Counted from the whole stretch's first letter, positions 1 through 63,581 are shown. The stretch is 63,581 nucleotides of DNA, filler included, from Stramenopiles sp. TOSAG23-3 (GCA_900128585.1; 25 parts of 25 records of this genome joined end to end with filler, not necessarily neighbours in it); one strand, 5' to 3'. The notes: generated from the letters alone by a model not told the origin. A program made the numbers and translations.

Positions 1-2425
1 GAAAACGCTTTCCTGTATCTGTAAATTCTGTTTTGTTTTGTCCATTTGTTTCTTCCGCATTGTTGTCTTCCCACAGATGGAACGGTGTATCGTGGTCATC
101 TTCCGATCTTGTTACTAGTCCTTTCTTACCTAGATCAGCAGTGAAAAAAATTGATCGGCAAAGCCGAAAGTACGCCTCGGGAACCGCAAAATGAACGTCA
201 CTTTCCAGACACATTTTTAACAAACCATTCGTTTTGGCTGTTATTTCTGTGCTATCCTCATCGCACGCAAATTTAGAAAAAGTTTCAACCAGGTTATTCC
301 GTATATGTTCGTTTTTTTTTCCATTCCACTTCTTCCCTATTAAAATTTCCGCAAATAGACACATTCTCTGTGCGCACTTATTTGAATCCTTGCTCAATAA
401 GCCTTCCAAAAAGCATAATACTAACTTTGTTGCTCTTCTTACTGATCGAAGCCATTTATTGCTTTGTTGTTCTTTTTGTTCTTCTTTTTGTTCTTCTTTT
501 TGTTCTTCTTTCGATATTCGGAAAAGAGCAACAGTAATAACTCGGAGGACAAACGGTTTCAAATTGTCAAGCCCTTTGGAGTCTCCACGCCACAGTGATG
601 CTATACTACACATACATACACGTCGATTAACCAGAAGTCCTCTTCACATTCTCCGTGGTCTTCGCCTTGCTTTTCCTTCTTTCCCATCTGTTCTTTCTTT
701 TCCTTCTCTCCCACAATTTCCTCAAACAAGGCTTCAACAAATTTTAACACACACTGTTTCGATACCCCGGCACCACGTTTGATGGCAAAAGAAATAAAGA
801 CCTCATAAATTCTCCTCGAAGATTCAATGATGTCAGCATTTTCAATTTTAGGTTCTGCGGTCCCCAATAACCCTTCCGCAAATATTAAGTCTGCAACGTA
901 TTCAACTGCGGGTGGATAGCCCTCCGCCACAGCCATCGCAAAAAGGGCCTCATACTTCTTTGCCTCACGAAACGATTTTGTTTCAACAGCTTTTGACGGT
1001 CGCTCATAAAGGGGATCATTTAAATCCAGTCCCTTCAGTTGTCGCCTAAAATGTTCATGAAACGATGTTGTTTCATATGACCCTTTTGAAGGTCGCTTAA
1101 AATGTTCATCAAAGGCTTTCGAAACAGACATGCCATGCTTCCAGATTGCTCGCACGCTATCGTCCAAAATCTCTCTGGCTGCGCGTTCGTCAATTCTTAC
1201 ATGCTTCATAAACCGCTGAAATTTGTGCGAGTCGCCTTTGAGAAGTCCCGACAAGTCTTGCAATGCCTTCACCGGTACGTTTAGGGCACGTGCCAACTTT
1301 TTCCAGTTCTTCAGTGGTACCGGCAGGCCCGAGCTAAGTTTTACAAGGGTACTGGTCACACTGCTGATTTCCTCTTTGTATACGCTTGTATCCTTTGCCA
1401 GCAGAAACCGTAAGACTTAGAAATATTGATTATAGGGTTAGTCTAATTTGGGTCGGAAAATAAAGGAAGAAAGATTTTTTAAGGAACAATGGTTTTTACT
1501 TACTGGCGTTGAATTCGCGTTGTTCTGGTACAGAGAAATTTACAGCTTTATCAGGCTCAACGAAATTAAATAATAGTGTGGGCATGTGGTCAACGTATAC
1601 TTCGGAACGTAGGCGATATAAATCATCTGTGGCGTCTTGTATTTCGATGTACCAGTCTTTACTAGCGTCACTTTTGGCGTTGCCCCAGGGGCGAATAAGC
1701 GAACTGCTTATTCGCCCCTGGGCAAAATTGGACAGTGTTGTCGCTATTCCATAAGCTCTTGCGACAGGGTACCGCGCCAGTATTCCTGAAATCCGTAAAT
1801 ACCGGTCAGTGATCCGTGTTTCCATCTCATTTTCTTCATCCGAAGAACCAACATCTATTTTCTTTTTCATGGCTTTAATTATGTCGGAGACGTAATCCTC
1901 AAAATCAATGAGGTTAACGTGCGTTTTCTTACCTGTGGTTTTGGCAGCGCGTGTTTGTTTTGCGCCCAATTCCAAAAGTTGCCACGTTGTGGCCAATGCC
2001 CAGTTCTTCAGATGCCCATGCTCTTGAGTACTTTCGCGCTTAGAACGCCGGTTCCAGCACATGTTGCGATACCATCCGGCTCCATGAGACCAATAACGGC
2101 TTTTGGTGCCTTCAACTTTTTCATCCGTTTGGTCAGGTTCAGGTTCACCTTCTGGTGAAAGAATCGAAAAAAAACTTTGGGCGAACTTTTCCTCCTTACT
2201 TGGCTCTTCTGTTGAACTAAATGCACGTCTCCGCTCACTGCCAGCCCAAAATATCTCGCCTTTTTCTTTCTCTTTGTTCTCTTTTTTTTCTTTGTATTCT
2301 TTTTTTCCCAAAAACATGGCTGAGCGGTATTGTTCGCTATCCACGTTTTTAGTCTCCAACTCCTTCTGTGTAATTTTTGGAGCCATGATAGACAGGACAC
2401 TTTTTATGACGGTTTTTATATGCAT
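1..2425 (-). CDS. Hypothetical spliced gene, 3'-truncated: exon 2425(or 2386)-1504, intron, exon 1415 to ~620, frame change, then open frame 643-2
   Basis: Removing 1503-1416 fuses ORF 1496..2425 in frame to ORF 601..1359, which lacks its own upstream ATG; a further stop-free minus frame runs 643 to 2; no recognisable domain. Confidence 0.55.
1416..1503 (-). other. Spliceosomal intron, 88 nt, phase 1
   Basis: Donor GTAAGT at 1503, branch point GACTAAC at 1443-1437, acceptor CTAAG ending 1416; AT-rich; splicing gives GCC-ATC-TTA in frame. Confidence 0.8.
1684..1722. repeat. Perfect 17-bp inverted repeat with 5-nt loop inside a CDS
   Basis: CCCAGGGGCGAATAAGC-GAACT-GCTTATTCGCCCCTGGG. Confidence 0.95.
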
Positions 2426-2469
2426 TGGGTGAAACGTGATCTTCGCTGCGTGTTCCCCAAAAATGTTTT

Positions 2470-2569
2470 NNNNNNNNNNNNNNNNNNNNNNNNNNNNNNN
2501 NNNNNNNNNNNNNTTAATTAATTAANNNNNNNNNNNNNNNNNNNNNNNNNNNNNNNNNNNNNNNNNNNN
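2470..2569. other. Artificial contig spacer (first of 24 identical N44-TTAATTAATTAA-N44 linkers)
   Basis: The same 100-nt linker recurs every ~2.55 kb; TTAATTAATTAA gives stops in all six frames; contig lengths fall steadily (2469, 2466, 2461 ... 2429). Confidence 0.99.
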
Positions 2570-3274
2570 TTTTAAAATTATTTTGGAAACCAACCCTTTT
2601 ATTCGTTTTGTATTCTAATGTGTTTTGATAGGGATATTTATTACATAGATTACGCGTAAATCTCCGATTTTTTTTTAAAGTCTCTTTTATTATATTACGA
2701 CAGTGTGGTATTATACGTATTTCATATAATACTGTAGCTATAAATAGCAAGCCAATAAAAAAATATCAAGGAATTTTTTGAGAGGAAGGAGGGCCTTTTC
2801 TTGTTTTGTTGTTTCAATTCGCCTCTCTTGTTTCCTCGTACTGTATGTAGTGGCACACTATTAATGTACATTGCATGTATAATTTTGTCGCTACAGAGGT
2901 ACAGAGGTTGGAGAAGAAATGAGTGCGTCACCCACCATCAGACGGCCATTCATAAACACAGATGCTATTTCTATATTAATTATAATTATAATTATATATT
3001 ACTACACAATAATTCCTCCGTCCTGTTATTGCGTCATCCTTCTTCAATTCCTCTCATCTTATTTTATTGGGGCGGGGGGCCGTTTTTGGTAGTAATAGTA
3101 GTATGCATCACTTTCGTTCAGAGTTCACATTTGATACCGATCATTTTGAATTAGAAATGGAGCGGAAACAAGCACGAACATTTACACAGAAACTTTTGTG
3201 AAGAAATATTCTATTGACGAATATTTTTTATTTTGCAAGTGCAGTGAATTTTTTGTCTGTTTATCTCTTGTACG

Positions 3275-4108
3275 ATGAGTAAAGGCAAGCCAGGATTTCT
3301 AGCAAGTATGGGTCTGGCGGGGACGACCGCCGTGATTGTTGTAAACGCGACCCACCCCATCGAAGTGGTCAAGACCAGGATGCAAATGAGCAAAGCTTTT
3401 TCTATGGGGCAAATGATAAAGTCGGAAGGGATGAACTCCTTGTACAAAGGCATTCAGGCTGCCTGGTGTCGCGAAGGGTCGTACACGTCGGTCAAGTTGG
3501 GCCTTTACGGTCCTATCCGAGAACTGTATGGCGCAGGTGGTAAGGATGCACCTTTTGCGAAGAAGTTCGCTGCTGGCGCAACGTCTGGGTCTCTTGGTTC
3601 ATGCATTGGCAACCCATTTGATGTGATGAAAACGATGCAGATGTCTGGAGAAAAGACGCCTCTCCCAACGTTAATGAAGAGAATGCACGCAGAACAAGGC
3701 CTGAAAGGCTTCTATCGGGGGATCTCAGCGAACATCATGCGAGCCTGCGTACTCAATGGTACCAAGATGGCATGCTACGATCAAGCGAAGGGCTTCGTTG
3801 TTGACACGACCGGATTTTCGCGGAAAGATCCGCGGTGCCAGTTTCTTAGTGCAACAATAGCAGGTTTTTGTATGACATGCACGGTCTCCCCGTTTGATAT
3901 GATGAGAACGCGGTTGATGAACCAACCTACGGATAAGAAGCTTTACAACGGCTTCGCTGATTGCTTCACAAAGATATTAAAGAACGAAGGTCCTCTTGCA
4001 TTTTACCGCGGCTTTTTTCCGATATGGGGTAGGTTTGCACCGCAAGCAACTTTGCAGTTAATTGTGTTTGAGTTTATGTTAAAAATGACCGGGTACGAGG
4101 CCTTGTGA
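3275..4108 (+). CDS. Mitochondrial carrier (SLC25), oxoglutarate/dicarboxylate/UCP-like group
   Basis: Three Px[DE]xx[KR] motifs (PIEVVK, PFDVMK, PFDMMR); LYKG/FYRG motifs; REGSYTSVKLGLY and RACVLN. Confidence 0.95.
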   Translation: MSKGKPGFLASMGLAGTTAVIVVNATHPIEVVKTRMQMSKAFSMGQMIKSEGMNSLYKGIQAAWCREGSYTSVKLGLYGPIRELYGAGGKDAPFAKKFAAGATSGSLGSCIGNPFDVMKTMQMSGEKTPLPTLMKRMHAEQGLKGFYRGISANIMRACVLNGTKMACYDQAKGFVVDTTGFSRKDPRCQFLSATIAGFCMTCTVSPFDMMRTRLMNQPTDKKLYNGFADCFTKILKNEGPLAFYRGFFPIWGRFAPQATLQLIVFEFMLKMTGYEAL

Positions 4109-5370
4109 TCGACCGATTCCGGTCCTTTGGCAAGTATTACTTTCCAGCCTTTACGAGAAGATTGTTTTAAAAATTAGGCGAAGATTCCCGTCCTCGTAAG
4201 TAAATTATATAGTCGTCTAAAAAAGTGTATTCAAACAAACTGTTGAACCTTTTATTATAGATGGTGGTATTCAGTGTATTTTAATATATTATGTATAAGG
4301 AGTGTTTTATTAAATATCAGGTATACCAAGTACCAAGTACGACCTCGCCAATTGTACTTCGTCACTTCGTCTATAAGCAGAGTAAAGTACAGTACATCGA
4401 CCAGATGTGCGATTTTTTCTTGTTTGCCACTGTTATTCCGTCCTATTTTTCTAAAAAATTTCAACATGACCGTCGTTGTTTTTCTTTTTGTCAAATGCCA
4501 TCGTAGACACCTGTTCTATCAGTCGGTCAATGTCCTTGGCGCGAAAAAAAATCCGACTCAAATTTCAAAGCATCGAAGCATTTGGCCAGAACATGACAAA
4601 TGAATGCAAGGAAGATATTTTTTTACATAAATCTAGCTCAGAAATCCCGCAGGCAAACTGTGCGAGCTCTTCGACGAACGTATGTAAATTGTTTGCCCTG
4701 GAATGACTTGGAAATGCGGTTCCGAGGGACAATTTTTTGTGAAATGGACGATTTCACCCAAACGCCACACGAAGAATCACTTGTTCCTTATTTAAATTTG
4801 AAAAACGAATCATACGGACATAATATTGTGTATCCCAAGCCACTTTTGGCTCTTTGATATTGTAAGAATTATCCTTTTTTCGTAAAGATCTCTTCGTTTC
4901 AAATAGTTAACAAAAAGTTCCTCGCGATGTTTCAATTCCGCGCCAAAGATACTTGAACATCTAAAGTTTTATCGTAACCTTTTTCGTGCATAAAATCTAA
5001 AAGACGCTCCCGCAAGCTTCCTCTATATTCGACCCNNNNNNNNNNNNNNNNNNNNNNNNNNNNNNNNNNNNNNNNNNNNTTAATTAATTAANNNNNNNNN
5101 NNNNNNNNNNNNNNNNNNNNNNNNNNNNNNNNNNNGCCGCCATGCCCAACGTCGCCTGAAGATTCAACGTGCGCCCGTGCGCTGTTATCTTCAGAGTTTG
5201 CTATGGATGCCATACCCTGCCAGTGAGAGGTGAACTACACGCCTGTACAAATACACGCACCCAGTCTGTTGCTCTGTTAGTTCAAAGTTGTAATTGGAAT
5301 ACTTTATATTGAAATGTTAAAACTTATATTATTGTATTGTGAATATACGGTGGTGGGTTTTGTTGGTGAA

Positions 5371-5540
5371 AAAGAAGAAGAAGAAGAAGAAAGAAAAAAA
5401 AGAAGAAGAAGAACAAGAACAAGAAGAGAGAAGAGAGAAGAAGAAAGAAAAGAAAGAAGAAGAAGGAAAAAAAGAAGAAAAAAAAAAGAAGAAGAAGAAG
5501 GAAGAAGAAGAAGGAAGAAGAAAGGAAGTGAAGAAGAACC
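5371..5540 (+). repeat. GAA-rich purine microsatellite
   Basis: Degenerate (GAA)n tract. Confidence 0.9.
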
Positions 5541-6200
5541 AAAAAAACGGCGACGGAGGAGGAGGGACGGACAGACCAGACCAGACCGGACAAACTGAAG
5601 ATTAAGGTATGAATAATATTAGTAGAATTAGCTTCATTATTATTAACTATCTTAGAGTATAAATAACACCTATATATATATATAACCTTAATATGTTGTT
5701 GTTTTTTGAAAATAATTAATTATTTTAATTAAAAAAAACAATAATAATAATTATTGTTTTTTTTATTTTGATCTGCGATTATTACAAGACACACGACGAC
5801 GACCGTGTAAAAAATAATTTTAAAAAAAACTTATTATTATTATTATTATTTTTTCAAGAAGAAGAAGGAAGAAGAAGAAGAGGAGTAGTACCGTACCGGC
5901 ACCAACGTAGTAGTATAAATATAATAATAATAAAAAAATAATAAGAAGAATCATCTCCCATTTGAAATTTTACAGCGTGCACACTATATATAGTTTTACT
6001 ACATACAGGAGAGTTAATGAAAAGAAGGTTCAGAATTAGTTTAGGAAACTTCGGTATCCCTTGCTTTGCCCTTTTAGGGAAACAGTTTGTTTTGAGTTTA
6101 GTTCTTGAAAGGGCCCGTTTTTTTCTTTTGTGTCGAACCTTCCTTGTTGCGCCTCGTAATCCACCTGTTCAACGTAGCGCGTCGTACAGTGGTATAGGAT

Positions 6201-6560
6201 ATGGGCATGTCGTCTTCTAAAGAAGAGAGTGAAGAGGCAAAAATGAAAAAAATGGCATCGGCGGCTCTGAAGAAGTTGGCGCCTGAAGTTTATACGCTTG
6301 AAAAGAGATTTGAGGCCTTAAAGCGAGATTTTGACCGCGCAAACGATGAGGGAACTGCTGGTAAACAAAGGAAGGCCTTTCTGGCGGAGGCGAAGCTGAT
6401 AAACGAAATAGGCACCCTGTTGTTGATCAAGTTTGACGGCGTTGTATTGCACCCAAAAGACCAAGTCAATCGACAAGTTCGCAAGGGTCAGATACAGAGG
6501 GTTCAGGCAATAGACAGGGCACTTGCGACGACTGGTCTGATGCCAAATGTAAGCTTGTGA
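6201..6560 (+). CDS. Small BAG-domain co-chaperone
   Basis: LLLIKFDGV...NRQVRKGQIQRVQAI resembles the BAG helix 2-3 consensus (LLKLDGI...R..RK..V..VQ). Confidence 0.7.
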   Translation: MGMSSSKEESEEAKMKKMASAALKKLAPEVYTLEKRFEALKRDFDRANDEGTAGKQRKAFLAEAKLINEIGTLLLIKFDGVVLHPKDQVNRQVRKGQIQRVQAIDRALATTGLMPNVSL

Positions 6561-6664
6561 TGGAGGTTTTTGGCCGGCTATGTCCATCACTCTAGCTGGC
6601 AGACTAAAGATCACGTTATGTAATGACGCAGGTAAGACGTTCGTACGTGCTCGTACAGAATTTT

Positions 6665-6710
6665 AAAAACAAAAAATGGCGGCTGTTATTTAAGTAATTT
6701 TAGAATTAAA
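6665..6710 (+). promoter_or_regulatory. 3'-end motif A copy
   Basis: AAAAACAAAAAATGGCGGCTGTTATTTAAGTAATT about 105 nt after the BAG stop. Confidence 0.6.
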
Positions 6711-6939
6711 TAATTGTAGGTACGACAGACGCGGTTTGTAAATATTGCCAAACCACCTCTATCGGAACAATAGTCGGTGTATAAATACGAAGTCTAAGGC
6801 ATCCATTTCAATATATCATTAGTTTTTTATAATTTGTTTTTTGATTAGTTTTTTTTTTCAATTTCATAAAAAATCATTTCAATTTCGTAAAAAATCAATT
6901 CTCTTCTAAAAGCTTACGCACATCAACAGTTGAATTTAT

Positions 6940-7596
6940 TCAAGGTGGCGTGAAAGAGGTCGACCCGGCCCTTTCCTCTGATACCCCGCTTAATGGGACC
7001 GCGTACGCGACCAAACGCTCCGGGTTCTGGCCTGAAGTCATCGGCGCACCGTGGGTTATTGGGCCAGCGCTATATTGGGGCATGTAAGCCCGCCGGTGCG
7101 CGCTTGAAAAATTTGGACTGCTGCAGTGCCACACATCGTGTGACATTACCACCATGTCTCCAACGGCCATTTTCAAAAACGTCTTTCTTGTATCTTCACG
7201 AAATGCACTAAATTGTTGCCCCGAATGGCCCGATACAACAGCATCCTGAAACGAAATAATAGACAAGCCGCCGTTCGTCTCAGTAATGGCATCGAGGGGG
7301 CACCATACAGAAACATACGGAAAGAATTGCTGTATCCCTTTCTCTCGCATACTATCGGCATCGCGGTGCCACGCAAAAGAAGTCGCTTCCCCTAAATTCG
7401 GTGGTTTGACAATGTACTGCTCGTTCAGTAGACACAGATCTGAACCTAGAATCACCGTCAGCAAATCTTGAAGTTTGCTACAAAAAGATGCGTGCCGACC
7501 GGGCGCATTGCCAATCCTACCGTTGTTAAACACCGCGCTGCGCTCGCGACAGTAAGACTCCCTATCGTACCGACAGACGTGAGTGCTGTTGTTAAA
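6940..7596 (-). CDS. Phytanoyl-CoA dioxygenase (PhyH) family 2OG-Fe(II) oxygenase, 5'-truncated
   Basis: EQYIVKPP, WHRD (HxD), VSVWCPLD, NGGL, WHCSSPN...RRA motifs; frame open to the contig end. Confidence 0.9.
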   Translation of the reverse strand, partial: FNNSTHVCRYDRESYCRERSAVFNNGRIGNAPGRHASFCSKLQDLLTVILGSDLCLLNEQYIVKPPNLGEATSFAWHRDADSMREKGIQQFFPYVSVWCPLDAITETNGGLSIISFQDAVVSGHSGQQFSAFREDTRKTFLKMAVGDMVVMSHDVWHCSSPNFSSAHRRAYMPQYSAGPITHGAPMTSGQNPERLVAYAVPLSGVSEERAGSTSFTPP

Positions 7597-8464
7597 NNNN
7601 NNNNNNNNNNNNNNNNNNNNNNNNNNNNNNNNNNNNNNNNTTAATTAATTAANNNNNNNNNNNNNNNNNNNNNNNNNNNNNNNNNNNNNNNNNNNNTGTG
7701 CTAAATTCTGTCGGAACGTCCTTTTAGCTTTTAAGAAACTTCAATGATTATCTGTATAAAAAATTTGTTTATATAATATATTATTTTAGAATCTATAATA
7801 ATAATAATATTATTTAATATAATAATATTATATATTAAACATAATATCATATAATTAATAAAAATATAAAAAATAAATAAATAATACAGTATTATTATTA
7901 AAAAATAATAAAATCACATCGCGGAATAATTAACCTTTACATATCAGGCAGGATGCTATTACATCTTATTTACGGTCCCCCACCGGTCAGATGGATGATG
8001 CACGAAAAAAGCCTCCTTTTTTGAACGTTGCCGTAGAAGAAGTACATATTTCGTACTCTTATTTATTCTAAGTGCTGATTTTACACCTGAAATGGACGAA
8101 TTCGTTGGTACTCCTATACTAAGAAAAAATGAAAAAATACTCTGAAATGGACAAATTTTATGAAATTTCATAGGCATAAAGTGCTATGGTGTGTCTTTTG
8201 AATAATATTTAACGAGGCATGTTGGATGTTAATACAGTGATTAGCCATGGCATGAAAAAATCGTTTCATCAATATAATTATTTATTTTGTATCACATTTT
8301 GAGCGATCATTTGTTCACAACCCAATTTTTGGCACATAAATACAGAAAAATTGATTTATTCCGCGGATTTTTCTGTTTCCTTTTTTAAACAATTCAATCT
8401 TGCCCAATATATAATCGTACCTAATTTTGAACAAAAGTCTCTTACAGTTTTGTATAAAAGTCAT

Positions 8465-9952
8465 ATGGAATACTCTCTCGAAGAACCCCTAAATTCTGGA
8501 AGTGGGCATGAGAGTGCCAGTATGGATACGATCCCTGAGCGGAAGCGAGGGAAAATAGCTGCATATACTCCTTACACAAATGCTGGTATGAAGGAGTATG
8601 AGTGGAGGGTGTCGGGGCATAACTACGAATTCAGAAAGCGTGGAACTGATGAAAAAGCTCCTGGAAAATCATTTTTGGTGTCCACTCTCCCGTCTTTAAA
8701 TCAAGTCATGCGCTATGAAGCAGGAGACGTAGCAGCGTTCGATTCAATACTTGTGAATGTAGAGAAGAGGAAACCGAAAACAAAATGCATTGGCTGCAAG
8801 ATAAAGTATATTACCGGGAGCCATAGCCTGTATTGCACTGAATGCAAAGTAGAGGAAAGAAATCGACAACGGGAAGAAATTCGTAAAGCGAAGGTGGCTG
8901 AACGAAAACGACTGCAAGCGATTGAGAGTGCAAAAGCAGAAGCTATCAAAAATGCCCTATCCGAACAGGATGTTGAATTTAAGCGAGAGATACATCAAAT
9001 GGAAGTAAAGATGAAAAATCTCATGAACACTCTGGCATCTACCACCAAGCAATTGGCAAAGCAACAAGAAGAATCGGGGCAAATCTTGAATGGTAAAGTA
9101 GTGGCAGAAGATCAGTTGCAGAAAATGAAAGAAAAGCTAGAAAAAGAGCGAATTTCAATAAAAAATGTGCAAGCTAATGCAAATGCTGAATTGGTGGGTA
9201 TAATTTCAAAAAGTGTTGCCTATGGAATTAAAAATTTGCAGCTAAAGAAAACAATTATGGTCTCAAGTGTTGATATTAAGAGTGCCCTTCGACAAGATGT
9301 GCTACATGCTATCAATGCATCAGCATGCAAGTGGAAGGTAGGTGAAGGGCTGGCGCATGAGAGAACTAACATGGTTCGATCGTGGCCGGCATCCTTTTTC
9401 AATGCGATAACGGAAATTTTGCCAGGAGGTAATTATAGCACAATGCGGTTATCAAAAATGCTGGACTTGCCAGAAGCCACGATTGATTTATTTAAAACTG
9501 CCCTAATAACAAGTGATGTTAGTCAAGGACGATTATTGGAACTTTCAGAGTGTTCACGTACAACGTTTAACAAAATTTATGACCTCTCACAATATGAAGG
9601 GGCGCCAAAGCAAGCCTATCCTCACAAGTGGACAGAGATGGATTTACTACAATTTTACAAACATGTCCACGCAACTGCTCAAGTGGTTGGAAACCCTTTG
9701 ATTGATTCTAATCTTGGCACAGCATTTATCCAAAGAAGCATCAAGGTCCTTGGGATAGGGATTCGCTACTCAGCATCTTCAAAAGTAAAAAATTGTATAT
9801 ACACGAACGAGAAGACAAAACGGGCATTTTATAAACGGTCATTCCGTAGTGAATCCTTTCAGATGTCCATGTATACGCATGTGGAAGTAATGGTATGGAA
9901 TCCGTTAGGTATGTTGACATTGAAAGACACCGGAGGTTATGATCAATCATGA
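8465..9952 (+). CDS. Hypothetical protein with CxxC-x12-CxxC motif and long coiled coil
   Basis: ATG at 8465; CIGC...CTEC followed by an E/K/Q-rich helix; no family recognised. Confidence 0.6.
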   Translation: MEYSLEEPLNSGSGHESASMDTIPERKRGKIAAYTPYTNAGMKEYEWRVSGHNYEFRKRGTDEKAPGKSFLVSTLPSLNQVMRYEAGDVAAFDSILVNVEKRKPKTKCIGCKIKYITGSHSLYCTECKVEERNRQREEIRKAKVAERKRLQAIESAKAEAIKNALSEQDVEFKREIHQMEVKMKNLMNTLASTTKQLAKQQEESGQILNGKVVAEDQLQKMKEKLEKERISIKNVQANANAELVGIISKSVAYGIKNLQLKKTIMVSSVDIKSALRQDVLHAINASACKWKVGEGLAHERTNMVRSWPASFFNAITEILPGGNYSTMRLSKMLDLPEATIDLFKTALITSDVSQGRLLELSECSRTTFNKIYDLSQYEGAPKQAYPHKWTEMDLLQFYKHVHATAQVVGNPLIDSNLGTAFIQRSIKVLGIGIRYSASSKVKNCIYTNEKTKRAFYKRSFRSESFQMSMYTHVEVMVWNPLGMLTLKDTGGYDQS

Positions 9953-10469
9953 GTTATAGAAGTATATGTACGATATGGGATAATCTTGAGAGTCTTAAAA
10001 CATACTCTATATAATTTATCGCACCCAAACCGCTTCCCATGTCCCAAAGGCGCTCCACTTGGCCCGTAATAATATTGGACGTAGCTGGACGTAGATACGC
10101 GGCGCGTACGAGACAAGGGCCGAGATGAAGCACCGGACGTCCATGCGCCGCGTGGANNNNNNNNNNNNNNNNNNNNNNNNNNNNNNNNNNNNNNNNNNNN
10201 TTAATTAATTAANNNNNNNNNNNNNNNNNNNNNNNNNNNNNNNNNNNNNNNNNNNNGCAGTAAACAGCATAGACTATTTGCAAGCTTAGTCTAAAATAAA
10301 AAAATAGGATAACTCTATTCTAAAAAAATAACTAATATTTACGGCAAGTCCGGTTGTTAAAAAGGAGACCTACCAAACAACACTAGCGCTACCGTTCCCA
10401 CACACAGAACCATTTAAAGTTAAATTCAAACTCAAAAATAAAAGGTTCAAATCGAAAAAACAAGCAAAC

Positions 10470-11576
10470 ATGGCAACGAATACAAGCAACGAAAACACAA
10501 ATGGAACCACCAACGGAACCAACAAAAAGAATGGCAACAAAGGAAACAACTCATGGAAAGGAAACAACTCATGGCGACAAGGAAACAACCACAACAACTT
10601 CCAGCGATACCCGAAAGAAGTCAGAACGATCAAGGACATGATAGCATACAAAGCAATCGAATCCATGACAAAGACACAATGCATCGGGAAAATCCTAGCA
10701 ATGACAAAAGCACTGAAAAAAGCAAGGAAAAAGACAAAAGAAATGAAGAAAAAACTGAAAAAATACCAACCAGTAGTACTTCACGACGACAGCTCATCCT
10801 CTGACTCTGATAGCGACTCCTCGTCATCAGACGACGACGAATCCTTCTTTAACTTTGGACAGGAAAAGACAAAGAAAACCAGCAAAAAAGACAGAAGGAA
10901 AGACCGACAACGACGACAAGAAGAAAGGAAACGGCAAAAAGTTCAGGAACACAACATGAACAAAATGCTACTAGCTGTCACGTCACTAGCAGAAACGACA
11001 CGACAAAGCCGGATCAGGGAACAGTACAGGCACGATGCAACGCCCGCACAACCAGTATCCCCACCACCGATCAGAGCACAACAACGACCGCCACAGACAC
11101 CGCTACAAACAACAATGCGCACTTCCCACCTGTCAGAAGACACACCAGGAACTCATCTGTCACCATCACCAACGTCGCCAACACAGGCGGCACCGGGTAC
11201 CACGGAGCACACAGTAACTTTTGCACCACCAACAGAAGGAACAAACCTGCTCGCAAATGCGCCAGCAGCAACCCCGGATCCAACGATAACAATCGAGGAA
11301 ATCAAGAACCTATGTACAAGCAATCAATTACGAGGGCTAACACAGACGGACCTCAGAAACTTCCAAACAACGATTATGGAACACAAATGGGACTACCGAG
11401 GAAACGACCAAAATCGAATCACTCAAGATGGCACTGCGTTGTATAACCTAGCAAGACAATATGGCCTAAGACCGTCGCTAATACACCTAACCACCGACAC
11501 AACCAAGTGGAAAGGAGTAGCCACAAAGCTATGCATACGATTAAAAAGGGCGCAAGCGTCAACAACAACCAACTGA
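10470..11576 (+). CDS. ORF1, gag-like low-complexity basic/coiled-coil protein
   Basis: 368 aa with N/G-rich start, K-rich helix, S/D tract and P/T-rich linker; ends at TGA 11574-11576. Confidence 0.7.
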   Translation: MATNTSNENTNGTTNGTNKKNGNKGNNSWKGNNSWRQGNNHNNFQRYPKEVRTIKDMIAYKAIESMTKTQCIGKILAMTKALKKARKKTKEMKKKLKKYQPVVLHDDSSSSDSDSDSSSSDDDESFFNFGQEKTKKTSKKDRRKDRQRRQEERKRQKVQEHNMNKMLLAVTSLAETTRQSRIREQYRHDATPAQPVSPPPIRAQQRPPQTPLQTTMRTSHLSEDTPGTHLSPSPTSPTQAAPGTTEHTVTFAPPTEGTNLLANAPAATPDPTITIEEIKNLCTSNQLRGLTQTDLRNFQTTIMEHKWDYRGNDQNRITQDGTALYNLARQYGLRPSLIHLTTDTTKWKGVATKLCIRLKRAQASTTTN

Positions 11577-11579
11577 AAA

Positions 11580-12716
11580 TTGGACGCGTGGACCCTCCTT
11601 ACAATAATCGGAACACTAAAAAAACAACACTTAAAGAGGACCACCACGCAATACAAAAAAGAGGTCGACGACCTCGACGACTTGCTCATTGCGACATACA
11701 TTATGGCATTCGAAGGCACTACAAAAAGAGCACAAGAAAACATAGCATTAATAAAAAACGCAACCAAGGAAAAAACAACCGGAGGCATATATATGCTCAT
11801 ACACCCAAAAACCCGTCACAGATATATCGGACAGACAGAGAACCTGAACCGAAGGAAAAGAGAACACTGGACAGGACTAAAAAATGCGATACACAACAAA
11901 CCAAACGAGATGAAAAAATTATATACGACGATGAACAAACAACCAGAATCAGGAATGTGGATATTCATAGTATTACGATACGAAGAACGAAACCATGTAC
12001 ATCAAGAAAGGTATAAAAATAAAGTAGAAAGACTTAAGCAAGAAAGACACTATATCTCAAAACACCGACCAACCCTAAACTACCTAGAACGATACACAAA
12101 TAACGACAGGTCAAGGGACATCGGAAAGAAACAAAAACGATTTCATAGGAGAACAGGAACACCAAAGACACAACCGCGAACAACGAGAACACAGAGAAAC
12201 CGGGAAAACGTTAGCAAAAACCAGTTCACAACCTTTGAAGTAAAAAAGACGAAACGACGATACACCATGCTCAACAGCACAACGAGCTTATACCCAAAAC
12301 ACGAAAAATATAAGATCACAATCAGAAAAGGAACAAGGGATCTAACAAATTATCGTAGCGACCATACCAAATGTATCAGAAAAATTAAAAAAATCGTCAG
12401 AAACATGAAAATAGGGGAAAAGAAAACCATAAAAATGTCACCACGACAAGACATGGAAGAATACCCAGAAAAAATAAAAAAACTGTTAAGAATAGAACAC
12501 ACCGAACTCTGGCAACAAACGACAAAAACACTGGAACAAATCTGGCGACATCGAAAACAAAGATGGCAACAAGATAAAGAAAACACAGAAGTTAGAGAAA
12601 AAGAGACGAAGAAAGAACTCAAAAAAATACTAAGAACACGATATGGAGTCAGCCCAGGAGACACACAATATATTGGCATACCGTATAACCCATCTGAGCG
12701 ACAACAACGAACGATG
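11580..12716 (+). CDS. ORF2, GIY-YIG endonuclease-containing protein, 3'-truncated
   Basis: GGIYMLIHPKTRHRYIGQTENLNRRKREH...RLKQERHYISKHRPTLN contains the GIY, YIG, R, E and N catalytic pattern; first in-frame ATG is at 11703. Confidence 0.88.
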
Positions 12717-12816
12717 NNNNNNNNNNNNNNNNNNNNNNNNNNNNNNNNNNNNNNNNNNNNTTAATTAATTAANNNNNNNNNNNNNNNNNNNNNNNNNNNN
12801 NNNNNNNNNNNNNNNN

Positions 12817-13075
12817 AGAAGAAGAAGACGAAGAAGGAAGAAGAAGAAGAAGAAGAAGAAGAAGAAGAAGAAGGAAGAAGAAGAAGTAGAAGAAGAAAGA
12901 AGAAGAAGAAGAAGAAGAATGAAGAAAGAAGGAAGAAGAAAGAAGAAAGAAGAAAGAAGAAAGAAGAAGAAGAAAGAAGAAGAAAGAAGAAGAAAGAAGA
13001 AGAAAGAAGAAGAAAGAAGAAAGAAAAAGAAGAAAGAAGAAGAAAGAAGAAGAAAGAAGAAAGAACAAGAAGAAA
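12817..13075 (+). repeat. (GAA)n / (AAGAAGAAAG)n microsatellite
   Basis: Visible tandem purine repeats at the contig start. Confidence 0.95.
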
Positions 13076-13685
13076 GACAAACTAAAAATATAATTTAAAA
13101 AATGATATAAAATATATACCTCTTTTACATACACATAGCATAGCATATGTTTCCTTATTTTGGCATAATTATTATTTATTTCGTATCAATCCAACCATCA
13201 AATCAAATATCGCCAAACAACCACAAAAAGAAAATTCAATGCTGTGTATATCTATAAGCGAAAACATCATCGTATTCTTTGAAACTTTTGTTTTTGTTGT
13301 TTTGTAGTAAATGATTAGTCTAGTTATTTTAATTTTTCCCTTTTTCATTGGTAGACTAAGTGTTATAATGTACTACAAATTATGTACTATTATAACCCTA
13401 ATCATAACATCAATATTTCGTTAAATATAAAGTGCTTTTATTTTATCACAAATTTATTAGAAAGCCAAGATATTCAAACAAATGCAAGGAAGTGAGAAAT
13501 GCACATTTTCATCTAAATTCCTTTGTGTGTGAAAGACCAAGATGAGACTTCATCACGATTAGAGAAAGGTTGAACGCGGGCAAGACAGAGGGTGGCCAAT
13601 ACGAAGCTGGATGAAAGACCGAGCACAAACAACACTCTGGACGCTGAGCAGATAAGGCTGGTGAGTCAGATTAAGTAAAAACAAC

Positions 13686-14901
13686 ATGTCTTTTGAACAC
13701 AAGTATATTGAATTATTTAGTGAGCTTGACCTTAGGGCAAAGGTGGCCACCCTAAAAATTGACTTTGACATTGCTGTGGCAAAGAGTATAACAGCTGGGG
13801 GTGGAGATCAACAGTGTTGGTCCCTGCTGTTCAGTGGAAAGCAACGGGACGGTAGTACACCAGCCATCATTTTACGCATATCTTCTATACTTTCAGCAAT
13901 CGCTTTACGCTCCTGTTCAATTTCAACATGGTCGCTACGTGGAGGCATTTTTTTATTGTTTTCTTCCTTTTCAACTTCAGGAGCAGGCATTTTTTTATCG
14001 TCGTCTTCCTTTTCAACTTCAGGTTTGCTTACAGGAGCAGCAGGCTATCACTACCATTTACAATACTTATTGGATGGTCTAAATGACGTTCAACCGTTAT
14101 ACAATCAATTCAAAAGCGGATTGGATAGCGTTGCGTTAGCCAAAAGAAAACAAATTGAAGACGATATTGAAGCTCTTGAAAAACAAAAAGAAGATGTCAA
14201 AAATCAAATGAAAACTCTAAATCTTGCTAATCCGGAAATGTTGAGTGGGTTAATTGAAATCACCTCAGCTGGATGGGATGACAAAATTGCCGTATTAGAA
14301 AAAGAACTGAAAAAATACTGGACGAAGGACGAAAAAGACGAAGCAAAAAAAAAAACGAAATGAAGCAGGGGCAACTCCATCTGCCAACCTTCGCACAAAT
14401 TCAAAAAAGCCAAAAGTAAGCACTGGAAAACAAAAACAAAGGCAACATCTTCTTAACAGAACGAAAAGTTTTATCAAGAAAAGGAAAAAGAACCGAGGAT
14501 TTGCTCTGGATCGCGCGGCAGGTCGCGCATTTTGTCATCAAGGTCTTTCTCCGGCTGTAGCAAGACTTAAACTGGGTTTCGGGTTTCTCTGCAAAGCACT
14601 TCTTGCATATTCTATGCCCCTCCTTCGCAGTCCGCTTGGCTGCCTTCTCTTTGTGTTTTCTCCTATATTTCTTGGCCGAGTCGCGGCACCGTTGACATAC
14701 TTTATACCCCCCTGTAAAAATGAAGCTAAATGGAGTAGATTTTTAAGCCGATTTGATAACAACGAAGATGATACCAGCTGGTTTGAAACTACCAAACGTG
14801 GAAAACTTGTGACAGACGATGATGTAACGATTACACTTGATGAAAAGATGAAATCGGTGTTGACCAACACATACGGACTTACTCTCCCACACAACAATTA
14901 A
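13686..14901. pseudogene. Mosaic of coding-like fragments on alternating strands, including a minus-strand CxxC zinc-finger fragment
   Basis: Plus frames change at A11 (14345-14355); minus 14045-13850 reads PEVEKE..KKMP twice; minus 14718-14494 reads CQRC...CKKC...CATC. Confidence 0.45.
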
Positions 14902-15375
14902 ATAATTTTTACTTCACGTAAAAATCATTACAAAAAAGTTGAAATCAAAACTAGTTTTAAAACTTATTATTATCACTATATTTATCGTACTCCCAGAATA
15001 TCAAACATTTCATAAGCTTTTTCTTTTTGAAAATTGGTAATACCTGTTTTAGTTTTTAATAGTAAGGGGACACCATGTGTTCTTACCTGGTATCCTAATT
15101 CACCGTAGTAACCGGCGGAGTGTAGGCTCTACTCCGGCCGTTCGTCGCATTCTCCTTCAAGTGATGCTCGGAAACGATATCCGAGACAGGCACGGCGTGA
15201 AACTTACCCAAGCTGCTCTGTAAGGGGGCTCCTTGGCGCAGAGGGTCAGTGCGGCGCTGAGGGCCCACATCTGCTNNNNNNNNNNNNNNNNNNNNNNNNN
15301 NNNNNNNNNNNNNNNNNNNTTAATTAATTAANNNNNNNNNNNNNNNNNNNNNNNNNNNNNNNNNNNNNNNNNNNN

Positions 15376-17286
15376 GGCGTAGGAAGAGAAACGGGACGCT
15401 TCGCATGGGCTGCAGGTTTTATCGCTGATGCTCGTCCCGTTGCTCGTGATGTATGTGCCCGTGGCACACTTCGTCCAGCCCGCGCAGAAGTTGGCGTTGG
15501 TGCGCGAGGAGAATTTTCCCGCTTCGCAGGGCATGCAAGTCCGGTCGCTCGTTGCAGTTCCGTTCGCTGAGATAACGCTTCCCGCCACACAATCTACCAT
15601 ACGTGTGCAGGCGTGCGAGTTGGCGTAGGAAGAGAAATGGGACGCTTCGCATGGGCTGCAGGTTTTATCGCTGATGCTCGTCGCATTGCTCGCTATGTGT
15701 GTGCCTGCAGTACAGTTAGGGCTCGTCCAGCCCGCGCAGAAGTTGGCGTTGGTGCGCGAGGAGAATTTTCCCGCTTCGCAGGGCGTGCAAGTCCGGTCGC
15801 TCGTCGCAGTTCCGTTCGCTGAGACAAAGCTTCCTGCGCTGCAGTTGCGCCACTTCGAGCAGGCAGCGGCGTTTTCGAGCGAAGTGAAAGTCCCGGCCCC
15901 GCATGCCGAGCACGACCTGTCGTTCGATGAAGTCTCACTAACCGCGACGAAGGTTCCGGCCGTGCAGTTGCGCCACTGTGAGCAGGCTCCTTCGTTGGGC
16001 CCCATCGAAAAGGTATGCGGCCCACACGAAGAACACGTGCGGTCGGAAGTAGAGGACCCTGCTGCGCTCACAAAGGTCCCGCCGCCGCAGACCGCCCAAG
16101 GGATGCATTTGGCATTGGGGGGTAGAATGGATTCCGATACGCTACTACTTCTCATATAGTTTTCACTCGGGCACGAAGTGGTGGTATCCTGGCAAAGCGT
16201 CCCGTGCAACGTGTTGGTTCTCGCGGAGCACGATCCCGTAAAGGGTGCTACTGTGCATGGGTTGGAAGCGCAGCTCGTTGGACTTACGAATTTGTCTGTG
16301 CCCCCACTGGGATACTCGTATCCATAGAAGGGGTGCGATCCTCTAACATCCGTAAAATTGGTGTTGACAATTGCGATGGATGGAGTACCCCAACTATGTA
16401 TGTGTGTAAAGATGTTATGCCCTTGTTTCGCAGTTGATCCTGTCGTTGCTTCGTTTCGTATAAACGTACATTCTCTAATATTTGCAGTTACTTGCCCATT
16501 GAAATAAAGTCCACCCCCCCCATCGCCACCATATGTCCCTCCACCTGTTTGTGTATTGGATTGTAGGATGACAGATTGAAGGTGAAGTTGAGCAGAACCA
16601 GAAGAGGAATCACCAATGACATAAATACCACCTCCTCTATCCTTTGCAGTGTTATTTCGCAACGAACTATCAAATGAAGAATAATGTGAACCAGACGACA
16701 GGAAGAGAGCACCACCGTCATCCCCTGCCGTATTCATGGCATAAATTGAAGAATGATCGACTAGCTTTGCATTCTTTAAATATACGGCCCCACCGTATTC
16801 ATCTCCATTATTCTCATTGAAAACAACAAAAGAAAAGAACAGATTAGGTTGTCCCTGAGTAGCAGAAATAGCACCACCCCATCCAGCACGATTATTAAAA
16901 ATGGCACAATGGGATATGTTCAAATGGGCAGCTACGCTTTGAACACGAATGGAACCACCATAGTTGCCGGGCCAATTATTACCACTGACGTCCCCACCGG
17001 TCAGCCGTAACCACTTCATCGACACCCTGTGCGCGCCACTCCCGATATAAAAATGCCTCTTTCCGCTCGCTGCCATCAGCGTAGAGTACGCCGTCTCTTT
17101 CCCCGTCACCGACAAGTCTCCGGAAACGGCAACTTCGTCTGACATCGTACAGTCCGTGCTTCGTTCAAACGTCCCACTCGTAGACGCACAATCCCATTCA
17201 CTTGCATCCGAAGGAAGGGCGCTGTGAAAGACAACAAAGATTACAAAAACAAATGAATGTATTTCATGCATATTCATTGAATTCAA
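15376..17286 (-). CDS. Secreted/surface protein with POMP-like beta-helix (GGAI/FxxN) and TNFR-like Cys-rich tandem repeats, 3'-truncated
   Basis: Hydrophobic signal peptide; GGSI, GGAI, GGAV, GGAL, GGGI, GGGL motifs with FxxN/NxA; repeated C..G.F....G...SDRTC..C..G.FS units. Confidence 0.85.
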
Positions 17287-17932
17287 TCTTGTCTTTCCTT
17301 CCTTCTTTTGTTTGTTTGTTTGTTTGTTTCTTAAATATAAAATACAATTTTATAAATTAGTTGTATATAATTATTTGTGAAGAAAGAAAAGAAGAAGAAA
17401 GAAAAAGAAACGAATACTTCAAATAATTAATAATAATTCATATAGTGGTGTCTAATAAAATAATAATATTATTATTAATTTAATAATAAATAATATAATA
17501 GTCTATTAAACCATGGTACGGTAATAAAAAAATTTAATAAATTCAAGCAGCAACAACAAAGCAAAGCAAATAAGAAAAAAAAAGGGCTGGGCTTGGGCGG
17601 GGAGGGGGGGTATATCCTCTTCCTTCTGGATAGGTTTTTCTTTAATTAGACTACATAATTTCTACTGTATTATTGGAATTATTCCTTTTTCCTTTTGTAC
17701 TTGGATATGTATTTAAAATTTATACTCCTCGTATTGGTTCTATTTCTTTTTTTCTTTGTGCTCCGCTCCTTTGGGTGGCTAAGCACCACCCAATAGATTC
17801 TCCTGACTATTGTTTTAATAATGTTTAATATANNNNNNNNNNNNNNNNNNNNNNNNNNNNNNNNNNNNNNNNNNNNTTAATTAATTAANNNNNNNNNNNN
17901 NNNNNNNNNNNNNNNNNNNNNNNNNNNNNNNN

Positions 17933-17963
17933 CTTATAAATAACAGCCAATTTTCTTGTTTTT
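17933..17963 (-). promoter_or_regulatory. 3'-end motif A copy
   Basis: Reverse complement of AAAAACAAGAAAATTGGCTGTTATTTATAAG, ~160 nt after the stop at 18123. Confidence 0.65.
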
Positions 17964-18122
17964 ATTTAAGTTCTTTATTTATTGATGCTGCTTTGAATTT
18001 TGTTTTTAAAATTAAAACATATGTGCTTTTACTTGAGAGACGAGAGAGTTCTTTTTCTAAAATACTAGTGTTACTATTACCGTCAATTTATTTTTTGTTT
18101 TTTACACAGAACTGACTTTATA

Positions 18123-20386
18123 TTAATCAGCCCCTTCTTTTTTGGCTGCCGTGGTAGCACTATTATTTTCCAACGCGGCCTTTGCTTGGTCGACCATTTC
18201 CTCATGGTCAATACCACTTTCTCCGAGTGCAGCTTTTAAATCTTCAAAAGTCATTGACTCAAGCCTTTCATCCCTTTGATTGGACTCGGGGACATTTTCT
18301 TCTATTGTTTCAGGGCCTTTCTCTTTCTGCTGGCCGTCTTCTTCGTCGGAATCATCGTGCGTAACAAAAATGAGTCGATGTTTTCTCTCTTCCTCTTTCA
18401 CGTACTCTTCAACGGCCGGTTCGTAGCTCAGCAATTTAATGACGAGCTGCATTTTGGTAGCCAAGTGCAATGGGCGTAAATTCTTTGCGTTTTTTTGCGC
18501 TAACATGGCAGCTGTATTCTCTCCCGCGTTGGCCAAAAATGAAGTAGTCATCACATAGTAGCCGTGACGAACTGCTGAATGAATAGGCAAGTCTCCGTGG
18601 GTGTCTGCAACCATTGGGTTTGCGCCCGCGTCCAAGAGCATGCTTACAATTTTCCCACTTCCGCAGCTGACTGCTTCATACAGTGCCGTGTGGCCAAGGA
18701 CACACCGCTGGTCCAGAGGTTTGTCTTTCTGCTCCAAAAGAAATTTCGTGGCTACTTCGTTCCCAAAACGACATGATATGTGCAGTAACGTCTCTCCAAA
18801 CTTGTTCACATCGTCTAGCTTCATGCCTTTCTTTTTGGCAACGTTCCACAGTGCCTCAATTTTCGGCCTTGAAGATGGAAACCGGCAGGCGGTCCAAATC
18901 GTGGAAAACTCTTCCTCTGCAAGTGCCGACCAAGCTTCCAGCATTTTCGTAAACTTTTGTTTCGAAACTTGTATAGCTTCCAAACCGCTTCGCCTTCTTT
19001 TCTTAAAAACTTCTGCTTCCTCTTTGTATTTTATGGTCGCAGCGTCGTACTTTACTCGGAGGACGTCGCATTGTTCCTTCCACTTTTCCGCCTCCACCGC
19101 TTTGACCCTGTCCCGCTCCATTTGCCTTTGTTTCCTTTGAAGGGTTCTCTGCAACCGAGACTTCTCTCCTTTGAGTCGGGCAGCCTCGAGTGCGGCCTCT
19201 TTGTCTTTCCTCTGCCGTTCTTGGGCTGCCAGCCGGTTTCTCTCGTGCATTTCTTTCTTCGCTTTTTTCTTGGCAATGCGTTTGTCGCGGGCCTCCTGGC
19301 GAGATTTTGCCTGGGCTTCCTTTTTTGCCGCAGCTTCGGCGGCTTTGGCAGCTTGGGCCTCCTGCTTTTGACGCTCTTTTTCTTCTTTGCGCTTTTTTCG
19401 TAGTTCCGTTTTTCGTTTTGCTTCCCGGGTTGCTTCTTCAAACATTGCCGCTTCCTCCCCTTGCAGTTCGCCCATCCTGGTTTGGAGCTCTTCGCGCTTA
19501 AGTCGATTTTCTTCTGCTTTTTTCTCCTTTTCCAATCGGACGGCTTCGGCAGCTTCTTCTGCAGCGCGCTCTTCCTGTTCCTTTTGCGCTTGCTCAGCTG
19601 GAGACAGGGGTTTTTCCCAGCTAACTTCTGCCGTTTCAATGTGGTAATAATATGTATCCCCCGTGTTAGGATCTGTTGTGGGCATCCACTTCTCCCATTC
19701 CTCGAGCTCTTTCTCTTTCTTCTTCGGCGCTGGTTCTTTGATCCCCAACCTTTTTCTTTCTGCCTTACGACGGCCTGCATTGCCCCGAAAAATGCATTGT
19801 ATTTTCAATACGATTTTCAAAAAATCGTCTTCAACTGCTAGTATATAATCACTCGGTTGAACCCACTGGACGTCCCCCGTTTCTTGGTTCCAATAATAAA
19901 AATCTTCCGCGCTGCTATCGTATATTTCGACCCATTGCTTTCCACTTTCGCTCTGATTTTCTTTTGCTTTGTAGTATTCTTTTCGCACGTCTTCCAACTT
20001 TTTCGAAAAATTTTGCCGTTTCTTGTCGCTCAGGAATAGATCCTTTATGTTCTTGCCGTCGTCTTTCGCCAAACTTCTTGCAACTTTTCGCGTCTTCAAA
20101 GTCGTTGCTTTTTTTGATTTATTTTCCTTGTGAACGTCTGCCACCTCTGCGGGTTTCTCCCAAGTCACTTCTCCAGACCAGATATTTACATAATAATCGT
20201 ACCCACTATCTTTATCGTGCTCTGTAACCCAGCCATTAATTGCGTCCTTTTGATCGTGCATCCCTTGTTTTTGGCGCATGACACGCCTTGCTTGTTTTGC
20301 ACGGTACGCATTTTGAATGGTTAGCGCGGCCTTCACTTCTGGGTTCATCGTCAAGTGCGCCGCCAACGCTTTTTTTGGCGGCTCAA
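18123..20386 (-). CDS. IQ + 3x WW + coiled-coil + ankyrin-repeat protein, 5'-truncated
   Basis: IQNAYRAKQAR and IQCIFRGNAGR; three W...YY....GEV.W.KP-type WW units; GETLLHISC, GHTALYEAV, GDLPIHSAV ankyrins. Confidence 0.9.
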
Positions 20387-20486
20387 NNNNNNNNNNNNNN
20401 NNNNNNNNNNNNNNNNNNNNNNNNNNNNNNTTAATTAATTAANNNNNNNNNNNNNNNNNNNNNNNNNNNNNNNNNNNNNNNNNNNN

Positions 20487-20565
20487 CCACTATCCCCCTC
20501 TTCATTGTCGCCATCGTCCTCCTCACTATCCTTCTCGTCACCCTCACTTTCTTCTTCTGTCTCCC
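20487..20565. repeat. 79-bp exact inverted copy of the contig end (22861-22939), probable chimera/assembly artefact
   Basis: Exact reverse complement for 79 nt, then one mismatch and 7 more matching nt. Confidence 0.9.
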
Positions 20566-22067
20566 GGTCCTCGATTGCCTTCATTGCCGTTAGAACTACG
20601 TTGGAGAAAGGATACTTTTCCTCCGCGGGGTTTGACCGAAGGAGCGATGGGGCTTCTTTGTGTATGGTATCAAAATTGTGGAGACGAGAGTTTCCAAAAC
20701 ATTGCTTTCAGGTCATTGACAATGAAGACGCTCTTTCCCACGCCAGGCAATCATTAGGCGCCATTGCGAACCCTGCGGTGAACATTCAGAGCCCGCAGAT
20801 GTTCTGGCTACAGTGTTTTGATTTTAGTCCATGCTACCGATGGTTTTCCGACGATCATTTAAAACCGATCATCTTCAACTGCCCGAATGTAATTTCCTTG
20901 AATTTAGCCCAGTGCACCAAGGTCTCTGCGGGAACTTTGCACGTCGCCTTCCTTCACATGCTAAAATTAGAAGCTGTAGACTTGAGATGCTGCCGGTTAA
21001 CAAATGACCTTTTGAAGCACCTTGGCTACCAGTGTGCTCGATTGAAGTCCATTAACATTGGGGGGTGTGGGTACTCCAAAGATTCGGCAATTTTGGTGAT
21101 GGCAAAGTACTGCAAAAGCATCGAAGAGGTTCGTGTCTCTGGCTGCGAATCGCTGACCCATCAGAGCCTTGCGGCATTCTGCACTAGGAAACGGAGTATA
21201 AAAGAGCTCGATGTAAGTTGGTGTAAATATTTGGTGGGGGAAAAAACGTTCCACATGGTAGGAAAGACGATGCGGGATTTGGTTGGCCTTACAACTTCCC
21301 ACACGTGCGTTAACGATCAAGCGCTGATTTATCTAAGAAAGTGCGTCCTCCTAGAGTCGATTGACCTATCCTTTTGTACCCAGATTACAGACGAGCGAAT
21401 GGCTGTCTATTTCGAGCATTTGGTACATTTGAAAGAAATTAATCTATCGGGGTGCGAAAACGTAGGCGATGCCACGTTAAAAATTATAGCCCAGGCCTGC
21501 CCCTTGGTAAGAACACTGAATTTAAAATTAGTCACACTTTTGACGGACGAATCGGTAATGGCGTTGGCGAAAAGCAAGTGTGCCAAAATATTAGAAGTTT
21601 TAATTTTGGACCATTGCAGCGCGGTGTCTGGGGAATCAATTAAAGCATTGGCAAACCGTTGCAATATTCTCCGCTCCCTGAGCCTCAGCTGCCTCGACAA
21701 AGTAACCGACGACTCCATCATTTGCCTGAGCAGTCGCATGAAAAAACTAGAGACGCTGGATCTGCAGTGCTGTTCCAGCATCACCAATGCCGCATTAATC
21801 TCTGTATCATGGAACAGCACAGACAACAACCAAATTGCAACGGCTGGACTTGCACATTGCGGCGATCAGTTGAAGTTTGTGAACGTATCGAGGACAAAAT
21901 GCACAAAAGACGCTGTGAAAGCATTTTCTAGACTAAACCCAAAATGCCATGTAGAGTTTTACACTGCAACGCATGAGGGCAGAGGAAAATCAATTTTGAA
22001 TCGACGGTTGACAGAGACGAAATCTGTCATCCAGATATATAAGAAACACTCATTATCATCGCCATGA
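20566..22067 (+). CDS. F-box/LRR-repeat (FBXL-like) protein, true 5' end lost
   Basis: SLCMVSKLWR F-box tail; many Cys-containing LRRs (LxxLxLxxCxxITD). Confidence 0.88.
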
Positions 22068-22667
22068 TCGAGAGTCACAACCATATGCAAAAAATGTGAG
22101 AGACATCTTGGAACATTCAATCGGTGTAAATGTGTAAAATATAATATTATATTATAGCGAAGAATAAATATAGGAAATACTATAAGTAGTCTACGCCATA
22201 TTTATTTGACAGACAGATGATAAGTGTAAATAATTGGGAATCTAATTAGACTAATTAATAAGAGCACAGTATGGTTCTATTTTTATAATTGTTCGTTTCA
22301 TTATTTTATAGTCAGTCTTCCAGTATATACGGTACTCTCCAATAAAAAACAAGAACACAATGTATACTTGTTGTACACATCTCTCATTGTTATTATTTAT
22401 TTATTATTATTTATTATTAATTTTATTATTTAAAAAATAAGAAGAAGAGTTCATTCACATAATTATTTATGATGTATTAATAGCTCAACGATGTGTACGC
22501 AACAATCGATCGAACCAAACGATCAAACGAAAGAAAAAGATTTTTTAAAATTGTTCAGGAAAATGTTACATTCGGTTGTGAGTGTAATTTCATTCATACT
22601 TTGAGGCTGATTTATTGGTTTCAATTCACCATTTAAAGCCCTGTAGATAAGAGTGGATCACAAAAAA

Positions 22668-22939
22668 ATGTCAAAGAGCTCTGCAAAAGTTGTGCCCGAG
22701 AGCAAAGAGGACACGGGGTCTAGCAACCCAGCGAAAACACCAACACCACCCGAAACAACCCTCCTAGAAAACACAGGAGAAAAGAACGCAAACAAAGAAA
22801 CAACGGGTAGGGAAAACAAAGAAACAATGGTTGGAGAAAGCAAAAAAGTAGCCGAGGACGGGGAGACAGAAGAAGAAAGTGAGGGTGACGAGAAGGATAG
22901 TGAGGAGGACGATGGCGACAATGAAGAGGGGGATAGTGG
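22668..22939 (+). CDS. N-terminal fragment of an acidic low-complexity protein
   Basis: ATG at 22668 after AT-rich spacer DNA; frame open to the contig end. Confidence 0.6.
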
Positions 22940-23044
22940 NNNNNNNNNNNNNNNNNNNNNNNNNNNNNNNNNNNNNNNNNNNNTTAATTAATTAANNNNN
23001 NNNNNNNNNNNNNNNNNNNNNNNNNNNNNNNNNNNNNNNAAAGT

Positions 23045-25306
23045 ATGGTGTTAAAGGTGTTGAAGGAGAGGCATGACGCCGAATACTATGTGAATTTCTT
23101 GACAAATATGATAGGTTTGCAACACGGGATTGCTGGGCTGGCCCACGTTTGCCTTTCCCCTGGCACCCTTGGGTTGGCCATTCGTGCCGCCGTGCTGATA
23201 GACTCTTCAAACGAGAGCGACCCGTCGAGCGACACGACGGCTACCCTAACCCCCCAGATCAACCAGGTAGTCCACGCCCTTTTGTTTCGTTCGGCAGGAA
23301 GCGAAGTTTTAGCTCGGTGCCGCGACTCGGACGTTTTGAAGTATTTTGGACGGCAGTTTACCAACAGCAAGGGGTCCGACGGCAACTTGCTGCCAAGGGG
23401 CCGCATCGGTGCCATCGGTTGCCTGTTTGCCAGCCACCCTGGGGCACGGGCCTATTTTCCTACCATACCGCTGTGGGGCGAAACGTTGGTGGAGGTTGCT
23501 AACGACTCGAACTCGTCGGTAAAAGACATAATTGCGGCCGGCTACTTGATTTACCATTTGCCGGGGGTCGATTCCGGCGGCCGCTCGCTTTGGGATCAGA
23601 TTGATTTTCTGCACGTGCTGCGGCAGTGCTTTTCCGTAATATCGCCGAGCAACACCACGTCGTCCTCCACCCCCCTGATCCTCCGCCTCCAGGCGGTGGA
23701 CGTAGTCTCCTTTGCGCTGCAGGACTCTGCCCATTCCGAATCGATAGAGGAGTGGGGAGAAGAGCTGTTCTCCCACCTGAAAAACAACTCGGAGAACATC
23801 AAAGCGTGCGCCGAAACGATCCGCGCGAGCAACGGGGACAAAAAGGACGCGAAGGTCTGCAAAGAGCTCATAACCCAGCTGCAGCCGTCCGCAGAAGTGC
23901 TGGCGGCTTTCCTGGCGCATGGGAGCTTGGCCGTTCGGGAAAAGACCCTTGAACTATTGACGACGGTGGGTTTTTTTCAAGCAAGCTTTGCATGGACGGT
24001 GCTGAGCTGGGCCGACGCCACCGGGCGGCTGCTGTGCAGCAACATTTTCAACTCTATCCTATCAATCCTGACGTCGGGCAAAGCAAAGATCCCAGACCCA
24101 CAAACACTCTCCATCCTGGAGGCTCGCTCCTGCGACCAGCGAAGGCCAGTGGCCCTGGGGCCCATTAACTTTCTGAAGTCCGCAGGATCGAAGCAGCAGC
24201 TGGCCGCTTGCCGCGAACATTTGCGCGCCGCCATGCTGCAGTACCGGTGTGAAAGTTTGGAGCTGATAGACATACAAGTGCAGAGGTTCGCGTGCATCCT
24301 GCTGACGGACGATTGGAAAGAGAACGAGGACGTGAAGGAGTACCTGAAGCTGCTCTCCAACGATGGGCGCGCGATCTCTATTTTGAGGTACGCGTTGCTC
24401 TCGCACGAGACGAGCACCATAGACACCGCTTTGCAGTTGGTAACCTTGTTTTTCAATGCAAGCCAGAACGACATACCGGAAGCGGCCTGTTTCGTAGACG
24501 CCTGGTCGACCAACAACCGGGACGCCCACGCGGTGTCGGCCAAGGCCGAGCGAGAGCAGAAGGAGGCGGTATCCCAGAAAGCTGCAGAAGCGCAGGCAAA
24601 ACAAAAGGAAATGGAAGGCATGGAAAAACGATTCCAACTAAAATCTCGAAATTTCGAGCACCGTATGCAGGATTTGAAAGACTCGTACGACGATCAGATC
24701 AAGCAGCTTGAGGCAGGCCACAAGGCCCAGGAGGATCAAGTTGACGCTCGGCTTCGGGCGACCCAAGAGCAGCTCGACCACGCCCAGTCCCTGTTGCACA
24801 TGAAGGAAATCTCTGTGAACAGGGTCTCGGAGCAGATGGAAGTGCTCCGGAGCGAGCGGGACATTGCCGAACGAGACAGCGCTGTGCTTCGCCGAAAGCT
24901 CAACGCGCTGGAAGAGCGCGTGACAGAGATTGCCAAGCAGCTGTTAGACGCCCTTCAGAGTGGAGCAAAGGAAGTGGCGGAGCGGGAGAAAAGAATCATT
25001 CTGCTCACGTCTTCCCACGAGAACAAGCTGAAAGCCTTGGAAAAGGACCGGCACAACATTCGTGAGCATTTCGAAAATGAAGTGAGCAGGCTCGAAACCG
25101 AAGTAGAGCATCAGAATTCCAAACTGTCGGAGTTGAGGGACGCGTTAAAAAATGCAAATATTGCAGATACGAAACGAGCAGAGAACGACCAGGACTTGAT
25201 GAACCAATTGGTCAAGCGCTTGTCGAAGATGATCCGGGTGTACGAAAAGAAAGACTCCGACTGCAATGCGTTGAAGAAACAATTGGTTTCCATTAAATAC
25301 TCGTGA
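23045..25306 (+). CDS. Helical (ARM/HEAT-like) protein with C-terminal coiled coil, probably 5'-truncated
   Basis: 753-aa ORF with GC-rich codon use; Leu-rich helical N-terminal two thirds, E/K/Q heptad C-terminus. Confidence 0.75.
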   Translation: MVLKVLKERHDAEYYVNFLTNMIGLQHGIAGLAHVCLSPGTLGLAIRAAVLIDSSNESDPSSDTTATLTPQINQVVHALLFRSAGSEVLARCRDSDVLKYFGRQFTNSKGSDGNLLPRGRIGAIGCLFASHPGARAYFPTIPLWGETLVEVANDSNSSVKDIIAAGYLIYHLPGVDSGGRSLWDQIDFLHVLRQCFSVISPSNTTSSSTPLILRLQAVDVVSFALQDSAHSESIEEWGEELFSHLKNNSENIKACAETIRASNGDKKDAKVCKELITQLQPSAEVLAAFLAHGSLAVREKTLELLTTVGFFQASFAWTVLSWADATGRLLCSNIFNSILSILTSGKAKIPDPQTLSILEARSCDQRRPVALGPINFLKSAGSKQQLAACREHLRAAMLQYRCESLELIDIQVQRFACILLTDDWKENEDVKEYLKLLSNDGRAISILRYALLSHETSTIDTALQLVTLFFNASQNDIPEAACFVDAWSTNNRDAHAVSAKAEREQKEAVSQKAAEAQAKQKEMEGMEKRFQLKSRNFEHRMQDLKDSYDDQIKQLEAGHKAQEDQVDARLRATQEQLDHAQSLLHMKEISVNRVSEQMEVLRSERDIAERDSAVLRRKLNALEERVTEIAKQLLDALQSGAKEVAEREKRIILLTSSHENKLKALEKDRHNIREHFENEVSRLETEVEHQNSKLSELRDALKNANIADTKRAENDQDLMNQLVKRLSKMIRVYEKKDSDCNALKKQLVSIKYS

Positions 25307-25359
25307 GAGGAAAGACTCCCCCTCACCCTTCCACACAGTGTATACAGTTCTATAGTTGC

Positions 25360-25491
25360 TTTTTTGTATTATTTCTGTACTTGAAACTTTTTTGTATTAT
25401 TTCTGTACTTGAAACTTTTTTGTATTATTTCTGTACTTGTAACTTTTTTGTATTATTTCTGTACTTGTAACTTTTTTGTATTATTTCTGTA
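25360..25491 (+). repeat. 28-bp minisatellite, ~4.7 copies
   Basis: TTTTTTGTATTATTTCTGTACTTGWAAC units start at 25360, 25388, 25416, 25444, 25472. Confidence 0.95.
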
Positions 25492-25591
25492 NNNNNNNNN
25501 NNNNNNNNNNNNNNNNNNNNNNNNNNNNNNNNNNNTTAATTAATTAANNNNNNNNNNNNNNNNNNNNNNNNNNNNNNNNNNNNNNNNNNNN

Positions 25592-26058
25592 GAAGTAAAA
25601 AGACGGATAAGATTAAAGCACTTGTACACGGGGGTTTGTGCAATCGGTGTAATGAAAAAATTGTTTGGAAAAAGAAATATCGTAAATACAAACCTTTGAC
25701 GAAGCCGAGGAAGTGCAATAAGTGCCAGGAGCTCACGGTAAAGAAGGCGTACCATACCATATGCACAAGTTGCGCGGGAGCCATGAAAGTGTGCGCATGG
25801 TGCGCAAAGCCCAAAGATATTGTTATGACGCGGGAAATAAAGACCATTCAAAACGCAGAAAAGGCCAAAAAGGTAGATGCTGTTCTGGGCGATTTAAAAG
25901 AGCGGAAGAAGAGGACGCTTATGCGAAAGTTCGAAACGGGTGCCCTAAAGGCGGACCAAGTGATAGAACAAGCCGAGAAAGCCCTCGAACAGGAGAGGAT
26001 GAAAGAGGACATGATGTTTGGATTTGGGGACGGCATGGACATGGACGACGACTTTTGA
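25592..26058 (+). CDS. C9orf85: C9orf85/DUF2039 homolog, 5'-truncated
   Basis: GLCNRCNEKIVWKKKYRKYKPL...KCNKC...VKKAYHTICTSCA...VCAWC. Confidence 0.9.
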
Positions 26059-26376
26059 GGGTAGTGTGTATAGTTTTTCAAAAATAAGAAATCAGCTTTT
26101 TAAATCAATTTTGAGAATAAGAATGTTAGCAAGAAATGAGAGTAAATACTTTACGCGTGTGTTTGTAAAGGTAATAAATTTAATTTTACGAATATAATGT
26201 TTTTACTCTTAGACCAATAATTGCCACAAACTGTAGTCGCCGCAATTGTTTCACATCTCTCTTTTTTATTTTTAGAAAAAAAAATACTACCGCTGTCATA
26301 CTACGTACCGTACCCGGTGGGGAGGGCGAATCGTCGAGGATTGAAAAAGGACAGATATACGTACGCGACTACTGTC

Positions 26377-27732
26377 TTACCAGCCGTTGCCGTTGCCCCA
26401 GCCCCCATCGTCCGCTTCACCATTTCCCCACGCATCATCTCCATCTTCCACGCCCAGCCCCACGGAGTTCTGGGTCCGTTCTTCGTCAGCGTCGCTCAAA
26501 ATTTTCAAAATGTATTTCTTTGCGCCTTCTACGTCATTGGGAAGCCCTACGACCAACGTGTTTCCGTTCAGGGAATTCTGGTTTGGCAGCACCACGTTGA
26601 CTTTCCAGTTTCCTTGAATGTGGTGGATGGTGCTTCCCTTGGGGCCGACCACAATGCCGCGTTGCCAATCTGGAACGTTCAGCTCGGCATGAATCATTCC
26701 AGGATGGGTGATTTCGTGGTGGTAGAACTGCATGATGGAGTAGACAACGTCCTTCGCTTGCTGAACGCTACTTTTGGGGCCAGAGATACCGACCCGGACA
26801 CGGCCGGTGCCGTTCGCAGGCGTTTTGGGTATGTTGACACGCGCCCCAACCATGTCTTGGATTGCCCGGATAACTTTCCCGTTCTTTCCAATAAGGTCCG
26901 GGAAATACATGGGGTGCACCATTACGCTGTCTTCCGCAAAATCGGCGCTGATGGTGAATTCGCAGTGGCCCTTCTGGGTCATGTCGTTGACCGCTTGTTT
27001 CGCGCGCGCGAGCTGGTTCGCAGGGCCCTCGATGGTTACCAACACGTAGGTGGAGGTGCTTCCTTGCACCAAGCGAGGAACTTGGATGGTGCACCCGGTT
27101 CCGTCTTGGATTTTGTGCAAGTTCGACCCTTTCGGGCCAATGATCACTCCTATCTTGCGGGACTCCACCTGCACGGAGACTTTCGTCGCACCACTGGCCG
27201 ACGACCCCGAATCGTTCGAGGATTTGTTTTTGTTGCGGTTGCCACGTTTTCCTTTGGGCTTGACTGCGACTTCCCACCCGTCGTCAATATCCTTTTGTTT
27301 CAAGGTGACCTTGCCTTCTTTCAGCTTGCGCTGGGCCTTCTCCAGTGCTTTCTGCTCTTTCTCGGCCTTGGACAACGTCGGCTTCGCTGCTGCCTTCGAC
27401 TTTTTTGATTTTCCACCCTTGGTCGGCTTTTTCTCCGCGGCAGGCTCGGGCTTGGCCTGTTTTTTCTCCTCGGCTTTCTGCTTCTTTGAGCGTTTGCGAA
27501 GGTTGCCGCTGTTCTCCGCGATGAAGGCGCTGATTTCATTGACGGCTTTCTTTTTCTTCTTTCCCTTGCTGCCGTTGTTATTGCCGCCCTTTTTCTTATT
27601 TTGTTTTTTCTTTGCAGGGGGTGGGCTTCCGCTCGAGCATAAAGCATTGTAAACAAACTTCAACAGAAGAAGTCCGGCGCACCCAATGAGGGCCATCAGA
27701 AACGGGGAAAGTTCGGTCGGAGTGGGAGCCAT
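26377..27732 (-). CDS. Membrane-anchored triple-KH RNA-binding protein
   Basis: N-terminal hydrophobic helix, K-rich linker, KH GxxG loops IIGPKG, LIGKNG, VVGPKG; WG-containing tail. Confidence 0.9.
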   Translation of the reverse strand: MAPTPTELSPFLMALIGCAGLLLLKFVYNALCSSGSPPPAKKKQNKKKGGNNNGSKGKKKKKAVNEISAFIAENSGNLRKRSKKQKAEEKKQAKPEPAAEKKPTKGGKSKKSKAAAKPTLSKAEKEQKALEKAQRKLKEGKVTLKQKDIDDGWEVAVKPKGKRGNRNKNKSSNDSGSSASGATKVSVQVESRKIGVIIGPKGSNLHKIQDGTGCTIQVPRLVQGSTSTYVLVTIEGPANQLARAKQAVNDMTQKGHCEFTISADFAEDSVMVHPMYFPDLIGKNGKVIRAIQDMVGARVNIPKTPANGTGRVRVGISGPKSSVQQAKDVVYSIMQFYHHEITHPGMIHAELNVPDWQRGIVVGPKGSTIHHIQGNWKVNVVLPNQNSLNGNTLVVGLPNDVEGAKKYILKILSDADEERTQNSVGLGVEDGDDAWGNGEADDGGWGNGNGW

Positions 27733-28140
27733 GTTGGATTATACGTAGAGTTTTCCAGGTACAAACGTGCAAATACACTGTCGTGGGTGGTTTCAAATTC
27801 TCAGACTATAAATACCTTTCTAGATATTTATATATGTATCCACGTTTATCGATCTTGTTGAATCATAATTATTTATCCCCATTACTTTCTACTGTATCGA
27901 CTCGAATCCTTTATTTAATATTTTTTTGACTTCTTCTTCGTGGTTGGTATAATAATATTATTTGGTGGTGGTAGAACAAGAACAAAAAAATGCTGCTGAA
28001 TTATTCTTATATATTTTATTATTATTTTTATTTTTTATATNNNNNNNNNNNNNNNNNNNNNNNNNNNNNNNNNNNNNNNNNNNNTTAATTAATTAANNNN
28101 NNNNNNNNNNNNNNNNNNNNNNNNNNNNNNNNNNNNNNNN

Positions 28141-28308
28141 TCCAAGAAGGTCCGTCGCACGACGGTGACATCGGCAGCGGCGAAGCAGCACCAGCGGAGT
28201 AAAGAAAGAAGTGCCTCCGAACCTCTCATTTCGGCCGAACGCCGAGACTCACTTTCCTTGTCCGGGTTGCGAAAAGCACGGCGCCCCATGTGCTGTCTAA
28301 TTTATTAA
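28141..28308 (+). CDS. C-terminal fragment ending in a CaaX-like CCLIY
   Basis: GC-rich stop-free frame from the contig start reading ...RKARRPMCCLIY*; absent from the ORF track. Confidence 0.5.
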   Translation, partial: SKKVRRTTVTSAAAKQHQRSKERSASEPLISAERRDSLSLSGLRKARRPMCCLIY

Positions 28309-28448
28309 GAAAATTTTAAATTTGTTTTGAACTTGAAATCCACAGAACTAATGAGAAAAACACCAGACAGTGATGTTAAAATTTCAAAAATAAAACCTCA
28401 TCCGTAAATACCTCGTAATTAAGATATCATATTTCATATGATACTATG

Positions 28449-28581
28449 AAAAAACCAAAATATATAGTATGTTTTAAGACTCTCATTTAAATATGATACT
28501 ATGATATGCAAATCAAGAAAATTGGCTGTTATTTAAGTAACTATAAAAATAAAAAAAACAAGAAAATTGGCTGTTATTTAA
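28449..28581 (+). promoter_or_regulatory. Tandem 3'-end motifs B-A-A
   Basis: AAAAAACCAAAATATATAGTATGTTTTAAGACTCTCA, then motif A at 28511 and 28554. Confidence 0.65.
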
Positions 28582-28668
28582 CTATATCATTAGTTTTTTT
28601 CTTAAGTTAAGTGATTAATCACATCTTCAACATTGTTTTACCTCCCTGCCCTTTCATGAACGTCGCAT

Positions 28669-30369
28669 TTATCTTAATTGACCCGCCCCCTTGCCTGCCT
28701 TCCTTTGATCAAAAGCGTGTTTGTAAAAACCGTTCATTCGTTTCATTGCGCATTCTGAACAGGGCCACTCCCTCAAACGTTCTAAAATTTGACAGCTCAA
28801 CGCTCTCACGTCCCCGCTCTTGTGAAACAAACAGATACCCAAGGCATTGACATCGTTATCCATAAAGTACAAAAAATTAACAAAGTCGTCCTTCTCTTGT
28901 AAGACAAGCAGAATTTCGCCGAGCATTCGAGCGAGCTCGCTTTCCTCAATTTTCTTCGAGCCTTTCAGCGCCCTGATAGATTTCCTGATGTCTATCCCAA
29001 TCGCACACCCCGGGGTTTTGGCCTCCCTGGTTTTCGCGTGCTGGTACATTCGCGTCTTTTCAAATTCTGCTAAACGGGCCCGAATTGAGTTCTGGGTCGA
29101 AGCTGCCATCAAAGACTCGATCGGGCCATCCCCGCCTGCTTTCCTGCCCGAAGACTTAAATGATGCCATCAGCTGCATTATATTTCGTGAGTATTTCGTG
29201 AACTCGTCGTGGACAAACTGTTCACCAAGATGCTGGTCGACTCCCGATATGACCTTTTGAATAAACTGAAGATCGGCCTCGTTTGCCAGAAGGCCTTGGA
29301 TTATGCCGTCGTCCGCGAAAGTGGCGGCCTTCATAAGCTTCTGCGCCATAGAGTTCGGCTGCTGCTTTTCGCCCAGCATGCTTTCGTCCCATACCATCCC
29401 AGTCTCCACATCGCAAAGAATGTCCCACCATTCGGATTTTATTTTGAACAGCGGGTTAGTCACCCCGGCAATGTATCCCGGAACATCGAGGAAACCCAAA
29501 TCGTTCAAGTTCGCGTACGGGAAAGTGCGCGCTGGCAACAGGGGAAAGGGGGGGCTGAGCATGTTGGCAGCCGCCAGGACCATCTCGCACACCGTCCCTG
29601 CCTCAATTTCGGGTGAACCCACGAACATCACACGCTTTTCCAGCAGGACTGCCGAAAAGATTACCATCGTGTTGACACCACCAAACGCTCGTAAAAATGG
29701 AATGAGGGAATTGACGTCCCCAATCATTTCCTTTTGAACAAACAGGGGGATGTGCAGCGGGATGTCGAACGCGCTCTTCTTGCCCAGCGCCGGCCACTGC
29801 ACGGAAAAAATATGGTACCGTTTATTATCATCGTCGTCTGCGTACATTAGCATCTTCTCGAACGTGCTAAGACGCGGAATCGCAGCCATGTCGATACACT
29901 TGTTTATGGCGTCGTATATTTTCTTCAAAACCTCCACGGACGGGTTTTCTATGTACGCGTCTAAGCCAAGCAGCGCCGCGGGCTTTAGCTTATTTAAAAA
30001 ATTGTACGGCGAGCAGAGGCTAAGGGCGGTCACCTTCGCCCCACGACGAGCGCTCTTGTCCCGAACATTGTGCACGTTATTGATGCAACGCAAAAATACT
30101 TTGTCAGTTGTGGCGTGGTGTCCTTCTTTTCTTGCGCCACTATCGGGCGAAAGCGCCCCTCGGTTCAGGAAGAAATACGTCCAGTCATCCTCTCGCTTGT
30201 GGGCACCTTCCGGGAGCATCCACTCTGCCAACTGGGAATCATCGTAGCCCTCAATTTTTCCCGGGTAAGAATGCTTTAACGTGCTGCCCTTATCAATATC
30301 AAATTCAGCAACAAGAATGTAAAAAAGCGCCCGCGGTGGTTCAGCCCCCGCCGCCTGCCGAGCCGACAT
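28669..30369 (-). CDS. AFI1: Afi1/MesA-like DENN-family protein
   Basis: YILVAEFDIDKGS...MLPEGAHKREDDWTYFFL; LLEKRVMF; RTFPY...GYIAGVTNPLF...WWDILCD. Confidence 0.85.
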   Translation of the reverse strand: MSARQAAGAEPPRALFYILVAEFDIDKGSTLKHSYPGKIEGYDDSQLAEWMLPEGAHKREDDWTYFFLNRGALSPDSGARKEGHHATTDKVFLRCINNVHNVRDKSARRGAKVTALSLCSPYNFLNKLKPAALLGLDAYIENPSVEVLKKIYDAINKCIDMAAIPRLSTFEKMLMYADDDDNKRYHIFSVQWPALGKKSAFDIPLHIPLFVQKEMIGDVNSLIPFLRAFGGVNTMVIFSAVLLEKRVMFVGSPEIEAGTVCEMVLAAANMLSPPFPLLPARTFPYANLNDLGFLDVPGYIAGVTNPLFKIKSEWWDILCDVETGMVWDESMLGEKQQPNSMAQKLMKAATFADDGIIQGLLANEADLQFIQKVISGVDQHLGEQFVHDEFTKYSRNIMQLMASFKSSGRKAGGDGPIESLMAASTQNSIRARLAEFEKTRMYQHAKTREAKTPGCAIGIDIRKSIRALKGSKKIEESELARMLGEILLVLQEKDDFVNFLYFMDNDVNALGICLFHKSGDVRALSCQILERLREWPCSECAMKRMNGFYKHAFDQRKAGKGAGQLR

Positions 30370-30956
30370 GCGCGGTCTGCCAAGAAGAAAGGAACAAGTC
30401 TCCCACCCAACTGGAGCTTAAATTCCCCGCATGTATTGTTTATATATATATATACAGTTAAAAAATGTACGATAATGAACGGGTAAATAAATCGCACACT
30501 TCTTTAATTCAACTCACTGATTACAAAATTGGAGAAAAATTATTATTATTAACACCCCCACACCTCCTCTTCTTTTCTTCTGACAGAGNNNNNNNNNNNN
30601 NNNNNNNNNNNNNNNNNNNNNNNNNNNNNNNNTTAATTAATTAANNNNNNNNNNNNNNNNNNNNNNNNNNNNNNNNNNNNNNNNNNNNAGTAGTTGTTGG
30701 TGAATGAAGAAGAAGATAGAAGAGGTCTTTACTACTGCTGTACTTATGAACTTCAACGCAACACAATCATCACCATCAAAGGGTGATAGGATTGATGAGA
30801 AATCAAGAGGTTGCGGTGATTTGCTTACATACGCTTGTCATTTGATACGGTAAGAAAGAGGAAAAGAAAAACACTCAATTCATCACCAACAGCACACATT
30901 TTCACTTCAAGTTTTCAACCACATACAACCCAATACAATACAACACAACCAACAAA

Positions 30957-32555
30957 ATGGCCTCTTTCCTTATGCCCTCTGGGGCCATGGACAAGGTGAA
31001 CGAGGCGACCGTCGAGTTCACTGCCCAGTTCTCCAAGTTTATGCTCCTTGGCTATTTCGACGTGGCCATCGAGCAAGCAAAAGCCAACGCAGCAGAAAAG
31101 AGTACCACCGAAGACCCCGAACAGCTAATGCAGATGGGAGACCCAGACTGGATAATCAAAGAAGGCTTCTTTCATAAAGAGGGTGCGTTCAGAAAGAACT
31201 GGAAGAGACGATGGTTTGTCGCGAACAACAAGACGGAACAATTCACCATCGACTACTATACGGATGATACCAAGAAGACCAAGAAAGGGACTATTAACTG
31301 CGCAGGCTACCGCGCGCGGAAAAGCGAGCTCAAAAAAGCGAATGGGATCATCCTGGAACCCTACGACGACGACCGTCGGGAGTGGGCGTTTTGCTTCGAC
31401 ACCCCAGAGGAAAGGAACAAGTGGCTCTCTCTCTTCAACAACGGCTGCTGGCACTCCGAACCGACCGGGCACCCCGACCCTATGATCAACCTTGCCTTTC
31501 GGAAAGCGTTCAACAAGCTGAGAATTGCACGAGGGTTCTGGTACTCGTTTACGTTTGATCGAAGCCCCTATGAAATGTTGGCAAAACTGCTGATCCGTGA
31601 CATGGACCGAGGTATATTTCGAGACATCTTAAACGAAGTCAGCACTCCAGGGGGCATTGGTCAAAGCACCGCCCGGAATGCCGTTCGCAAAGTGCTCGTC
31701 TCGACGTGCACCGCCGCGTGCAAAGGAGCTTGGGAAGGGGCAAAACCATCGCTAGACCTCGCAAAAACAGTTGTTGACGAAAAGGTTGTCCCGAAAATCC
31801 AACCGATTTTGGACGCCCAAATCACGATCCGGGACAAGATCGTCGAGACAGTTGGAGATGTCACGGCCCCTGTTACTGCAGTCATGAGGGACACCATCTT
31901 CGCCCCTACGCTAGACCGCGTCTTGGCGCCCATGGTCGAAATCTTCAACGCTGTCATCGTAGGATTCCACCGCGTCGTATCCAAAGAGTGGGGTGTTGAC
32001 AAATGCAAGGAGCAGAAGGTCTTTGAGGAGATGATCGACGACACTCGCTACAGCTACTGGTACAAAAGTCCATTCAAAGAAGCGCATTTAAAAGTCCAAG
32101 CGTTGCACGACTCCGTTTTGGACACGTTCTGCAAAGAGATAAAAGGGATCAGCTCTTACGAACTAAGATATGTCCTAGACTCCCTTTTGAGAGAGTTACT
32201 TCGAAATGGTGTCTACACCATGCACACGCTCTGCAAGGGTGGAACGGATTCTGCTGCTGCGTTCGCGACAACAATGGAACAGCTCGTTCACGACGCCAAG
32301 CTTCGCTTGCAGCGCGTTGTAACGGAAGGCTTTCGTAAAATGATCAACGAGAACTTTGATCAGAACATGGTCCAGCCCTGCTTGAAACTGGTCAAGCCCA
32401 TTCAAGATTCGATTCCAGAAATGTTCAATACCATCATCAGCATCGACTCGCTGTTGGAAGAAGCCTTGAACATGATGGTGGACAATATGATAAAAGACTG
32501 CACCGCCGCGTCGGCGGCTGGTGCAGTGGACGGGATTACGACTGTTAGTGAGTGA
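30957..32555 (+). CDS. PH-domain protein with Niban/FAM129-like helical C-terminus
   Basis: IKEGFFHKEGAFRKNWKRRWFV...KGTINC...EERNKWL PH motif followed by ~350 aa of helical sequence; the Niban call is from recalled architecture only. Confidence 0.75.
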   Translation: MASFLMPSGAMDKVNEATVEFTAQFSKFMLLGYFDVAIEQAKANAAEKSTTEDPEQLMQMGDPDWIIKEGFFHKEGAFRKNWKRRWFVANNKTEQFTIDYYTDDTKKTKKGTINCAGYRARKSELKKANGIILEPYDDDRREWAFCFDTPEERNKWLSLFNNGCWHSEPTGHPDPMINLAFRKAFNKLRIARGFWYSFTFDRSPYEMLAKLLIRDMDRGIFRDILNEVSTPGGIGQSTARNAVRKVLVSTCTAACKGAWEGAKPSLDLAKTVVDEKVVPKIQPILDAQITIRDKIVETVGDVTAPVTAVMRDTIFAPTLDRVLAPMVEIFNAVIVGFHRVVSKEWGVDKCKEQKVFEEMIDDTRYSYWYKSPFKEAHLKVQALHDSVLDTFCKEIKGISSYELRYVLDSLLRELLRNGVYTMHTLCKGGTDSAAAFATTMEQLVHDAKLRLQRVVTEGFRKMINENFDQNMVQPCLKLVKPIQDSIPEMFNTIISIDSLLEEALNMMVDNMIKDCTAASAAGAVDGITTVSE

Positions 32556-32599
32556 TTCGTGGGCCACACGTATGAAGAAGAGTGTGAAGTGAAATCAGC

Positions 32600-32895
32600 T
32601 GCTTGGAAAATCACACAAGGAATGAGTCATCTATGAGTGAGATATCGGATATGGAAGTTGCTAATCCACATACCGATTCGGATCATGCATGGAGTACATG
32701 TGAAAATGATAGTCAACATTAAGTGACAAGGGCATATTGATTAGTAAAACCACAAGACCAGAGATAAGTTTGCAGTACATGAAGGAACGTAAACCTCTTA
32801 ATGGAAAAAAGGAGCAGTTTCATTTTCGCGGTACATGAGAAAGCTAAATTTTAATAACTTAAGAAATATAACATACTATATATTTTGTTTTTTTA
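32600..32895 (+). repeat. Dispersed repeat family copy 1 (body followed by reverse motif B)
   Basis: Shares CCGATTCGGATCATGCATGGAGTACA...GTGACAAGGG...CGCGGTACATGAGAAAGCTAAATT with the copies at 33343, 39941 and 42935. Confidence 0.9.
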
Positions 32896-33013
32896 ATATA
32901 TATTAAATAGCCAAATTGTTTGTTTAGTTAAAGATAACATATGTATTTTCACAATTTCTGTGTTTTGTTTTAATGTTAAGAAATAACGTACAAGGTTTTT
33001 GTTTTCATTTTTT

Positions 33014-33133
33014 TTATTTGCGACCTTCAGGAGGACCACGTGGGGGTTGGCCAAAGTCTTTACCAGAAAAGCTTTCGGGACCTCGCCCTGCAAATGGGCC
33101 ACGACCGGGCAGCCCTCTGCCGCCAAATGGCCC
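33014..33133 (-). CDS. C-terminal fragment of a G/P/R-rich protein
   Basis: GPFGGRGLPGRGPFAGRGP...GPPEGRK* from the contig end. Confidence 0.5.
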   Translation of the reverse strand, partial: GPFGGRGLPGRGPFAGRGPESFSGKDFGQPPRGPPEGRK

Positions 33134-33342
33134 NNNNNNNNNNNNNNNNNNNNNNNNNNNNNNNNNNNNNNNNNNNNTTAATTAATTAANNNNNNNNNNN
33201 NNNNNNNNNNNNNNNNNNNNNNNNNNNNNNNNNGTCTTAAAGCATACTAATTTAAAGTAAATTTAAAAAACAAAAAAGTGGCTGTGTGTCATTTAATTAC
33301 ATAATAAATCTTAGAACTGAAAAAACAAAAATAAAGGCCAGC

Positions 33343-33554
33343 TACCGATTCGGATCATGCATGGAGTACATGTGAGAATGATAGTCAACACTAAGTGACA
33401 AGGGTGTATTGATTAGTAAAACCACAAGAGCAGAGATAAGTTCGCAGTATACATGAAGGAACGTAAACCTCTAATGGACAAAAGGAGCAGATTCATTTTC
33501 GCGGTACATGAGAAAGCTAAATTACTTAAATAACAGCCAGTTTTTTGTTTTTAA
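33343..33554 (+). repeat. Dispersed repeat family copy 2 (body followed by reverse motif A)
   Basis: Highly similar to 32671-32850, on a different contig. Confidence 0.9.
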
Positions 33555-33644
33555 TTAACCCCCTGTGGTGTATTTGCGATTTAACATATCATTACGTGTT
33601 TGCGTGTTGCAAAAGATAAATTACGAACCCTCCCATATCTCCAT

Positions 33645-35677
33645 TTATAACCTTCTTGCTTTCCATGGCATCAATACCCCTTCTGCCTCTTGCTCTTCCC
33701 TTAGTTTTTTTGTTCTGTTTATTCGATCGCTTTGCAAAAACGCTGGAAAACTCAGCGAAGGCGCCCTGTAACCGCAAGTTATTGGAACGTTTCTATGAGA
33801 AATGCTTGAACGTCCGAGGCTTCCGTCCTCAATAGTCACAACAGACATAGATGTGCTCGGGCGTAGAATATCACTTTGAAACATTATCTTTGACGAAGAT
33901 GGAAGCAACGAGCTCCCTGACGAAACACTCGTTCGCATTCGAGGAGGCGTTTGCTTCGGTGAAGAAGACAGGGCAAACGAAGAATTGTAGGGCCTAAATG
34001 ATTTGCTCTCAGAAAACTGTTCCAAACTTGAATTATCAACCAAGGACGGGCTTGTAACCCAACCTGTACGTCCTGGCGCGGATTGCTGCCGGGTATTCGG
34101 TCGAAACCTTTTGCCCCCTTTTCGTTGCCCAGGAAGCGCTGTAGAGGACCGCAAATTTGCAGACTGGTTCGAGGCAACGACGGGGCTGTTTGGACTTTTG
34201 GCAAACAGCGCGTGCAAGGAGATTAGCCTGCTGTCTTTTGGGGACAACGGAAATTGCATCTGATTAATGTCCTCAATGGCCTTGATATCTTTCTCTTTCT
34301 TTAGTGTCAAGGACCGGGTAGGGGACAGGGAGCGAAGTAAATTTGCCCTGCTCTTCTGTCTTGGTTTGTTACCCCGGACCAAAGCCTTTTTCTGCTTTCT
34401 ATGCTGCCTTTGCCTCTGCTTCCCCTGCGCCTCGTGCTTTCCCTCGCTCTGCTTAATCCAATCTGAGTGGCTGGTGAGCAATGGGAGCTTCGAACCATCC
34501 ACAACTGCTTCGAAAGTACGTGCCGCATCCGAAGTAAACGCCCTCGTCTTTTGCTCCATTCCGTACCGTTTTAATTTCCTGTACTGGTAGAATGGATCAT
34601 GACGACACTTCCCCCCTTCTCTCTCAAACGTCTTGCTTGACTTATTGTACGATGCCTTCGCCTCAAGCAATGGCGATGTAAGTTCGACATTGTTCTCGAA
34701 GCGATTTTTCTCCGTGCTCCTCCCCGCCTTCGGTTTGGGAAACGACATGTGATCCACCGAATACTCGCTTCGCGGCCCGTCGGTGGCTTGCAGTTTCAGA
34801 AACTTTACGTCTTGGACAAACGCCGATCGAAATTTTATAAGTTTTTCTTTCAAAGCGTCATGCGTTTTTCGACGGCTCTCCAAAATATGAAAAATGCTGT
34901 CCACCGTTTTGTACCCCGAATGAATAACTTTCTCGTAGTGGCTTTTCGAAAGGTACAGTATTTTGGTTTTCATCTGAGAGACGGATGTGCTTGTTTCCCT
35001 AGCAAGGTCTTCCGGGGAGAACTTTGCGCTCCGTCCGCCTTGCAGCTCGGGTGAAGACTGAATGACGATCGGCAGGGCCCCCAAAAGGCTTCCAGATGGT
35101 AGCGTCGACATGAGCTGTCGCTTTCCGCCAATTCTTTGCCACTGCGCAACGCTTCCCGTCATGACCATCATCAAGCTGGAAGATACTTCTCCTTCCCTCA
35201 GTATAACAGACCCTGCTGGGAAGTGCTTCTCTTTCATGTGAAACACCAGCCAGCCCAAACGATCGTCCGGCCAGTCTCTGAAGATTGAGGACTGCTTGAG
35301 GGCCACAAACCGGTCGTGAAAATTTGCGGCCACGCCGTTTATTCGGATGAAATCCTTTGCACTGATCCGAATAAGATCGCATTCGAATTGCGCGATGGCC
35401 GTAGCCACCCTCATCTGGACGCCTTCCAGCGCGATATGACCGGCGCATTCGTTTACATTGATCTCGTACGAGTGCAAGGTGGTCCCCTTTGTTCTTCCAT
35501 TCTTTGAACGGTGGGATTTTTCTTCGACTTTTCCTTGCAGTATAACAAAGGCGGCCCTCGCCGGCTGGTTTATGGAGTACAAAACCCCGGACTTGGCCAC
35601 GTATTTGAAACTCATAACTCTGCATAGTTCGGTCGTTTGGTGGGGCGCCCATTCTGAGCAGTACTTTTTAAAGAAAT
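33645..35677 (-). CDS. Cyclic-nucleotide-binding domain protein (two CNB-like domains plus disordered tail), 5'-truncated
   Basis: FVILQGKV...GHIALEG...RVATAIA and FPAGSVILREGE...MVMTGSV...GSLLG. Confidence 0.8.
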
Positions 35678-35777
35678 NNNNNNNNNNNNNNNNNNNNNNN
35701 NNNNNNNNNNNNNNNNNNNNNTTAATTAATTAANNNNNNNNNNNNNNNNNNNNNNNNNNNNNNNNNNNNNNNNNNNN

Positions 35778-36153
35778 AAAAAAGCTGAAGGAGAAAGAGG
35801 AGCAAGATCTGCAAAGAAAACGGTTGCAGGACGAGGACAAGAGGAGGCGAGTTATGGAAAAATTACGGGAGGAAGAAATGTCTCGGCGGAAGAAAAAAGA
35901 GGAATTAGCTCGAAAGTCAAAAGAGGAGGAATGGAAGAAAGCCCAAAAGCGCACGGACCGCAACGAGAAGCGAACTGGGGGCGGGTGGGTAGTTCAATTT
36001 GCAAAATCCGGAGGGTGGGTAGGAGATGCTCAGCCTGTGCCTACGGAAAGATCAAAGCCGGAACGGACAGATACTTCCCAAAGTGGGGGCACGGAGAAAT
36101 TCAAGGACTTGGAATTGTTAGATGCACCCCGTCCCTTTGGGGGGAAAATGTAA
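35778..36153 (+). CDS. C-terminal fragment of a coiled-coil protein
   Basis: E/K/R-rich frame open from the contig start to TAA 36153. Confidence 0.6.
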
Positions 36154-36310
36154 AGACATATTTCCCTCGAAGTACTAGTACTAAGTACTTTTGGACCAAC
36201 AAAGCTTTCGAAAGGCAATTAAAACGACGTAATCTAAATAGTCAGAGCATAAATTTCAGTTTAATTGAAAACAAAATTACAGAACCAAGTTAGGATTAGG
36301 GTATGAAGCT

Positions 36311-36410
36311 AAATTTAATTACTTACTACGAGGAAATAACAGCCAATTTTCTTGTTTTTTTTAATTGAAAAAACCAAATTATATAGTATGATTCTTCAGA
36401 ATTAAAATTT
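36311..36410. terminator. Imperfect palindrome of reverse motif A plus motif B between convergent genes
   Basis: AAATTTAATTACTTA...AAATAACAGCCAATTTTCTTGTTTTTTTT-AATTG-AAAAAACCAAATTATATAGTATGATTCTTCAGAATTAAAATTT; terminator function is inferred only. Confidence 0.4.
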
Positions 36411-36458
36411 ATTTACACAAGCGCACAAGAGCTTAATTTTTAATGTGTATGTTTTAAG

Positions 36459-38220
36459 TTACTGCGGCGCTCCTTCCGAGTGCGACGTAGTTCGCCTCAA
36501 AATCGGCCCGTCACCAGCAAGGTCGAGGAGGGCAGCTGGAGAACTGTGGCGCAGCATGCTAGTGTCGAATGATTTATGCCTTTTCCACGACATTCTTACC
36601 ATCGTCGACGTGCTTCGACACAAGTCCGAGTATGAATCGTCGACCATTGCGACGTACCCTCTTGGCTCACAAAAGGCTGGGTGCTTATGAAAAAATTGTT
36701 TGTAGCCACCCTCAATCAAATACAGTTGTGGGTAGTAAAGCTTAGGGTACTCCTCCTCATGAATTTTGCGGTCTAAACTGCGCACCGCTTTCATTAGCTT
36801 AGGAGCACGGTGACTGCTGAATTCACAGTGAAATAGTATGCACGTGTTTTCATCGTAGTTTGAATTCTTGAAAAAGACTTCCACAGCGTCTTCCGGACGG
36901 ACCAAGTTTAGTGCACCCCGTATGTGTCCACCTTTGTATTCGTACTCAAACCGACAATCAACAATTACATACTTCTTGACGGTAGAGGAAAACCCACCCT
37001 TCAACAGCCTTGCCAGGGTATCGCATGATATTTGTTTCAATTGATAACCGTCATCGGTGTCGACAGTCGGCAGCAAAGAATGGTCCGCATCCATGTCTGG
37101 AATAGGCGTTTCGCTGCCCCCCCTGTCTTTCTCGTCGGAGAGGCCGCACACGTCAATGTTTCCCGGGTGACTTAAGTTCGCGTTCGAATCGAAGGGTGCA
37201 TCATCCATTGCACTCGGACGCAACGGCTTAAATCGTTCAGGCAGTGTCGTCACATTCAGCAGGGGACTCGCAGATCTGTCGCGGTTGCGTCGCCTTGAGC
37301 CTTTTGAGCGTCGAAATTTCTGTTTCAAAATAGGGCTGGTGGCCCTGATCAGCGGCGGAACATTAAGCTGAAAGCCTTCTGATCCTCCACCTCCACCGCC
37401 CGGGGAACAGTCAGAGGGCCCGAAAAGAGAGCGCTGTTGCCGAAAATGCTTTGGCGGGGATGGAACGACAAAGTCCTTGTCTTTGGCGACCAGTCCCAGG
37501 TCACAACTGACCGATCGGAGACCGGAGGGCCTAGCGCCAATACCACTGCTGTCCGTGCCTTGGTCTCCCGACCCTGCAGCGGCGTACTTCGCAATTATTT
37601 TGGGAGGAGGGGCCTGCACGTGGAACGATTTCGAGTGGCGCCTTTTCTTAAGGCACTTCAATTTCCCTTTGGGGTCGGAATTTGCATCAAGAGTGCTATT
37701 TGTATTCGCGGCAACTTCAAAATCAATATCGTTGTCGGCATTGTCCGCTATTTGAGGGGTCAATTTTTCTATCCCATCCAGTGTTCGCGACCGGACAAAG
37801 TCGGGCCGTATCCAGTTCTTTTCTGAAAGGTTGCTCGAAGAAACACCTAGCCTGGAAACCGCGGCCGAGGAATCCTTTTCAATGCTTTTGTTGTCAACAT
37901 TTTTATTACCATTTTCTTCAAGAGCAATAGCTTTCTCTAGATTTTTGTCCACGTACGGGTGAAATCTCGCCCTTTCCCGCGAGTAGGGAAAATTTACCGG
38001 ACTGTTCAAACTCATCCTGTTAAATAGTGGGGACGCCAAGCTTCGCGAAGAGTTCTTGAGTTCCGCAACTATGGGGGGGACTATTGCCTTTGGGCGCTTT
38101 ACTTCTAATTCCCCCCCTGTCTCTTTTTCACAAGTTTTCGAACCATTATTTACAGTTTGATCGTGGACTTCCCCGTCAAGAACAAAATTCAATTTGGCCA
38201 CGGGCGAGGGAGAGACCGTC
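36459..38220 (-). CDS. CDC25: M-phase inducer phosphatase Cdc25, 5'-truncated
   Basis: IVDCRFEYEYKGGHIRGA, HCEFSSHRAP (HCX5R), DR...YPKLYYPQLYLIEGGYKQFF; long S/P-rich N-terminus. Confidence 0.96.
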
Positions 38221-38320
38221 NNNNNNNNNNNNNNNNNNNNNNNNNNNNNNNNNNNNNNNNNNNNTTAATTAATTAANNNNNNNNNNNNNNNNNNNNNNNN
38301 NNNNNNNNNNNNNNNNNNNN

Positions 38321-38449
38321 AGAAAAAGAAAAAGAAAAAGAAAAAGAAAAAGAAAAAGAAAAAGAAAAAGAAAAAGAAAAAGAAAAAGAAAAAGAAAAAA
38401 AAGAAAAAGAAAAAGAAAAAGAAAAAGAAAAAGAAAAAGAAAAAGAAAT
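38321..38449 (+). repeat. (GAAAAA)n microsatellite
   Basis: About 21 near-perfect hexamer units. Confidence 0.97.
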
Positions 38450-39142
38450 AAAAGGATCTTTCTTTCAATTCCTTACTTCTTCCTTCAAAGTAGACAGACG
38501 ACTACGAAATTTAAATTTAATAATTATTTATGAAGAGGTTGGTTTCTTTTTCTTTCTTTGTTTTCTTTGTTGTTCTCTTTCTTTCTTTCTTTTCTTTGAC
38601 TTAAATTAATAAAATATTTTAACCAATTGGATTATTTAATTAATACTACACAGCTTCGCTAAAAGTTAACTTCTGTTTTCAAAATGTACTTTTCAATATT
38701 TTAAGTATATAATATATTATACTTATTTAATAATTTGTTATCCTATTTATAATTTCAAACCTTCTCTCTTTATGTCATTGCAACCATTCAACACTATTTT
38801 TTTATTAAATATATAATTAAAAAGAAAGAAGAAAGAGAGAATCCGAATTAAATTATTTATTCATTATTTAGTTCTATTTTAAATTACTTACTTACTACTA
38901 CTACACAGTAAGTACAAACAACAACTGCATGAACGGAATGAATGTAAAATAGACCTTTTTTCGTTTCTTCTTTCAATCAATCTTTTTATTTTTTCCTTTT
39001 CGTTTGGAGACTTTAGTACGTTTTGAGAGAAAAAGAAACGAATCGAATAGAAAGCTTTCCGCGAAGGATACTTAAACCGTAGTAAATACATAAATAACGA
39101 TTTGAACACTCAACAAGTGCCTCACACGATTTCAATAATACA

Positions 39143-39619
39143 ATGTCGCAAGGACAACAAGACCAGGGTGGTATTCCCATCGAGTCCCTTCCGTTAGATC
39201 AGCTTATGAACATAAAGAAAAACCTTGACCAAGAACAGACGGCGCTGATCAAGAATTTTGAGCAGTTAAAACTAGCAATGAACCGTTTCCAACGCTCGAA
39301 ACGCGCGGTCAAAAGTCTAGCTGAAACAGAAGTAGGATCGCAAACACTTATCCCTTTGACCAACGCAATGTACGTCCCGGCGAAGACGAGTCAAGTCGAC
39401 AAAGTCATGGTGCAGCTCGGGACTGGGTATTACACTGAAAAGAACGCCAAAGGGGCACAAGAATTTTTCGATCGTAAATGTGGATTTTTGAAAGCCCGTG
39501 CAAAAGAGCTGGAGATCTTGATCCGACAGAAACAGCAGAACGCGAAGCAAGTCATGCAGGTATACCAACAGAAAGTTAAGCAGCAGGCAGAGATGAACGC
39601 GAAGCAAGCAAGTGCCTAA
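39143..39619 (+). CDS. PFDN5: Prefoldin subunit 5 (alpha type)
   Basis: LIPLTNAMYVPA...KVMVQLGTGYYTEK...A.EFFDRK between two coiled-coil helices. Confidence 0.95.
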   Translation: MSQGQQDQGGIPIESLPLDQLMNIKKNLDQEQTALIKNFEQLKLAMNRFQRSKRAVKSLAETEVGSQTLIPLTNAMYVPAKTSQVDKVMVQLGTGYYTEKNAKGAQEFFDRKCGFLKARAKELEILIRQKQQNAKQVMQVYQQKVKQQAEMNAKQASA

Positions 39620-39940
39620 TTTTGTACACAACTCGGCGGCGAACGACACGTTGCATCGTGTGTGCGTGTTTTTGAGGTTGAGGGATTTGTGATCGTGGGA
39701 CGGCAGACAGACACAGAGACCATCGTTTGTGCTTAGGAAGGGGATGAAGGACGCCCATGGGAGGGTGTGGTGAGCAAAACCGATGATGGACCGAACGGTT
39801 TTCTTGAATTCTGTTCGTTCTACCCGTGCGTGTTAAGCTTTAAAAAAAAATCCAGTGTTATCCTAAGAAAATTATATAATAAAACAAATTTAATATTACA
39901 CACGTTCAACAAGAAAATTGACTGTTATTATATAAACGTT

Positions 39941-40245
39941 TAAAAGCAAAAAATTGGCTGTTATTTAAGTAGTTAAAATTTATCTTCTTCGTGTACCGCG
40001 AATGTGAATCTGCTCCTCTGTCCATTAAAAGGTTTGTTTCCTTCAAATGTACTGCGAAACCTTTATCTCTGTTCCTGTGATTTTCTTTAATCAATTTACT
40101 CTTGTCACGTAGTCTTGACTGATTTATCATTCTCTGGTGTACTCCATGCATAATCCGAATTGGTATTTTGAACCTCCGGCGATGTCAAATGAATCGTGAT
40201 CAACTTCCTCATCCGATATCTCACTCAGTGTGATTTTTCAAGCAT
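39941..40245 (-). repeat. Dispersed repeat family copy 3 (motif A followed by reversed body), more diverged
   Basis: Its reverse complement aligns to 32600-32850, including TGAGTGAGATATCGGAT and TATGCATGGAGTACA. Confidence 0.85.
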
Positions 40246-41093
40246 TAAAAAAACCTAATTACAAAGTTTAATCTTAACCTGGGTCAAATGACTCAATATA
40301 GGTCACCGCTGTTTGGAAGAGAAAATAGATTGAAAAAGGAGAACAGCATTATAGAAAAAGAACTTGGTGATATTTTTTTTCTGTTTGAGAAAATAGAGGG
40401 AAAAATAGGGGAACAACACACTATCAAAAACGAATTTAGACTAAGGTAAAATCATAGTTATAGTATTTAAAAAAGAACTTGGTGAGATTTGTTTTGAATA
40501 GACGACATCAGGTTGGTTATAGGGTTATTGAAGACACAGAAAACAGACACCGTCTGATGAATGAGGTTATAATTAGGGTTATCAAACAGGCACAGTAAAA
40601 AAAATAACCAACAGGAGTGAAAACTCCTGGTAATATATATATATTAACTATAGCAAGTTCTCTTCCTGTTCTACTACCTTCCATCAATCGTGTTCCAATT
40701 AGGGTTTTCAAACAGACACAGTTAAAATATATAACCAACAAGGAGTTAAACCTTGTCCGATTGNNNNNNNNNNNNNNNNNNNNNNNNNNNNNNNNNNNNN
40801 NNNNNNNTTAATTAATTAANNNNNNNNNNNNNNNNNNNNNNNNNNNNNNNNNNNNNNNNNNNNAGAAGAAGAAGTCCATTTGCAGATTTAGTACATTAGC
40901 TTGCTAATAAGCGAAAACACCAAAAACATACACAACAAGAAAGAAACGAATAGATTTGATGAATTTTAGACCAGAACATACATTGTTTTGTAAATTTAAT
41001 TTTATCTAGTTTTATAGAATTTTACGGTGCGTTTAAGAAGACAATTTCTTTTCCGCTCGTTCCTTTCCTCCGTGTATATATATAACAATCTCA

Positions 41094-42914
41094 ATGCCAA
41101 CCGCTTCTGCTGCAGCCCTTCCGTCGTGGTCGGCACCTGCCCGTCCCAAGGTGACGAGGAAGAAAAAAAAATCCCGGGTCAAGGTGTTACTGAAGAAAAA
41201 GGCAAATTTAGCTGCAAAAAAGAATGTCGATTCTAAGAACCGAGGGAATAAAAGGTATAAAGCCGAGGAAATAAAAAAAAGGAAGCAGGGCATTAAAAGT
41301 AGTCGACCAGCGACCAAGACGACAACAGCCGCTGCTCGGACAAAAAAAATAGTTTCGATCGGACGGATCCCTGCTCGAGCAAACGTCGCAAGTTCACAGC
41401 GCACGGCGGTAAGGGAGAACCAACAGCTTGCGAAAAAGCAGGACCATGGGGGGGGAAAACTCGTCATTAACATTCCCCAGATGACCCCAGAAAAAGATTG
41501 TATTCCTGGACCGTCGCACCGCGCGTACTCAGACGCTTTGGTAACCTACGATGAAATTTTGGCTTCGTTTGCCGGGGCTGCCGTGGACCCTAACCCTGCC
41601 GTTAGTGAGGGTGCACAGATTGGTGCAGAGGGAAATGAACTGCCGCCTCTACCAGCATCGTTTCAAAACCCAGGAGAATATTTTCGGTTTGTACTCGCTG
41701 ATGTCTGCACACCCGGGAAAGCCCCCGCGGTGGCTGCACCAGAAGCCCCCGCTCCGAATTACCATTACAGTAGAGGTAGCAACGATATAGGAGAGAGTGA
41801 ACATACGAGGCAAATGAAGGCAAAAATATTGCAGAGGGCGGAAGATTTGGCTTCTTCAAAACACACACACAAAAAAACTGGTACCAATAGTGAGGAAGCT
41901 GACACCAAAGTAGGTAAAATGAAGCTGAAGAAGAAAAAAAAGAGGAAAAAGAAATCGGGGGCCAAGGGGACTAAGAAACGATCAAAGACGCTAACCAAGA
42001 AAAAGTCCAAAAAGAAGGTGTCTAAAAAGAAGAAGAAGGCCAGCGTAGAAGCCAAGCCCTCGGTTAGCGATTTTAAGCGTGCACTAGCTCAGGGCACAGA
42101 TAAATCCGACAATAATAGTAAAGACACGACGGGAAAAAAGTTAGATTTTGAAGCGATCGAGTTGGTGAACCTGGATGACACTGAGGTCAACGAACTAGTG
42201 AACACGGAACGGAGTGACGTGGCAAGCGTTGGGTTTGACACCCCTCACGGCCCCAGTCGCGTCAAGAAAACAGACGACTCAGAAAACAGAAACGTTAGTC
42301 TAGAAATGCCAGACGATAGCACAAATCAAGAGCATCAGTTTGTCGCACCATCAAATGCGAAGCCTGCGGATACAAATGTAGCAGCTGACCCGGTCGGTCC
42401 GCCCCCCGCACCATCCGCTAAACCAACTTCAATCGCACCCCCCGCTGTCGTAGACGCGCAGAAAGACGGTGATACGGCGGCATATGGTGCAGAGTCGACC
42501 TTCTCCATGCCTTTCTCTGAGGCAAAAGACCTGGGAAGCACCGCTTCGTTCAATATGACATGTAATTTTTTTCGCCAAGAAGACCAAGAGAATATACCTA
42601 CTGCCAATAGACAGGGTTTGGCAAAAACTACGCCAGATTGGATTAGACGAAAAGAAAAAGAAGTCAAGGACAGGCGAAGAAGAAATGCTGAGAACAACAA
42701 ACGAAAAAAAGTGAGGAAAAAGAGTGGCGCGTTTTCAACTCTTGGACGCCTAGCATTAGTGATTTCCCCACCAAGTGACAGGGGCAATATTTCCGGGGGA
42801 ACAGTCTCTCCAATGTACACTCCATGGAAAAAGGATGGAAATGATCAGAAACTTAGCATAGCCTCTCGAATGATGATGTTGAAGCAAAAACAACGCTTCA
42901 TGCGCCAAAGATGA
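41094..42914 (+). CDS. Hypothetical K-rich disordered protein
   Basis: 606-aa ATG-initiated ORF flanked by AT-rich DNA; no domain recognised. Confidence 0.7.
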   Translation: MPTASAAALPSWSAPARPKVTRKKKKSRVKVLLKKKANLAAKKNVDSKNRGNKRYKAEEIKKRKQGIKSSRPATKTTTAAARTKKIVSIGRIPARANVASSQRTAVRENQQLAKKQDHGGGKLVINIPQMTPEKDCIPGPSHRAYSDALVTYDEILASFAGAAVDPNPAVSEGAQIGAEGNELPPLPASFQNPGEYFRFVLADVCTPGKAPAVAAPEAPAPNYHYSRGSNDIGESEHTRQMKAKILQRAEDLASSKHTHKKTGTNSEEADTKVGKMKLKKKKKRKKKSGAKGTKKRSKTLTKKKSKKKVSKKKKKASVEAKPSVSDFKRALAQGTDKSDNNSKDTTGKKLDFEAIELVNLDDTEVNELVNTERSDVASVGFDTPHGPSRVKKTDDSENRNVSLEMPDDSTNQEHQFVAPSNAKPADTNVAADPVGPPPAPSAKPTSIAPPAVVDAQKDGDTAAYGAESTFSMPFSEAKDLGSTASFNMTCNFFRQEDQENIPTANRQGLAKTTPDWIRRKEKEVKDRRRRNAENNKRKKVRKKSGAFSTLGRLALVISPPSDRGNISGGTVSPMYTPWKKDGNDQKLSIASRMMMLKQKQRFMRQR

Positions 42915-42934
42915 TGAAAAAATACGACGCGGAA

Positions 42935-43278
42935 TAAAAACAAGAAAATTGGCTGTTATTTAAGAGTGTGTAATTAAAATTAATGTACTGCACTGACTGC
43001 GAACTGAACTCTAGATTTAGACATTCAAGGTTTACATTCCTTCGTGTACTGCGAAGTTATCTTTTCTCTTTTGGTTTTACAAAAAAAACAAATTATATTG
43101 GTTATTATTTGGTTTTACTAATCGATATACCCTTGTCACTTACTGTTGACTATTATTGTCAGGTGTACTCCATGCATAATCTGGAATGTTTAGTAGATTT
43201 CAGTTCGCAGTACAGCCAATTTTCTTGTTTTCAATTTTAAAAAACAAATTATATAGTAACTTCTAAAGATTAAATTTT
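42935..43278 (-). repeat. Dispersed repeat family copy 4 (motif A, reversed body, then reverse-A/B palindrome)
   Basis: Motif A at 42935; TACCCTTGTCACTTA...GTGTACTCCATGCATAATC; reverse A at 43212-43231; B at 43237-43278. Confidence 0.85.
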
Positions 43279-43932
43279 CAACGCATATTTTCTTTTAGTC
43301 GCCTCCNNNNNNNNNNNNNNNNNNNNNNNNNNNNNNNNNNNNNNNNNNNNTTAATTAATTAANNNNNNNNNNNNNNNNNNNNNNNNNNNNNNNNNNNNNN
43401 NNNNNNATACATTGAATAACGTTGAAATACATTGGATTGGAAGAAAAAAAAGAATGAACTTTTATTTGATGCTGTGTTTATATTAATATTAAAATAAATT
43501 AATGAATGGCACCACGCTCCCTCTATTTTTTAATTTAATAATAATTTTATGCTGTGTCGTGTTGTTTTTTTGGATAATTCTTAAATCTATTTTATTATTA
43601 CATGTATTATTTTTTATTACTTACTGTATTATTATTATATTTTTTTTTATTTTTTTGTTCTTTTTGTTTATTATTATATTTGTTTTTTGGGGGAGGATGA
43701 GGATTTCCCTCGATAATATATGATGATCATCGTGGTGCAAGATGCGATTCATTGAATTGCGCGTACATACTTCAACGATAACAAACAAAATTTAATTCGA
43801 CGGACATAAAACCACCAGTAACACGCACAACTGCAAACAGTGGATTCAGTAATTTGCTACACAATAACTCCCCCCCCCCCCCCGTCGAACCGCCTTCTCA
43901 ACTGTTGCTCCTCGCAAAAATATCCGAACATC

Positions 43933-45840
43933 ATGCCTATCTTCAAGTCAGGGATGTCCCCGGCCGACGCTTGCATGCTCGTCGTCATCATTTGTGTTGT
44001 GATTGATTTGCTCGGCCTGTCCCTAACAATTCCTATAATGGCTAATTTTGCACGCCTAGTTCAAGGAGAAGCCAAAGGCTGCCCTTCAGAATACGCCAAG
44101 CTCAACGCTACCGTACGCCACGCAATGGCAATGTCCGCGGCCTGCCAGGCGTCTGTGGCCAACATAAAAGCAAATACGGGCCTCTTGAGTTCGGCGTACA
44201 GTATCGCCGCTTTCATCTCTACCATGTGGATGCCTGTCTACAGCGACAAGTACGGACGGCGAAAGGCCGTGCTGATGTCAATATTTGGTTCCTTTTTGGG
44301 TTTTTTTGGCCAAGGCATCACGTGCCCAACCGTCGATTCCGTTGCAATAGGCGCGCCCGCGTGCGTTGGTGTTCCCGGCGGCTTCTACTTTCTCGTTTTC
44401 ATCCGTTTTTTCGGCGGTCTATTCGGTGGCACAGTGACGGTTGCATCCGCATTTGTCGTCGATTTGTACCCGCAGAAGGAGCGTGGAAAGCAGTTCGCGA
44501 AGATCGGGGTCTGTGCAATGAGCGCATTCACCTTCGGCCCGTCGATTGGGGGTGGACTGAGCCAATTTGGCCTACGAGTACCCCTTTTCGTTGCTGCAGG
44601 CTTCAGTTTGGTCGCCATGGCAGCTGCGTTCAAGTATGTCCACAATGCGGCGGATCTAGGAATTGTTTTGAATAAAAAAGAGAGCGAACCCTTGAAAAAG
44701 AAGAACGACGACCTTGAAAGTGTAAACGTGGAGCCAAAGGAGGAGGTGGAAAAGCCCATTGTCGTCTCTAAAGAGCCCCGGGTATGGATTATATCCTTTC
44801 AAACGTTCTGCACCACAGTCGCGTTCAATGGGGTCTCCAGTTTGATGGCGTTGCTCTTAGTTGAGCCCCACCTTGGCGTTGTGAACGAGGCGGACAGCGT
44901 CGAGGAGCAGGGAAAAAAGGTAGGCCTTTGGGTCAGCGCGCTGGTTCCCACGCTTGCACTAACGCAGGCGCTTGTTCTAATGGGCTTGTTTCCCAGAGTG
45001 ACGAAAAAAGTCGGCTTGTTAGGATCGGGATTGGTGGGGTGTATCATTTTGGGTGTTGCCCTGTTTCTTATGCCCTTTTTACCCTCCGCTGGATACTTTT
45101 TCATCACACAATTTCTTCTTGCAATTGGAAACGGCCTAAGCACCAACGTGTCAAATACGTATTTGGCGAAGTTTTCGTCAAGCGGCAATGCTGCCCAAGT
45201 GCTGGCGTGGGGGTCGAGAGCGGACACCATTGGCAACGTAGTTGGCCCTGCCCTAACTTTCCTGTACAAAATAAACACCGTCATACCATTCATTGTTGCT
45301 GCGGCATTCGGCTGGCTCGGAGCTGCTGCGTGCTTTCTATTGGTGGCAATGGGGGGGGCTGGGGCTGGAAAAGACGAAACAAAACCCATTGAAAAGCAAA
45401 GTCTAATCGACCAGCAGCGCATCGATCATGCGGAGGAAATGAAGAAGAAGAGGGAGGACAGGGAGGCTCACAGAGAGGCCAGTTCTGTTGCTCTGAGAAA
45501 AACACACCACCCTTCTTGGTTTTTTGGAAAGTACGGCGAGTACGGCCCTCAAATGGCGGAGCTTACCCAGTTTTTGTGGGAAGAACTGCGGGGCAAAAAT
45601 CACCATTACATGATCGGGAGTGGAATCGAACGTGTCCGACAAAGAAGTGTTCAGGCCCACAAGGATTTGTTGCGGCGTGCAATAAACAAAATACCCCCCC
45701 CGAACATTGCTACGGGAGACAAAGAGTTTATTGAAGGCGTCGCCATATTTTTAAGCGATTCGGGACACGACGAGTGGGCCCTAAATCTTCCTGGAATGAC
45801 ACCAGAATCCATGATTAGCCTGCTACGGACCCCACATTAG
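43933..45840 (+). CDS. MFS transporter (DHA1/TetA-like) with soluble C-terminal extension
   Basis: SDKYGRR motif A, IRFFGGLFGG, ERGKQF, FGPSIGGGL; about 12 hydrophobic segments. Confidence 0.92.
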   Translation: MPIFKSGMSPADACMLVVIICVVIDLLGLSLTIPIMANFARLVQGEAKGCPSEYAKLNATVRHAMAMSAACQASVANIKANTGLLSSAYSIAAFISTMWMPVYSDKYGRRKAVLMSIFGSFLGFFGQGITCPTVDSVAIGAPACVGVPGGFYFLVFIRFFGGLFGGTVTVASAFVVDLYPQKERGKQFAKIGVCAMSAFTFGPSIGGGLSQFGLRVPLFVAAGFSLVAMAAAFKYVHNAADLGIVLNKKESEPLKKKNDDLESVNVEPKEEVEKPIVVSKEPRVWIISFQTFCTTVAFNGVSSLMALLLVEPHLGVVNEADSVEEQGKKVGLWVSALVPTLALTQALVLMGLFPRVTKKVGLLGSGLVGCIILGVALFLMPFLPSAGYFFITQFLLAIGNGLSTNVSNTYLAKFSSSGNAAQVLAWGSRADTIGNVVGPALTFLYKINTVIPFIVAAAFGWLGAAACFLLVAMGGAGAGKDETKPIEKQSLIDQQRIDHAEEMKKKREDREAHREASSVALRKTHHPSWFFGKYGEYGPQMAELTQFLWEELRGKNHHYMIGSGIERVRQRSVQAHKDLLRRAINKIPPPNIATGDKEFIEGVAIFLSDSGHDEWALNLPGMTPESMISLLRTPH

Positions 45841-45947
45841 AGTGCTTNNNNNNNNNNNNNNNNNNNNNNNNNNNNNNNNNNNNNNNNNNNNTTAATTAAT
45901 TAANNNNNNNNNNNNNNNNNNNNNNNNNNNNNNNNNNNNNNNNNNNN

Positions 45948-45982
<35 letters not shown>

Positions 45983-46262
45983 AATGGTATATACTTATTA
46001 ATATGAATATTAGGACACTATACTACTGTGTATCGAGTGGAAGAAGAAGGATTTTTGTTTCTGGATTTGAATTAAATGTGGAATTACATGTGGAATTGTT
46101 AAAAACGGAATCCGTGCAATAAGTTCAGGCATTCCATTGAGTTGGGGGCGGAACAAACGAAAGATAACCGTTTCGTTTCGAGACCGATGTTCCATTTGAA
46201 ACCCCAAAGGTTCAATTCAATCCGACCAGGCCACGTGTGAACAAGGGAAGAATGGGAAAAGC

Positions 46263-48387
46263 ATGATGCCGTTCACCCTTTTCTTGCTCCTGCCAATAGT
46301 CCTGCTTTGGGGCGGCGGTGAAGCGGACGGGGGGCCGATATCCCCCCCGGTGAACATAAGCTGCCCCGTCGAGCGCCTCCGTCCCGGGCGTGCTCCCACC
46401 TCCCTTTTTCCGTCGTCGGTGGTTATCATTAACAACGCTCGGAACCCGCTCAAGCTATCCCTGTGCGCCTCCGAGACGTCCGACATATGCGTGACGCCAG
46501 AGGACCTGATCCAGTGCGGTTCTCCGTCCTTGGGGAAGGGCGCGATCGGGGTGCTGAAGACCCCCCCATTTTTGCAATACATTTTGATCTCGTTCTGCTC
46601 GGTCGCGCGGGGCCGGGAGACGCACTGTTTCGAGCTCCCCGTCCCGCTGGAGGTAGACCCGTCCATGCTCGCGGGGCCGAACAGCACGTACTCGGTCGCG
46701 AGCCGGCCGCGGACGTTCTGCGAGACGAACGCGGACTGCCCGGGGGCCCGGGAGTTCTGCAGCCTGCTGGACACCGGGGAGGCGTCGGTGTGCGAGTTTC
46801 GGCCGTGCAGGGTCACGTGCGTGTGCGACCACATTTTGAACGATTTCGCGTTCGGGGACGCGGGGCAGTGGATCGTGCTGGACGTCTTTTCCATGGTGTG
46901 CATGCTTGTGACGGCGTTTGTCATCCTGTACTCCATCCGGTGGAACCGGCGGCGGGCCGTCCAGGGCAACGCCCTCCGCGCCGGCGTCGTCTTCCCCGTG
47001 TACTACAAGGTCCTGCTCGGGCTCGCGCTCGTGTACCTGTTCGACGCCATCGTCTGGGTGGCCCCGCCGCTGTTGGACTGGGGGGCGGAGCCGGGGGAAA
47101 AGGCGCTGATCGGCGCGCTGAAAATTGTGAAGGGGGGCGTTGGGGAAGCGTTCATCGAGGCGATCTTCCTCTTCCTCCTCCAAGAGGGCGCGGGCTGGGA
47201 CGAGCTCCGGGCGGCGGGGTACGGGGGGGCGCTCTGCGGCCTGGTCTTCGGGGGCGCGAACTTTCTGGCCGCCGCGCCCGCGTTCGGCGTCGAACTCTCC
47301 AAGACCGGTTGCATCGGGTACGGCCGGGCGTTGTTTCGGGAAAAGTGCTGGGGGGAGATCGCCATAAACATCTACACGATGGCCGTCTGGGTGCTGTACA
47401 CGTTCGCGTACTGCTCGCCGTACCTCCGGTGCGTCAAGTGGCAGCCGCAGCGCCCGGCCATCTACCGGCTGCTGTTCTGCGCCATCGTGCTCCGGACCGT
47501 GGACCTGCTGATTCTGGTAAACCCCTGCTTCGACGTCACCTCGACCGTGCTGTGGTCGATCTGGTTCCAGCTCGAGCTGTACTACTGCTTTCGCGCGGAC
47601 ACGGAGTACTTCAGGAAGCCCTTGTACATTGAGAAGATGCTGTCGGAGGGCGCCCTGTCCCCGAAGCCGCACCGGTGGAGGGCGGGCGGCGGCGGGGGGG
47701 GGACGACGGGGGCGGGGCCGGGCGCAATCGTTCGAGGACACCGTCTTCGGCGCCGCCGACCCGTCCCTGCCCTTGCTGGAGCAGCGACGGGTGGCGTCGG
47801 CCGCCGGGCACCGCCGAAGCGCGACGTACGGCAGTGCGAACCCTCCTGGCTCGCCCCCGCCGCCCGTGAACGGCCGGGCAGCCTACCAGCAGAGGAGGAT
47901 GAAGATGGCCGCGCTGGACGACATCCTCGTCGACTTTACGAGCCTGAAACTTCGCCGGCTGGTCGCGCGGGGGGCGACGTCGTCGGTCCATTTGGGGTCG
48001 TTCAAGGCCCAGGCGGTCGCGATCAAAGTGTGCTCGTGCGCGTCGTTGACCCGAAAAACAATAAGCGACTACGTTCGGGAGGCCCGGGTCCTGGCCTCGT
48101 TCAACCACCCGAACGTGATGAAGCTGGTGGGGTGCTGCATCGTCCCGCCGAACGTGTGGATTGTGACGGAACAGTGCGAGCGGGGGAACTTGGTGGAGGT
48201 GCTCCGGGGGGCGGCGTCCCCGACGCTGACGTGGGGGCGCCGGCTGTACCTGATGCTCGGCGCGGCGAGGGGCCTGGAGCACATTCACAGCTTCCGGTTC
48301 ATCCACGGGGACATCAAGCCGGACAACTTCATCGTGACCTTGGACTGGGTGGTGAAGCTGGCCGATTTTGGGGAGGCGAAGGAGAAG
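46263..48387 (+). CDS. Signal peptide + Cys-rich ectodomain + 7TM + TKL kinase fusion, frame break at G9 (47694-47702), 3'-truncated
   Basis: Seven hydrophobic segments in the 46263 frame; VAIK, EARVLASFNHPNV, IHGDIKPDN, KLADFG in the 47629 frame; removing one G joins them. Confidence 0.8.
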
Positions 48388-48487
48388 NNNNNNNNNNNNN
48401 NNNNNNNNNNNNNNNNNNNNNNNNNNNNNNNTTAATTAATTAANNNNNNNNNNNNNNNNNNNNNNNNNNNNNNNNNNNNNNNNNNNN

Positions 48488-49289
48488 AAAGGTCAACATC
48501 TTTGCCGTCGGCCGCTTTCATGTTCTTCGAAAAGTTGGCGAAGACTGCGTTGTAGGCGTCGGTGACTGGGTCTTGGCCTGCGGCAGAGGAGGGGTCGGCA
48601 AGGGCAGCGAAGGCGCTGTCTAGGGCTTGTTTCTTCATGCCGTCGACGTCCGCGCGTACTTGTTCGGTGGCGGAGGCAACTAGACCAGATTGGATGCCAG
48701 CAGTGATCTGCTTTTCCATGACAAGAATGTTGTCAAGCTTGGAAACGATCTCGGCGCGCAACTCGTGTTTCAATTGGCTGGACTTGGCACCTACGATGGA
48801 GTCCATAACACCGGCTTGTGCGTCACGGATTTGAGCAAGGTCGGCACTGATTTCTACTTGGCGCCTGTGGGCATCGGCGGTAACTTGCATGCTACTGATG
48901 ATGGCCTCTTCTTGTGCGTGCTGTTCTTTGGCCACTGCCTCGGCAGTTTCGTCAAAGAACCCGCCGATGGCCCCACCAAAGTTGTGGTAAACGGTTCCCA
49001 CGAAGAGGACCCACAAACCAAGAAGCTGCGTTTCTTCGTTAATGATGTAGAAACCGTTGGCTACGGCAGACGCAGCTGCAATACCCCCGACCGGCAGACC
49101 GTACAGTGGGTTGCTAAGGGTTTTCCATAGGTCGAAGCCTTCTCCTTCTTCTTCAGTAACCGCGGCGCCCTCGCTGTTGGAGGAGGCGGTCCCTTGAAAG
49201 AAACGAAGTTGGCCCGAGGTCTGTGGAACAAACACACGTCGTGCCGCTGGGGCAGCCCGGTTCAGATGTCTAAGTTGTCGGGATAACAT
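48488..49289 (-). CDS. ATP4: Mitochondrial ATP synthase F0 subunit b precursor, 3'-truncated
   Basis: R-rich targeting peptide MLSRQLRHL; FYIINEET motif between two TM helices; long stalk helix. Confidence 0.85.
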
Positions 49290-50726
49290 ATTACTCTTGG
49301 GGAGTGACAAAGCTTAGATACTCGAAATAGAACGACTAAGAAACAAATGGGTGACGAAGAAAGGAAATGTCCGGTGAGAGGAAAGGGAACAATCAATTTC
49401 TACACTCATACGGGAAGGCACGAAACGGAGTGGAATGGAATTAAACGAAAGCCTGAATTCTTCTCGGTTTTTTCTTTCTTTTTTATGGAAGAAGAATATG
49501 ATTAAATTGTCATTTACAGGTACACAGTGATGGAAGAAAGGCCTTTCTTTAATTTTACAGTTCGTTTAAAAATAAATAAATGTTAATATATAGACACAGT
49601 AAAGGTTTTATCCTAAATGATCATTCATAGTATCATTTATTCGTATAGTAATTCCATTTATAAGTACAAAATTGTTGGATGATTTTAAAAAAAAAACAAT
49701 CTTTTCCATTGTTTCGTTTGATAAGTAAGGAAATGTTTATAAACTGAAATTATTTGTTTTGTATATTAGTATTATAATAGCATAGGTTTAATTGATCCTT
49801 ATGTTATTAAAAATCCCTTAATTACAGAAGAGAAGGAATTCTTTCCCTGCTATTTAGATGTAATTAAAACTGGGATCGTTGTCTTTGCTCGTTTGTTGTT
49901 ACTTTATTTGTTTCTATGCTATTTCTATATATAATTGTTGTTGCTTTAAACAATTTATCGGATGAAACGAAGATTCTTGCCTTCTTCGTTGTTCTTAATG
50001 CTATGATTATGTTATAGAAATGGTAGAAATGATTTTGGTGATGCGATCTGTGGCTGAGAAGGGATCGAATAGTATTAACATGGGAATAACAAGAAAGATT
50101 TAGGTTTTCTATAGAAATACCATATATGTAATATTAGTATACTAATAATTATAGTTATGTTGTTTTGTATATTTCCTATGTAATATAATTGTTTATTTGG
50201 GTGGAAGTAATGAAGGCACCCATTCGTTTTTTTAAAATCCAATTGGATTGATGGTATATATGTGATATGGATGGAAATATAAAGACAGAATTGAACTAGG
50301 GACAGAAATAAAGGGACCGGAACCAATGGCGCAGAGAGGAAGGTCGTTTGGTTGTTGTTCATTGTTCTATTTTGGTATAATAGTCCTATAGTCTAGCAAA
50401 AGGATAATATGATATGGTTGGAGTAAATCATATTTATGAACATAAAGATAGTCGATGCTGTGTGTTATTATTTCTGTGTTTAAAAGAGAAGGAAATTAAA
50501 ACTCAATTTTTAATCATCAAACTCCAAATAATTGTCTTCTTCGTAGTGTGTAGTGGTGTGTGTGTGACTCTAATTAATTAATTCACTTCTTCCTTTCTAT
50601 TGTGACTGTAGGTCTATAATTAATTCACTTCTTCCCTTTCTATTGGGAGTATTAAAAACTAAAAAGAGGAGCTGAACGAATTGACACTACAAGGTTTTAA
50701 GTACTAGCGAGACGAGTATAGAATAG

Positions 50727-50812
50727 GAAGAGGAAGGAAGGAAGGAAGGAAGGAAGGAAGGAAGGAAGGAAGGAAGGAAGGAAGGAAGAGTCCCCTGTAA
50801 TCAAAACAATCC

Positions 50813-50844
<32 letters not shown>

Positions 50845-50851
50845 AACAAAC

Positions 50852-50922
<71 letters not shown>

Positions 50923-50926
50923 CAAA
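50727..50926 (+). repeat. Compound microsatellite (GGAA)n, (AAAG)n, (AAGAAACAAAGA)n
   Basis: Visible tandem units running to the contig end. Confidence 0.95.
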
Positions 50927-51026
50927 NNNNNNNNNNNNNNNNNNNNNNNNNNNNNNNNNNNNNNNNNNNNTTAATTAATTAANNNNNNNNNNNNNNNNNN
51001 NNNNNNNNNNNNNNNNNNNNNNNNNN

Positions 51027-51105
51027 AAACAACAACCTCTTCTTTATTTCATTTCCTATACTATTACCATATATAAATATCTAAACTTTAATTTTTACTA
51101 CTCCT
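51027..51105. repeat. 79-bp exact inverted copy of the contig end (53383-53461), probable chimera/assembly artefact
   Basis: Exact reverse complement for 79 nt; same length as the case at 20487. Confidence 0.9.
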
Positions 51106-52795
51106 CTTCGTCGTCTACCTCCCTCTCGTCTTCGGCTGAGGAAGCCTTGCTGTCCCCAGCCCCCCCCTTTGGCTCGTCGAGCTCGACAAAGCTCTCCTCG
51201 GCGTAGTCGTCCTCTTCTTCGTCGTCTTCCTCTCCCTCGTCTTCGGCTGGGAAAACCTTGTGGTCCCCAAACTCGCCTTTGGAATCTTCGAGGTCCGCAA
51301 AGCTCTCCTCAGCGTAGTCGTCGTCCTCCCCATCTGCTTCGGCCAGGGGGGCGACATCGTTCCCCTCCTCAAACCCAGGGCCCGCCGCGGCGCCGTGGAT
51401 GGTCTCCGCCTCGGTCGCCGCCGGAGATTTCTTCGGAGACGTTTTTCTATTCAGCCCTGAGTAGAAGTTCGCCCGGGCCAAGTGCTCAACGCCCATCCCC
51501 TCCTCCTCGTCCGAAGACTCGTCCGAGCTGCTGGTGCCCTCGTCCAGGCTTGCGGACAATGGCTTGCAGGACGCCTGGTAACGTCGGTGGGCCAACAGCT
51601 CCGGGTCTACGTCGTCGTCGCCGCCGTCGGACTCGTTCGGTTCACCACCCAGGTGCAGGTCGCCCTCCTCCTGCATCATCGGGATCGACGCGGAGTGCTT
51701 CATGCTCTCCGTGGTCCGGGGGGGCGAGACGGCGTTGTAGATCCCAGAGATACGGATCTGGTCAGACTCTTCGTCATTTTCGTCCTCGGACCCTTGGTCG
51801 TCACTGTAAATCCCGTGCTCGTGCTCTTCCCGCCGGACTTCCTCCGATATGGTGTGGACCGTCCGCAGCGGGGTCTTCCTGCGGGCCGAGTGAAGGATCT
51901 GGTTCGCCTCGGCCTGGTTGAAGGACTGGCTGCCTTCTTCGTACGCCTCTGGGAGGGGGCTGAGGATGTTTCCAAACGTAGGGTTCCACCCGTTTGCCTT
52001 GTCTAGTTCCTGCGCGGACATTGACCCGATGCCCTCGCCGTCGTCGTCGCACTCGTCCTGGTCGTCCGACGAACGATGGTAGTGGGGGCGGGGGTTCTCC
52101 TGGTCGTCGTCGTACTGGGGGGCGGGTGCCGAGTGCTCGGGGTGAAGGCGGGCGCCGTCTTCCAAAATGTTCGTGCGCGTGCCAAGGACGGGGCGGATGG
52201 TAGTGTCTAATTTCTTTATCCTGCGAACGTGCTGTATCTGCTGCTCCATTTGCCTCGCCTTCAGCGCGGCGCTCTTTGCCTTTCGCATCCGCACCTGTGC
52301 AAGCTCGGCCTGTCGGTCCGCCGCGAGCTTGTTGCCCTTGGCCCGGCGCCGGTCCGCCGACGTTTGGCGCTTGGGCTTCCCCCTGGCCTTCCTTGCCCGC
52401 CTCACGATACCGGTGCCGCCGCCCCTCAACCCTTGTGCAAAGTTTGAGCTGGCATTCTTGGCCCCCACCGTGCGAAGCTTGTTGACGGAATCGTTCTTTC
52501 GGTTCTGCGCCACTCTCTCCACGGGGGTCGTGTCGCGGTTGTTCCACGCCTTGAAGTGCCGGGCGGGCTTCGCCTGCTTCATTCGGTTCTTATTGCGCTT
52601 CAGCATTCGCTCCACGTTAGGGTTCAGCGCCCGCTGTGCGCCGACGGCGGACTTGACACGCCGAAGCCTGTTGTTTCGGTAAGACTCCTGCCTGCTTTCG
52701 ACTACTTTCTGGGACGACGCCGGCCGCTTTTCGTTCCACACGAAGGAGGCGTTCTGGGTGTTCCACGAATTCAAACGGGACTGCGCTGTTTTCAT
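51106..52795 (-). CDS. Hypothetical protein with basic N-half and acidic C-half carrying DDYAEESF repeats; true 3' end lost
   Basis: 565-aa ORF whose apparent stop (51098-51100) lies inside the 79-bp inverted segment. Confidence 0.7.
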
Positions 52796-53955
52796 TTTGA
52801 AAGGAGGTGGATTGTGGCGCTGTATTCAAGGGGGGGGGGGGAGAAAAAGGGATGATCAAACGAACGAACACAATTTGTCTTGTATCTCTTTTTATATATA
52901 TTACTTGTGTGTGTGTGTTTGTTTGTTTTCGTTGGTTAAATTTGTGTTTTGTAATGTATATATATATAGTCTATTGTTTTTGAAGTTTACCTGTTGCTAT
53001 TTCTTCTTTCCATGATAATTAATCTTCTTTTACCGTCAAAAAAAAGGTATTTTTTCATGTTGTACTGTAGTAGTTTAAAATAAATATAATAATATTATAA
53101 TAATTAAAAAAAAAGAAGAAGAAGAGAAATGATGTTTTACGTGTGTTCTACTAGGTAACCAGGAGGAGGAAGAGAAGGAAGTATAATATTATTTTCCCTA
53201 CCCGCCGTACGGTACGGTACGGTACTGGTAATAGTAGGTATTAAAACCGGTACCTCCTGTGAAGAATAAGAATTAAAAATAAGAAATTAACCGCCGCCGG
53301 ATGGTGGAGGAGAGTAAGGAAGGAAGGAAGGAAGGAAGGTAGGAGAAGGAAGGAAGGAAGGAAGGATGTGATGGAATAGAAAAGGAGTAGTAAAAATTAA
53401 AGTTTAGATATTTATATATGGTAATAGTATAGGAAATGAAATAAAGAAGAGGTTGTTGTTTNNNNNNNNNNNNNNNNNNNNNNNNNNNNNNNNNNNNNNN
53501 NNNNNTTAATTAATTAANNNNNNNNNNNNNNNNNNNNNNNNNNNNNNNNNNNNNNNNNNNNTACCTGCTAATTTGAACTAACTAAACAGTAGTAGGGCGT
53601 TAGTATAGGGATATTGGCTATTAAGTATAAACTATCAAACGGTGTGCTTAAGGTATTATTTAAGGACAAATACCGGATTTAAGGATTTGGATAAATGGAT
53701 GGATATGAGCAGGGTTCCACTTTTATTGACGCAATTTTTTTGTTTCTTACTGGTTATGCTCTCAGAAAATCTCATTACCAATCAAACCTTGATAGGCGCC
53801 TGTGACGCCTTAGACATCCGGGAATAACCAGTATAACAAACAGGTCTTACCATACGCAGTAACATAAATTGTAAATTATTTTATTAGAAATTATACTGTT
53901 GTTATTAGACACTATTATTTATTTTATTTTATATATATAAAATAAAATAATAATA

Positions 53956-54338
53956 CAGTAGAAACAGTAGTTTACGGGCAGATGAATTTTTTTTTTATTT
54001 TTATTTTATTTTTTTGATTATTTTTTGATTTTATAACATCAAAATAGCACTGACCTAAATTGATAGCATTGTGCAGCATTGGATCATACGTTAAGGAAGG
54101 AACATTTGGGTAAAGTAAAGAAGAAAATCCTCTTCTTAATCATCGTTGTTGTTGCAGATCCTCTTATTGACTCATTGAATCATTATATTTTACTCTATTT
54201 TCCTTAACATATAATCCAGTGCTGCACAACGCTATCAATTTAGGTCAGTGCTATTTTGATGTTATAAAATCAAAAAATAATCAAAAAATAAAAAATAAAA
54301 AAATAAATTCATCTGCCAGTAAACAACTGTTTCTACTG
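53956..54338. mobile_element. Tc1/mariner(pogo)-type fold-back MITE, 383 bp
   Basis: ~140-bp imperfect TIRs (53956-54098 / 54200-54338) with ends CAGTAGAAAC...GTTTCTACTG, flanked by TA on both sides. Confidence 0.8.
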
Positions 54339-54365
54339 TACTCCTCGTAATATAAACCTCATTAA

Positions 54366-55190
54366 GGGGGAGGTCGAGTCAACTTTGGTAACGACAACAA
54401 TTTTCATTTTTTTTACCTTCTTCAAAATGTTTTCTACATTTTGTTTGTTGTAACTTCGAGACAACACCAGACTCGACCTTTATATCAAGTCAGCATGAGG
54501 AATTAGGATATTGTAACTCTATGTTAATCATTTTTAATAATATTGTGTGTATATTAAGATTTATATATTCATATGTTGTTAGAAACTGACCATAAATCCG
54601 AGTTGAAATGGTGCAGTATAGAAACAAATTCAATAACTGCCACTCTTATAATTGCACCAAAATAATTTTAGCGTCTCTAATATTTGGAGTTGTCAACTAA
54701 TTCTTTTTGCAAACGGTTTCTAATTGTTATGGGCAACTTTTAGATAAGATGGAGCACCAGCAACCCTCTAGTTCGGGCAATAGACGGCATCTCCTCAAAA
54801 TCATCGCGATTTTGGCCTAATTTAAACTGCGAACTTGCCGATGACTAATAAATATTGGGTTGCCGGTGCTCCATCTTATCTAAAAGTTGCCCATGGACCC
54901 AAGGACCACTGACGAATCACTCTCAGTGCCATCACATGATTTTTAAGCTCTCCAAAATTAATACAGTACTACTTTTGAACACTGTTTTTCAAAGGAAACT
55001 TTCCGTTCAAACGCTTATTTCGCCCAAGATATTCTCTATGCTCTACCTATATATAACCCTGTGTAGTGTATTAAAATAAAATTTTCTCCCTTGTCTCCAA
55101 TGTATTTCAAAATGATTGTTGTTGGGGATGTATTCACTACGATTTGCACTCAGAGAAGCCTAAATCACCAAAGTTGACTCGACCTCCCCC
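54366..55190. mobile_element. Non-autonomous DNA transposon, 825 bp (Kolobok- or PIF/Harbinger-like ends)
   Basis: Perfect 24-bp TIR GGGGGAGGTCGAGTCAACTTTGGT (54366-54389 / 55167-55190) flanked by TTAA on both sides. Confidence 0.85.
54731..54892. mobile_element. Nested 162-bp MITE-like element
   Basis: 36-bp TIR GGGCAACTTTTAGATAAGATGGAGCACCRGCAACCC with one mismatch, flanked by AT. Confidence 0.75.
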
Positions 55191-56800
55191 TTAATTAATC
55201 TTCTAAAAATGGAGAGATTTATACCTTCTGTGTAATACTAATCAAAACATTTTTGGAATATATTTCTTATGTATTACAATGCTATTCCCCTGCTAATACA
55301 ATTGATTAATTATTAAAAAAAACAAAAATATTTATCTATTTACAGATTCCAGACTTATCGCTTATTATCTCCATCTCAGTCGCATACTTATCTATAGTCT
55401 ATTATACATATTTCCCCTATCACTCCACACCATACTTGCAGTGTATTCTCCCCCTATCAAAGCATAACAAGGTTGATATTAAAAACCCCATATGTTGTTG
55501 CTAATTATTTAACACATTCTAAAAATACAACTAATCATTTTACTATATTTACTCTATCTAATAATTTTTGGAGAGAAGTTGTAATTGTATTTAATTATAA
55601 GAAAAACAATTTTGGAATAAATTACTTACATAATACAATGTAGTGCCGATAGAATGGAGGGAGCTGCTCGGTAGAGATTCTAAGCGTTCACATCGACACA
55701 GCATCCTTCGCTACGCTGTGCCGATCCGGCTGATAACTCTTCACTCAGGCCAGAATATTGTAGTATATTAAGTACATAAACCTATCATTACTAATGGCCT
55801 GAATGGTTGTGATCATGCGAATGGACACAGCATTGCGATGATGCTATGTCTATACAAAGCCTTAGCAGCACCCACGAGCGGCTCCATCATCCAACAAATT
55901 AATTACTAGTGCTGAATTAAGTGAAACAGAATGAAGTTAAAGATATTTTATCATTAGAAAATATAACTACCAAAATAAAACAGGTCAGAACGGTANNNNN
56001 NNNNNNNNNNNNNNNNNNNNNNNNNNNNNNNNNNNNNNNTTAATTAATTAANNNNNNNNNNNNNNNNNNNNNNNNNNNNNNNNNNNNNNNNNNNNAACAG
56101 TGTAAATTTTGAAACGTGTAAAGAAGGAATGAGAACAAGGCGGGCGGGTCTGACGTGCAGAAGAGACAAAGCGATCGGTGCGTTGCCATCGGTCGATCCT
56201 CTCGGTAAACGTATTAAGAAACCACCCGAAAGAGAAAACAACACAACTTGTAAGACTAAATATTTTAATGTTGTTATTAATAATAGAAAAAAATGAAGAA
56301 AAGGAATAAATCACACACACTTTTTTATTAATTATTATTATTTTTTATTCTACCAACAAGTGTGACTACTCTCTCCTTGAGAAGTACAAAAAAGAAGTAG
56401 TACAAAACATACGTAAACTACTGTACCGGGTGCCTATTTAATATTTTTATTGATGATGACGTAGTTTGATTATTTTGTTGATGCGTCGTTGGTGGTGGTG
56501 GATGGTGTGTGGTATAATATAATTTTTATTATTTATTTATTTATTTAGGGTTAAAATAATATGTAGACTATTCCCTTTTCTTTTTTTTCTTTCTTTCATA
56601 TTAATTAATATTCCATTATTTATGATAGTATAATGACAATAATATCGGTTCGGCCTGTTGTTGTTTCTTCTTCTTTGATTTGATCTTTTTTTTGTTGTTA
56701 TTGTTTATTATATTAATATTATTAGCTTGTGACTTGTTGTTGTGACGGGGGAAAAAATACTCCTCCATAAAATATTTTATTATTATTTAACCCCCTTTTT

Positions 56801-56954
56801 TTAAAACAAGAAAATTGGCTGTTATAATATTTATTATTGAAGTAGCAAGTCAGTCAAATTAAAATTTAAAAAAAAAACAATTATTATAGTACAAATTAAA
56901 ATTATATCGTATAATTTTAATTACTTAAATAAAAGCCAATTTTCTTGTTTTTAA
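56801..56954. promoter_or_regulatory. Cluster of motif A, motif B and reverse motif A
   Basis: A at 56801-56825; B-like at 56866-56903; reverse A at 56913-56954, 24 nt after the minus-strand stop at 56978. Confidence 0.6.
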
Positions 56955-56977
56955 TATGTAAGTAGATAAACGGACGT

Positions 56978-57979
56978 TCAGTAATCGTCGCCGTCACCAG
57001 AGCTGTCATCGCTGCCACTGCCGTCTGAGGAGCTGCTACTGCTGCCACTGGATATGCCAGCGTACCTTTTCTTCTTGGCACGTTTCGGGGCCGCCGCCAC
57101 CGTCCCCTTCTCGTTTCCAGCCCCGGCGTCTTTTTTCTTGCCGTCCTCGTCAAACTTTGAGTACTTTTCGTCGAGCCTTGCTCGTTCTTGGGCTTGAACG
57201 ATCAGTGCGCGCACTTCGTCCGGCTCGTCCGATAAATCGTCCCCGTCCCCATACATATCTTCATAGGCATCGCTGGCCTCACTATGCCCCGTTGTCCCCG
57301 TCCCACCGACCGAGCCCTCCCCCATCGCGTTCAGCAAATTCTGGTTTTTGATGGAGTAAATGAGCTCCTCTGCTTCGTCCAGGGCCTTCGAGCCGTGCAA
57401 GCCCCCGGGGCGTTTCAGAGAGGCACCATTCATGGCATTCTCAGGAAGTCCTTCGGTCACACCTGGTTCTCCCACCCCCCCCGTCTCGCCGTCGAGGCCC
57501 GCCGCCTCCGCGAGCAGCATTTCTATTTCGTCCTCCACGTCCAAGTCGTCGACGGCAGCGTCGTGGGCGATTCCTATCTCGTAAGAACTTTCCTTCAAGA
57601 ACCCCATAATGTCACCACCATGCATGGGTGCCACAGGTCCTTCGCTGGACCTCAAGAACTCGTTTGTAGCGCGTTCCACCGCAGCCTCGTCCGTTGCTTT
57701 GGGTGCACTCGGTTTGCTGCCACCGGACGCGACCGCCTTGTTCCCCGTTAGTTTCTCAAAGCGCTGGAAGAGTTCGTCCGCGGTCGACCCCGCCACTTGG
57801 TTTCCGTCCTTGTCTATGTCTCCCTTGAGGACTTTCAGTCTATTCTCCAGCTCGCCTATAGTCGCAGGCGGAGTCCCCGTGGACTTTAGCTCATCGAAGC
57901 GGGACTGGAGCAGTTTCAACCTTTTGTTGTTCGCGTCCTCGTCGTCACTGCCACTCCCGTTGCCAGGGAAGGACGCCAT
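56978..57979 (-). CDS. Hypothetical acidic protein with repeated short amphipathic helices
   Basis: 333-aa ATG ORF; LQSRFDELK, LENRLKVLK, LFQRFEKLT. Confidence 0.7.
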   Translation of the reverse strand: MASFPGNGSGSDDEDANNKRLKLLQSRFDELKSTGTPPATIGELENRLKVLKGDIDKDGNQVAGSTADELFQRFEKLTGNKAVASGGSKPSAPKATDEAAVERATNEFLRSSEGPVAPMHGGDIMGFLKESSYEIGIAHDAAVDDLDVEDEIEMLLAEAAGLDGETGGVGEPGVTEGLPENAMNGASLKRPGGLHGSKALDEAEELIYSIKNQNLLNAMGEGSVGGTGTTGHSEASDAYEDMYGDGDDLSDEPDEVRALIVQAQERARLDEKYSKFDEDGKKKDAGAGNEKGTVAAAPKRAKKKRYAGISSGSSSSSSDGSGSDDSSGDGDDY

Positions 57980-58415
57980 TCCTACCTTTTACTGACACTC
58001 GTTCCGGTTCGACCACTATACCATGCTTTTAACTCTTCATACAGATACAACAATTTAAACAGAAAAGATAAGGACGAACACAGTGCTTCTGTAAACGTTT
58101 CTTTCTATCAATTAAGTAATTCAAATGTATACTATATATAAGAATACAATTGCTTTTGAATATAATAATAATAAAATCTAAAATCTAAATTGGAATTATT
58201 ATTATTATTATATTTTTTTTTTTACATAATAAGAATGAAGACCATTATATATATCATCTATTTTTTTTAATAATAAAATATAAAAATATTCCATTGTTGT
58301 GTTGTTGATACAGTACGAGGTAGTTGTTGTTTTTTTTATTCTTTCTTCTTCTATCTATCTACTCGTATTATTATTATCTCTACTATTAAATATTATTAGA
58401 CACTGGTATTTTAAA

Positions 58416-58526
58416 AAAGAAGAAAAGAAGGAAAGAAGGAAAGAAGAAAAGAAGGAAAGAAGGAAAGAAGGAAAGAAGGAAAGAAGGAAAGAAGGAAAGA
58501 AGGAAAGAAGGAAAGAAGGAAAGAAG
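58416..58526 (+). repeat. Purine tandem repeat (GAAGGAAA)n
   Basis: Visible tandem units at the contig end. Confidence 0.93.
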
Positions 58527-58626
58527 NNNNNNNNNNNNNNNNNNNNNNNNNNNNNNNNNNNNNNNNNNNNTTAATTAATTAANNNNNNNNNNNNNNNNNN
58601 NNNNNNNNNNNNNNNNNNNNNNNNNN

Positions 58627-58892
58627 TGCGAGCCGAAAAGCCACCCTCGAAGGCCCCGTTTTTCAATGGTATGTTTGCATTTTCTAGAACGGCAAAGTCG
58701 AAAAACAAGAAAAAACTGACCGCAGTCACACCTATACAGGAACCATCCAGCGAAACCAAACAAGCGAATGCGACACCTAATAAGGACAATGCCAGCAAAA
58801 AAACGCCTCAAGTTCTTCAAGCTGGAATAAGCATCGATGTACCTCCTCCTCCAGGGAAGAAGACGAGCAATCCAAAGCGATTGTCTTTGTAA
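58627..58892 (+). CDS. C-terminal fragment of a hypothetical protein
   Basis: Coding-like frame from the contig start to TAA 58892. Confidence 0.45.
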
Positions 58893-59376
58893 TTTAGCAG
58901 GTAGATAGCATCGAGTCCAGTAGAAATGGGCTTTTTTCAGTAATTAGAGAGCAAAAGTCGTATATTCAAAATAATTATTTAATAAAATTTAAAACAACAA
59001 CAGCAAAATAGCAAGGACTAAATATATAATAATTAAAAATTTCAAAAAACAAAGAACAACAATTTTCTTCGTACTACTACCTGCCGTGCCGCTTCCTCCT
59101 CTGCCCCTGCTATTCTATTTTTTTTAATGCTTTGCTTTCCAAGAGGTTGTTTGTTTCTTGTTGTTGTTAAAAAAAACAAAAGGCTTTTTTCAATTCGAAG
59201 TAAAGGAAAAAAAGCAATCAATATTGATGCAGTCGTTCAAAAAAATCAGACCACAAAGGATTTAGCTCTTTCAGTTAATATTAACATTTAGTTATGGAAT
59301 CAAGTCGTTTCTGTTACAAACTTGAAGGCAATTGAAAGATATTAATATACTTTTATATTGCATTTTACGTGACGAT

Positions 59377-61005
59377 ATGGACGATTCAAACATTTGCGTC
59401 GGGGATCGAGTTGCGTTCAAGGGGCGTTCGGGTACTTCCTATCGAGGCACAGTTCGGTATATTGGTAAGTTGAGTGGAAAAGAGGGAGAATTTATTGGTT
59501 GTGAATTACGCGCCCCGCATGGTACCAACAATGGACGTGGTTACTTTGAATGCCGTGATAGGCACGGTATATTTATCCGTCCCTCATCGGTGACCAGTAT
59601 TATATCAAAGGGACAAGACAATGGAAGAGGTGGGCGTGGGGCCGGTGGAGGGAGGAGTGCGCTGTCCGATTACAACAATCTAGACAATGGCCTTCATCAG
59701 CCGGGTCGAGGTTCGAGGGAAAAGATGCCTGGAAAATATAGTGCAGCACGTTCCCACGAACTGAATGACCAGTACATGGAGGATTTTGAGCGGGGCTTCG
59801 AAGAGCTGCGGCTAGCAGCTGGGGGTTCAAAGTCCAGCGGAGCTGGGAGCAAACCGGTCTCCCGTACATTTGGCTCGAAAACGGGCGGTGGCCGTAACCT
59901 TGGGTTTGGCTGGTCTGGGGTGGAAAACGAAGGTCGAATGGCTCGGGGTTGGGCCCATGGTCCAAGTGATCCCTCCGGCAGACTCTTTAATGCGTCTGAT
60001 AGAAACATTTTGTGCATGAGCTTGCTGGGCTCTTCGTGCGTGGTTGGCAGCGCTGATCACGGCCTTAAAGAGTTCAACATTGAAACCTGCAAAATGACTC
60101 GTAACTTATACACAAAAAAGTATGGCCACAGTGAGTGGGTCACTTGCGTCACCCACATTCCTGACGGGCGGGTACTATCAGGCGGGATGGACAACAAGCT
60201 TTGCTTATGGAGTTCATCGGGCACACGGTGCAATGATTTGATCGGACATTCCAGCTCTGTCTCGTGCGTTGTGGCTTCCAGCAATTGTAAGTACGCCCTA
60301 AGCGGGGGCTACGACAAAACAATTCGGGTCTGGAATTTAAAAGGGGCCGGTTCTGAGGCGGCTTGCTTGATGGGGCACAAAGCCCCTGTCATGTGCATGG
60401 ACTGGGCCAGTTATGGTGTAGATGGGGGCAACACTGGTTTGTTGCTGAGTGGCTCTCGTGATGGCGTGGCAGTCGTATGGGATATCGGGGCAGGGAGCGA
60501 CGCCCGGTTGCTCAAGGGCCACAGGGGTCACATTACTGCAGTATCGTGGGTAAACGGAGAGGCAATGTGTCTGACGGGCGCGCAAGATGGCCGTGTTCAG
60601 ATTTGGGACGCTCGAACGAGCGAATCGGTTGCCCGAATTCCGGCGCATATAGGGGGTGCCGTAAACGATATCGTGTGTTCAAGTGATAACGGTGTGAATG
60701 GCGGGCCGCTGATAGCTACCTCTGGCGCTGACAAAAAGATCCAGTTGCTTGATCCCCGATCGGGTTTTCGGCCTTTAGCCACAATTGAACATCACAAAGA
60801 CTTTATTTACTCGATGAAATCAATAGGCGCAAATCTTCTCACTGGTGGGGGAGACGGTATTTTGCTAGTTCACGAATTCAGCACGGGAAAATTGTTGTAT
60901 GGCTTAGGCGCTAACCAAGGGGCTGTACGATGCATTGCAGGAACTGAAGACAAACTGGTAGCTGCTGGAGATGATGGAAACGCATTGGTTTACGATTTTC
61001 TGTAA
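59377..61005 (+). CDS. CAP-Gly + WD40-repeat protein
   Basis: VGDRV...GTVRYIG...FIGCEL...GTNNG...YFEC...GIFIRPS; Gly-rich linker; multiple GH...WD/WN repeats. Confidence 0.92.
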   Translation: MDDSNICVGDRVAFKGRSGTSYRGTVRYIGKLSGKEGEFIGCELRAPHGTNNGRGYFECRDRHGIFIRPSSVTSIISKGQDNGRGGRGAGGGRSALSDYNNLDNGLHQPGRGSREKMPGKYSAARSHELNDQYMEDFERGFEELRLAAGGSKSSGAGSKPVSRTFGSKTGGGRNLGFGWSGVENEGRMARGWAHGPSDPSGRLFNASDRNILCMSLLGSSCVVGSADHGLKEFNIETCKMTRNLYTKKYGHSEWVTCVTHIPDGRVLSGGMDNKLCLWSSSGTRCNDLIGHSSSVSCVVASSNCKYALSGGYDKTIRVWNLKGAGSEAACLMGHKAPVMCMDWASYGVDGGNTGLLLSGSRDGVAVVWDIGAGSDARLLKGHRGHITAVSWVNGEAMCLTGAQDGRVQIWDARTSESVARIPAHIGGAVNDIVCSSDNGVNGGPLIATSGADKKIQLLDPRSGFRPLATIEHHKDFIYSMKSIGANLLTGGGDGILLVHEFSTGKLLYGLGANQGAVRCIAGTEDKLVAAGDDGNALVYDFL

Positions 61006-61213
61006 AAAGTGACACACGCAAAATTAAATACAGCCATATAAAAAAACAAAATATANNNNNNNNNNNNNNNNNNNNNNNNNNNNNNNNNNNNNNNNNNNNT
61101 TAATTAATTAANNNNNNNNNNNNNNNNNNNNNNNNNNNNNNNNNNNNNNNNNNNNACGACAGTCGTTATTTTTTTTTTCAAAAAAAGATGAAGAAGGATT
61201 TATTGCTTTTATT

Positions 61214-61522
61214 TTGATAACCATTTCCATTTTGATAACCCAAAAAAATGGCCAATCCCTTTTGCATAATTTGAAACATTTTGAACAGGCCGCAAACTCG
61301 CATATTGTTCTGGACTTGTGGAACAGTGATTATGAAACGGCTGACGACGAAGCAATGCACGAGAAGCTTTACATAGACAAGCATTCCCCCTTTCCACTAA
61401 AATCCTTTGCGCTTTTGGGCATTTTGCCAAAAGATTTGATCAACACCGTGAAACAAGCATTTTCCCCTAGTGCAGGAATCGGACTTTCCGAAACGGGAGG
61501 GAAAGTTGCCGAAAAGCCGTAG
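61214..61522 (+). CDS. C-terminal fragment of a hypothetical protein
   Basis: Coding-like frame ending at TAG 61522, followed by motif A. Confidence 0.45.
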   Translation: MITISILITQKNGQSLLHNLKHFEQAANSHIVLDLWNSDYETADDEAMHEKLYIDKHSPFPLKSFALLGILPKDLINTVKQAFSPSAGIGLSETGGKVAEKP

Positions 61523-61570
61523 TCTTCAAGGTGTGTTAATATATTTTTTCAGTAGTAAGAGATTATATTA

Positions 61571-61611
61571 TAAAAACAAAAAATTGGCTGTTATTTAAGT
61601 AATTAAAATTT
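61571..61611 (+). promoter_or_regulatory. 3'-end motif A, near-consensus copy
   Basis: TAAAAACAAAAAATTGGCTGTTATTTAAGTAATTAAAATTT, 49 nt after the stop. Confidence 0.65.
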
Positions 61612-62342
61612 ATGTTCCTCAGAGATTATAATATAGTACTTATTTATTTATTAATTATTTTTAAGTTTTCATTGTTGTACAATCCAATTACTCCATGCTG
61701 TATTAACGTTATAAATTAGGGTTCATTTTGGTCCCCTTGATCCTTCCTTGATCTTCCTGTCTCTCTCGCTCTCTCGTTACCCTTCCCTCATTCACAAAAT
61801 GTGTGAAACGAATATCTAATTTAAAATAAGAAAAGTGGTCTTTTTGTTCGTTACTTTTTTTTGTTGATGCTATTCTTATACGTAATCTAGTGTAAGTGAA
61901 TAACATACGGTACGTAGTCTACGAAAATAGTATGACATATTTATATTCCTCGAACTTTTATCGGTTTCACGACGATAGTTAAATAGAATTGAGATATTCG
62001 TTGTATGATTATTGTTAACTCTCTCTCTCCCTATGATTATGTATATTTATAGGAAAAGTTAAAGTTGGAAAAATTTAGTGCGGTAGTATGAACGGTGCGA
62101 CTACGGTACAGGAACTAACATCAAACAAACAACAACGAACGAACGAAGCAAACAGGCGGGATAACAAAAAGCATGCATGAAGACTCAACATTTTGACTGT
62201 TTCCTCACACAATTGATCGTTCATTGGAAAAACTACTTTAGCACCAATAAAGTTATCCTTGCCATTTTGAAATAAGTAAAACACCACCACAAAATATACT
62301 ACCGTTAATTTATAATCGCCGTAAAATTTAACAAATTGCAAC

Positions 62343-63392
62343 ATGGGAAATAACATAAACTTGCAAATATCATCTGAGGAGAAGCATGCAGATGCTCTCG
62401 TGGCGTTTAGGGGTTATACACAAGCGCAAGCGGACGAAGTAACCCAGGCTTACAAGCAAGCTGATATGGAATTTGGTCTGACTGTAGATGCGTTGACTAC
62501 ATTACTCAAGGACGAGGGTTTGGCCAAGAAGGTCAAAGATGCGTACGCTCGAGGGGCCAATGGGACCACTATTAATGCCCTGGAGTTTCTATCAACATTA
62601 GCATTGATTGCAAATGGTAACACCACTGAGACTGCGGACTCGTTGTTCACTACTTTTGATTTCAACGACAAAAACTCTATCTCTTTCGATGAACTTACAA
62701 TATTGGTAATTTCTGTTTGTCGTGGTTTGAAAGTTGCAACAGGATTAGGCCAAGAACCCGCCGATGAAAAAATCGAGGAAGTCACAAAGACAAAGTTTGA
62801 CCCAGATGGTGAAGTTAGCCGTGAAGACTTCAAGCAATTTGTTATCGATCTTCTTAACGTTAAAAGCGGCGATTTGCCCTACACGGGGACTATCTTTCGA
62901 GCGTTCGGGATCGATGTTCCAGATCCAACACCAGATGTCCCTGCAGAAGACGCCGCCCCAGCTGCGGAGGAAAAGCCAGCCGAAGAAGCTGCCCCAGTCG
63001 CCGAGGAAAAGCCCACCGAGGAAGCTGCTCCAGCCGCTGCAGAGGAAAAGCCAGCCGAGGAAGCTGCCCCTGCCGCTGAGGAAAAGCCCGCCGAGGAAGC
63101 TGCCCCAGCCGCCGAGGAAAAGCCAGCCGAGGAAGCTGCTCCAGGCGCTGCAGAGGAAAAGCCAGCCGAGGAAGCTGCCCCAGCCGCCGAGGAAAAGCCA
63201 GTCGAGGAAGCTGCCCCAGCTGCCGAGGAAGCTGCCCCAGCCGCTGAGGAAAAGCCAGCCGAGGAAGCTGCCCCAGCCGCCGAGGAAAAGCCAGCCGAGG
63301 AAGCTGCCCCAGCCGCTGAGGAAAAGCCAGCCGAAGATGCAGCCGCTAAGCCAGCCGAAGAAGTCAAGGAGGAAAGCAAACCGGCCGAGTAA
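62343..63392 (+). CDS. EF-hand Ca-binding protein, probably N-myristoylated, with [12 protein letters not shown] repeat tail
   Basis: MGNN start; [14 protein letters not shown] loop and a second degenerate DGEVSREDF; about 11 tandem ~12-aa repeats at 62939-63350. Confidence 0.85.
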
Positions 63393-63581
63393 TCGTAATG
63401 GTAAAAAGAGAGACCAACAGCCAACACATTTCAACAAAAATACAAACAAAGTACATAAAATTTTAAGAGTAAATATATTTAATCAAAAAATTGGCTGTTA
63501 TTTTACATCTGTATGTGTATACGAACCCGAAACGATCAAACTCAATACCGATCATTATTTCATTGAGCAGTACCACAGACA

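Follow-up and report, generated by a model that had tools for sequence, protein, structure and literature searches.

The window analysed here is a stretch of 63,581 nucleotides, filler included, from Stramenopiles sp. TOSAG23-3, an intron-poor marine protist whose contigs are short. It consists of 25 contigs of 2,426-2,469 nt each, joined by spacers of the form N44+TTAATTAATTAA+N44, and it raises the question of why the same sequence of 30-40 nt, in two variants that we call A and B, recurs shortly after stop codons. The first-pass annotation had placed these sites on unlinked contigs, which is correct, since the window joins separate contigs, and had offered two explanations: a lineage-specific signal for 3'-end processing or termination, or the end of a mobile element. 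In our analysis A and B, read as reverse complements, are very probably the last 30-45 nt at the 3' end (...CTTGTTTTT-3') of two related non-LTR retrotransposon families, whose copies lie mostly in the spacers between convergent genes.

Two recurrent sequences beside stop codons

The core GGCTGTTATTTAAG, with up to two mismatches, occurs 11 times in the window, whereas shuffled sequences contain it 0.60 times on average and at most 3 times. Each reported A site was aligned locally to the consensus of the first-pass annotation, using the AT-rich DNA of the window as background; all 15 sites scored between 19 and 38, against a 99th percentile of 15, and motif A is therefore real. For motif B the same holds at five of the seven proposed sites (28449, 32850, 43237, 36368 and 9988), which score 19-25 against a 99th percentile of 15, whereas the site at 56866 is borderline with a score of 15 and that at 4202, scoring 12, is at background level. 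The copies and their neighbourhoods are listed in Table 1. As a separate observation, the repeats common to contigs 3 and 6 are microsatellites, simple (GAA)n arrays.

Table 1. Copies of the A-type and B-type tails in the window; the strand is that of the motif, and ORFs are given with their strand in brackets.
Feature	Position	Strand	Remarks
A-type tail copy, variant with extra GGC	6665..6701	+	Score 27; 107 nt past the end of ORF 6198-6557(+); on the other side, the end of ORF 6943-7596(-) is 237 nt away
B-type copy without A-rich head	9983..10017	-	Score 19; in a ~65-nt spacer bounded by the stop of ORF 8303-9952(+) and by a contig-end open frame (stop near 10018, -)
A-type tail copy, cut by contig end	17933..17963	-	~160 nt past the stop of ORF 18123-20384(-)
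B-type tail copy, 43 nt	28449..28491	+	12-nt duplication TATGATACTATG at 28437-28448 and 28492-28503
Tandem pair of short A-type copies (28514-28541, 28551-28582)	28514..28582	+	Antisense to ORF 28669-30417(-), stop 87-130 nt away
Long 5'-truncated copy, element sense strand +	32600..32925	-	Begins ~45 nt beyond the stop codon of host ORF 30846-32555(+); includes the final ~47 element-ORF codons (32600-32716) and the 3' UTR; a 25-nt B-type copy (32870-32894) is nested inside the degenerate A head (32895-32925)
Degenerate short A-type copy, contig start	33265..33300	+	Score 20
A-type copy, ~210 nt	33343..33552	-	94% identity over 182 nt to the contig 13 copy; ~95 nt past the stop of ORF 33645-35675(-)
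A-type copy, 88 nt	36272..36359	-	12-nt duplication TTTTCAATTAAA at 36260-36271 and 36360-36371; between convergent ORFs 35778-36290(+) and 36462-38219(-)
Short B-type copy	36368..36390	+	Back to back with the A copy 36272..36359
Short A copy (39908-39937), then long A-type copy (39942 to ~40265, end approximate)	39908..40265	+	Long copy extends as far as the part of the element ORF that encodes its acidic C-terminus
Long A-type copy, right end approximate	42936..43211	+	22 nt past the stop of ORF 41037-42914(+); an RNA-library contig leaves the coding sequence and covers the first 25 nt of this copy
A-type copy, 20 nt, inverted	43212..43231	-	With the 42936..43211 copy, mimics inverted terminal repeats
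Short B-type copy	43239..43260	+	
Cluster: short A (56803-56825, +), borderline B-like stretch (56868-56892, +), A (56913-56952, -)	56803..56952		The A copy 56913-56952(-) is 27 nt past the stop of ORF 56978-57988(-)
A-type tail copy	61572..61611	+	Score 38; 51 nt past the end of ORF 61157-61519(+)
Short A-type copy	63484..63506	+	91 nt past the end of ORF 62325-63389(+)

Genes were called crudely, as stop-to-stop ORFs. On these calls the placement near stop codons stands, all sites being ~20-350 nt from a long-ORF stop, but the sense orientation that had been attributed to the sites could be verified, as an upstream ORF of at least 90 aa on the same strand, at only 13 of 22; at the remaining 9 only an opposite-strand ORF ends beside the motif. 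Partial genes at contig edges had been counted in support of the sense orientation at four places, and three of these do contain open frames (55 aa to ~28306(+), 39 aa to ~33016(-) and 46 aa to ~10018(-)), while the fourth, at 43297, is 3 aa long. If the edge genes are real, the spacers concerned lie between convergent genes, so that every motif is by necessity "sense" to one of its neighbours. When the 3' ends of the long ORFs of the window are considered instead, 11 of 19 have a copy within 400 nt, in either orientation, and 8 have none.

The same arrangement is found in metagenome loci, which were chosen through an exact 21-nt pattern and for which all counts cover the matches listed. Among these, convergent spacers account for 40 of the 49 distinct intergenic regions that hold a copy (p = 1.4e-16, tested against 25%). 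In 62/73 cases the motif and its upstream ORF share a strand, the median distance being 125 nt, and in 66/75 the ORF on the other side ends antisense beside the motif; between convergent genes, a position in sense after a stop is automatic for one neighbour. Between tandem genes the copies are sense in 4 cases and antisense in 8 by one count, and 2 and 10, respectively, by another.

A processing or termination signal peculiar to the lineage, placed in sense downstream of each gene's stop, would be in line with the distance of all sites from a stop codon (20-350 nt), with the same-strand upstream ORFs of the metagenome loci and with one RNA-library contig that enters the first 25 nt of the motif from coding sequence. 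We nevertheless consider such a signal extremely improbable and abandon this proposal of the first-pass annotation, because 8 of the window's 19 long-ORF ends lack a copy within 400 nt, an antisense ORF ends next to the motif just as frequently among the matches listed, and the copies in tandem-gene spacers are mostly antisense, both orientations thus being present. In addition, the copies have target-site duplications, one of them is polymorphic, and they occur in tandem and nested and continue into a retrotransposon ORF, as described below.

Two further candidates were tried and rejected. A reverse transcriptase does not appear as the gene adjacent to the motif, as all 54 opposite-strand ORFs that could be named with Pfam in the loci listed are host genes; the Pfam-named motif-adjacent host genes include MCM, Sec23/24, dynein heavy chain and calpain. 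A small-RNA gene for which the motif would be the promoter was rejected since a search of the whole window gave no Rfam family at the gathering threshold and ARAGORN found zero tRNA genes in it, and since the presumed small-RNA "body" after the motif is the reverse complement of the transposon 3' UTR and ORF.

Ends, lengths and target sites of the copies

In the orientation of the element, the 3' end of A reads ...TTAAATAACAGCCAATTTTCTTGTTTTT-3' and that of B ...TCTTAAAACATACTATATAATTTGTTTTTT-3'; a T-rich 3' end is uncommon among retroposons. The motif as written in the first-pass annotation does correspond to an element end, but with the wrong polarity, being the reverse complement of the 3' end. 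In the window and in 143 distinct metagenome-contig copies among the matches listed, the AAAAACAAG end of the copies is sharp, with unrelated flanks, and the opposite end is variable, and copies of motif B present the same pattern of one sharp and one variable end. Element lengths range from 17 to 1474 nt and form a continuous truncation series from the one fixed end, with copies occurring both in tandem and nested in one another.

Of 176 A and B copies among the matches listed, 31 have a target-site duplication, defined as an exact direct repeat of at least 10 nt at the junction; 100 permutations gave 3.07 on average and at most 7, and a control flank of the same locus gave 1; a prior duplication test had given 22/85, against 2/85 in its control. 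The other 145 of the 176 copies (again among the matches listed) have no exact duplication of at least 10 nt. A looser screen, accepting repeats of at least 8 nt (background ~14/176), gave repeat lengths of 8-20 nt, the two 20-nt repeats corresponding to a tandem duplication in locus L023. Empty sites could be reconstructed for 29 of the 31 duplicated copies, with duplications of 10-17 nt; their only common features are a high AT content and a weak preference for A^T at the nick, and a single specific repeated target was not found among these 29 sites. One pair of filled and empty sites was identified, in which L130 contains a 22-nt tail and a duplication of ~16 nt, and the near-identical L103 has neither. 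As RNA, four tails fold no better than shuffled controls (z -0.13 to 0.98).

Contigs 14, 17 and 23 each contain two A motifs that face each other 150-300 nt apart, an arrangement that would suit the terminal inverted repeats of a MITE or of another cut-and-paste DNA transposon. However, most copies have a single motif end without a partner, the duplications are of variable length (8-17 nt) and not fixed, the truncation series is continuous from one fixed end, and the inverted pairs are explained by nested insertions with their own duplications (e.g. L029, L030 and L130). The fold predicted for the associated ORF is also that of an R2-like endonuclease, not of a transposase, and in our view a DNA transposon is very improbable. 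The earlier suggestion of a mobile element whose end lies at gene ends is thus retained in substance, with the MITE replaced by a 5'-truncated non-LTR retroposon.

The element ORF and its predicted domains

The bodies of the retroposon copies converge on one common sequence that runs over more than 1.4 kb and encodes an ORF, on the strand on which the tail is the 3' end. Remnants of the C-terminus of this ORF are cut at differing points, and 17 of 21 distinct remnants (among the matches listed) have a co-oriented tail 78-212 nt downstream. The ORF was assembled from homologous fragments of different copies, 45-70% identical, and overlapping natural fragments form a chain linking the tail to the upstream protein (P0160 > P0159 > P0157/P0158/P0007 > P0005/P0002). 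No full-length element was found, the best 150 of 265 cluster representatives all being fragments.

The structure model of P0005 has a pLDDT of 80-95 for residues 350-600. When residues 290-607 were compared with known structures using VIA-align, R2 retrotransposon proteins filled the top seven rows (Z 9.7-10.9, rmsd 3.6-4.0 Å, 189-199 aligned residues), five of these matches being confined to the C-terminal region of the chain and those of 9nl2 and 8ibz reaching upstream, whereas the rows that follow, including other PD-(D/E)XK nucleases, have Z of 6.8 or less. Foldseek also ranked R2 proteins first for P0005, with weak E-values (0.02-0.1), and an Atlas search with this fragment returned unnamed clusters only, plus a lead to zf-RVT with a score of 0.84. 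The C-terminal domain of the ORF models like a zinc knuckle (Cys/His) and a restriction-like endonuclease fold of the R2 type, with the Cys/His motif and the predicted endonuclease fold within one protein. The sequence K-x-x-K-Y is present in the predicted second helix of both P0005 and P0002; the available text of PMC4838377 describes the K..KY motif as a feature of the R2 endonuclease and gives the domain order of R2 as reverse transcriptase, Cys/His motif and restriction-like endonuclease.

In the present ORF, the reverse-transcriptase-like part is linked to the Cys/His motif and the putative endonuclease solely through overlapping homologous fragments. An Atlas search with P0160 gave reverse transcriptase (RVT_1) for 25 of the 30 nearest named clusters, with a top score of 0.95 and 166 shared features, and the upstream fragment contains QGDP and A/F-ADD, which we take to be reverse-transcriptase motifs. 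A Pfam search of all ORF fragments at E-values up to 10 retrieved no family, RVT_1 included, searches of the Protein Data Bank with the fragments, both single-sequence and profile, gave zero matches, and the P0160 structure model is poor (pLDDT 48). The reverse-transcriptase assignment thus draws on the language-model lead and on these motifs, by which the upstream fragment looks like a reverse transcriptase.

Proposed mechanism and relation to known elements

We propose that the element replicates by target-primed reverse transcription. Its endonuclease would nick AT-rich DNA roughly at WWWA^T, and the A-ending DNA strand would pair with the U-rich RNA tail and prime cDNA synthesis, so that the tail would be kept in every copy. 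Reverse transcription would usually stop early, leaving most copies just 17-500 nt long, and a staggered cleavage of the second strand would produce duplications of 8-17 nt. The copies, often nested, fill the short AT-rich spacers of convergent genes, and this accounts for the motif's position close behind stop codons on so many contigs that are not linked. It is conceivable, although on the unlikely side, that an R2-related lineage left a single target of the rDNA type and now homes actively to convergent termination zones, for example to a feature of chromatin or of transcription termination, with its U-rich tail priming on A-ending nicks; the tails would then form a large part of 3' UTRs and spacers, and some of them may be terminators.

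Seven RNA runs match part of contig 17, and the four that were examined all consist of assembled contigs, none of which spans the whole contig-17 stretch. No poly(A)-type loose end is present among the RNA-contig loose ends listed for these four libraries; because the data are assembled contigs, they are silent on transcript ends, and the uncovered parts are no evidence either way. The summed contig depth in the bin of the motif is 89-1015 in the four libraries, compared with ~0-15 (mostly <9) over the gene, the sum being taken over all contigs, including those of other loci and organisms, in libraries of a kind that can contain DNA. This difference in depth would agree with a co-option of the retroposon tails at convergent gene pairs, whether as signals for poly(A) addition or termination or as spacers, as would the presence of a copy within 400 nt of 11 of the 19 gene ends in the window, the composition of the convergent spacers, which consist largely of copies, and the ATTAAA-like words that can be read in the A motif. 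Against such co-option, the copies occur in both orientations, their number and position differ among spacers, and assembled RNA contigs cannot show transcript ends; we regard it as improbable.

As a retroposon, the element can be compared with L1-type LINEs, in which the marks of target-primed reverse transcription are a fixed 3' end, variable 5' truncation, duplications of variable length, an AT-rich nick and microhomology between primer and tail. All of these, the last two as proposed above, are common to the present copies and to dead-on-arrival L1-type copies. In L1 the tail is poly(A) and the primer ends in T, whereas here the polarity would be mirrored, with a U-rich tail and an A-ending primer strand; furthermore, the endonuclease is predicted to be restriction-like and not of the APE type, and copies of 17-30 nt are common.

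With R2 and the other non-LTR elements that have a restriction-like endonuclease (R4/Dong, NeSL, CRE/SLACS and Utopia) there are similarities in the protein: the C-terminal 300 residues model like the R2 knuckle and PD-(D/E)XK endonuclease, the K..KY motif is present, and the region resembling a reverse transcriptase is located upstream. The specific 3' terminal sequence in all copies, the absence of a poly(A) tail and the frequent 5' truncation are further similarities. In R2, the stretch from the reverse-transcriptase motifs to the knuckle is several hundred residues shorter than in the present element. According to the available text of PMC4640811, most elements with a restriction-like endonuclease use one specific repeated target, e.g. 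rRNA genes or microsatellites, in contrast to the many different AT-rich targets observed here. The element is very probably a divergent non-LTR retrotransposon, with an R2-type endonuclease as modelled and without a single target site.

In their location, the copies recall the safe-haven retrotransposons described in the available parts of PMC5006619 and PMC5911963 (TRE5/TRE3 of Dictyostelium, and Ty1/Ty3 of yeast near RNA polymerase III genes), being likewise concentrated in one class of harmless intergenic sites of a gene-dense genome. The haven here is the convergent protein-coding spacer, and not the neighbourhood of tRNA genes, none of which was found in the window. The concentration of copies there may reflect either targeting of these spacers or survival of the copies that happen to land in them. 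Our literature search returned no account of retroposon tails between convergent genes, and the available text of PMC12633428, which concerns convergent genes, has no bearing on them.

These findings remove a false lead, as a conserved word of 30-40 nt past stop codons resembles an exotic poly(A) or terminator signal, yet is transposon debris. When this protist and its uncultured marine relatives are annotated, the tails should be masked; they also explain contig breaks at gene ends. About half of the gene ends sampled have a copy, often of 17-50 nt, within 400 nt, nearly always where two genes converge, and active targeting, if true, would amount to a safe-haven strategy of a new type, suited to a compact genome.

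Anatomy of the copies and footprints of insertion

The 30-40-nt words that the first-pass annotation had reported downstream of stop codons, motifs A and B, very probably represent 5′-truncated copies of two related families of a non-LTR retrotransposon with an R2-type (restriction-like) endonuclease, which would insert at AT-rich sites by target-primed reverse transcription. The observation itself was largely right. The core GGCTGTTATTTAAG, with at most two mismatches, has 11 matches in the window against 0.60 expected, and when the sites were scored against the annotated consensus, with AT-rich DNA as background (99th percentile 15), all 15 A sites scored 19-38; five of the seven B sites scored 19-25, while 56866 was borderline (15) and 4202 (12) was no better than background. 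Every site is found about 20-350 nt from the stop of a long ORF, and these scores and this closeness indicate that both the motifs and their position at gene ends are real.

In copies aligned on the core, similarity has a sharp start at (A)nCAAGAAAATTGG, ahead of which the sequences are unrelated, and its far end differs from copy to copy. Four window copies extend 200-300 nt into a common body. A scan of metagenome contigs for CAARAAAAYTGGCTGTTATTT gave at least 133 loci, and those listed hold at least 143 distinct copies, with several different bodies following one same head and many copies of merely 20-45 nt. Motif B shows the same design, its AAAAAACAAATTATATAG end being fixed and its extent variable. 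A 16-nt copy of the tail, the 3′ terminal end of the retrotransposon (AAAACAAGAAAATTGG), stands between repeats of ATAACTTTTT in metagenome locus L103 (230-260), and at the same site in locus L130, which shows that 5′ truncation can be this extreme.

Direct repeats of flanking DNA bracket many short copies. Of 176 copies of A or B, 31 have an exact repeat of at least 10 nt that ends at the junction; 100 permutations averaged 3.07 such copies and never exceeded 7, and replacing the flank by a control one taken from the copy's own locus left 1. An earlier version of this test had given 22/85 versus 2/85. A looser screen admitting repeats of at least 8 nt, where chance accounts for about 14/176, returned elements of 17-1474 nt with repeats of 8-20 nt, both 20-nt cases being a tandem duplication in locus L023. 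L130 and L103 form a filled/empty pair, the former being near-identical to the latter plus a 22-nt inverted A tail and a ~16-nt duplication. The 29 empty sites that were reconstructed are AT-rich and weakly favour A^T where the nick falls, and have nothing else in common. Nesting is frequent, with one example in the window and another in locus L029, where a copy of 292 nt carrying a 15-nt duplication sits in another copy's tail; it explains why A and B motifs seem interchangeable and why contigs 14, 17, and 23 seem to hold inverted-repeat pairs.

The element and its protein

The bodies converge on ...ATCCGAATCGGTA... and run on past 1.4 kb in two loci, L029 and L055. The converged region is an ORF on the opposite strand (e.g. 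L029:1588-2430) that stops ~130 nt before the tail, and a co-oriented tail is present 78-212 nt downstream in 17 of the 21 distinct C-terminal ORF remnants. From the ORF strand and these co-oriented tails, the annotated motif is the reverse complement of the element 3′ end, ...CTTGTTTTT-3′.

Protein searches yielded longer versions of the ORF (P0002 and P0005, 744-776 aa) together with 265 cluster representatives, and the best 150 of these are all fragments; overlapping homologues extended the protein upstream, from fragments P0007, P0157 and P0158 to P0159 and then to P0160. Pfam and Protein Data Bank sequence searches with the ORF fragments gave no named match. In the AlphaFold model of P0005, for which 80 homologues were used, residues 350-600 are predicted with confidence; Foldseek placed R2 retrotransposon proteins at the top, weakly (E 0.02-0.1), and VIA-align matched the model to seven R2 entries (Z 9.7-10.9, 189-199 aligned residues, rmsd 3.6-4.0 Å), the remaining PD-(D/E)XK nucleases reaching Z values of at most 6.8. 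In five R2 entries, model residues 290-607 match the C-terminal region alone, whereas in 9nl2 and 8ibz the match begins further upstream. Ahead of the endonuclease-like domain the element sequences carry a Cys/His motif, and their predicted second helix contains K-x-x-K-Y; these features match the CCHC-then-endonuclease order and K..KY motif that PMC4838377 describes in R2. An R2-type endonuclease fold is thereby shown at the level of the predicted structure. RVT_1 clusters make up 25 of the 30 nearest named Atlas clusters of P0160 (top score 0.95), P0160 contains QGDP and ADD, which we take to be reverse-transcriptase motifs, and a predicted reverse transcriptase is likely in the element. The P0159-to-P0005 chain spans ~1,100 residues from the ADD motif to the C-terminus, ending in a long acidic, Ser-rich, low-complexity stretch; R2 proteins are much shorter over this region.

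Other features of the window

The window is made up of 25 contigs of 2,426-2,469 nt each, ordered by length and separated by N44+TTAATTAATTAA+N44. Long uninterrupted ORFs contain eukaryotic domains (WW/ankyrin, PH, mitochondrial carrier, MFS, WD40/CAP-Gly), and a 1.4-kb stretch of the window recurs in marine metagenomes and metatranscriptomes (runs from 14 studies). Contigs 10, 19, and 21, all without a tail copy, have a G+C content of 53-62%, against 33-47% in the others, and may come from another genome compartment or organism within the same assembly. The inverted ends of contigs 9 and 21 look like an assembly or amplification chimera, not biology, and contigs 3 and 6 cross-match through common microsatellite arrays. 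Contig 5 has 414-aa and then 380-aa ORFs in the same frame with one stop between; the 414-aa ORF has no family, and the 380-aa ORF has a GIY-YIG nuclease domain (E 9e-6). Along this stretch A very markedly exceeds T (skew 0.36-0.48), and the stretch may represent another mobile element (e.g. Penelope-like) or virus-derived DNA.

Features located in the window
Feature	Position	Strand	Detail
B copy	28449-28491		flanked by direct repeat TATGATACTATG
A copy	36272-36359		flanked by direct repeat TTTTCAATTAAA
Nested B copy	32870-32894		within degenerate A head
Shared body	32671-32850 vs 33343-33523		94% match
ORF C-terminus remnant	32600-32716		with co-oriented tail
658-aa ORF	15376-17349	-	TNFR/NGFR cysteine-rich repeats, E 5.5e-22; weak match to Chlamydia PMP repeat too
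Direct repeat inside 658-aa ORF	15376-15582 vs 15622-15834		207 nt, 90%
G+C-rich contigs 10, 19, 21	23040-25491, 45948-48387, 51027-53461		
Contig 9 inverted ends	20487-20573 vs 22853-22939		87 nt, 98.9%
Contig 21 inverted ends	51027-51105 vs 53383-53461		79 nt, 100%
(GAA)n arrays, contigs 3 and 6	5368-5538 and 12817-13077		
Contig 5 ORFs	10332-12716		

Position and orientation relative to genes

In the listed metagenome loci, the motif and the longest ORF to its left share a strand in 62/73 cases, and the longest ORF to its right has the reverse orientation in 66/75, so that both ORFs end towards the motif; among sites with both flanks, 44 of 61 are between convergent ORFs. The right-hand ORFs named by Pfam are ordinary host genes. 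A stricter count, with a 150-aa ORF threshold and each intergenic region taken once, gave 40 convergent, 8 tandem, and 1 divergent among the 49 regions with copies in these loci (p = 1.4e-16 against 25%).

Nearly all sites had been annotated in sense orientation after stop codons, once partial genes at contig edges were counted. A same-strand upstream ORF was verified for 13 of 22 sites, whereas nine have only an antisense ORF; frames exist for three of the four partial genes invoked, making those spacers convergent, but not for the fourth. Whatever its strand, a motif located between convergent genes is in sense orientation to one of the two. Tandem genes allow orientation to be told, and sense is not preferred there (4 copies sense versus 8 antisense, or 2 versus 10 at the 150-aa threshold). 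Of the 19 long-ORF ends in the window, 8 lack a copy in the nearest 400 nt. The proposal of a 3′-processing or termination signal is very probably wrong, and the fallback, a mobile-element end at gene ends, was right in substance.

In four RNA libraries (assembled contigs), summed depth was 89-1015 on the motif versus ~0-15 (mostly <9) on the neighbouring gene, a depth that adds up all contigs, other loci and organisms included, from libraries that can contain DNA. One RNA contig runs with zero mismatches from coding sequence at 42615 to the motif's 25th base at 42959. The RNA contigs, which cannot show transcript ends, are consistent with tails in transcribed 3′ regions.

No description of retroposon tails between convergent genes was found in the literature searched. 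In a small and crude sample of 12 long-flanked copies with duplications, presumably young ones, 7 are between convergent ORFs, and in two of these seven one flanking ORF belongs to the element itself. The truncated copies accumulate between convergent genes, either by aimed insertion or by survival.
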